A DNA stretch of 64,000 bases, from positions 310,001-374,000 of the forward strand of contig NW_026778917.1 in NCBI RefSeq assembly GCF_030144855.1, given 5' to 3'. Of the stretch, positions 1 through 64,000 are shown piece by piece (the stretch's first letter is position 1; every line of letters begins with the position of its first letter). The notes under the pieces are model-generated. The model was not told where the DNA came from and ran no database searches. It saw only the letters and a list, made by a program, of their open reading frames with translations. Source of the DNA: Hypanus sabinus. Its lineage: Eukaryota. The position numbers were made by a program, and so were the translations under genes.

Positions 1-960
1 CGGGATCCCACTACCAAGCACATCTTTCCCTCCCCGCCTCTTTCTGCTTTCCGCAGGGATCGGTCCCTTCGCGACTCCCTTGTCCACTCATCCCCCCCAT
101 CCCTTCCCACCGATCTCCCTCCCGGCACTTATCCTTGTAAACAGAACAAGTGCTACACCTGCCCTTACACTTCCTCCCTCACCACCATTCAGGGCCCCAG
201 ACAGTCCTTCCAGGTGAGGCGACACTTCACCTGTGAGTCGGCTGGTGTGGTATACTGTGTCCGGTGCTCCCGGTGTGGTCTTTTATATATTGGTGAGACC
301 TGACGCAGACTGGGAGACCCTTTCGTGGAACACCTACGCTTGGTCCGCCAGAGAAAGCAGGATCTCCCAGTGGCCACACATTTTAATTCCACATCCCATT
401 CCCATTCTGATATGTCTATCCACGGCCTCCTCTACTGTCAAGAAGAAGCCACACTCAGGTTGGAGGAACAACACTTTATGGGTAGCCTCCAACCTGATGG
501 CATGAACATTGACTTCTCTAACTTCCGTTAATGCCCTTCCTCCCCCTTACCCCATCCCTGACAATATTTAGTTGTTTGTTTTTTTTCTCTCTCTCTGCCT
601 ATCACCCTGCCTGTTCTCTATCTCCCTCTGGTGCTCCCCCCCTCCCCCTTTCTCCCGAGGCCTCCCATCCCATGATCCTTTCCCTTCTCCAGCTCTGTAT
701 CACTTTCGCCAATCACCTTTCCAGCTCTCAGCTTCATCCCACCTCCTCCGGTCTTCTCCGATCATTTCGCATTTCCCCCTCCCCCCACTACTTTCAAATC
801 TCTTACTATCTTTCCTTTCAGTTAGTCCTGACGAAGGGTCTCGGCCCGAAACGTCGAAATGCTTCTTCCTGTAGATGCTGCCTGGCCTGCTGTGTTCCAC
901 CAGCATTTTGTGTGTGTTGTTGTTTGAATTTCCAGCATCTGCAGATTTCCTGGTGTTTAC
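1..960 (+). mobile_element. Penelope-like retroelement 3' part (GIY-YIG endonuclease remnant and tail)
   Basis: Translates to FTCESAGVVYCVRCSRCGLLYIGET*RRLG, a GIY-YIG motif with an in-frame stop; ends in the cctgacgaagggtctcggcccgaaacgtcg tail typical of these fish elements. Confidence 0.75.
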
Positions 961-1145
961 TCTGACTATCCACTCAGACGATGGTCACTGCGCTTGCCTC
1001 TGCCTTCCTTTAATTTGCTCTTATTAATCAATCCCTCATGTCACTGGTTAAAGCTCTGTTATGCTGCTACGACCCACTCCTGCCTGTCATCCACGAGCAG
1101 TGGACCTTGCAGGACAGAAAGCCCCACTGCTTTACTGTTACTTAC

Positions 1146-1172
1146 CGAGCTGGCTCTTCAATTCTTTGTACT
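1146..1172 (-). CDS. Butyrophilin-like gene, 27-nt cytoplasmic (heptad-type) exon; gene continues beyond window start
   Basis: Minus strand ttttctttctttcccttccag|AGTACAAAGAATTGAAGAGCCAGCTCG|gtaagt; phase 1-1; encodes EYKELKSQL. Confidence 0.8.
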
Positions 1173-1679
1173 CTGGAAGGGAAAGAAAGAAAACATACAA
1201 GGATTATATCACTTACTCGAGCTGCTAACATCTTCCACCAACAACCGCCAGCGCAAAGCCGTCAAAGATTCAGAACAGCCGCGTTTCAGGGGAAACGGCA
1301 CCAGAGCAGAGTGAAATGTCAGATCCCAGTGTCTGGCCGAATTGACCCGATGTTCGGACATTGATTTCGGCGCCAGGCCAGGCTGACACAGGTTGGGGGC
1401 CCAAGGCGAGGATCAGGCCAGTTCAGCTCTGCACTCAACTATGGACATTTAGTCCTGAACACTACTTGCATGATAGTTTTTTTTTCTCTCTGAACACTGG
1501 GTGTTCAACAGTCTTTTTTTAAAATGTTTTTCGGGGTTTCTTTGTTTCATGCCTGCCTGTTAGGAGACAACTCTCAATGCTGTGTTGTGTACTTTGATAA
1601 CAAACATACTTTGGATTTTAATAGAAAAGGGCCTAACTCGAGTGTGAAGTGATGCACTTTGGAAGGCTGAACCTGAGGG

Positions 1680-2085
1680 CAGGTTTCTTGGTGGTGTGGG
1701 GGACAGACGGATCGTCCCGAGATCGGTGTGCAAGTTATTCGGATGGTTAAGGTGGAGTACAGTGTGTTGACCTTCACTAGTCAGGGGACTGAGTTAAAGA
1801 GCCGCGAGGTAACGTTGCAGCTCTGTAAAACCCTGGTTAGACCAGACGGAATATCGCGCTCAGTTCTGGGAAGGACGTGGAAGCTTCAGAGAGGTGCCGA
1901 GGAGATTTCCCAGGATGCTGGCTGGATTACAAGGATAGGTTGAGAGAGCCAAGGCTTTTATCTTTGGAACGAAGGAGGATGAGGGGTGATTTGTTGGATG
2001 TGTGCCAGATGAGGAGGCCGCGACTATGTGGCCAGCCAGAGGCGTTTTCTCCACTGTGGCAATGGACAAAATGAGACAGGGGACG
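1680..2085 (+). mobile_element. Degenerate CR1 LINE 3' fragment
   Basis: Remnants of the CR1 RT C-terminus (LQLCKTLVRP; SLERRRMRGDL). Confidence 0.7.
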
Positions 2086-2124
2086 TCAGAAAATTTGTTT
2101 TCCTTCCCCCACAGAAAGTGGTGA

Positions 2125-4790
2125 GTGTGTAGAACAGCCGGCTGGGGTGGCAGTGGGGGCGGGAACAGCGCTGTGGAGGTGGGGACGGGAACGTCGCTGG
2201 GGGGGTGGCGGTGGGGACGGGAACGTCGCCGAGGGGGTGGCGGTGGGGACGGGAACTTCGCGGAGGTGGTGGCGGTGGGGACGGGAACGTTGCTGAGGGG
2301 GTGGCAGTGGGAACGGGAACGTCGCTGAGGGGGTGGCGCTGGGGACGGGAACGTTGCGGAGGTGGTGGCAGTGGGGTCGGGAACGTCGCTGAGGGGGTGG
2401 CGGTGGGGGCGGGAATGTCGCGGAGGTTGTGGTGGGGGGCGGGAACGTCGCTGGGGGGGGTGGGGGTGGGGACGGGAACGTCGCCGAGGGGGTGGCGGTG
2501 GGGACGGGAACATCGCCGAGGGGGGTGGCGGTGGGGACGGGAATGTCGCGGAGGTGGTGGTGGGGGGCGGGGAACGTCGCTGGGGGGGGGTGGGGGTGGG
2601 GACGGGAACGTCGCGGAGGTGGTGGTGGGGACGGGAATGTCGCGGAGGGGGGTGGCGGTGGGGACGGGAATGTCGCCGAGGGGGTGGCGGTGGGGACGGG
2701 AACGTCGCTGGGGTGGTGGCGGTGGGGACGGTAACTTCGCGGAGGTGGTGGCGGTGGGAACGGGAACGTCGCTGGGGGAGGTGGTGGCGGTGGGAACGGG
2801 AACGTCGCTGAGGGGGTGGGGGTGGGGGCGGGAACGTCGCCGAGGGGGTGGCGGTGGGGGCGGGAACGTCGCCGAGGGGGTGGCGGTGGGGGCGGGAACG
2901 TCGCCGAGGGGGTGGTGGTGGGGGCAGGAACGTCGCCGAGGGGGTGGCGGTGGGGACGGGAACGTCGCCGAGGGGGTGGTGGTGGGGACGGGAATGTCGC
3001 GGAGGGGGGTGGCGGTGGGGGCGGGAATGTCGCGGAGGTGGTGGTGGGGGCGGGAATGTCGCGGAGGTGGTGGTGGGGGCGGGAACGTCGCCGAGGGGGT
3101 GGCAGTGGGGACGGGAACGTCGCTGAGGGGGTGGCGGTGGGGGCGGGAATGTCGCGGAGGTGGTGGTGGGGGCGGGAACGTCGCTGGGGGGGTGGGGGTG
3201 GGGACGGGAACGTCGCGGAGGTGGTGGCGGTGGGGACGGGAATGTCGCGGAGGTGGTGGTGGGGACGGGAACGTCGCTGGGGGGGTGGGGGTGGGGATGG
3301 GAACGTCGCTGAGGGGGTGGGGGTGGGGACGGGAACGTCGCTGAGGGGGTGGTGGTGGGGGCAGGAACGTCGCCGAGGGGGTGGCGGTGGGGACGGGAAT
3401 GTCGCGGAGGGGGTGGCGGTGGGAACGGGAACGTTGCGGAGGTGGTGGCGGTGGGGACGGGAACGTCGCCGAGGGGGTGGCGGTGGGGACGGGATCGTCG
3501 CTGGGGGGGTGGCAGTGGGGGCGGGAATGTCGCGGAGGTGGTGGTGGGGACGGGAACGTCGCCGAGGGGGTGGCGGTGGGGACGGGATCGTCGCTGGGGG
3601 GGTGGGGGTGGGGATGGGAACGTCGCCGAGGGGGTGGCGGTGGGGACGGGAACTTTGCTGAGGGGGGTGGCGGTGGGGACGGGAATGTCGCCAAGGGGGT
3701 GGCGGTGGGGACGGGAATGTCGCGGAGGTGGTGGTGGGGGCGGGAACGTCGCTGGGGGGGGGTGGGGGTGGGGACGGGAACGTCGCCGAGGGGGTGGCGG
3801 TGGGGGCGGGGAACGTCGCTGACGGGGTGGCAGTGGGAACGGAACGTCGCCGAGGGGGTGGCGGTGGGGACAGGAATGTCGCGGAGGGGGTGGCGGTGGG
3901 GACGGGAACGTCGCCGAGGGGGTGGCGGTGGGGACGGGAACGTCGCTGAGGGGGTGGTGGTGGGGGCAGGAACGTCGCCGAGGGGGTGGCGGTGGGAACG
4001 GGAACGTCGCCGAGGGGGGTGGCGGTGGGGACGGGAACGTCGCCGAGGGGGTGGCAGTGGGGACGGGAACGTCGCCGAGGGGGTGGCGGTGGGGACGGGA
4101 ATGTCTCGGAGGGGGTGGCGGTGGGGACGGGAACGTCGCCGAGGGGGGTGGCGGTGGGGGCGGGAACGTCGCTGACGGGGTGGCAGTGGGAATGGGAACG
4201 TCGCCGAGGGGGTGGCGGTGGGGACGGGAATGTCGCGGAGGGGGGTGGCGGTGGGGACGGGAATGTCGCGGAGGGGGGTGGCGGTGGGGACGGGAATGTC
4301 GCGGAGGTGGTGGTGGTGGGGACGGGAACGTTGCGGAGGGGGTGGCGGTGGGAACGGGAACGTCGCTGAGGGGGTGGCGGTGGGGACGGGGACATCGCCA
4401 AGGGGGTGGTGGTGGGGGCGGGGAACGTCGCTGGGGGGGGTGGCGGTGGGGGCGGGAATGTCGCGGAGGTGGTGGTGGGGGCGGGGAACGTCGCTGGGGG
4501 GGGTGGGGACGGGAACGTCGCTGGGGAGGTGGGGGTGGGGATGGGAACGTCGCCGAGGGGGTGGTGGGGGGCGGGAACGTCGCTGGGGAGGTGGGGGTGG
4601 GGATGGGAATGTTGCGGAGGGGGTGGCGGTGGGGACGGGAACGTCGCAGAGGTGGTGGTGGGGGCAGGAACGTCGCTGACGGGGGTGGCGGTGGGGACGG
4701 GAACATCGCTGAGGTGGTGGGGGTGGGGACGGGAACATCGCTGAGCGGGTGGGGTGGGGGTGGGGACGGGAATATTGCTGAGATTTGGGA
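2125..4790. repeat. G-rich minisatellite, ~31-33 bp unit (gagggggtggcggtggggacgggaacgtcgcc)
   Basis: Directly visible tandem array of ~80 variant units; source of the 900-aa Pro-rich ORFs. Confidence 0.97.
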
Positions 4791-4943
4791 ATGGAAGAAC
4801 AATGGAGGGCTTCATGGAAGGGAAGAGTTAGTTGGAACTTGGAGTAGTTCAAAATGTCAGCAGAACATTGCGGGCCGAAGGGCCTGACTGTTCAACAAAA
4901 ACTTTGTTTTATATCACACTGAGGAACAATTACTGTGACTTAC

Positions 4944-4970
4944 CGACAGAAGTGGGCCGCAAAAACAATT
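4944..4970 (-). CDS. Butyrophilin-like gene, 27-nt cytoplasmic exon
   Basis: Minus strand cattcctcctctcttccag|AATTGTTTTTGCGGCCCACTTCTGTCG|gtaagt; phase 1-1; encodes ELFLRPTSV. Confidence 0.8.
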
Positions 4971-5254
4971 CTGGAAGAGAGGAGGAATGTTCCTGGTTAG
5001 TAACAACTCATTTGGACCCCTCCCCACTGGCCACCCCTTCACAAACAACCATTCCCAAGCCCAGATGCAAAGCCAAGCCGTTCAGGAACATCCACGGTGT
5101 GTCCAGGCAGAATCGCCGGGTGACCAAAGCTCGTATCACACTGACAGGCCGATCATCACCTGACATTCCTGTTGCTATTGTACAGATTCGCACTCTGTGT
5201 ACGGCACCACTCACCTCCTGTCAGGAGCACAGAAAGCACTTATGTCACTGCGAC

Positions 5255-5710
5255 TTGAGGACCTGAGTTACAGGGAAAGGTTGAATAGGTCTGGACTTTA
5301 TTCCCTGGAGCGTAGGAGAATGGGGGGAGATTAGACAGAGGTATACAAAATTCGGAGTGGTATGGATAAAGTAAATGCAAGCAGGCTTTTTCCACTGAGG
5401 GTGCAAGGTGAACTGTTTAAGGGAAGCTGAGGGGGAGCCTCTTCAGTGAGAGTGTGGATCGAGGAGAAGTCTGGATGGGGACACGGATGGAAGGATCACA
5501 AAACAGGCTGGCACAGACCAGATGGGAAAGGCCATCCTGCCGTCGGTGCTGTCCTGCTCTATCACTCCGCCAAATTTTCCAATGACTCAGAATATGGAAG
5601 TGTTATCGATGGCAGGTTACAGGGCAGATCGTGATCAGTTAGCGAAGTGAGCTGAGAAGTTTCGAACGTTTCAGTAGAGGTGGTGCATTTTAAAAAGTGA
5701 AACCAACACA
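5255..5710 (+). mobile_element. Degenerate CR1 fragments preceding the 55-bp array
   Basis: LEDLSYRERLNRSGLYSLERRRMGGD-type CR1 3' remnant, then degraded RT sequence. Confidence 0.6.
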
Positions 5711-5711
5711 A

Positions 5712-8625
5712 TACAGACTATGGATGGTCAGGACGAGGGAATAGAGGGAGCTCGGAATACCGGTGGGACAGACTATGGATGGTCAGGACAAGGGAACAGA
5801 GGGAGCTCGGAATACCGGTGGGACAGACTATGGACGGACAGGACGAGGGAACAGAGGGAGCTCGGAATACCGGTGGGACAGACTATGGACGGTCAGGACG
5901 AGGAAACAGAGGGAGCTCGGAATACCGGTGGGACAGACTATGGACGGTCAGGACGAGGGAACAGAGGGAGCTCGGAATACCGGTGGGACAGACTATGGAT
6001 GGTCAGGACGAGGGAACAGAGGGAGCTCGGATTACCGGTGGGACGGACTATGGATGGTCAGGACGAGGGAACAGAGGGAGCTCGGAACACCGGTGGGACA
6101 GACTATGGACGGACAGGACGAGGGAACAGAGGGAGCTCGGAATACCGGTGGGACAGACTATGGATGGTCGGGACGAGGGAACAGAGGGAGCTCGGATTAC
6201 CGGTGGGACGGACTATGGATGGTCAGGACGAGGGAACAGAGGGAGCTCGGAACACCGGTGGGACAGACTATGGATGGTCAGGACGAGGGAACAGAGGGTG
6301 CTCGGAATACCGGTGGGACAGACTATGGACGGTCAGGACGAGGGAACAGAGGGAGCTCGGAATACCGGTGGGACAGACTATGGACGGTCAGGACAAGGGA
6401 ACAGAGGGAGCTCGGAATACCGGTGGGACAGACTATGGATGGTCAGGACGAGGGAACAGAGGGAGCACGGAATACCGGTGGGACAGACTATGGACGGTCA
6501 GGACGAGGGAACAGAGGGAGCTCGGAACACCGGTGGGACAGACTATGGACGGTCAGGATGAGGGAACAGAGGGAGCTCGGAATACCGGTGGGACAGACTA
6601 TGGACGGTCGGGACGAGGGAACAGAGGGGGCTCGGAATACCGGTGGGACAGACTATGGACGGTCAGGACGAGGGAACAGAGGGAGCTCGGAATACCGGTG
6701 GGACAGACTATGGACGGTCGGTACGAGGGAACAGATGGAGCTCGGAATACCGGTGGGACAGACCATGGACGGTCGGTACGAGGGAACAGATGGAGCTCGG
6801 AATACCGGTGGGACAGACCATGGACGGTCAGGACGAGGGAACAGAGGGAGCTCGGAATACCGGTGGGACAGACCATGGATGGTCAGGACGAGGGAACAGA
6901 GGGAGCTCGGAATACCGGTGGGACAGACTATGGATGGTCAGGACGAGGGAACAGAGGGAGCTCGGAATACCGGTGGGACAGACTATGGATGGTCGGGACG
7001 AGGGAACAGAGGGAGCTCGGAACACCGGTGGGGCGGACTATGGATGGTCAGGACGAGGGAACAGAGGGAGCTCGGAACACCGGTGGGACAGACTATGGAC
7101 GGTCAGGACGAGGGAACAGAGGGTGCTCGGAATACCGGTGGGACAGACTATGGACGGTCAGGACGAGGGAACAGAGGGAGCTCGGAATACCGGTGGGACA
7201 GACTATGGACGGTCAGGACAAGGGAACAGAGGGAGCTCGGAATACCGGTGGGACAGACTATGGACGGTCAGGACGAGGGAACAGAGGGAGCACGGAATAC
7301 CGGTGGGACAGACTATGGACGGTCAGGACGAGGGAACAGAGGGAGCTCGGAACACCGGTGGGACAGACTATGGACGGTCAGGAGGAGGGAACAGAGGGAG
7401 CTCGGAATACCGGTGGGACAGACTATGGACGGTCGGGACGAGGGAACAGAGGGGGCTCGGAATACCGGTGGGACAGACTATGGACGGTCGGGACAAGGGA
7501 ACAGAGGGAGCTCGGAATACCGGTGGGACAGACTATGGACGGTCAGGACGAGGGAACAGAGGGAGCTCGGAATACCGGTGGGACAGACTATGGACGGTCG
7601 GGACGAGGGAACAGATGGAGCTCGGAATACCGGTGGGACAGACTATGGACGGTCGGGACGAGGGAACAGAGGGAGCTCGGAATACCGGTGGGACAGACTA
7701 TGGACGGTCGGGACGAGGGAACAGAGGGAGCTCGGAATACCGGTGGGACAGACTATGGACGGTCGGGACGAGGGAACAGATGGAGCTCGGAATACCGGTG
7801 GGACAGACCATGGACGGTCGGGACGAGGGAACAGAGGGAGCTCGGAATACCGGTGGGACAGACCATGGACGGTCAGGACGAGGGAACAGAGGGAGCTCGG
7901 AATACCGGTGGGACAGACTATGGATGGTCAGGACGAGGGAACAGAGGGAGCTCGGAATACCGGTGGGACAGACTATGGACGGTCAGGACGAGGGAACAGA
8001 GGAGCTCGGAATACCGGTGGGACAGACTATGGAGGGTCAGGACGAGGGAACAGAGGGAGCTCGGAATACCGGTGGGACAGACTATGGACGGTCAGGACGA
8101 GGGAACAGAGGGAGCTCGGAATACCGGTGGGACAGACTATGGACGGTCAGGACGAGGGAACAGAGGGAGCTCGGAATACTGGTGGGACAGACTATGGATG
8201 GTCAGGATGAGGGAACAGAGGGAGCTCGGAATACCGGTGGGACAGACTATGGATGGTCAGGATGAGGGAACAGAGGGAGCTCGGAATACCGGTGGGACAG
8301 ACTATGGATGGTCAGGATGAGGGAACAGAGGGAGCTCGGAATACCGGTGGGACAGACTATGGATGGTCAGGATGAGGGAACAGAGGGAGCTCGGAATACC
8401 GGTGGGACAGACTATGGATGGTCAGGATGAGGGAACAGAGGGAGCTCGGAATACCGGTGGGACAGACTATGGATGGTCAGGACGAGGGAACAGAGGGAGC
8501 TCGGAATACCGGTGGGACAGACTATGGATGGTCAGGACTAGGGAACAGAGGGAGCTCGGAATACCAGTGGGACAGACTATGGACGGTCGGGACGAGGGAA
8601 CAGAGGGAGCTCGGAATACCAGTGG
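5712..8625. repeat. Homogeneous 55-bp minisatellite, ~53 copies
   Basis: Unit gggacagactatggacggtcaggacgagggaacagagggagctcggaataccggt repeated head-to-tail without spacers. Confidence 0.98.
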
Positions 8626-9040
8626 TTATAAGAATGATGTGGTTAAACTGCAAAGAGCCCAGGAAAGATTTATATGGATGCTGCCAGGACTGGAGGGACT
8701 GCAATACAGTGGGAGATTGTTTCCCTACGTTCTCTATACTGCACAGAGCAGCTCTTTATTCCTTGCAACGCAGAAGAGTGAGAGGCTTCCTGATAGAAAT
8801 GTTTAAAAAGATGAGAGATGGAAGGAAACTGCCTTTTCCCCAGGTTAGGGGAGTTGGTTTAGGGTGAGAAGGGGAGATTCAAAAGGGACCTGAGGGGTAA
8901 CTTTTTCCTGCAGACGATACTGAGATGGTTGGGGTATGGAATGAGCTGCTGGATGAAGTGGTTGAGGTCGGTACAGACGCACTTGGATAGGTACATGGAG
9001 GGATACTGGGACTGCTGGGTGGGCACCATGGTCTGTATGG
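8626..9040 (+). mobile_element. CR1 LINE 3' fragment
   Basis: YKNDVVKLQRAQERFIWMLPGLEGL..., continuing into CR1 3' UTR-like sequence. Confidence 0.7.
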
Positions 9041-9700
9041 ACTGGGGATAGGCCGAGTGTCCACCAGGACCTCGTGCTTTCCCGGCATAACTGATGAATA
9101 AACTCTTCTCGGGCTTCCAGCCAAGCAAAGGAATCGATTACGAACAACGTTTCGATGACAAACTCTGCTATCTTCATCGGGGATGATGCCTGGGCAAGTC
9201 CAGTCTGCTGGTATTTATACCCCTGTATTCCGTCCCTCCTGATTGGTTAGTCCTCATCCAATCAGGTTTCTGCTCTCCCAACTCATTTCAATCAAATTCC
9301 AGTTCCTACTCAGAGTGGGAGTCAGGTCTGGCATTTGCAGGATTCCCTGTGGATGCAGAGCAGGATGCCAGCAGCAAGGAGCACAGCAGGTCTATCCGTT
9401 TGGGTTAACCAGAGAAACTGGTGGTGGCAGAACACTGCATTTGCAATGGCCAAGGATTGACAACTGCGACACAAAACTACAGTGCTGCGCCAGAGTGGCT
9501 TTTGGCATGGCCTGGTAAAGGAGGCCATTGAAATAATCCAGACTGGGAGCCCGAGAAGACCCTACTCAGCCTGTGACCATGTCGTTCTTCACGATGACTC
9601 TAAAAGTCCAGGAGGAAATGTTGTCCACCCCGGCCACAGAGAGAACTGGAAATCTAACTCCGAAATTTTAGGAGGGATGGGGTCCAAAGACATCTTGCTT
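9040..9700. mobile_element. Penelope-like remnant (inverted tail plus GIY-YIG segment)
   Basis: Plus strand reads SKEHSRSIRLG...VVAEHCICNG...GFWHGLVKEAIEI; the acgtttcgatgac...cttcatc tail is in opposite orientation. Confidence 0.55.
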
Positions 9701-9768
9701 AGATGAGCTTGGTCAGCACAGGCGAGTCAGGCCTGTAATATGTGGTGAGGTCCCCCACGAACACACAC

Positions 9769-9897
9769 CTTTCATCAGCTGGTCTCGGTGACGTTTTCTC
9801 ATCCAGAAGATGACAAATGCACAAATAACAGCCAAGAGGACCAAGAGGATGAACAGGAAACCCCACAGCCAGCCCGACGTCCTGGGGAAGAAGGCAT
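9769..9897 (-). CDS. Butyrophilin-like gene, transmembrane exon (129 nt)
   Basis: ctctgctctcttccctgcag|ATGCC...ATGAAAG|gtgtgt; phase 1-1; DAFFPRTSGWLWGFLFILLVLLAVICAFVIFWMRKRHRDQLMK (hydrophobic span plus basic stop-transfer). Not in the supplied ORF track. Confidence 0.92.
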
Positions 9898-10449
9898 CTG
9901 CAGGGAAGAGAGCAGAGGAGAGGCCAGTCAGTGATCAGTCCCACCACAATCCAGTGCACCCTCGTGCCTCACTAGTTATCACAGAGAAAGGAGAATGTCT
10001 GAGACAGCAGGTGGGGGGTGGGGATTGGGGAGTGTCAGGAGGACTTCAGATGGGGTGTGATATCAGGATGGCGCACATTCCACATCATCCCTTATCTTCA
10101 ACAATGAGCCAAACAGGCTGAAAGCAAAACAGCAGCTCTTCAAGAGCATACAGCATAATACCTACAGCATACCAGTAAAGATGTGAACCAGGGCATTTTC
10201 CACACTGTGATAAAGTTCCAAAAAACAAATCATCGTGGCAAGAACAGTCGGCAAAGGTAGATAAGTTCTCAATCAGTAAGGGGCTCAAAGGTAAAAAAAC
10301 AGGGAAAAACAGGAGAATGGGATTGTGATGGAAAATAGAGGTAGTTAGGGGTGGGCATGTTACATTGGCACTGGAAGCGTTACAACACTTGCAGGTTGCC
10401 CCCAGCACACCATTGGATTGTGTTGGTTATTGACACCAACAATGCATTT

Positions 10450-12300
10450 CCATAAGACCATAGATATAGGAGCAGAATTAGGGCATCTGGCTCATCGAGT
10501 CTGCTCCGCCATTCAATCATGGCTGATCCCTTTTTTTCTATCTCCTCCTCAATCAGTTCTTGGCCAGTCCCCGGCCTTCTCCCCATAACCTTTGATGCCA
10601 TGTCCAATGAAGAACCTATCAATCTCTGCCTTAAATACACCCAACAACCTGGCCTCCAAAGCCGCCTGTGGCAAGAAATTCCACAAATTCACCACCCTTT
10701 GGCTAAAGGAATTTCTCTGCATCTCTGTTTTGAAAGGGCACCCCTCTATCCTGAGGCTGTGTCCTATTGTCCTAGACTCTCTCACCTTGGGAAACATCCT
10801 TTCCACATCTACTCTGAATGGACCTCTCAACATTTGAAAGGATTCAATGAGATCCTAACACCCCCCCCCCCCCCACATCCTCCTGAATTACAGCAAGTAC
10901 AGACCCAGAGCCATCAAACATTCCTCGTATAATAACCCTTTCATTCCTGGAATCATCCTTGTGAACCTCCTCTGGACCCTCTTCAATGCCAACACATCTT
11001 TTCTAAGATGAGGGGCCCAAAACCATTCACAATACTCAAGGTGAGGCCTCACCAGTGCCTTATAAAGCCTCAGCATCACATCCCTGCTCTTGTATTCTAG
11101 ACCTCTTGAAATGAATGCTAACGTGGCATTTGCCTTTGTCACCACCAACTCAACCTGCAAGTTAACCTTTAGAGTGTTCTGCACAAAACTCCCAGGTCCC
11201 TCTGCATCTCAGATTCCTGGATTTTCTCCCTGTTTAGAAAATAGTCTGCACATTTATTTCTTCCACCAAAGTGCATGGCCATGCATTTTCCAACATTGTA
11301 CTTCACTTGCACTTTCTTGCCCATTCGCAAATCTGTCCAAGTCCTGCAGCCTACCTGTTTCCTCAGCACTACCTGTTTCCTCCATCAATCTTCGTATCAT
11401 CTGCAAATTTGGCAACATCTATGCCATTATCGAAATCGTTTCTATACAGCAGAAAAAGAAATGGTCCCAACACTGACCCCTGTGGAACACCACTAGTCAC
11501 TGGCAACCAACCAGAAAAGGATCCTTTTATTCCCACTCACTGCTCCTACCAATTAGCCAATGCTCGAACCATGTTACTAACTTTCCTGTAATACCGTGGG
11601 CTCTTAACTTGGGAAGCAGCCTCATGTGTGACACTTTGCCAAATGCCTTCTGAAAGTTCAAATATAAAACATCCACTGCATCTCCTTTATCTATCTGACT
11701 TGTAATCTCCTCAAAGAATTCTAACAGGTTCGTCAGGCAGGAAACCATGCTGACTTTGTCCTATTTTGTTCTGTGTCACCAAGTACTTCATCACCTCATC
11801 CTCAACAGTTGACTCCAACATCTTCCCAATCACTGAGGTCAGACGAACTGGCCTATAATTTCCTTTCTGCTGCCTTCCTCCTTTCTGAAAGAATGGAGTA
11901 ACAGTTGCAACTTTCCAGTCATCTGGCACCATGCCACAGTCCAATGATTTTTGAAAAATCATTTCTAAAGCTGCCAGAATCTGCAACGTTACCTCTTTCA
12001 GAACCCAAGGGTGCAGTTCATCATGTCCGGGTGACTTACATACCGTTAGATCTTTCAGCTTTTGAGCACCTTCTCTCTTGTAATAGTGATTGCACCCACT
12101 TCTCTTCCTTCACACTCTACAACATCAGGCACACTGTTGGTGTCTTCCACAGTGAAGACTGATGCAAAATAGTCATTTAGTTTAACTGCCATCTCCTTGT
12201 CCACCATTATTATTTCTCCTGCCTCATTTTCTAGTGGTCCTATATCCACTCTCATTTCTCTTTTATTTTTAAACATACTTGGAAAATACTTTTACTATCT
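10450..12300 (-). mobile_element. CR1 LINE ORF2 (RT) fragment, frameshifted
   Basis: SCLTNLLEFFEEIT, LYKALVRPHLEYC, KGNYRPVRLTSVIGKMLES motifs. Confidence 0.9.
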
Positions 12301-13610
12301 AAAAGCAATCCGGGAAATTATAGGCCGGTAAGTTTGACATCAGTAGTAGGTAAATTATTGGTAAGAGTACTAAGAGATAGGATCTACAAGTATTTGGATA
12401 GAGAGGGACTTATTAGGGAGATTCAACATGGCTTTGTGGTAGGTCATGTTTTTCGAGATGGTTACCAGGAAAGTGGATGAAGGGAAGGCAGTGGATGTTG
12501 TACACATGGACTTCAGTAAGGCCTTTGACAAGGTCCCGCATGGGAGGTTAGTTAGGAAGATTCAGTCGCTAGGTATACATGGATTAGACATTGGCTCAAT
12601 GGGAGAAGCCAGAGAGTGGTAGTGGAGGATTGCTATGAGTGGAGGCCTGTGACTAGTGGTGTGCCACAGGGATCAGTGCTGGGTCCATTGTTGTTTGTCA
12701 TCTATAACAATGATCTGGATGATAATGTGGTAAATTGGATCAGCAAATTTGCTGATGATACAAAGATTGGAGGTGTAGTGGACAGTAAGGAAGGTTTTCA
12801 AAGCTTGCAGAGGGATCTGGACCAGCTGGAAAAATGGGCTGAAAAATGGCAGATGGAGTTTAATACAAACAAGTGTGAGGTATTGCACTTTGGAAGGACA
12901 AACCAAGGTAGAACATACAAGGTAAATGGTAGGGCACTGAGGAGTGCAGTAGAACAGAGGGATCTAGGAGTAGATACATAATTCCCTAAAAGTGGCATCA
13001 CAAGTAGATAGGGTCGTAAAGAGAGCTTTTGGTACATTGGCCTTTATAAATCGAAGTATTGAGTATAAGAGTTGGAATGTAATGGTGAGGTTGTATAAGG
13101 CATTGGTGAGACCGAATTTGGAGTATTGTGTGCAGTTTTGGTCACCTAATTACAGGAAGGATATTAATAAGGTTGAAAGAGTGTAGAGAAGGTTTACAAG
13201 GATATTGCTGGGACTTGAGAAACTGAGCTACAGAGAAAGGTTGAATAGGTTAGGGCTTTATTCACTGGAGTGTAGAAGAATGAGGGGAGACTTGATAGAG
13301 TATAAAATTATGATGGGTATAGATAGAGTGAATGCAAGCAGGCTTTTTCCACTGAGGCCAGGGGAGAAAAAAAACCAGAGGACATGGGTTAAGGGTGAAG
13401 GGGGAAAAGTTTAAAGGGAACATTGGGGGGGGGGGGGCTTCTTCACAGAGAGAGTGGTGGGAGTGTGGAATGAGCTGCCAGATGAAGTAAATGCGGGCTC
13501 ACTTTTAACATTTAAGAAAAACATGGATGAGAGGTGTATGGACGGATAAGAGCCAGGTGCAGGTCAGTGGGACTAGGCAGAAAAATGGTTCGGCACAGCC
13601 AAGGGCCAAA
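12301..13610 (+). mobile_element. CR1 LINE 5'-truncated copy (RT 3' half and tail)
   Basis: [19 protein letters not shown]...[12 protein letters not shown] core. Confidence 0.9.
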
Positions 13611-13614
13611 AGAT

Positions 13615-16600
13615 GTAAGTCTCACTGGTCTATAATTACCCGGACTATCCCTACTACCTTTATTGAACAAGAGGGCAACATTCGCCTCCCTCCAATCCTC
13701 TGGTACCATTGCCTTGGACAATGAGGACATAAAGATCTTAGCCAGAGGCTCAGCAGTCTTTTCCCTCGCCTCGTGGAGCAGCCTGGAGAATATACCATCA
13801 GGCCCCGAGGACTTACCCATCCTAATGTATTTTAACAACTCCAACACCTCCTCTCCCTTAATATCAACATGATCCACAACTTCAACCTTACTCATATTGT
13901 CCTCATCATCATCAAGTTCCCTCTCAGTGGTGAATACCGAAGAGAAGTATTCATTGAGGACCTCGCTCACTTCCACAGCCTCCAGGCACATCTTCCCACC
14001 TTTATCTCCAATCGGTCCTACCTTTACTCCTGTCATCTTTTTGTTCTTCACATAATTGAAGAATGCCTTGGGGTTTTCCTTTATCCTACTCGCCAAGGCC
14101 TTCTCATGCCCCCTTCTCGCTCTCCTCAGCCCCTTAAGCTCCTTTCTTGCTACCCTATATTCCTCAATAGCCCCATCTGATCCTTGCTTCCTAAACCTCA
14201 TGTATGCTGCCTTCTTCCTGCTGACCATTCAACCATTCTTCAGCCACGATTCAGTGATGGCCACAACAGCATACCTGGCAATCTGTAATACTGTAACAAG
14301 ATCATCCACCTTATTTCTTAAAAACATAGAAAACCTACAGCACAATACAGACCCTTCGGCCCACAAAGTTGATCCTAACATGTCCCTACCTTAGAAATTA
14401 CTAGGCTTACCCATAGCCCTTTATTTTTCTAAGCTCCATGTACCTATCCAAAAGACTCTTAAAAGACCCTATCATATCCGCCTTCACCACCATTGCCGGC
14501 TGCCCATTCCATGCAATCACCACTCTGAGTAAAAAACTTGCCCCAGACATTTCCTCTGTACCTATTCTCAGCACCTTAAACCTGTGTCCTCCTGTGTCCT
14601 CTTTTCAGCCCTGGGAAAAAGCCTCTGACTGTCCACACGATCAATGCCTCTCATCATCTTTATACACCTCTATCAGGTCACCTCTCATCTCTGTCGCTCC
14701 AAGAATAAATAGCTGCAACATTACCTCTCGGCTCCTAAATTCAATTCCACGATCGATGAAGGTCAATGCACCGTACGCCTTCTTAACCACTGAGTCAGCC
14801 TGCACAGCTGCTTTGAGTGTCCTATGGACTCGGACCCCAAGATCCCTCTGATCCTCCACACTGCCAAGAGTCTTACATTAATACTATATTCTGCCATCAT
14901 ATTTGACCTACCAAAATGAACCACCTCACATTCATCTGGGTTGAACTCCATCTGCCACTTTCAGTGCAGTTTTGCATCCTATCAACGTCCCATTGTAACC
15001 TCTGACAGCCCTCCACACTATCCACAACACCTCCAACTTTTGTGTCATCAGCAAACTTACTAACCCATCTCTCCACTTCTTCGTCCAGGTCATTTATAAA
15101 AATCACAAAGTGTAGGGGTCCCAGAACAGTTCCCCTGAGACACACCGACCTCCATTCAGAATATGACCCGTCTGCAACCACTCTTTGCCTTCTGTGGACA
15201 AGCCAGTTCTTGATCCACAAAGTAATGTCCCCTTGCATCCCATGCCTCCTTACTTTCTCAATAAGCCTTGCACGTGGTACCTTATCAAATGCCTTGCTGA
15301 AATCCATATACACTACATCTACTGCTCTCCCTTCATCAATGTGTTTACTCACATCCTCAAAAAATTCAATCAGGCTCGTAAGGCAGGACCTGCCCTTGAC
15401 AAAGCCATGCTAACTATTCCTAATCATATTATACCTCTCCAAATGTTCATAAATCCTGCCTCAGGATCTTGTCCATCAACTTACCAACCACTGAGGTAGG
15501 ACTCACTGGTCTATAATTTCCTGGGCTATCTCTACTCCCTTTCTTAAATAAGGGAACAACATCCGCAACCCTCCAATCCTCTGGAACGTCTCCTGTCCCC
15601 ATTGATGATGTAAAGATCATTGCCAGAGGCTCAGCAATCTACTCCCTTGCCTCCCACAGTAGCCTGGGGTCCATCTCATTCGGTCCCGGTGACTTACCCA
15701 ACTTGATGCTTTCCAAAAGCTCCAGTACATCCTCTTTCTTAACATCTACATGCTCAAGCTTTTCAGTCTGCTGCAAGTCATCACTACAATCACCAAGATC
15801 CTTTTCCATAGTGAATACTGAAGTAAAGTATTCATTAAGTACCCCTGCTATTTCCTCTGGTTGCATACCCACTTTCCCACTGCCACTCTTGATAGGTCCT
15901 ATTCTTTCACATCTTATCCTCTTGCTCTTCACATACTTGCAGAATGCCTTGGGGTTTTCCTTAATTTTGCTTGCCAAGGAATTCCCATGGCCCCTTCTGG
16001 CTCTCCTAATTTCCTTTATAAACTCCTTCCTGCTAGCCTTATAATCTTCTAGATCTCTAACATTACCTAGCTCTCTGAACTTTTTGTAAGCTTTTTTCTT
16101 CTTGACTAGATTTTCTACAGCCTTTGTACACCACAGTTCCTGTACCCTACCATAACTTTCCTGACCTATGCAGAACTCCACACAAATAACCCCTGAAAAT
16201 TTGTTACATTTCTTCCATACATTTCCCTGAGAACATCTGTTCCCAATTTAAGATTCCAAGTTCCTGCCTGACAGCCTCATAATTCCCCTTACTCCAATTA
16301 AACACTTTTCTAACTTGTCTGTTCCTATCTCTCTCCAATGCCATTGTAAAGGAGATAGAACTATGATCACTTATCTACATATTGTGTCAGGAAACCTTCC
16401 TGAACACACCTAGCAAACTCCACCCCATCTAAACCCCTTGCTCTAGGGAGATGCCAATCGATATTTGGGAAATTAAAATCTCCCACCACGACAACTCTGT
16501 TATTATTACACCTTTCCAGGATCTGTTTCCCTATCTGCTCCTCGATATCCCTGTTACTATTGAGCAGCCTATTAAAAACACCCAGTAGAATTATTGACCT

Positions 16601-17220
16601 CCTTCCTGTTCCTACCCTCCACCCACAGACTCCGTATACAATCCCTCCATGACATCAACCTTTTCTGCAGCCATGACACTTCTTATACTCCACTCATTGA
16701 GATCCCGCATCTTGAGTACTGTATTTGCTATCCTTTCTGATTCTGCAGCACTAATGTTTTGATACTTGTCCTATTGCCTGTGACTACGTCGCATCAGCTG
16801 CCTGTCCTTCCTGACATCCAGACTGCACGCTATCTTTACTTTTTTACCATCCGTCCTATCCTGCGTCTCTTCACTCCAGTTCCCACCCACTTTCTCAGCC
16901 ACACATTTATCTGCCAAATCATCCTGTTTCTACCCTCACTGGCACATGGCCCAGGCAGCGATCCAGAAATTACTACCCGGGACATCCTGCTTCTCAGCTT
17001 TCCACCGAGCTCACTAAAATCTCTTCACAGGACCTCATTGCCTTTCCTTCCTCTGTTATTGGTACCAATATGTACCAAGACATCCGGCTGGTCTCCCTCC
17101 CTCTCCAAAATGTTGATGCAATCTGAGATATCCCTGACTCTGACACCTGGGAGGCAACATACCACCCAGATGTCCCGTTCACATTAACAGAATCTCCTGT
17201 CTGTTCACTCACTGAGTCCC
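13615..17220 (-). mobile_element. Stacked CR1 fragments (ORF2 RT/endonuclease and ORF1 esterase-like remnant at ~16750-17220)
   Basis: [34 protein letters not shown] motifs; ORF1-like VHIGT...LLVSSVES remnant. Confidence 0.85.
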
Positions 17221-17904
17221 CTATTTCGATGTACCGGTGATAAATGAAGATAATCCCTCATCTAATCCCTTGAAGATCCCCTCTCATTCTTCTGAACAGG
17301 AGGAACTGGAGTCTTCGCTCCCACACCACCAGGTTCAGGAACAGTTGTTACCCGACAACCATCATACTCTGAAGCAGTGTGGAGAACCTCACTCTCCACA
17401 ACTCTGATCTGATTCTACAACTGCAAACTCCTGCCCAAGAGTCTCCCCCCAAAACAGCGACTGTACTCTTTGCCATGGATGCTCCCTGGCCCGCCGAGTT
17501 CCTCCAGCATCTTGTGTGGTGCCCACCTTCAGGAACTCTTTTCAACTCATGTTCACAATATTATCTTTTCTATTTGCAAAATATAATCTTTTTTAGTTAT
17601 TTTTCAGTTTATCAGAAATTCTATTGTATTTCTTTATATTTCTTGTAAATGCCATCAAGTAAATGGAACTCCAGGTAGCATATGGCAAAATATATGCACT
17701 CTGATTATAAATTCATTTTACAAATGTGAATTTCAGCAAGAATAGCCCCAGTCAACTCAATCCCTCTTTAAAGGACAACCCCCTCACCTCCAAACTCGAC
17801 CTAGTGACCCTCCTCTGCACCACCTTCAAAGCCCGTGTCACTCCCCCCAAGATGTGTAACCCCATCTGTAACATTGGCCAGAGCTGAGCACAGGGTGAAC
17901 ATGC

Positions 17905-18186
17905 CTGGTATCTCCAGCCGACCCTCGTACTCCCGGCCCAGAAGCTGGTTTTGGATGACACAGGAGTACACGCCAGGCGTGGCGTGACTCACAGCGATGA
18001 CACTCTCCACTCTCAGGAGCCCAGCATCGTCCGCTACCTCCGACTCCTTGTGTGCTGAGATGCGCTGACCCGCGGCGTCCCGCCACATCACTTGCGGCCG
18101 CGGGAACCACTTCTCCGAGATGCAGCCCACCAGGATCCCGTTGCCCTCGTAGCCCACCATCTTCATCGTGGGCTGCTGTCCCATAC
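17905..18186 (-). CDS. Butyrophilin-like gene, IgC exon (282 nt)
   Basis: cccctcccctccag|GTATGGGACAG...ATACCAG|gcatgt; SMGQQPTMKMVGYEGNGILVGCISEKWFPRPQVMW...YSCVIQNQLLGREYEGRLEIP matches the BTN IgC pattern (CxSxGWFPxP..W, YSC). Confidence 0.92.
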
Positions 18187-18394
18187 CTGGAGGGGAGGGG
18201 TGTCAGTGGGCAATGGCGCCAGTTCAGTTTAAACAGGAGCTCACAAAGGAGTTTTCCCCCTGCATTCCCCGAATCACCATAGTGACCTCTCTCAACCCCT
18301 AGACATATCAACATCTCATTCAGTACACCTGTCTCAGTAAGCAACCAGCCTCACCGTTCCACAGCACACTGTCCCCTCTGCACTCGCTCATCCT

Positions 18395-18720
18395 TTCCAA
18401 GCATCCCACTGTCCCTCTCCCCTTCTCTTGCCCTCCCTCCCAACTCCCATCCCATCCTCCCACCCTCCCTCTCCACTCCCCATATCCCACCCTTCCTCTC
18501 CACTCCCCTCTCCTTGTCTCACCCTCCCTCTCCACTCCCCATATCCCACCCTCCCTCTCCCCTTATCCCACCCTCCCTCTCCACTCCTTGTCTCACCCAA
18601 CTCCCATCCTGTCATCCCACCCTCCCTCCCCTCCCCTCATCCTGTCCTCCCTCACCTCCACTTCCCTTATACTGCCCAGCCTCTCCACCTTATCCAGCCC
18701 CGCCCCCCAGCTAACCTCCT
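18395..18720. repeat. C-rich low-complexity degenerate tandem repeat in the IgV-IgC intron
   Basis: Repeated cccaccctccctctccactcccc motifs. Confidence 0.75.
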
Positions 18721-18828
18721 GCTACCTGCACTGTCCTGCCTCCGCTGCGACAAAGTACCCTCTCGGTCCCCTGCAAACGCCACCCCCCCCCAGCCCATTT
18801 CCCGCTGTCCAGTGACACCCTCACTCAC

Positions 18829-19176
18829 TGGCAACTTGCAGCTGCAGAGAGCCCTCCTCGTCCAGTGTCTTGGAGACCACGAAGCACTTGTAGCGTCCCG
18901 CATCGCGCACGGTCACCTTCTTCAGCAGCAGGGAGACGTTCCCCTGGGGAAAGGAGTCCTTGAACAGCTCCGTCCTCCCGGAGTACTGTGCTATCTGGGA
19001 CTCAGGACTGTCCTGCCCCTTCCGGTACAGGTGCACCACCTTGGACCAGTCCTCCCGGAACCAGCGCACCTCCATCTCCACAGGGACCTCGGCCGGAACC
19101 AGCTGGCAACCCAACACAGCATCCTGGCCGACCTCAGCCACGACAGGCTTGCTCGGAGTGACCACGATAAACTCCC
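18829..19176 (-). CDS. Butyrophilin-like gene, IgV exon (348 nt)
   Basis: cacgtccccag|GGGAGTTT...GTTGCCA|gtgagt; EFIVVTPSKPVVAEVGQDAVLGCQL...MEVRWFR...VVHLYRKGQD...QYSGRTELFKD...GNVSLLLKKVTVRDAGRYKCFV is the BTN/B-G/MOG-type IgV. Confidence 0.95.
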
Positions 19177-20159
19177 CTGGGGACGTGCAGGTAAAACACA
19201 GTCAGAGTGTCGACAGTAACCCTCTCAGACACTTTATAGAGACAGAATTATCGTCACTGACTTAATCTGCACGTAATTTATCGTATTCCAGCAGCAGAGG
19301 CGTCAAGTTAATCAGTGTGGTTGGTGCTGCTCTCTAGTGTTTGCTCGGTGGAAGACAAGCTGGATCGTGTGTGCGGATCTGCAAGTGAGTGATCATGGGA
19401 CTGCTGCCAGCTTCTTCTTGCCAACAACATCCTGTGCATCATCAAACTACAGGGCCTGGGCTAGATTATATTTTTGTGAAACTGCACACTTATTGCTGAC
19501 TCATATGTGCTGAATATGCCTTGTGCTGTGTCTGACTATTGCACCTTGACCCCCAGAGGAACACTGTTTCGTTCGGCTGTATTCCTGTGTGGTTCAATAA
19601 CAACTAAACATGAAGACGGGAATATCCGACAGACATAGTCACACGGGCCTCTTAACCTGCTGCATTTCTGAATAATTATTACAATATTAATCATAACATC
19701 AGGGAAAATTTAATGTTTCTGAAACAGAGGCACTATAAAAGTGGATCTAAATCTATAAAAATACTGGCATGGAAAATGGAAAAAAAACAGCAGAAAATAC
19801 AATTCATAGAATTAGGGATCCAAGAGCAGAAATGATAAAAATTAAACTCAGTGAAATTCAAGAAGCTTTTGAACTGTTTTACAAAACTTTATATTCCAAA
19901 GTTCCGGGGGAAGCATAACCCAAATTGACACCTTCTTGAATTCTCTAGTTACCCACTGTAAGCGAAGAACAAAATAGAAGAATGACTGCTGACATAACTG
20001 AAGTTAAACTAAAAGCTGCAATTAATAGGCTTAAATTAAGCAAATCACCAGGATTAGATGGGTATACGGCAGAGTGGTAAAAGAATTTCAAAATGAGTTA
20101 ATTCCTGTCTTATTCCCCACACTGAACTGGCTCTAAAAAAGGCACAAATGCCACCCAAT

Positions 20160-22840
20160 AGACAATAGGTGCAGGAGTAGGCCATTCGGCCCTTCTAGCC
20201 AGCACCGCCATTCACTGTGATCATGGCTGATCTTACACAATCAGTACCCCTCCCCATATCCCTTGACCCCGCTATCTATAAGAGCTTTATCTAACTCTCT
20301 CTAGAATGCATCCAGAGACTTGGCCTCCACTGCCTTCTGGGACAGAGCATTCCATATATCCACCACTCTCTGGGTGAAAAAGTTTTTCCGCATCTCTGTT
20401 CTAAATGGCCTGCCCCTTATTCTTAAACTGAGGCCTCTAGTTCTGGACTCACCCATCAGTGGGAACATGCTTCCTGCCTCCAGCGTGTCCAATTCCTTAA
20501 TAATCTTATATGTTTCAATCAGATCCCCTCTCATCCTTCTAAATTCCAGTGTATACAAGCCTAGTCGCTCCAATTTTTCAACATGTGACAGTCCCGCCAT
20601 TCCGGAAATTAACCTTGTGAACCTACGCTGCACTCCCTCAATAGCAAGAATGTCCTTCCTCAAATTTGGAGACCAAAACTGCACACAATACTCCTGGTGG
20701 GGTCTCACCAGGGCCCTGTACAGCTGCAGAAGGACCTCTTTACTCCTATACTCAATTCCTCTTGTTACAAAGGTCAGTATGCCATTAGCTTTCTTCACTG
20801 CCTGCTGTACCTGCATGCTTGCTTTCATTGACTGATGTACAAGAACACCTAGATCTCGTTGTGCTTCCCCTTTTCCTAACTTGACTCCATTTAGATAGTA
20901 ATCTGCCTTTCTGTTCTTGCCACCAGTGGATAACCTCACATTTATCCACATTAAACTGCATCTGCCATACATTTTTCCACTCACCCAACCTGTCCAAGTC
21001 ACCCTGCATTCTCATAACATCTTCCTGACGTTTCACACTGCCACCCAGCTGTATGTCATCAGCAAATTTGCTAATGTTACTTTTAATCCCTTCATCTAAA
21101 TCATTAATGTATATTGTAAACAGCTGCAGTCCCAGCACTGAACCTTGCGGTACCCCACTGGTCACAGCCTGGCATTCCGAAAGGGACCCGTTGGACTCTT
21201 TGTTTCCTGTCAGCCAGCCAATTTTCAATCCATGTCAGTACTCTGCCCCCAATACCATGTGCCCTAATTTTGCCCACTAATTTCCTATGTGGGACTTTAT
21301 CAAATGCTTTCTGGAAGTCCAGGTACACTACATCCACTGGCTCTCCCTTGTCCATTTTCATAGTTACATCCTCAAAAAACTCCAGAAGATTAGTCAAGCA
21401 TGATTTTCCCTTCATAAATCCATGCTGACTCAGACTGATCCTTCTACTGCTATCCAAATGTGTCGTAATTTCCTCTTTTATAATTGACTCCAGCATCTTT
21501 CCCACCACTGACGTCAGGCTATAATTCCCTGTTTTCTCTCTCCCTCCTTTCTTGAAAAGTGGGACAACATTAGCCACCCTCCAGTCAGCAGGAACTGTTC
21601 CTGAATCTATAGAACATTGGAAAATGATTACCAATGCGTCCACGATTTCTAGAGCCACCTCTTTAAGTACCCTAGGATGCAGACCATCAGGTCCCGTGGA
21701 CTTATCAGCCTTCAGACTCAACAGTCTATCCAACACAGTTTCTTGCCTAATATAAAATTTCCTTCAGTTCATCCTTTACCCTAGTTCCTTTGGCCACTAT
21801 TACATCTGGGAGATTGTTTGTGTCTTCCCTAGTGAAGACAGATCCAAAGTACTGGTTCAACTCATCTGCCATTTCCTTGTTTCCCACAATAAATTCACCC
21901 GTTTCTATCTTCAATGGTCCAATTTTGGTCTTGAAATATTTTTTTGCTATTCACATACCTAAAGAAGCTTTTACTACCCTCCTTTATATTCTTGGCTAGT
22001 TTACCTTCGTACCTCATTTTTTCTTGGCGTATTGCCTTTTTAGTTATCTTCTGTTGCTCCTTAAGAGCTTCCCAGTCCTCCAGTTTCCCGCTCATCTTTG
22101 CTATGTTATACTTCTCTTTTATTTTTATCCTGCCCTTTACTTCCCTCGTCAGCCACGGCCGCCCTTTACTGCCCTTAGGATCTTTCTTCCTCTTTGGAAT
22201 GAACCGATCCTGCACCTTCTGCATTATTCCCAGAAATACCTGCCATTATTGTTCCACTGTCTTCCCTGCTAAGGTATTGTTCCATTGAACTTTGGCCAGC
22301 TCCTCCCCCATAGCTCCATAGTTCACTTTGTTCAACTGTAATACTGACACATCCGATTTTCCCTTCTCCTTCTCAAATTGTAGGTTAAAACATATCATAT
22401 TATGGTCACTATCTCCTAATGGTTCATTTACCTCCAGGTCCCTGATCAAATCCGGTTCATTGCACAACACTAAATCTAGAATTGCCTTCTCCCTGGTAGG
22501 CTCCAGTACAAGCTGTTCTAAGAATCCATCTCGGAGGCACTCCACAAACTACATTTCTTGGGGTCCAGTACCATTCTGATTCTCCCAGTCTACCTGCATG
22601 TTGAAATCCCCCATGACAACTGCATCATTACCTTTGTGACATGCCAATTTTAACTCTTCATTCAACTTACACCCTACATCCAGACTGCTGTTTGGGGGCC
22701 TGTAGATAACTCCCATTAGGGTCTTTCTCCCCTTAGAATTTCTCAGTTCTATCCATACTGACTCTACATCCCCTGATTCTATGACCCCCCTCGCAAGGGA
22801 CTGAATATGATTCCTCACCAACAGAGCCACCCCACCCCCA
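20160..22840 (-). mobile_element. CR1 LINE ORF2 fragment inserted in the L1
   Basis: LQLYRALVRPHQEYCVQFWSP, GKSCLTNLLEFFEDVT, endonuclease VVMGDFNM motif. Confidence 0.9.
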
Positions 22841-23500
22841 GCTGGAAAGAAGCAATAATCTCAGCTATACCAAAAGAAGGCAAGGATAAAATGGAATGCG
22901 GGTCATTTAGACCAATATCCGTTCTTAATGTAGATTATAGATTATTTACCTCCATCATGGCCAAATGATCAGAAGAGTTTCTACTCACTCTGACACGTAA
23001 GGATCAAACAGTTTTTATATAACAACATCAAACATAGTATACGAAGGACACTTCACATTGTGGATCATTTACAAAAAAATTAAATCGAAGCAATGCTGAT
23101 AAGTGTTTACGCTGAAAAGGCATTTGATTCGGTTAATTGGAATTTTCTTTACAGAGTTTTACATAGATTTGGTTTACATGACACAATTATTAAAACTATA
23201 CAGACACTATATGACAATCCTACTGCTAGGATTAAAATCAATGGATATTTATCAAATAGTTTTACCCTAGAACGGGGCACGAGACAAAGTTATGCATAGT
23301 CACCGCTACTTTTCACGTTATATCTGGAACCATTATCACAATAAATCAGACAAAATGAAGATATCAGGGGAATTACTATTAAAGGGACGGAGCATAAATT
23401 GGCTTGTTATGTGGATGACATTTTGATCTACCTAGGGCAACCAACATACTCTACCTAAATTGATGCAATCCTATGAACAATATGGTCAAATATCAGGATA

Positions 23501-26165
23501 CTGATAATTGAAAAAAGGGGAGGAGGGGTGGTATTACTGGTCAGGGATACTATTACAGCTACAGAAAGGGTGGGTAATGTAGCAGGATCCTCTTTTGAGT
23601 CAGTATGGGTGGAAGTCAGGAACAGGAAGGGAGCAGTTACTCTACTGGGGGTATTCTATAGGCCCCCTGGTAGCAGCAGAGATACTGAGGAGCAGTTTGG
23701 GAGGCAGATTTTGGAAACGTACAAAAATAACAGGGTGACTTTATCAAAATATTTTATCAGAAATATCATGGGTGACTTTAACTTCCCTAATATTGATTGG
23801 CACCATATTAGTTTCAATTGTTGAGTTTGTTTAAGTGTGTCCAGGACGGATTCCTGTCACAGTGTGTTGACAGGCTGACTAGGGGGAATGCCATACTAGA
23901 TCTAGTATTAGGTAACGAACCAGGTCAGGTCACAGATCTCTCAGTGGGTGAGCATCTGGGGGACAGTAACTACCGCTCCCTAGCCTTTAGCATTATCATG
24001 GAAAAGGACAGAATCAGAGAGGACAGGAAAAATTTTAATTGGGTAAGGGCAAATTATGAGGCTATCAGGCTAGAACTTGCGGGTGTGAATTGGGATGATG
24101 ATTTGCAGGGAAATGTACTATGGACATGTGGTCGAAGTTTAAGGATCTCTTGCAGGATGTTAGGGATAAATTTGTCTCGGTGAGAAAGATAAAGAATGGT
24201 AGGATGAAGGAACCATGGGTGGGTGACAAGTGAGGTGGAAAATCTAGTCAGGTGGAAGAAGGCAGCAAACATGAGTTTTAGGAAGCAAGGATAAGATAGG
24301 GCTATTGAGGAATATAGGGTAGCAAGAAAGTAGGAGCTAAGGTGAGTAAGGAGGGGGCAAAAAGGCCTTGGCGAGTAGGGTAAAGGAAAACCCCAAGGCA
24401 TTCTTCAATTACAAGAACAAAAGGATGACAGGAGTGAAGGTAGGACCGATTAGAGATAAAGATGGGAAGATGTGCCTGGAGGCTGTGGAAGTGAGCGAGG
24501 TCCTCAATGAATACTTCTCTTCGGTATTCACCACTGAGAGGGAAATTGATGATGATGAGGACAATATGAGTGAGGATGACGTTCTGAAGCATGTTGATAT
24601 TAAGGGAGAGGAGGTGTTGGAGTTGTTACAATACATTAGGACGGATAAGACCCGGGGCCTGACGGAATGTTCCCCAGGCTGCTCCACGAAGCGACGGAAG
24701 AGATTGCTGAGCCTCTGGCTAAGATCTTTATATCCTCGTTGTCCATGGGAATGGTACCGGAGGACTGGAGGGAGGCGAATGTTGTCCACTTGTTCAAAAA
24801 AGTTAGTAGGGATAGTCTGGGTAATTATAGACCAGTGAGCCTTGCGTCTGTGGTGGGAAAGCTGTTGGAAAAGATTCTTAGAGACAGGATCTATGGGCAT
24901 TTAGAGAATCCTGGTCTGATCAGGGACAGTCAGCATGGCTTTGTGAAGGGCAGATTGTGCCTAACAAGCCTGATAGAGTTCTTTGAGGAGGTGACCAAGC
25001 ATATAGATGAGGGTAGTGCAGTGGATGTGATCTACATGGATTTTAGTAAGGCATTTGACAAGGTTCCACACGGTAGGCTTATTCAGAAAATCAGAAGGCA
25101 TGGGATCCAGGGATGTTTGGCCAGGTGGATTCAGAATTGGCTTGCCTGCAGAAGGCAGAGGGTTGTGATGGAGGGAGCACATTCAGATTGGAGGGTTGTG
25201 ACTAGTGGTGTCCCACAAGGATCTGTTCTGGGACCTCTACTTTTCGTGATTTTTATTAATGACCTGGATGCGGGGGTAGAAGGTTGGGTTGGCAAGTTTG
25301 CAGACGACACAAAGGTTGATGGTATTGGTGGTGAGGATTGTCAATGATTGCAGAGAGACATTGATAGGTTGCAGAAGTGGGCTGAGAAGTGGCAGATGGA
25401 GTTCAACCCAGAGAAGTGTGAGGTGGTACACTTTGGAAGGACAAACTCCAAGGCAGGGTACAATATAAATGGCAGGATACTTGTGGAGGAGCAGAGGGAT
25501 CTGGGGGTACATATCCATAAAGTTAGATAGGTAGATAGGGCAGTTAAGAAAGCTTATGGGGTGTTAGCTTTCATAAGTCGAGGGACAGAGTTTAAGAGAC
25601 GCGATGTAATGATGCAGCTCTATAAAACTCTCGTTAGGCCACACTTGGAGTACTGTGTCCAGTTCTGGTCGCCTCACTATAGAAGGATGTGGAAGCATTG
25701 GAAAGAGTACAGAGGAGATTTACCAGGATGCTGCCTGGTTTAGAGAGTATGGATTATGATCAGAGATTAAATGAGGTAGTACTTTACTCTTTGGAGAGGA
25801 GGAGGATGAGGGGAGACATGATAGAGGTGTACAAGATATTAAGAGGAATAGACAAGAGTGGACAGCCAGCCTCATCCCCAGGGCACCACTGCTCAGTGCA
25901 AGAGGACATGGCTTTAAGGGAAAGGGAGGGAAGTTCAAGGGGGATATTAGAGGAAGGGTTTTCACACAGAGGGTGGTTGGTGCATGGAATGCACTGCCTG
26001 AGTCAGTGGTGGAGGTAGATACACTAGTGAAGTTTAAGAGACTACTAGACAGGTATAGGGAGGAATTTAAAGTGGGGGGGGGGGTTATATGGGAGGCAGG
26101 TTTGAGGGTCGGTACAACATTGTGGGCCGAAGGGCCTGTAATGTACTGTACTATTCTATGTTCTA
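23501..26165 (+). mobile_element. CR1 LINE ORF2 fragment inserted in the L1
   Basis: 226-aa RT ORF 24667-25347 ([30 protein letters not shown]). Confidence 0.9.
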
Positions 26166-36811: not shown

Positions 36812-38623
36812 GTGGGGGACATTACCCGGGACGAGGAGTCCGCCGCCGTTTTCATTCAAACGAAGGAAGCTTTGGCGAACGCCGCAATGCTAGTACATCC
36901 CAGAATGGACGTCCCTACCGCCCTCACAGCGGACGCATCTAACACGGCAGTCGGTGGGGTGCTGGAGCAACGCATCGCAGGTCGCTGGCAACCCCTGGCG
37001 TTTTTCAGCAAACACCTGCGGCCACCCGAGCTCAAGTACAGTGCTTTCGACCGGGAACTGTTGGCGCTCTACCTGGCAATCCGGCATTTCAGGTACTTCT
37101 TAGAAGGTCGGCCCTTCACCGCGTTCACGGACCACAAACCGCTTACCTTTGCGTTTACGAAAGCATCCGACCCCTGGTCATCCCGCCAGCAACGCCACCT
37201 GTCCTACATCTCTGAATACACGACGGATGTCCGGCACGTCTCGGGTAAGGACAATGTCGTGGCGGATGCGCTTTCTCGCCCTACCGTTCATGCCCTTTCC
37301 CAAGGGGTAGACTTTGAGGCGCTGGCGGAGGCGCAGCAGGCGGATGAGGAGATTCCGAGTTACAGAACCGCAGTCTCCGGTTTGCAGCTCCAGGACCTCC
37401 CCGTGGGCCCGGGTGAGAGGACCCTACTCTGTGACGTCGCCACCGGCCAGCCCCGTCCGGTCGTCCCGGCAGCCTGGCGGCGGCGCGTTTTCGACTCCAT
37501 TCATAACTTGGCGCATCCTTCCATCCGGACAACTGTCCGGCTGGTTTCCAGCAGGTTCGTTTGGCACGGACTCCGCAAACAGGTCAGTGAATGGGCCAAA
37601 ACGTGCATGCACTGCCAGACGGCCAAGGTGCAGCGGCACACCAAAGCCCCACCGCAGCAGTTCCACCCCACCCGCCGGCGTTTCGACCACATTCATGTGG
37701 ATATCGTGGGTCCCCTGCCAGTGTCGCGCGGAGCGCGGCACCTCCTCACTATCGTGGACCGGTTCACCAGATGGCCAGAGGCGGTCCCGCTCACCGACAC
37801 CACCTCCGAATCTTGCGCCCGGGCACTGATCGCCACCTGGGCGTCCCGCTTTGGTGTGCCTGCCCACATTACCTCCGACAGAGGCGCCCAGTTCACCTCC
37901 AGCCTGTGGTCAGCTATGGTCAGCCTTTTGGGGACTCAGCTGCAGCACACCACTGCCTACCACCCACAGTCGAACGGGCTAGTGGAGCGTTTCCACCGTC
38001 ACCTGAAGTCGGCCCTCATGGCCCGCCTGCGAGGAGCTAACTGGGCGGACGAGCTTCCCTGGGTCCGACTCGGCATCCGCACAGCGCCCAAGGACGACCT
38101 GCACGCCTCGTCGGCCGAGTTGGTGTACGGCGCACCCCTGGTCGTCCCCGGGGAGTTCATACCGGCCCCAAGGGGGCAAGAGGAAGAACCCGCAGCAGTC
38201 CTGGGCAGACTACGCGAGAAGCTCGGTAACCTGGCCCCCATACCCACTTCACAGCACGGGCGGCACCCGACCTGCGTACCCAAAGACCTGCAGAACTGTA
38301 AGTTTGTGTTTGTACGAAGGGGCGGGCATCGGCCACCGCTGCAGCGGCCCTACGAGGGGCCGTTTACGGTGCTCCGCAACAACGGGTCCACGTTCGTGCT
38401 GGACGTTGGGGGGAAAGAGGAGGTTTTCACGGTGGACCGCCTCAAACCGGCCCATGTGGACCTGGCGCAACCGGCCGAGTTTCCGGCGCAGAGGCGCAGA
38501 GGCCGACCTCCCAAGCAGGTTCTGGCCCAGACTGTGGACATTGGGGGGTGTATCGCCGGTTCTGGGGGGGGGGGGTTATGTGGCGACCCATTTCCTGGCA
38601 CATCCGAACCGGCTCACAATTAG
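36812..38623 (+). CDS. pol: Gypsy pol remnant: RNase H plus integrase, open frame
   Basis: TADASNTAVGGVLEQ, YSAFDRELLALY, FTDHKPL, HNLAHP..CMHC zinc finger, HVDIVGP, SDRGAQF, NGLVERFH, PYEGPF; no protease or YxDD RT. Confidence 0.9.
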   Translation: MGDITRDEESAAVFIQTKEALANAAMLVHPRMDVPTALTADASNTAVGGVLEQRIAGRWQPLAFFSKHLRPPELKYSAFDRELLALYLAIRHFRYFLEGRPFTAFTDHKPLTFAFTKASDPWSSRQQRHLSYISEYTTDVRHVSGKDNVVADALSRPTVHALSQGVDFEALAEAQQADEEIPSYRTAVSGLQLQDLPVGPGERTLLCDVATGQPRPVVPAAWRRRVFDSIHNLAHPSIRTTVRLVSSRFVWHGLRKQVSEWAKTCMHCQTAKVQRHTKAPPQQFHPTRRRFDHIHVDIVGPLPVSRGARHLLTIVDRFTRWPEAVPLTDTTSESCARALIATWASRFGVPAHITSDRGAQFTSSLWSAMVSLLGTQLQHTTAYHPQSNGLVERFHRHLKSALMARLRGANWADELPWVRLGIRTAPKDDLHASSAELVYGAPLVVPGEFIPAPRGQEEEPAAVLGRLREKLGNLAPIPTSQHGRHPTCVPKDLQNCKFVFVRRGGHRPPLQRPYEGPFTVLRNNGSTFVLDVGGKEEVFTVDRLKPAHVDLAQPAEFPAQRRRGRPPKQVLAQTVDIGGCIAGSGGGGLCGDPFPGTSEPAHN

Positions 38624-38972
38624 CCAGCGTTCGGGCTAAGGGAGATAGCCTACGGGGGTTTGCGAGCACAGAGCTTTGGAGCCTCTGCGCCACGAGGGGC
38701 AGGTTGAGGGAGGCTTAAAAGCAAGGCTGGGTATTTCGAATAAAGTTTTCCTTCGACTGCAGTTACCGACTCCCATGTAGCACACAGCTACAATGAGTTA
38801 TTTTAAAGGGAATAGACTAAATACTCTGTATTAATCACTGCAGTGACTGCCATTAGTTCACTCTTATTCCAATTGATAGAGAAACCTGAGAAACTACCAA
38901 CATTAGTAATTAGAGTCAGAAGGGCGGGTATTGATGTTGGTGGGCTGGAGATATATAAAAGGACATCGTCAG

Positions 38973-39189
38973 TGTGGTGAACTACATATACCTGTCTGGA
39001 CACGCCCCCCTGCTGACTGCTCCTGTGGCTCCTCCCACAGACCCCTGTATAAAGGCGATCAAGGCCTGAGCCCGGCCTCTCAGTCTCCAGGATGTAGTAT
39101 GGGGGTCACTCACTGCTTGTTCCTTCCTCCAGTCAATAAAAGCCGATATCTTGCCTTACGTCTCAGAGTGAGTTATTGATGGTGCATCA
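38973..39189 (+). mobile_element. Solo LTR (217 bp)
   Basis: TG..CA ends, GTCAG 5-bp TSD (38968-72, 39190-94), internal tataaa and aataaa; splits the L1 YxDD codons. Confidence 0.85.
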
Positions 39190-40639
39190 GTCAGTATAAC
39201 AAAAGGTGATGTTTATGTTCATGTATATCAATGGGAGATATCAAAGCGTCCTGTCTGATGCTAACAGCCAGTGGCTCAATGATAACTGCAAACAAAAACA
39301 GAGAAAGAGGGCAGCCTTGACTAGTCCCACGATTAATTGCAAAAGGGGAGGAAATATTCTGATTAGTGATAATAGAGGCAGATGAGTGTGAATAAATTAT
39401 CTCAATCATTTGATGAAAGATGGTCCAGATCCAAATTTCTTAAGTGCAAACATCATATATGGCCATTCCACTTGGTGAAATGCATGTTGCGCATCTAATG
39501 AGATGACAACATCTGCATGCTTTGTATAAAGCTTACAACGTGACCAGAATGAATGTGACAAGTTACTGCTCAGAGATTTACAAACTGGCAAAACATCTGG
39601 GTAGAAGCTACGTAACTTTTCTTTAGAATAATGGAGTCTATGAATTTAGAGTTGTCAACAATCATCTTAAATGTTACAATGAAAATGAAGATTTGGAGGA
39701 TGAGACTGTGGACACTGTTGTATGAAAGCTGTCCATCATCTGGCCCGGTGTCTGTACTGATCTTGTTCATTCTGTACACTGCAGGGATTCCTCAGCTGAG
39801 AACTATTAGGAACTGATACACAGTTTGAAAGTACCAGAGTAGTTTCTAATTTGTTCTGTATTTCATTCAAATACATAACTTGATTCTCATTGTTTTTATT
39901 TTTCTTTCCAATGAAACCTCGGCTAATTTGGCCAAAATGTACCGGTCCTGGTATGAACTATAAATCACAGGTATTTATTTATTTTTGTTTAGGGTTTATT
40001 TTACATTTTGCAATGTACCACTGTCACAAAGCACCAAATTTCACAACATAGGTCAGTGATACTAAACCCAGTTCTGATTCTGAGGCCGAGCTCCTCCAGC
40101 AACACTGTGTGTTGCTCTGTATTTCCAGCGTCTGCACAAGCTCCTGACACACCATCAAATTCCCAGTCCAGACAGGTATGAAAGTAGAGCATTTTATTCC
40201 GCAACAATTTAGAAAACTGCTTGGTGCACAATGCACAAAATTATATACATCTTGCAAACAGTCCGCGTTTAACGCAATGACAGTTCGTTCCGTGAAACAC
40301 ACACATTTATTAACAGTCCGCCATAAACACGGTTTTTAGACCAATCCACGAAAGTCCGCAGTTTAACAGGGTTCTTGGCCGAATCCTTGAAAGACACACA
40401 TTATAGAGCAGAATAAGGTGCTCTCTCTTCCTCCTGTACATACCGTGCGGGTTGGGGTGACCTGGAACAGACAACGCCCGTTACAGGGCACGGTGAAAGT
40501 CTAGAGCGAGTGAAGCGGGCAGGGCACAAGTAACCGTGGCAAAGCTACAAAGCCAGTGGTTTCAGTGGGCTCCTCCATTCCGTCCGCCAGTACAGCCGAG
40601 GTTTCCTGACGGCCAGCCATTGCAACTGGACCTCCCGTT

Positions 40640-41020
40640 CCGACACGTCTATCCATGGCCTCCCACTCAGGTTCGAGAAATAACACCTGATATTGTATAT
40701 GGGTAGCCTCCAACTCAATGGCATAAAGATGGGTTTCTCAAACTTCTGGTAATTTCTCCCCATCAATCTTTCTCCATTCCTCATTCTGACTCCCCTCCTG
40801 CCCTCCCTCCTTCCCTCTTTTCTCCTTCTCATCCCCCCCCACTTCTCCTATCAGATTCCTTTCTCTTTGTTCCTTCACCCTATTCTATCTGAGACTGTCC
40901 CGCTCACACCCCCACCCCCTCCTGGTGTTACCGGTCACCTGCCCGCTTCCCTACCTCTGCAGCCCAGGGGCACTCCCTCTCCATAGACGCTGCCTGACTC
41001 GAGTTCCTCCAGCATTTCCT
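40640..41020 (+). mobile_element. Penelope-like 3' remnant
   Basis: Similar to 410-900 (gggtagcctccaac...tagacgctgcctgac). Confidence 0.55.
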
Positions 41021-41249
41021 TTCTGTTTCAGAGAACTATCTCACTGTGGTGGGTCGGTTGTGTGGCAGGGTGAGATAGGGGTGTGGGCAAAGCGTTGGGA
41101 CCACCCATGGTCCAGTACAGAGACCACCCTCATGGCCTCGACACTCATACTTTCAGATCATTTGCTGAGTCTGTGCTAGGATGCTTGCCGTTTACACAGC
41201 TAACCTGGTACTCCTCCAGGGATTTAATCTGATGCTCCACGTTTAGGAG

Positions 41250-41810
41250 AATAAGAATATCAGGTGAACACGCTCAATCTTTTCCCAAGGATTGGGGAAT
41301 CAAGAACCAGAGGGCAAAGGTTCAAGCTGGAAGGGGAGAGATTTAATAGGAATCCGAGGGGCCACTTCTTTTCACCCCGAAGCTGGAGGTTTTCAGAATG
41401 AGCTGCTCGTGGAGGTGTTTGAGTCAGGTATATTAATAACATTTAAAATACAGTGAGGCACCTACTGAATATTGAAAGGCCCAGTTAGATTGGACATGGA
41501 GGAGATGTTTCCAGTCGTGAGGGAGTCTAGGACCAGAGGACATAGCCTCAGCACAGAGAGACGTCCATTTAGAACAGAGATGAGGATTATATTTTTTTAG
41601 CCAGAAGGTGGTGAATAGGTTGAATTCATTGCCACAGACAACTGTGGAGGCCAAGTCATTTGGGTTCATTTGAAGCAGAGGTTGATAGTCAGGGCATCTA
41701 GGGTGATAGGGAGAAGGCATAGGAATGGGGCTGAGAGAGGGAATGTAAGTCGGCCATGATGGAATGGTGGAGCAACCTCAATGGGCTGAATGGCCTAATT
41801 CTGCTGTGTC
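41250..41810 (+). mobile_element. CR1 3' remnants
   Basis: gagtctaggaccagaggacatagcctc...gggctgaatggcctaattctgct CR1 3' end. Confidence 0.65.
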
Positions 41811-42229
41811 TTCTTGTGGTATGTGGACATATCTCCCTTCCCCCAATGATCGTACGCAACACCTCATCCCCAACAGACCAAATCCTGGTCCTTCCCAACC
41901 AGGAATACGTAGTGAGTTCCTGGGCAGCAAGACTTCCAAACACTGCTCTTCCCACGACGGCAGATCCTCACTTCCTCCATTGACCCAAGGGACCCCTTAC
42001 CCAACTGGGGAATATCTCCCAGCAACTACATCCATGCCTGTGCCTCCTCGGCCTCCAATAAGTTCAACTATGACTGGACTGGTCTCTGCCGGGGCCGGGG
42101 TAAGGTGGCAGATGATGGCCAATGGTAGGCTAGAGCTGATAGGCCAGTTTTGCTATTGGCCAATGGTAGGATGGAGCTGACCGGCTGATTTATTGATGGC
42201 CATTTGTTGGGCAGAACTGACAGGTTGCC

Positions 42230-44295
42230 TAAACAAGGAAGACTACAATGGGATGAGGGAAGAGTTGGATAGGGTAAACTGGGAACACAGGCTATATGGT
42301 GGGATGGTTGAGGAACAGTAGAAGACTTTGAAAGATTTTTCACAGTGCTTAACAAAAGTATATTCCAGTTAAAAGCAAGGACAGTAAAGGTGGGGAGAGC
42401 CTGCCATGGATAACTAAGGAAATAAAGGAAGGCATCAAATTAAAAGCAAAGTCGCCAAGAGTAGTGGGAAACCAGAAGATCGGGAAAACTTTAAAAAGCA
42501 ACAAAGAACCACTAAGGAAGGGAAGATAGATTATGAAAATAAACTAACACAAAATATAACATCGAAGAGTAAAAGTTTTTATGATCATATAAAGCAGAAA
42601 AGGGTGGCCAAAGTAGGTCCCCTGGAGGATGAAGGGGGAATTGATATTGGGAAATGAGAAAATGGCTGAGGCTTTGAATGACTATTTTGTGTCGGTCTTC
42701 TCAGTGGAGGTCACATCTAACAGGCCGAAGAGAGATGACATGGATGCGATGGGAGGTGAGGACCTTGATACAATAGCTATCACTAAAGAGATAGTGCCTG
42801 GCAACTTGTGGGCCCAAAAACAGACAAGACCCCTGGTACTGATGGAACGCATCCCAGGGTACTGAAAGAAATGGCAGAGGTTACGCTGAGGCTTTGGTGA
42901 TAACTCCTGGCAGGTCCTGGCAGATTGGAAGATGGTGAATGTGATGCCACTATTCAAGAAAAGGATGTAAGCAGAAGCCAGGTAACGTACACCAGTTAGT
43001 TTAACATCTGTAGTTGGAAATGCTTGAACCTATCATTAAATATGAAATAGTGAGGCATCTGGAAAGAAATCAGGCAGATGTAGCATGGATTCAGCAAAGG
43101 CAGGTCCTGATTGACAAACTTGCTGGAGTTTTTTGAGGATATAATGAGCGCAGTGGATAGAGGGGAAGTTATTTACTTGGATTTCCAGAAGGCACTTGAT
43201 AAGATGCCACATAAAAGACATATCCATAGGGATGCAAAGATGGATAGAGAATTGGTTAACCCATAGAAAGCAGAGTTGGGATACATGGGTGTTACTCTGG
43301 TTGGCAATCAGTGGTGAGTGGTGTGCTCCAGGGGTCAGTGCTGGACACTCGACTGTTCATGATATACGTTAACGATCTGGAAGAGGGGACCGAATGTAGT
43401 GTATCTAAGTTTGCCGATGACACTAAATTGAGTAGAAAAAGCAAATTGTGCAGAAGATTCAGAGAGTCTACAGAGAGATATAGATAGGTTAAGTGAGTGG
43501 GCAAGGGTCTACAGATGCAGTACCATGTTGCTAATTGCGAGGTCATCCATGTTGGAAGGAAAAATGGAAGAGCAGATTATTATTTAAATGGAAAAAGATC
43601 GCAGCATGCTGCTGTGCAGAGGGACTTGGGAGTGCTTGTGCATGAATCACAAAAGGCTGGTTTGCAGGTGCAGCAGGCTATCAAGAAGGCAAATGAAATG
43701 TTGGCCATTACTAGAGGGATTGAATTTAAGAGCAGAGAGGTCATGCTGCAACTGGTGAGGCCGCACCTGGAGTACCGTGTGCAGTTCTGGTCTCCTTACT
43801 TGGGGAAGGATATGAGGAGGCGATGCACAGGAGGTTCACCAGGTTGATACCAGAATGAGGGGGTTAGACTATGAGGAGAGATTGAGTCACTGGAATTCAG
43901 AAGGATGAGAGGAGATCTTTTAGAAACATATAAAATTATGAACGGGAAAGAGGCAGGAAAGTTGTTTCCACTGATGGGTGAGACATAGAAGACTAGGACT
44001 AGGGAACATGGCCTCGATTCAGGGAGTAGATTTAGGTTGGAGATGAGGAAGAACTGCTTTTCCCAGAGGGTGGTGAATCTGTGGAATTCTCTGCCCATTG
44101 AAGCAGTGGAGGCTCCCTCAGTAAATACATTTAAGACAAGGTTGGATAGATTTTTGCGTAGTAGGGGAATTAAGCATTATGGGGAAAAGGCAGGTAGGTG
44201 AGAATAAGACTATGATCAGCCATGATCTTATTGAATGGCGGAGCAGCTCGATGGGCCGGATGGCCGACTCCTGCTCCGATTTCTTACGTTCTTAT
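42230..44295 (+). mobile_element. CR1 LINE ORF2 fragment with 3' tail
   Basis: NEKMAEALNDYFVSVF, KFADDTKL, QLVRPHLEYRVQFWSP; ends in a ttcttacgttctta tail. Confidence 0.88.
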
Positions 44296-44471
44296 TGGCG
44301 GCCATTGGTAGGGCAGAGCTGATCAGCTAGCGCACTGTTCAATAGTAGGATGAAGCTGACAGGATGGTTTACGGTGGAAGGTCTCTACAGGAACTGGGAG
44401 GTTCCCATCTTACCCCCACCCCCAATACACCCCATTTGTACGTACCCCCAGCCTCAGCAGCACTCCACAGG

Positions 44472-44486
44472 TTATTGACTCTTCTC
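44472..44486 (-). CDS. TAPBP: Tapasin terminal coding exon (exon 8): EKSQ*
   Basis: tgctgtttatctctttctag|GAG AAG AGT CAA TAA; phase 0 matches the exon 7 end; gives C-terminus KEKSQ (KxKxx ER-retrieval motif). Confidence 0.7.
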   Translation of the reverse strand, partial: EKSQ

Positions 44487-44739
44487 CTAGAAAGAGATAA
44501 ACAGCATGTAAACAGATTCAACCTCACAAACACAAACTTCCTCCCTCCAAAACCCTACCCTTCCTGCAAACTCCTTTCCCTCACTCAAGGGTGATTGGAG
44601 AGAAGTATGGTGGGGGGGGGGGATGGAGCTGAGGGTAGTCAGAGATAGTTTTATTTTACATGGAGAGCGGTGTGTGCATGGATCACTCGGCCAGGGGTGA
44701 TGATGGTGGCAGAAATGTATTTGGGACATTTATAAGGCA

Positions 44740-45130
44740 CGTGGATATTCCCTGGTGTTATCAGTTCAGAGTATCCGTATTACAAAGAAGGCACAACAAT
44801 GCCCCTACGTCCTTAGAAGTTGTGAAGATTTGGCATGCCGTCTGAAACTGTGGTGGAGAATACGCTGACTGGCTGCATCACACCTGATACGGAAACATCG
44901 ATGCCTTTGAATGGCAAAACAATAGCAGATATGGCCAAGTCCATTACAGGTAAAGACCTCCCCACTGTCGATTATATCTACATGGAGCTCTAACGCATCT
45001 GTCATCTGATACCCCACCACCCAGACACAGCAGCCTCAGCCAAGGCTCGAACTAGCGACCTTCAGATCCCTAGACTGATGCCTTACCCACTTGGCCACGC
45101 GCCACACCATGTTCAATTACCCCGTAACTG
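44740..45130 (+). mobile_element. L2-like LINE remnant
   Basis: aagaaggcacaacaatgcc...ctgactggctgcatcac typical RT 3' remnant. Confidence 0.55.
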
Positions 45131-45699
45131 AACAGCCTATAGACTCACTTTCAAGGTCTCTTCATCTCCATATTAATTGCTTATTTATTTAATAATCAAT
45201 CATTTCCTTTCTTTTCTCCCGTTTGTATTTGCAGTTTGTTGCCCTTTGCTCGTAGGCTGTTTACCCTTCCTGTTGGGTGTGCTATTTCACTGATTCTATC
45301 CTGTTTATTTGCATTTCCTGTCAATGAATGTCGGGGTTGCAAATGGTGACGTATGTGTACCTTGATACTAAATCTACTTTGAACTTTTGGATAAAAGTGG
45401 AGGGCCGCCTGGGGAAGGAAGAGTTGGAGTGTCTCGAACGTCGACGGCCAAAGAGCCTGTACCGTGGAACTGTCCAATGCTCCAGGGGAACAGCACCTCC
45501 GGGAGGGAGGGCCCTGACGTGCGAGGACAGCATTCCGCGCAGGTCCGGAGCACGGCGGAAAAGAGCAGCCAGTTTTCAACGTGAGGTTTTGATTGGACAG
45601 TGCTGCAGACACAGAAGCATTCCAGCGTGGAGTGGAGCTTGAAAAACCCGGTCTCCATGGGAGTGGTCGTCATTCGACTGGCAAGGCGGAAGAGCGGCA

Positions 45700-47360
45700 A
45701 GCAGATAACTTTATTGATTTCTTTTTCTTATCTAACACCTGAAAGAACAGGGCCAGTGCTCTGTGAGATTTCCAGGAGATTAACAGCCTCCCTGATGGCC
45801 ACATCTGCACCAGGTACGTTGAGATGCCGCTCCTGAGGGACCGAGTTAGGGAACTGGAGCTGCAGCTCGATGACCTTCGTCTGGTCAGGGAGAGTGAGGA
45901 GGTGATAACAGGAGCTACAGGGAGGTGGTCACCCCAAGGCTACAGGAGAGAGATAAATGAGTGACTGTCAGGAGAGGGAAGGGAGAACGTCAGATAGTGG
46001 AGAGCACCCCTGTGGCCGCCCCCCTCACAATAAGTACTCCATTTTGAGCACTGTTGGGGGATGACCTATGTGGGGGGAGCAACAGCAGCCGTGCCTCTGG
46101 CTCTGATTCTGGCCCTGTGGCTTATAGGGGTAGGGAACTGCACCGCCAGCTGTAATAGGGGACATGGGGGGGGGGCAGATAGACATTTCTGTGGGCACGA
46201 GAAAGAAACACGGTTGGTAGTTTGCCTCCCAGGTGCCAGGGACTGCGAAGTTACTGATAGTGTCCACAATATCTTGAAAAGGGAGGGTTAGCAGCCAGAA
46301 GTTGTGGTACGTTTTGGTACCAATGACATAAGCAGAAAAAGGGAGGTGGTCCTGAATACAGACTACAGGGAGTTAGGAAAGAAGTCGAAAAGCAGAACCT
46401 CAAGGGTAGTAATCTCAGAATTGCTGCCTGTGCTACACGACAGTGAGGATAGGAATAGAATGAGGTGGCAGATAAATACATGGCTGAGGAATTGGAGCAG
46501 GGGGCAGGAATTTGAATTTCTGGAACATTCTGGGGCAGGTATGACCTGTACAAAAGGGACAGGTTGCACGTGAATCCGAGGGGCAGCAACACTCTAGCGG
46601 GCAGATTTACGAGAGCTGTTGGGAGTGGTTTAAACTAGTACAGCAGGGGGATGAACCAGTATGATCGAGCTGAGGATGAGCCAGCAGGTCTACAAGTAGA
46701 TGATGGCTGGGTGTAACATGTTGTAAGGAAGGACAAGACAATGACTGGGTACAAATGCAGACAGAGCAAAGAGTTAATTTGTACCACAGAGGCAAAATTC
46801 AGAAGGGTAAAGAATGCAGAATTGAGGATGTTGTATTTAAATGCATGTCGCATTTGGAATATGGTGGATGAACTCCTGGTGCAATTCGAGATGGATCAGT
46901 ATGACATTGTGAGTGTCACTGAGGCATGGCTGAAAGAAGTCAGATGGGAGTTTAATATCAAAGGATATACTTTGTATTAAAAGGACAGGCAGGGAGGCAG
47001 AGGTGGTGGTGTGGAATTACATATTTAGAAAGAGGTGACATAGGATCAGAGAATGTTGAATCTTTGTGGGTAGAGTTAAGAAATTGCAAGGGTAAAAAAA
47101 ACATTCTGGGAATCATATAAAGTGGGGTTAACATATGAGGAGCGTTTGGCAGCTTTGGGCCTGTACTCACTGGGATTTAAAAGAATGTGTGGGGATCTCA
47201 TTGAAACCTACTGAATGCTGAAAGGACTCGATAGGTGGAGAGGATGTTTCCTCTGGTGGGGGTATCCAGAACTGGAGGGCACAGCCTCAAAATTGAGGTG
47301 CAACCCTTTAAAATAGAGGTGAGGAGGAATTTTTTAGCCAGAGAGCAGTGAAACTGTGGA
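45700..47360 (+). mobile_element. CR1 5' region (ORF1 esterase-like, ORF2 endonuclease start) plus 3' fragment
   Basis: VVRFGTNDISRK...RVVISELLPV; LYLNACRIWN..DELL..DIVSVTEAWL. Confidence 0.75.
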
Positions 47361-47439
47361 ATGCTCTGCCGCAGAGAGCTGTGGAGACCGTGGACACACC
47401 CTATTCTCGTTAGATGTGTCTTCAGACTGTGTGGATTCA

Positions 47440-48620
47440 CAGTTATGCGAGGAACCTATTTCTACCAACATCTCCTTATATGTGACAAAAACTCTGTTAT
47501 GCGGGGAGTACCGCTTTCCCTCCAATACAAGTCACATGCGTGTGTCTCACAGTCTCACTCCCGCCAGTCTCGCATTGGTTTTGGCAAGGTGTGGACGTGC
47601 GATTTTCCACTCTTAAACTTTTGTTGGTTTTACTACAGTGCAGTGATTTTGTGCTTGAAAAATTTAACGATGCCTCCTAAGCGTCCGATGTCATGTCCTG
47701 GGCCATCAGCCGAGCGGCAGAGAACCGCTTTAACACTTGAAAAAAAGTTGGAAATTATAAACAGCGCGGCATCAGGTGAAAGTAGCACAGCCCTGGGACA
47801 CTACTGCCGGGAACAGAATCTTGCCTTTAAAGTTCTTTTGTTTCTTGACAATGCGCCAGCCCATCCTAAACATTTGGACAGCATTCATCCTAACATAACA
47901 CTGCGTTTCCTGCCGCCTAACACAACATCGCTGATTCAAACACTCGACCAAGGTGCGATCCACATTCAAGGAGTATTTTTTTTATGGCGAACTATCTCTC
48001 AGATGCTGTAAGCAACAGACGATTTTGAAAATCCCAGGAGTTTCCCAACGGTGAGGGAATGGTGGAAGTCGGAACACTGGGCACAAATGGCGATGGACAC
48101 GGACCCAAGTTTAGAGCAGAATCAGCATTTCAGTCGTTCCCTGCCATCAACCCTTCTTCCCTACAGGAAAATTTATGCTGAAAAACAAAATGCTGCCAAG
48201 CAAACAACCCTCACCACTTTCTTCAAACTGCTGCCGGCTGTTCTAAGAGTTCTGTGAGTCTTCCTCCACCCCTTGCTGTACTTGATATGATCCTGACGAC
48301 CACAACCATCCACCTTATCCACGTAAAGCTGCCCGACACCACAACCACCACTCATCACCCAGAGCAAACACACCTGCCACTGGTGGTGAGTACTGTACAC
48401 CCTAGTATATTAACTTTCTATGATTATTACACTGAATATTATCTTAAATTGATTAAATATAATACAAATGTGTCTTGTGGTACTGCTTTTGTGTCGTGTT
48501 GGTATGAAAATGTGAATAAATTAGAGATAAAACATATTTAGGAAGCCCTGTGGAACGCATCCCTACTTTCTCCACTTAAATAATTATTCACATTATGCGA
48601 TTTCACATCATGTGTCGACT
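47440..48620 (+). mobile_element. Tigger/pogo-family DNA transposon fossil
   Basis: MPPKRP...ERQRTALTLEKKLEII (CENP-B-like HTH) joined to KVLLFLDNAPAHP...FLPPNTTSLIQTLDQG (DDE remnant). Confidence 0.8.
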
Positions 48621-49099
48621 ATGAGGAATGCATCCCCCATATAATGAGGATAGGGTGCCTATTTACAATAAAATTGATAGTGCCCTGATTGGTCAGGGCA
48701 TCAAGAGTTGTGGCAAGAAGGCCACTGAATGGGGTTGTGTGGGACCTGGGATCAGTGATGATGGAACAGCGGAGCAGACTCAATGGGCTGAATGGCCTCA
48801 TTCTGCTCCTCTGTCTTACGTCACTGGGTCTAAACCCTGGAACTGCCTCCCCATCGCACCGAGGGATCTCCTTCACCGGAGACCACAGAGGTTCAAGGAG
48901 GCAGCTGCCCCTCCACCGCCTGTCTGCGAGGTATGGACAATCACTTCATACAGGGAGGGGGGCATCTCTAAAGATCTATCCTGGGCTAAGCATATTGACG
49001 CAAATACAAAGAATCACGACAGCTGCTGTATTTCATCAGGAGTTAGAGATTTGTTTTGTTACTGTAAACCATCACACCTTCTGCTCACATCAGGAAGGG

Positions 49100-51910
49100 G
49101 GTCACAGAGACGGGAGGGATGGGGGGGACCGGGGGCTGGGGAGAATCACAGAGACGGGAGGGATGGGGGGGACCGGGGGCTGGGGAGAATCACAGAGACG
49201 GGAGGGATGGGGGGGACCGGGGGCTGGGGAGAATCACAGAGACGGGAGGGATGGGGGGGACCGGGGGCTGGGGAGAATCACAGAGACGGGAGGGATGGGG
49301 GGGACCGGGGGCTGGGGAGAATCACAGAGACGGGAGGGATGGGGGGAACCGGGGGCTGGGGAGAATCACAGAGACGGGGAGGGGTGTGGGAACCGGGGGC
49401 TGGGGAGAATCACAGAGACGGGAGGGATGGGGGGGACCGGGGGCTGGGGAGAATCACAGAGACGGGAGGGATGGGGGGGACCGGGGGCTGGGGAGAATCA
49501 CAGAGACGGGAGGGATGGGGGGGACCGGGGGCTGGGGAGAATCACAGAGACGGGAGGGATGGGGGGGACCGGGGGCTGGGGAGAATCACAGAGACGGGAG
49601 GGATGGGGGGAACCGGGGGCTGGGGAGAATCACAGAGACGGGGAGGGGTGTGGGAACCGGGGGCTGGGGAGAATCACAGAGACGGGGAGGGGTGCGGGGA
49701 CCGGGGGCTGGTGAGAATCACAGAGACGGGGAGGGGTGCAGAGACTGGGGGCTGGTGAGAATCACAGAGACGGGAGGGATGGGGGGGACCAGGGGCTGGT
49801 GAGAATCACAGAGACGGGGAGGGGTGTGGGAACCGGGGGCTGGGGAGAATCACAGAGACGGGGAGGGGTGTGGGGACTGGGGGCTGGGGAGAATCACAGA
49901 GACGGGAGGGATGGGGGGGAACCAGGGGGCTGGTGAGAATCACAGAGACGGGGAGGGGTGCGGGGAACCAGGGGGCTGGTGAGAATCACAGAGACGGGGA
50001 GGGGTGCGGGGAACCGGGGTCTGGGGAGAATCACAGAGACGGGGAGGGGTGGGGGGGACTGGGGGCTGGGGAGAATCACAGAGACGGGAAAGGATGGGGG
50101 GGACCGGGGGCTGGGGAGAATCAGAGAGACTGGGAGTGATGCAGGAACCGGGGGCTGGTGAGAATCACAGAGACAGGAGGGATGGGGGGGAACCAGGGGC
50201 TGGTGAGAATCACAGAGACGGGGAGGGGTGCGGGGGACCGGGGGCTGGGGAGAATCACAGAGACGGGAGGGATGGGGGGGACCGGGGGCTGGGGAGAATC
50301 ACAGAGACGGGAGGGATGGGGGGGACCGGGGGCTGGGGAGAATCACAGAGACGGGAGGGATGGGGGGGACCGGGGGCTGGGGAGAATCACAGAGACGGGA
50401 GGGATGGGGGGAACCGGGGGCTGGGGAGAATCACAGAGACGGGGAGGGGTGTGGGAACCGGGGGCTGGGGAGAATCACAGAGACGGGGAGGGGTGCGGGG
50501 ACCGGGGGCTGGTGAGAATCACAGAGACGGGGAGGGGTGCAGAGACTGGGGGCTGGTGAGAATCACAGAGACGGGAGGGATGGGGGGGACCAGGGGCTGG
50601 TGAGAATCACAGAGACGGGGAGGGGTGTGGGAACCGGGGGCTGGGGAGAATCACAGAGACGGGGAGGGGTGTGGGGACTGGGGGCTGGGGAGAATCACAG
50701 AGACGGGAGGGATGGGGGGGAACCAGGGGGCTGGTGAGAATCACAGAGACGGGGAGGGGTGCGGGGAACCAGGGGGCTGGTGAGAATCACAGAGACGGGG
50801 AGGGGTGCGGGGAACCGGGGGCTGGGGAGAATCACAGAGACGGGGAGGGGTGGGGGGGACTGGGGGCTGGGGAGAATCACAGAGACGGGAAAGGATGGGG
50901 GGGACCGGGGGCTGGGGAGAATCAGAGAGACTGGGAGTGATGCAGGAACCGGGGGCTGGTGAGAATCACAGAGACAGGAGGGATGGGGGGGAACCAGGGG
51001 CTGGTGAGAATCACAGAGACGGGGAGGGGTGCGGGGGACCGGGGGCTGGGGAGAATCACAGAGACGGGGAGGGGTGCGGGGAACCGGGGGCTGGGGAGAA
51101 TCACAGAGACGGGGAGGGGTGTGGGGGACCGGGGGCTGGGGAGAATCACAGAGACGGGAAAGGATGGGGGGGACCGGGGGCTGGGGAGAATCAGAGAGAC
51201 GGGGAGGGGTGTGGGGGACCGGGGGCTGGGGAGAATCACAGAGACGGGAAAGGATGGGGGGGACCGGGGGCTGGGGAGAATCAGAGAGACTGGGAGTGAT
51301 GCGGGAACCGGGGGCTGGTGAGAATCACAGAGACAGGAGGGATGGGGGGGAACCGGGGGCTGGTGAGAATCACAGAGACGGGGAGGGGTGCGGGGACCGG
51401 GGGCTGGTGAGAATCACAGAGACAGGAGGGATGGGGGGGAACCGGGGGCTGGTGAGAATCACAGAGACGGGGAGGGGTGCGGGGGACCGGGGGCTGGGGA
51501 GAATCACAGAGACGGGGAGGGATGCGGGGACCAGGGGCTGGTGAGAATCACAGAGACGGGAGGGGTGTGGGGACCGGGGGCTGGTGAGAATCACAGAGAC
51601 GGGGAGGGGTGTGGGGACCGGGGGCTGGTGAGAATCACAGAGACGGGGAGGGGTGTGGGGACCGGGGGCTGGGGAGAATCACAGAGACGGGAGGGGTGTG
51701 GGGACCGGGGGCTGGTGAGAATCACAGAGACGGGGAGGGGTGTGGGGACCGGGGGCTGGTGAGAATCACAGAGACGGGGAGGGGTGTGGGGACCGGGGGC
51801 TGGTGAGAATCACAGAGACGGGGAGGGGTGTGGGGACCGGGGGCTGGGGAGAATCACAGAGACGGGAGGGGTGTGGGGACCGGGGGCTGGTGAGAATCAC
51901 AGAGACGGTG
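49100..51910. repeat. G-rich ~44-bp minisatellite (gggggctggggagaatcacagagacgggagggatgggggggacc), ~64 units
   Basis: Directly visible tandem array in TAPBP intron 7. Confidence 0.97.
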
Positions 51911-52356
51911 GGGGGGGGGGGTGTTTCAGAGATGCTAATTCCTACGTTTTGACTGGTTGTATCTCCATCTGATATGAAGGAGTGGCTATTGGCACACGAT
52001 TGGCTAAAGCTGCAGAGGTGGAATTTCAGCCAGCTCCATCATGGACACCAACCTCCCCAGCACCGAGAACACCTTCAAAAGGAGATGCTGATAACAAAAG
52101 GCAGCATCCATCGTTAAGCACCCCCATCACCCAGGACATGCCCACTTTTCATTGCTGCCATCAGGGAGGAGGTCCAGACACTGAAGACACACACTCAATG
52201 TTTCAGGAACAGCTTCTTCCCCTCCACCATCAGATTCCTGAATGGACAATGAACACTTCCTCACTGCTCTCATGGGCACGACTTATTTCATTTGATTGTT
52301 TACATACATGTATATACGAGATATGTCAGCGAAATTAAGTCTGATTCTGAAGTTAC

Positions 52357-52394
52357 CTTTTCTCCATCCTCTGTCCCAACGCTGAGTGCAGAAC
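52357..52394 (-). CDS. TAPBP: Tapasin exon 7 (38 nt, cytoplasmic tail)
   Basis: tcttgtctgtcctgcag|GTTCT...GAAAAG|gtaact; phase 1-0; GSALSVGTEDGEK. Confidence 0.75.
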
Positions 52395-52499
52395 CTGCAG
52401 GACAGACAAGACACTGATGATTATTCTGACCACACACCTCCCCGCAGTGACCCTGGGTATCGGCACGGTCCGCACTGTAAGCCAACTGCTCACATCAGG

Positions 52500-55350
52500 A
52501 AGGGGGTCACAGAGACAGGGAGGGGTGTGGGGGGGTCACAGAGACAGGGATGGGTGTGGGGGTCAGAGTTGGGGGGGGTCACAGAGACAGGGAGGGGTGT
52601 GGGGGTTGGAGTTGGGGGTCAGAGACAGGGAGGGTTGTGGGGTTAGAGTTGGGGGTCATAGAGACAGGGAGGGGTGTGGGGGGGTCAGAGTTGGGTGGTC
52701 ACAGAGACAGGGAGGGGTGTGGGGGTCAGAGTTGGGGGGTCACAGAGACAGAGAGGGGTGTGGGGGCTAGAGTTGGGGGGTGTTACAGAGACAGAGGGGT
52801 GTAGGGGTCAGTTGGGAGGTCACAGAGACAGGGAGGGGTGTGGGGGTCAGTTGGGGGGTCACAGAGACAGGGAGGGTGTGGGGGTCAGAGTTGGGGGGTC
52901 ACAGAGACAGGGAGGGTGTGGGGGTCAGAGTTGGGGGGTCACAGAGACAGGGAGGGGTGTGGGGGTTGGAGTTGGGGGTCAGAGACAGGGAGGTGTGGGG
53001 GGTCACAGAGACAGGGAGGGGTGTGGGGGTCACAGAGACAGGGAGGGGTGTGGGGGTCAGAGTTGGCGTGTTACAGAGAGAGAGGGGTGTGGGGGCTGGA
53101 GTTGAGGGGTCACAGAGACAGAGAGGGGTGTGGGGGCTAGAGTTGGGGGGTGTTACAGAGACAGAGAGGGGTGTAGGGGTCAGAGTTGGGAGGTCACAGA
53201 GACAGGGAGGGGTGTAGGGGTCAGAGTTAGGGGGTGTTACAGAGACAGGGAGCGGACTGGGGACTGGAGGGGGTCACAGAGACAGGAAGGGGTGTGGGGG
53301 TCAGTTGGGGGTCAGAGACAGGGAGGGGTGTGGGGGCTAGAGTTGGGGGGTGTTACAGAGACAGAGGGGTGTAGGGGTCAGAGTTGGGAGGTCACAGAGA
53401 CAGGGAGGGGTGTGGGGGTCAGAGTTGGGGTGTTACAGAGAGAGAGGGGTGTGGGGGCTGGAGTTGAGGGGTCACAGAGACAGAGAGGGGTGTGGGGGCT
53501 AGAGTTGGGGGGTGTTACAGAGACAGAGAGGGGTGTGGGGGTCAGTTGGGGGGTCACAGAGACAGGGAGGGTGTGGGGGTCAGAGTTGGGGGGTCACAGA
53601 GACAGGGAGGGTGTGGGGGTCAGAGTTGGGGGGTCACAGAGACAGGGAGGGGTGTGGGGGTTGGAGTTGGGGGTCAGAGACAGGGAGGTGTGGGGGGTCA
53701 CAGAGACAGGGAGGGGTGTGGGGGTCACAGAGACAGGGAGGGGTGTGGGGGTCAGAGTTGGCGTGTTACAGAGAGAGAGGGGTGTGGGGGCTGGAGTTGA
53801 GGGGTCACAGAGACAGAGAGGGGTGTGGGGGCTAGAGTTGGGGGGTGTTACAGAGACAGAGAGGGGTGTAGGGGTCAGAGTTGGGAGGTCACAGAGACAG
53901 GGAGGGGTGTAGGGGTCAGAGTTAGGGGGTGTTACAGAGACAGGGAGCGGACTGGGGACTGGAGGGGGTCACAGAGACAGGAAGGGGTGTGGGGGTCAGT
54001 TGGGGGTCAGAGACAGGGAGGGGTGTGGGGGCTAGAGTTGGGGGGTGTTACAGAGACAGAGGGGTGTAGGGGTCAGAGTTGGGAGGTCACAGAGACAGGG
54101 AGGGGTGTGGGGGTCAGTTGGGGGGTCACAGAGACAGGGAGGGTGTGGGGGTCAGAGTTGGGGGGGTCACAGAGACAGGGAGGGTGTGGGGGTCAGAGTT
54201 GGGGGGTCACAGAGACAGGGAGGGGTGTGGGGGTTGGAGTTGGGGGTCAGAGACAGGGAGGTGTGGGGGGTCACAGAGACAGGGAGGGGTGTGGGGGTCA
54301 CAGAGACAGGGAGGGGTGTGGGGGTCAGAGTTGGGGTGTTACAGAGACAGGGAGCGGACTGGGGACTGGAGGGGGTCACAGAGACAGGAAGGGGTGTGGG
54401 GGTCAGTTGGGGTGTCACAGAGACAGGGAGGGGTGTGGGGGTCAGAGTTGGGGTGTTACAGAGAGAGAGGGGTGTGGGGGCTGGAGTTGAGGGGTCACAG
54501 AGACAGAGAGGGGTGTGGGGGCTAGAGTTGGGGGGTGTTACAGAGACAGAGAGGGGTGTAGGGGTCAGAGTTGGGAGGTCACAGAGACAGGAAGGGGTGT
54601 GGGGGTCAGTTGGGGGGTCACAGAGACAGGGAGGGTGTGGGGGTCAGAGTTGGGGGGTCACAGAGACAGGGAGGGTGTGGGGGTCAGAGTTGGGGGGTCA
54701 CAGAGACAGGGAGGGGTGTGGGGGTTGGAGTTGGGGGTCAGAGACAGGGAGGTGTGGGGGGTCACAGAGACAGGGAGGGGTGTGGGGGTCACAGAGACAG
54801 GGAGGGGTGTGGGGGTCAGAGTTGGGGTGTTACAGAGACAGGGAGCGGACTGGGGACTGGAGGGGGTCACAGAGACAGGAAGGGGTGTGGGGGTCAGTTG
54901 GGGGTCAGAGACAGGGAGGGGTGTGGGGGTCAGAGTTAGGGGGTGAAACAGAGGGAGCGGTCTGTGGGCTGGAGGGGGTCACAGAGACAGGGAGGGGTGT
55001 GGGGGTCAGTTGGGGGGTCACAGAGACAGGGAGAGGTGTGGGGGTCAGAGTTAGGGGGTGTTACAGAGACAGGGAGCAGTCTGGGGGCTGGAGGGGTTCA
55101 CAGAGACAGGGAGGGGTGTGGGGGTCAGAGTTAGGGGATGTTACAAGAGAGAGGGGTGAGGGTCAGAGTTGGGGGTTCAGACAGAAAGGGGTGTGGGGGT
55201 CAGAGTTGGGGGGTCACAGACAGGGAGGGGTGTGGGGGTCAGTTGGGGGGTCACAGAGACAGGGAGGGGTGTGGGGGTCAGAGTTAGGGGGTGTTACAGA
55301 GACAGGGGGCAGTCTGGGGGCTGGAGGGGGTCACAGACAGGAAGGGGTGT
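52500..55350. repeat. G-rich ~38-40-bp minisatellite (gggggtcacagagacagggaggggtgtgggggtcagagtt)
   Basis: Directly visible tandem array in TAPBP intron 6. Confidence 0.97.
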
Positions 55351-55453
55351 GGGGGCCTAAAGATCACAAGCCGGATTGTCCGTACAGGGATCAGCTCCCG
55401 CTCTCCCTGTCGATATCCACCCCCAGCCCCAGCGGACGGCAGTAGGAGCTCAC

Positions 55454-55555
55454 CTTGAGGGAACACAAAACAGTACAGCAGTTTCAGAGCCCCGTACAGG
55501 ACAAAGGCACAGACCAGCATCCCCACCGCGTCCTCCACCGAGGGTCCCGACACTC
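55454..55555 (-). CDS. TAPBP: Tapasin exon 6 (transmembrane, 102 nt)
   Basis: atgtctccacag|GAGTG...CCTCAAG|gtgagc; GVSGPSVEDAVGMLVCAFVLYGALKLLYCFVFPQ parallels human GLSGPSLEDSVGLFLSAFLLLGLFKAL, including the intramembrane Lys. Confidence 0.92.
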
Positions 55556-56441
55556 CTGTGGAGACATTAGGAAGATTTAGCTTTCCACCACAGACTCCAG
55601 ACGGGTTGCACAGGATGTGTGCCCCTCGGAACAGGAAACGGTCTCGGAATCAGCGCTGGGAATGCAGGGTCTTGAGGGAGCACTGCGGGACCAGTGGCAG
55701 TAGAGGAGGGACACTGAAGGGGCGGGGGGGGGGGGGCAGGGAGACAGTGCAGACAGGCAGAGCCTGAAGGAGAGGAGGGGAATGCTGGGAAATTTATGGC
55801 CAGGCACTGTGGTGGAAGGAATGAAAGGACAGACTATTTTCTAAAGGGCAAGAACTCCGAGGTTCAAAGGGATTTGGGAGTCCTCGTGCAGGATTCCCTA
55901 AACATTAACTTGCAGGAAGAGTTGGTGGTAAAGAAGGCAAATCTTCCATTTTGAGAGGGCTGGAATGTAAAAGCAGGTGTAATGTTGAGGCTTTCTGAAG
56001 CTCTGGCGAAGCCTCAGCGAGTGGCTGTTGTGGGCAGTTCTGGCCCCTTATCTAAAAAAGTTTGAGCTAGACTTTAGATTGGGTGTTTTTTGCCTTCAGG
56101 ATAAACACTGATGAGGCCCGACACTTTCTCTGGTGTTTAAATGGCATTGTGCTCTTGCACTGTATACACTTTAAGAAAGTATCCATCCTATTATGAAGTT
56201 CACAAGTTTAAAACTAATGGAAAAGACAAGACTCAGTACGTTGAGTTTTGTGGAAGGGCCGCCATGAAAGGAGGACTACGCAGTGGGAGGAAGACCGAGG
56301 CTGGGGAGGGGGCTGCTGCTCCGAGAGAGGAACAGAGGTGGGGGAGAGCATCGCACTGCGGGGGGGGGGGGGGGGCAGAGGAGAGAGTGCCACGCCGTGG
56401 GAGAGGCGGTATTGACAGTGGGAGGGGGGAGAGGTCTTTAC

Positions 56442-56765
56442 CTGCCACCTTCAGTGTCAGGCTCTTCCTGACCCCACCCTTCATGGAGACGTGCTGCGCG
56501 TGGCAGGTGTAGACGGTGCCGTGATCGGCAGCGGTAGGGCGGACCGAGATGACGCCGGTCACGTTGAAGGTGCCGTCGCTGTTCTTGTTGTGTCCGTTCA
56601 GCCAGCTGTTGGGCAGCAGCTCTGCGCTGCCGTTACCAGGGGCCCTGCGGGTCCACGTCATGCTGACGTCCAGCGGGTAGTAGCCCAGTGCCTCACACAG
56701 GATGTCCTGCGCCTGGTCCGGATACAGGTACAGCGGGTCGGGTCTCAGCACCAGTGTCGGTGGCT
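56442..56765 (-). CDS. TAPBP: Tapasin exon 5 (IgC1, 324 nt)
   Basis: gtgtctgtgcag|AGCCA...GTGGCAG|gtaaag; EPPTLVL...LCEALGYYPLDVSMTW...DGTFNV...YTCHAQHVS...SLTLKVA. Confidence 0.93.
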
Positions 56766-57199
56766 CTGCACAGACACGCAGGGGCAGTGAGACAACCAGA
56801 AACACGGAACGGAACTGACACCATCTAGTCTGAGACAAACTGTTCTGTGTGCCCTCCACCCCTCCCATCCACGCAGCTCTCCTAAATGATCAAATCCTCT
56901 TCCACTGGCAGCTCGTTCCACCATCTCACCACCCCCTCGCATTCTCCTTAAATATTTCACCTTTCACCCTTAACCCATGACCTCTCGTCATCCAACCTGA
57001 GTGGGAAAAGCCTGCTTGCACTTCCCCTATTGACACCCCTCAGAGTTTTGTGTACCCCCACTAAATCTCCCTTCAATCTCTACGCTCCAGGGAATATTCA
57101 ACCTTTCCCTATGACAGGGGTCCAGACCCAGCAACATCTTGTAATATTTCTCTGCGCTCTTTCAGCCTTATTTACATCTTTCCTGTAGGTTTAATCAAA

Positions 57200-58880
57200 A
57201 CTGCACACAGTACTCCGAATTAGACCTCACCAACATCTTGTACAACATAACATCCATCTCCTGTACTCAGTACTTTGACTTATGAAAGCCATCATGCCAG
57301 AAGCTTTCTTTATGATCCTATCGACCTGTGACACCACTTTGAATGGGCCCTATTCCCACATCCTCTGATCTACCGCTCACTGTGTGAGACCGAGCTTGGC
57401 TGATGCTCCTCAAGTGTAACATCTCACACTTCTCTGCATTAAATTCCATCTGCCAGTTTCCCAGCCGGTTGCAAACGTTGATAGTCTCACCACTGTCCAG
57501 CACACCCCAATCTTGGTGCCATCCACGAATTTGCTGATCCAGTTTACCACATTATCATCCAGATTATTGAAATAGATGACAAACAACAATGGACCCAGCA
57601 CCAATCCTGATGGAACATCACGAGTCACAGCAACCCCCCGCATTCGGGAGGCAACTATCTATAACTACTCTGGCTTCTCCAATAAAGCAAATGTCTCATC
57701 CAATTTACTACCTCACGTCCGTGACCAACATCCCAAGCGGAACCTTGTCAAAGGCTTTGCTAAAGTCTATGTATCCAACATCCACTGCCTTACCTTCATC
57801 AACTTACCAGGTAACTTCCTCGAAAATCTCTAAGATAGGTTAGACACGACTCACCACGCACAAAGCCCTGTTGACTACCTCCAATCAGCCCCTGTCTATC
57901 CAGTTCCTTAGAGCTCCTTCCAATAACTTTCTTAAGCAGTGGAATAATATCCCCCAATCCTCCGGCACCTCTCCTGTAGCTCATAGCTGCTGTGGCCCAT
58001 TACAGGTTTGGCAGTCGCTTCCCACAGGGTCTGAGGGAACACTTCGTCAGGCCCTGGGGATTTATCCACCCTAATCTGCCTCAAGACAGCAAACATCTCC
58101 TCCGTAATCTATATAGGGTCCAAGAACTCAGTGCCTCACCCCTCCCCATCTCTGTGACTCTCTCTGGCCCCTTCACCCCTTCTGTACACATCCCACCTTC
58201 CCTGAAAGAGAGCTCAATGATCTAAAGATCTTAAGCTACACCAACTAATTTGCCATGTTTTACACTGTATAATCTTCCTGGCTCCGGCCTCACTAACAGG
58301 TGATACACGTAGCAATCCTGAGATCACAACCCTGGAGGTTCTGTCCCTTAACTTAGCACCAAACTCCCTTTGCAGAACCTTGTCACTTGTCCTACCCATG
58401 TCATTGGTACCTACATTAACCATGACCTCCGGCTGTTCACCGCCCCAGTTAAGAAAGTTGAGAACTAGTTCCGAGATGTCCTGACCCTGGTACCAGGGAG
58501 GCAACAATCTCTTTCTTGTCCACCTTTGTTCTGTTCCTCTAACAAACGAAACCCCTCTCACTACAGCCTGCTGCATCTCCCCTCTTCCCTTCTGAGTCAC
58601 AGCCAGAGACCTGACCACTGTGACTTCCCACCTGCTAGGTCATCTTCCCCCCCCACCACAGTATCCTGTTGTTGAGGGGGGTGGCCACAGGGTTTCCCCC
58701 TCCTGATTGTCACCCTGTACCTTGGGAACTGCCTCCCGGTATGTCCTGTCAATCAATCACACAGTCTCCCGAATGACCCGGAGTTCATCCAGTCCCAGCT
58801 CCAGCTCCTTAATGCGGATTGTCAGAGCTGGATGCACTTCCTGCGGAGTCACCATCACCGGAGCTTCCCGCACCCTGCAA
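57200..58880 (-). mobile_element. Degenerate CR1 remnants (ORF2 and ORF1 esterase-like)
   Basis: [21 protein letters not shown]; VMVNVGTNDMGR...RVVISGLL. Confidence 0.75.
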
Positions 58881-58884
58881 GAGG

Positions 58885-60475
58885 AGCACCCCGCTATCCT
58901 GTCAGTCACCCCGCTATCCTGTCAGTCACCCCGCTATCCCGTCTGTCACCCCGCTATCCCGTCAGTCACCCCGCTATCCAGTCACCCCGCTATCCCGTCA
59001 GTCACCCCGCTATCCCGTCAGTCACCCCGCTATCCTGTCAGTCACCCCGCTATCCTGTCAGTCACCCCGCTATCCAGTCACCCCGCTATCCCGTCAGTCA
59101 CCCCGCTATCCCGTCAGTCACCCCGCTATCCCGTCAGTCACCCCCCTATCCTGTCAGCCACCCCGCTATCCTGTCAGCCACCCCGCTATCCTGTCAGTCA
59201 CCCCGCTATCCTGTCAGTCACCCCGCTATCCCGTCAGTCACCCCCCTATCCTGTCAGTCACCCCGCTATCCTGTCAGTCACCCCCCTATCCTGTCAGTCA
59301 CCCCGCTATCCTGTCAGTCACCCCGCTATCCTGTCAGTCACCCCGCTATCCAGTCACCCCGCTATCCCGTCAGTCACCCCGCTATCCCGTCAGTCACCCC
59401 GCTATCCCGTCAGCCACCCCGCTATCCTGTCAGCCACCTCGCTATCCTGTCAGTCACCCCGCTATCCTGTCACCCCGCTATCCCGTCAGCCACCCCGCTA
59501 TCCAGTCACCCCGTTATCCCGTCAGTCACCCCGCTATCCCGTCAGTCACCCCGCTATCCCGTCAGTCACCCCGCTATCCCGTCAGCCACCCCGCTATCCC
59601 GTCAGTCACCCCGCTATCCCGTCAGTCACCCCGCTATCCCGTCAGCCACCCCGCTATCCCGTCAGCCACCCCGCTATCCCGTCAGTCACCCCGCTATCCC
59701 GTCAGCCACCCCGCTATCCCGTCAGCCACCCCGCTATCCCGTCAGTCACCCCGCTATTCTGTCAGTCACCCCGCTATCCTGTCAGTCACCCCGCTATCCT
59801 GTCAGCCCGCTATCCTGTCAGTCACCCTGCTATCCTGTCAGTCACCCCGCTATCCTGTCAGTCACCCCGCTATCCTGTCAGTCACCCCGCTATCCTGTCA
59901 ATCACCCCGCTATCCTGTCAGCCACCCCGCTATCCTGTCAGTCACCCCGCTATCCTGTCAGTCACCCCGCTATCCTGTCAGTCACCCCGCTATCCTGTCA
60001 ATCACAACGCTATCCTCAGCCACCCCGCTATCCTGTCAGTCACCCCGCTATCCTGTCAGTCACCCCGCTATTCTGTCAGTCACCCCGCTATCCTGTCAGT
60101 CACCCCGCTATCCTGTCAATCACCCCGCTATCCTGTCAGCCACCCCGCTATCCTGTCAGTCACCCCGCTATCCTGTCAATCACCCCGCTATCCTGTCAGC
60201 CACCCCGCTATCCTGTCAGTCACCCCGCTATCCTGTCAGTCACCCCGCTATCCCGTCAGTCACCCCGCTATCCCGTCAGTCACCCCGCTATCCCGTCAGT
60301 CACCCCCCTATCCCGTCAGTCACCCCGCTGTCCCGTCAGTCACCCCGCTGTCCTGTCAGTCACCCCGCTATCCTGTCAGTCACCCCGCTATCCCGTCAGT
60401 CACCCCGCTATCCCGTCAGTCACCCCGCTATCCCGTCAGCCACCCCGCTATCCCGTCAGCCACCCCGCTATCCTG
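58885..60475. repeat. C-rich 20-bp minisatellite (caccccgctatcctgtcagt), ~80 units
   Basis: Directly visible tandem array in TAPBP intron 4. Confidence 0.98.
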
Positions 60476-61136
60476 CTCTGAATGTACATTAAAAAGATCA
60501 ACCTAACACCTACATCTCTCCTCAGGGAAGCCCGAATGAGCCAAACCCCAACACTCGCACAATGGCCGCTCCCCTTAAACCCAAGTTCTTCTGACTGGTC
60601 CTCGTCAAGTGCCTCAGTGTCTCCTCAGGGTTGTCACACGCAAGACGTACTGAGAACGGTGCAGCACTGGCAGGCCCACGTGTGCCAACCCAGTCAGTAA
60701 TCAAACAGCTGACTGAATGACTGTCTCATTGTCTACATAGACAGTGGACAGCCACTCTTTCTCAGGGGGAATATTTTAGCTGAAGGAAGGATAATTGAAA
60801 GATGATATGCGGAGTGTTTGTTTACACAGAGAGTTCTGGGTGTCTGGAATGGGCAGTGGTGGAGTCAGTCCTGCTCCCACTGACACCTGCCAGCAGCCAC
60901 CCAGCCAACAGGATTCACCCACCACTCGCTCCAGACTCATCCCCAGTCCTTGTTCACTCAGTGATCCAACCGGACTCCACCAGTTCCTCCCAGTTTTCAC
61001 TCTCCCCAGCTAAGTTTAGTTTGTGATCTATTCTCAAAGTTATCGTTGAATCATCTCCACTGCTCTCGTCTACATTTCCTGACGATACAATAGTTTTGTG
61101 TGAGAGTGGTCCGCCATGTCCTTTTCAAGCGCAGTG

Positions 61137-61275
61137 TTTTTTTTAAATGAGGCCGACACTCAACCTGGCACAGATGGAAATCCACCCCGGTGTCCGGGAG
61201 TGGCCCGCCCTGGATTGGAACTCGGGAACCTTCGCTCCGGAGTCTGGTGCTGATCTCACTGCGCCACCAGCCGGC
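61137..61275 (-). mobile_element. tRNA-derived SINE
   Basis: Minus strand gccggctggTGGCGCAGTG (A box)...GAGTTCCAATCC (B-box-like), A-tail at ~61137-61144. Confidence 0.7.
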
Positions 61276-61726
61276 AGATGGTACAACAGCGGTGCTTAAA
61301 AGGCTCTTAGAGAGAGACACTTGACAATGCAGGAAATGGGTGTGAGGAGATATAGGCTGTAGAAAGCAGAAGTGATTACTTTAATTTGGCACCACATTCA
61401 GCACAAAATGGACAGGCAAAAGGGCCAGTTCCTGTTCTACGTTCAGCCCCAGGTTTAGGGATGTCCTGTGGGGTCAGATTCTGCTCTAATTCTTTATATC
61501 CTCTCCACAGGACCCACTACCTACGTTGCTGGTAACAATACGTCCCACTGTCCAGCCCTCCCCTTCAGAATGCTGTGAGCACCCCTCGGAAACAACATAC
61601 CACCCGAGTGTCCTGTTCACGTCCACAGTATCCACTTTCTGCCCCTCTAACGATGGAAAAGCCTATCGCCACAGGGGTACAGAGGGGCGATGACAGAGGG
61701 GCGAGGGCAATGAAGGGTGGACATAC

Positions 61727-62068
61727 CTAAGATGTGGAGGCTAACAGCCTGCTGGGCCTGCAGGTTGGGGGCATACACGGTGCAGATATACGTGCCATCC
61801 TGCTGTAGGCGCACGTTGCGCAGGACCAGGGACGCGTTCCCGTGGCTGTGGAGAAGGTTCATCAGGAGTTCGGCACCCTCCTGCGCTATATGTACGCGGT
61901 CCTGCAGTCCGTTGTAGGCATAAACCACGTGCCCCGAGCCTTCGAACTGGTATCGCCACTCCACCGCGAATCCCATCGACCGGTCCAGCGTGAAGCCACA
62001 GTCCAGCAGGACATCCTGACCCTGCCTGGCACTGACCTGAGGCATCCGGCTGAAGACATTCAGCACAA
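61727..62068 (-). CDS. TAPBP: Tapasin exon 4 (IgV-like, 342 nt)
   Basis: ctgtctcctgcag|TTGTG...ATCTTAG|gtatgt; VVLNVFSRMPQVSARQGQDVLLDCGF...FAVEWRYQFEGSGH...AQEGA...GNASL...GTYICTV parallels human VVLTVLTHTPAPRVRLGQDALLD...FGLEWRRQHLGKGH...AQEGA. Confidence 0.93.
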
Positions 62069-62129
62069 CTGCAGGAGACAGAGAGGAGGGAGCCACAATC
62101 AGCAAGGGGAACTGGAGACGAGCAGAGAA

Positions 62130-63195
62130 AGCACACCCCCCCTCAGCATCTCACACAATGCACCACCCCTCAGTATCGTCCCTCCCACACTGAGACTCAC
62201 CCTCAGTCTTGCCCCTCCCACACTGAGACTCTCCCTCAGTACCACCCCTCCCACAGTGTGACCCACCCTATACCACCCCTCACAGTGACTCTCCCTCTGT
62301 ACCACCCCTCCCTCTGTGCAGCACTCCCTCAGTATCGTCCCTCCCACACTGAGACTCTCCCTCAGTCGCCCCTCCCATAGCGCGACTCTCCCTCAGTCTT
62401 GCCCCTCCCACACTGACTCTCCCTCTGTACCACTCCTCCCACAGTGACTCTCCCTCTGTACCATCCCTCCCACAGTGTGACCCTCCCTCAGTACCACCCC
62501 TCCTACAGTGTGACCCTCCCTCTGTACCACCCCTCCCACAGTGACTCTCCCTCGGTACCCCCCTCCCACAGTGTGACCCACCCTCAGTACCACCCCTCCC
62601 ACACTGACTCTCCCTCGGTACCACCCCTCCCACACTGACCCTCCCTCGGTACCACCCCTCCCACACTGACCCTCCCTCGTTACCACCCCTCCCACACTGA
62701 CTCTCCCTCAGTACCCCCCTCCCACAGCGCGACTCTCCCTCAGTCTTGCCCCTCCCACACTGACTCTCCCTCTGTACCATCCCTCCCACAGTGTGACCCT
62801 CCCTGTACCACCCCTCCCACACCGACTCTCCCTCGGTACCCCCCTCCCACGGTGTGACTCTCCCTCAGTACCCCCCTCCCACTGTGTGACTCTCCCTTGG
62901 TACCCCCCTCCCACACTGACTCTCCCTCGGTACCACCCCTCCCACACTGACTCTCCCTCGGTACCCCCCCTCCCACACTGACTCTCCCTCGGTACCCCCC
63001 CTCCCACAGTGTGACTCTCCCTCGGTACCCCCCTCCCACACTGACCCACCCTCGGTACCCCCCTCCCACAGTGTGACTCTCCCTCGGTACCCCCCTCCCA
63101 CAGTGACTCTCCCTCAGTACCCCCCCCTCCCACAGTGTGACTCTCCCTCGGTACCCCCCTCCCACAGTGTGACTCTCCCTCGGTACCCCCCTCTC
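62130..63195. repeat. C-rich ~31-33-bp minisatellite (cccctcccacagtgtgactctccctcggtacc)
   Basis: Directly visible variant tandem array in TAPBP intron 3. Confidence 0.93.
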
Positions 63196-63252
63196 ACACT
63201 GACAAGCCTTCACTGCCGACTGGGCTCCCCAGCAGGACCAGGGCAGGTGTAC

Positions 63253-63525
63253 CTGAGGTTTGCACAGGCGCAGGATCCTCTTCTCCTGCGGGCTCTGACA
63301 CCACGCGGTGCAGACTGCTCACGCTGAAGGAGCGGTCGTGGGTGTGCAGGTGCGTGCTGAACCAGCGGCCTGACTGATAAGCCGGCGTTCGTTCGTCTTC
63401 GGACAGGTGCGCGGCCCAGGCCAGAATGGAGTCCTGGGGAAGGTACTTATTAATCTCACAGCCGTGCTTCTCCCTCACGTCCGCCGGCTGGCGAAACCCC
63501 GCATGTCCCGTAACCCGAGAGTGAT
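63253..63525 (-). CDS. TAPBP: Tapasin exon 3 (N-terminal domain, 273 nt); earlier exons lie beyond the window
   Basis: ctcctctccggaacag|ATCAC...ACCTCAG|gtacac; CEINKYLPQDSILAWAAHLS...GRWF...FSVSSLHR is collinear with human CEMSRFVPLPASAKWASGLT...GAWL...LSLSSLLR. Confidence 0.88.
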
Positions 63526-63639
63526 CTGTTCCGGAGAGGAGGGTGGGGAGATTAAAGAATAATTCTGCACATGCTGGGGATTCAGAGCAACGCTCGCAAA
63601 GCTGTGGAGGCACTCAGCAAGTTGGGCTGAGTGTCCACG

Positions 63640-64000
63640 GAGAGGAGTAAACCGTCGATATTTCAGGCTGAGACAGCCTGAAATGACAGAAGGTTAAAGA
63701 TGACCATTTCAGAGAGCGTCCTGACAACTTCCAGCACGGTTTGGTACAGAAACCGCACTGTGGCGGAGAGGAGGCCTCCACAACGGCAGTCAGACCTGCT
63801 CAACTCACACCACAGCAGCCCATCCACCATCAAGGACATAGAGACAGAAAGAATCATCACGAAGGATCCACCCACCCTGCTCATGGACTGTTAGTCCTGC
63901 TCCCATCAGCAGGGAGGCTACGTAGCATCCACGTCAGGACCACCAGACTCAAAAACAGTGACTTTCCCCAAGCAGTCAGGCTGATCAACACCTCCACCCA
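63640..64000 (+). mobile_element. L2-like LINE 3' remnant
   Basis: TISESVLTTSSTVWY...IITKDPP; aacagtgactttcccc..gcagtcaggct tail. Confidence 0.6.

What the first reader, a model, noticed from the sequence alone, without database searches (positions are those of the whole stretch)
1146..63525. Tapasin directly followed by a butyrophilin-like gene in the same orientation
Seen: TAPBP ends at ~44.5 kb and a BTN-like transcription unit starts at ~31.9 kb, with only repeats and one unique CpG-containing patch between. Established: human TAPBP lies between ZBTB22 and RGL2, with the BTN cluster megabases away; chicken TAPBP sits between the class II B genes. Inference: this is an MHC segment of a probable cartilaginous fish, where a peptide-loading gene abuts a candidate gamma-delta T-cell ligand. 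This could be ancestral linkage of B7-family relatives or a lineage-specific unit.
Basis: partly seen in the sequence, partly recalled or inferred. Interest (0 to 1): 0.8.

Follow-up and report, generated by a model that had tools for sequence, protein, structure and literature searches.

The report
Stingray tapasin gene beside a butyrophilin
In the Atlantic stingray, the gene for the MHC class I loading helper tapasin really is followed directly by a butyrophilin gene, but both genes are already annotated and this tight pairing looks like a local reshuffle of a long-known immune gene neighbourhood, so it is ordinary.

Summary
The window is Hypanus sabinus DNA (a 916,947-bp contig, no N). On the minus strand it carries exons 3-8 of true tapasin (RefSeq XP_059813472, 100% match). 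Next comes a butyrophilin (XP_059813471, "BTN2A1-like", 100% match) from its start to its second 27-nt micro-exon. Its B30.2 exon lies about 18 kb beyond the window start.

A tree separates TAPBP from TAPBPL with 100/99 support, and the window gene sits inside the cartilaginous-fish TAPBP clade.

Position 44.5 kb is only the stop codon. A block 77% identical to the sawfish TAPBP 3' UTR, with its poly(A) signal, puts the transcript end near 40.2 kb. The "unique patch" is therefore tapasin's own UTR. The rest of the gap is transposon remains.

The tight pairing is not general. The sawfish has another gene after TAPBP, with butyrophilins 0.4-1.1 Mb away. In the sevengill shark the two genes are 329 kb apart on opposite strands. 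The white shark has CLIC1 there. Accession order hints at closeness only in other stingrays, Mobula and the horn shark. Butyrophilin-MHC linkage is already known, including in a published sawfish gene table.

Other notes of this scan (s1-146610, s1-172484) cover this same stretch. Interest is low.

The parts
63253..63525 (-). TAPBP (tapasin) exon for N-terminal domain part 2 (residues 93-183 of XP_059813472)
   Evidence: 100% tblastn match to P0175. Acceptor AG just upstream of 63525 and a GT donor after 63253.
61727..62068 (-). TAPBP IgV exon
   Evidence: Pfam V-set, E = 6.8e-12. 63% identical to Callorhinchus tapasin and 35% to shark TAPBPR-like. GT-AG junctions.
56442..56765 (-). TAPBP IgC1 exon
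   Evidence: Pfam C1-set. 100% match to P0175. Junctions.
55454..55555 (-). TAPBP transmembrane exon, with a Lys inside the helix (LYGALKLLY)
   Evidence: tblastn to P0175, P0005 and P0004. Junctions.
52357..52394 (-). TAPBP cytoplasmic tail exon (GSALSVGTEDGEK)
   Evidence: Exact peptide match. Junctions.
44472..44486 (-). TAPBP last coding bases (EKSQ plus stop). The C-terminus KEKSQ is a KxKxx-type dilysine motif.
   Evidence: Polypyrimidine tract and AG acceptor at 44488-44487.
40150..40520 (-). Probable distal TAPBP 3' UTR with poly(A) signal AATAAA at 40198-40193.
   Evidence: 77% identity over about 400 bp to the end of the sawfish TAPBP 3' UTR (L001 22440-22860). The shared AATAAA lies about 20 nt before the RefSeq gene end 934,977.
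34398..39645 (-). LINE remnant (reverse-transcriptase pieces) split by an inserted LTR element
   Evidence: Pfam RVT_1 and zf-RVT hits in colinear order on the minus strand.
35944..38699 (+). Internally deleted Gypsy-like LTR retroelement (gag-like DUF7041, RNase H, integrase) with terminal direct repeats
   Evidence: Pfam hits. A 122-nt direct repeat, 96% identical, at 35944-36065 and 38578-38699.
31000..32500 (-). CpG island and putative BTN promoter with non-coding exon 1. It holds three copies of a ~60-bp unit with GGGGCGGGG and TGACGT, an imperfect ISRE-like CAAAGTGAAAGT near 31868-31857, and a GTAAGT donor whose G is at 31794.
   Evidence: GC 0.69 and CpG observed/expected 0.85. Sequence read directly. 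The strict ISRE pattern was not matched. No RNA evidence.
29025..29100 (-). BTN start codon and signal-peptide exon (MTGYSRAMKWQYLLAILLLLVTTSLG)
   Evidence: 100% match to P0247. Junction. An acceptor-like TTTCAG lies about 30 nt upstream of the ATG.
18829..19176 (-). BTN IgV exon
   Evidence: Pfam V-set, E = 1.3e-12. The best single-domain PDB matches are BTNL8, BTNL3, MOG and BTN. 100% match to P0247.
17905..18186 (-). BTN IgC exon, followed by a non-canonical GC donor
   Evidence: Pfam C2-set_3 (butyrophilin Ig-C), E = 8.5e-23. Donor read.
9769..9897 (-). BTN transmembrane exon
   Evidence: 100% match to P0247 residues 236-278. Boundaries.
4944..4970 (-). BTN 27-nt micro-exon (ELFLRPTSV)
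   Evidence: Exact peptide match and AG/GTAAGT flanks.
1146..1172 (-). BTN 27-nt micro-exon (EYKELKSQL), the last BTN exon inside the window
   Evidence: Exact peptide match and AG/GTAAGT flanks.

Best explanation
The window holds two separate, already annotated stingray genes lying head to tail: the peptide-loading chaperone tapasin (TAPBP) and, about 8 kb past its poly(A) site, a classical B30.2-bearing butyrophilin.

Tapasin has what an ER-resident TAP-docking class I chaperone needs: an N/IgV domain, an IgC1 domain, a transmembrane lysine and a KxKxx tail. The butyrophilin is a surface IgV-IgC protein with a micro-exon stalk and a cytoplasmic PRY/SPRY sensor domain.

They sit together because the cartilaginous-fish extended class II / class III part of the MHC is rich in butyrophilin and TRIM (B30.2) genes and is often rearranged. 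In the stingray lineage one butyrophilin ended up immediately downstream of TAPBP.

Shown: gene identities, exon maps, contiguity, orthology of TAPBP, and non-conservation of the direct pairing in three other elasmobranchs.

Inferred: the contig is MHC, the BTN promoter position, independent transcription of the two genes, and the functions of both proteins.
For: - Identity: P0175 and P0247 match the window exons at 100% and lie on the same 916,947-bp contig. Their RefSeq numbers are consecutive.
- Orthology: the TAPBP/TAPBPL split has 100/99 support, and the window gene nests with Hemitrygon, Mobula, Pristis and Narcine TAPBP. The full-length PDB search favours tapasin at 162 bits over TAPBPR at 109 bits.
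- BTN: human BTN2A1 is the best solved match over residues 12-511, E = 2.9e-88. PRY and SPRY hits are on record for the product.
- Separate genes: NCBI models them apart. A poly(A) signal conserved with sawfish ends TAPBP near 40.2 kb. A CpG island with a GTAAGT donor precedes the BTN coding start.
- Gap content: LINE and LTR retroelement remains.
- Upstream side conserved: a SOUL/HEBP2-like gene lies upstream of TAPBP in Pristis, Heptranchias and Heterodontus. A first-stage note places one ~30 kb upstream here too.
- Downstream side differs: Pristis has si:ch73-95l15.5 and then NELFE. White shark has CLIC1. The Heptranchias BTN ortholog is 329 kb away on the opposite strand. No BTN exon lies within 10 kb after TAPBP in Pristis or Heptranchias.
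Against: - Accession numbers place TAPBP and the BTN ortholog close together in Hemitrygon, both Mobula species and the horn shark Heterodontus (443 against 445). The pairing may therefore be older than stingrays.
- No coordinates could be fetched for those genomes.
- No RNA data were available, so read-through or co-regulation is not excluded.
- The stingray contig is unplaced. It was not shown here to carry class I, TAP or PSMB genes.
Confidence: 0.82

Rival explanations
1. The TAPBP-then-BTN tandem is the ancestral elasmobranch (or older) arrangement. It was kept in stingrays, Mobula and the horn shark, and broken independently in sawfish, electric ray, sevengill, carpet sharks and white shark.
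For: Near-consecutive RefSeq numbers in Hemitrygon, Mobula birostris, Mobula hypostoma and Heterodontus. TAPBP and the BTN ortholog share a contig in every species where both were found, including the 4.1-Mb Callorhinchus scaffold.
Against: It needs at least four or five independent break-ups. In Heptranchias a gap of only 11 accession numbers corresponds to 329 kb and opposite strands, so number proximity does not show adjacency. Reedfish has RGL2 next to tapasin, as in human.
Confidence: 0.13
2. The two genes form a co-regulated, interferon-responsive module: a shared enhancer or read-through transcription links class I peptide loading with display of a butyrophilin ligand.
For: Same orientation and a gap of only about 8 kb. 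An ISRE-like CAAAGTGAAAGT lies in the BTN CpG island. Butyrophilin genes coregulated with MHC genes are known in mouse (title of PMC4749920).
Against: The motif fails the strict ISRE pattern. A conserved poly(A) signal ends TAPBP. The pairing is not conserved. NCBI models two separate genes. There are no expression data.
Confidence: 0.04
3. The juxtaposition is an assembly artefact that joins two unrelated regions between 32 and 44 kb.
For: The contig is a small unplaced piece. A 96-97% identical partial BTN copy (P0288) lies on a 187-Mb chromosome.
Against: There is no N in the window. The gap holds a coherent nested structure, a colinear LINE split by an LTR element with matching terminal repeats. 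In the close relative Hemitrygon, the two genes have neighbouring accession numbers and lie on contigs of the same length, 214,355,867 bp.
Confidence: 0.01

Closest known systems
Tapasin (TAPBP) of jawed vertebrates, e.g. Callorhinchus 'tapasin long form' and human tapasin in the peptide-loading complex (PDB 6ENY, 3F8U)
   Same: Same domain order. It falls in the TAPBP clade. There is a transmembrane lysine and a C-terminal dilysine-type motif. An ortholog lies in the sawfish MHC chromosome.
   Different: Thr stands at the position that I take, from my memory of the human sequence, to match the ERp57-binding Cys95 (also first-stage notes s1-146720 and s1-172485). The introns are swollen by minisatellites. 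The downstream neighbour is a butyrophilin, not RGL2 as in human and reedfish.
Human BTN2A1, BTN3A1 and BTN3A3 (extended MHC class I region)
   Same: IgV, BTN-type IgC, transmembrane segment, coiled stalk and B30.2. BTN2A1 is the best solved match over nearly the full length, E = 2.9e-88.
   Different: Only 30-36% identical to the mammalian butyrophilins in the search. No one-to-one orthology to any mammalian BTN was shown. No evidence of phosphoantigen sensing or gamma-delta TCR binding.
Chicken MHC-B: an authentic butyrophilin gene and BG1 at the edge of the compact BF/BL region that also holds TAPBP (PMC8813856)
   Same: A butyrophilin-family gene lies within a short distance of TAPBP in a compact MHC.
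Sawfish (Pristis pectinata) MHC chromosome 34 gene table, Verissimo et al. 2023 (PMC10751288, supplement)
   Same: HEBP2-like gene, then TAPBP, in the same orientation. Many butyrophilin and TRIM-like genes are in the same region, next to ATF6B, OLFML2, CENPA and TNXB.
   Different: TAPBP is followed by si:ch73-95l15.5 and NELFE. The nearest butyrophilin entry starts about 420 kb away.

Membership tests
Tapasin (TAPBP) | Groups with TAPBP rather than TAPBPL/TAPBPR in a phylogeny | tested here: met
   A 29-sequence ML tree gives the split 100/99 support, with the window gene inside cartilaginous-fish TAPBP.
Tapasin (TAPBP) | N-terminal domain fused to an IgV-like domain, then IgC1, transmembrane segment and a short tail | tested here: met
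   Pfam V-set and C1-set hits. Exon-by-exon matches to shark and chimaera tapasins. The PDB tapasin match covers residues 15-432.
Tapasin (TAPBP) | Basic residue in the transmembrane helix used for TAP docking | tested here: met
   Lys in LYGALKLLY. The same column holds K or R in other cartilaginous-fish tapasins. Equivalence to human K408 is from my own knowledge.
Tapasin (TAPBP) | C-terminal dilysine ER-retrieval motif | tested here: met
   The protein ends KEKSQ (K at -3 and -5), encoded at 44486-44472.
Tapasin (TAPBP) | Free cysteine for the ERp57 disulphide (human Cys95) | tested here: inconclusive
   The sequence reads DERTPAY, with Thr 24 residues after the conserved Cys. The human numbering comes from memory and from first-stage notes, with no direct alignment to the human protein shown. 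Other cartilaginous-fish tapasins also have Thr. This may not be a defining feature outside mammals.
Tapasin (TAPBP) | Location in the MHC | tested here: inconclusive
   The sawfish ortholog is in the MHC chromosome, and its upstream neighbour type is conserved. The stingray contig itself was not tied to class I, TAP or PSMB genes.
Butyrophilin (B30.2-bearing BTN) | IgV plus BTN-type IgC ectodomain | tested here: met
   V-set E = 1.3e-12 and C2-set_3 E = 8.5e-23.
Butyrophilin (B30.2-bearing BTN) | Single transmembrane segment followed by a stalk built from short exons | tested here: met
   Transmembrane exon 9897-9769. Two 27-nt micro-exons with AG/GTAAGT flanks.
Butyrophilin (B30.2-bearing BTN) | Cytoplasmic PRY/SPRY (B30.2) domain | tested here: met
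   PRY and SPRY hits are on record for the annotated product P0247, and residues 295-511 match BTN2A1 B30.2 chains. The exon lies outside the window, about 18 kb beyond its start.
Butyrophilin (B30.2-bearing BTN) | Acts as a ligand or regulator of gamma-delta T cells | not testable with these tools
   This rests only on analogy with mammalian BTN and BTNL proteins.

The most novel reading that the evidence does not exclude
TAPBP followed by this 509-516-residue butyrophilin is an old elasmobranch gene pair, kept in stingrays, manta relatives and the horn shark. It would be driven by interferon-type elements so that class I peptide loading and a butyrophilin stress or T-cell signal rise together. 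[quoted passage not shown]
Probability: 0.06. Interest if true: 0.5.

Novelty: new member of a known kind. Interest (0 to 1): 0.18.

Why it matters
It adds one small data point to the picture of the cartilaginous-fish MHC. Butyrophilin and other B30.2 genes are interleaved with extended class II and class III genes, and in stingrays one of them sits right after tapasin. This fits the long-held view that B7 and butyrophilin relatives belong to the old MHC neighbourhood. It opens no new question, and it does not by itself suggest a joint function. Its practical value is a corrected exon map and a corrected TAPBP 3' end.

Tried and rejected
- TAPBPR reading. Single-exon PDB searches ranked human TAPBPR above human tapasin. 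I rejected this after the library-wide search, the named clusters, the tree and the full-length PDB search.
- B7-H3 (CD276) reading of the second gene. CD276 topped the exon searches only because its two repeated domains add up. The full protein is BTN2A1-like and has B30.2.
- Neighbour look-ups. For Hypanus, Hemitrygon, Mobula, Heterodontus and white shark they returned no DNA and no coordinates, so adjacency there rests on accession order only.
- Accession-order calibration. On Heptranchias, 11 numbers correspond to 329 kb and opposite strands, which shows that heuristic is weak.
- BTN exons after TAPBP. A search within 10 kb downstream of TAPBP in Pristis and Heptranchias found none.
- Promoter conservation. 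None was found between the stingray and sevengill BTN upstream regions.
- ISRE. A strict ISRE pattern scan did not hit the BTN CpG island.
- Literature. Flajnik et al. 2012 on B7 and the MHC could not be read.
- Earlier notes. A words search found no notes on CLIC1, NELFE, SKIV2L or VPS52 in this genome.


Full report
**What the window is.** The 64-kb window has no N. It is vertebrate DNA rich in retroelements and minisatellites. Exon-sized open frames on the minus strand gave V-set and C1-set hits at 61.7-62.1 and 56.4-56.8 kb. They also gave V-set and butyrophilin-type C2-set_3 hits at 18.8-19.2 and 17.9-18.2 kb. Notes of this scan called the genome a stingray. A profile search then returned 'tapasin-like isoform X1 [Hypanus sabinus]' (P0175, 456 aa). 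Its residues 93-456 match the window exons at 100%. A second profile search returned 'butyrophilin subfamily 2 member A1-like [Hypanus sabinus]' (P0247, 516 aa), which also matches at 100%. Both proteins lie on a contig of the same length, 916,947 bp, in assembly GCA_030144855.1. Their RefSeq numbers are consecutive: XP_059813471, then 472 and 473.

**Exon maps.** A small spliced-alignment script and direct reading gave TAPBP exons at 63525-63253, 62068-61727, 56765-56442, 55555-55454, 52394-52357 and 44486-44472, the last ending in the stop codon. All junctions are GT-AG. The butyrophilin exons are 29100-29025 (Met and signal peptide), 19176-18829 (IgV), 18186-17905 (IgC), 9897-9769 (transmembrane), and two 27-nt micro-exons at 4970-4944 and 1172-1146.

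In the sawfish locus the reported gene range starts at the first residue of the protein, so I take these ranges to run from start codon to stop codon. On that reading the NCBI spans of 29,034 and 47,551 bp place the TAPBP start codon near 73.5 kb. They place the BTN stop about 18 kb before the window start. Neither gene is complete here, and the B30.2 exon is outside the window.

That ranking does not hold up:
- In a search of 1.8 billion representatives, the best single-domain hits were tapasins of chimaera, caecilian, alligator, turtle, anole, teleost and paddlefish at 100-164 bits. TAPBPR-like proteins scored about 75-81 bits.
- The IgV exon is 63% identical to Callorhinchus tapasin and 35% to sevengill TAPBPR-like.
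- A 29-sequence maximum-likelihood tree separates TAPBP from TAPBPL at 100/99. It nests the window gene with Hemitrygon, Mobula, Pristis and Narcine TAPBP in species order.
- The full-length protein scores 162 bits against human tapasin and 109 against TAPBPR.
- It has a lysine in the transmembrane helix and ends KEKSQ, a dilysine-type motif.

**The second gene.** The full product matches human BTN2A1 over residues 12-511 (E = 2.9e-88), then BTN3A3 and BTN3A1. It carries PRY and SPRY hits. Elasmobranchs mostly gave one best hit per species at 50-80% identity, many of them 509 aa long. It is therefore a classical butyrophilin, not merely 'BTN-like'. A role towards gamma-delta T cells is analogy only.

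**The gap between the genes.** The stop codon is at 44474-44472. Comparing the 10 kb after sawfish TAPBP with the window found a colinear block. Window 40520-40100 is 77% identical to L001 22440-22860 and includes a shared GGAATAAA. In sawfish this lies about 20 nt before the published RefSeq gene end, 934,977. The stingray TAPBP transcript therefore most likely ends near 40.17 kb. The 'unique CpG-containing patch' (CpG observed/expected 0.72 at 40.0-40.5 kb) is its distal 3' UTR.

Between there and 32.5 kb lie pieces of a LINE in colinear order. They are split by an internally deleted Gypsy-like element with 96% identical terminal repeats. Such a coherent nested structure argues against a misjoin.

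A CpG island at 31.0-32.5 kb (GC 0.69, observed/expected 0.85) holds three copies of a ~60-bp unit with a GC box and TGACGT. It also holds an imperfect ISRE-like CAAAGTGAAAGT and a GTAAGT donor whose G is at 31794. The ATG exon has an acceptor-like TTTCAG about 30 nt upstream of the ATG. A non-coding exon 1 near 31.8-31.9 kb is thus plausible but unproven, and the strict ISRE pattern is not met. The likely intergenic distance is about 8 kb.

**Is this MHC, and is the pairing conserved?** The supplement of Verissimo et al. 2023 (PMC10751288) lists sawfish chromosome 34 in this order: DAXX, KIFC1, RNF5, B3GALT4, VPS52, GPANK1, SLAMF9-like, HEBP2-like, TAPBP, si:ch73-95l15.5, NELFE, SKIV2L, C2/BF, ZBTB12-like, EHMT2, SLC44A4. 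After these come TRIM-like genes and butyrophilin entries beside ATF6B, OLFML2A-like, CENPA, CYP21A2, TNXB and PPT2.

The upstream SOUL/HEBP2-like gene is also called next to TAPBP in Pristis, Heptranchias and Heterodontus. A first-stage note reports one ~30 kb upstream of tapasin in this genome (not checked by me). The stingray locus therefore looks orthologous to the MHC-embedded TAPBP locus, although I could not show class I, TAP or PSMB genes on the stingray contig.

Downstream, the picture differs by species:
- Sawfish has si:ch73-95l15.5, and its nearest butyrophilin entry starts about 420 kb away.
- White shark has CLIC1.
- In the sevengill shark, TAPBP lies at 1.636-1.661 Mb on the plus strand and the BTN ortholog at 1.990-2.004 Mb on the minus strand of CM068675.1. 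That is 329 kb apart and convergent.
- No BTN exon lies within 10 kb after TAPBP in either Pristis or Heptranchias.

TAPBP and the BTN ortholog do lie on contigs of the same length in Heptranchias, Heterodontus, Chiloscyllium punctatum, Narcine, Hemitrygon, Mobula and Callorhinchus. RefSeq numbers are close in Hemitrygon (865-881 against 887), Mobula birostris (509 against 514-516), Mobula hypostoma (945 against 952) and Heterodontus (443 against 445). They are far apart in Narcine, Chiloscyllium and Hemiscyllium. The sevengill calibration, where 11 numbers correspond to 329 kb and opposite strands, shows that closeness in numbering is only a hint.

**Reading.** The loose linkage of tapasin with butyrophilins is old and general. 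It is already implicit in a published gene table. It also fits known MHC-linked butyrophilins such as the chicken butyrophilin and BG1 at the edge of the BF/BL region (PMC8813856). The immediate head-to-tail pairing is shown only in this stingray. It is probably shared by close relatives, and it is absent in at least three other elasmobranchs. Nothing points to a joint transcription unit. Both genes are already annotated. I therefore rate this an accurate observation of ordinary significance.

**Limits.**
- No RNA data were available.
- No coordinates could be obtained for five genomes.
- The main text of the 2023 paper does not discuss tapasin or butyrophilins.
- The key B7/MHC paper could not be read.

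Noticed in passing
window 17905-17800 (minus strand): The intron after the BTN IgC exon has a non-canonical GC donor, and the frame stays open for 33 more codons into the intron. Two truncated gene models end in exactly this read-through peptide: P0288 'BTNL8' of H. sabinus on a 187-Mb chromosome (96-97% identical) and P0284 of Mobula birostris. This suggests either a soluble intron-retaining isoform or partial duplicate copies.
   Followed up: partly
window 2173-4759, 5713-8625, 49102-51921, 52530-55355, 58887-60475, 62180-63203: Six minisatellite arrays with periods of 20-55 nt (one also reads as 125 nt) and 32-81 copies. Together they make up about 21% of the window. All lie inside introns of the two genes, and most are strongly G- or C-skewed.
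   Followed up: partly
window 40100-40520 against L001 22440-22860: The distal TAPBP 3' UTR is 77% identical between stingray and sawfish over about 400 bp. That is much better kept than its surroundings and may carry regulatory elements.
   Followed up: partly
window 63388-63386 (minus strand), residues DERTPAY of tapasin: Thr stands where mammalian tapasin has the ERp57-binding cysteine. The other cartilaginous-fish tapasins seen here share the Thr, so ERp57 conjugation may work differently or be absent.
   Followed up: partly
window 31900-32100 (minus strand): Three tandem copies of a ~60-bp unit, each with GGGGCGGGG and TGACGT, lie just upstream of the putative BTN exon 1.
   Followed up: no
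L002 31830-32348 (Heptranchias) and the white shark locus: The BTN ortholog is flanked by, or nested antisense within, another B30.2 gene. There is a convergent B30.2 exon in the sevengill shark, and a RING-B-box-PRY/SPRY TRIM model overlapping the gene in white shark.
   Followed up: no
L001 1-6214, L003 1-7180, Heterodontus locus: A SOUL/HEBP2-like gene directly upstream of TAPBP, on the same strand, is conserved in sawfish, sevengill and horn shark. This neighbour is not part of the human MHC.
   Followed up: partly
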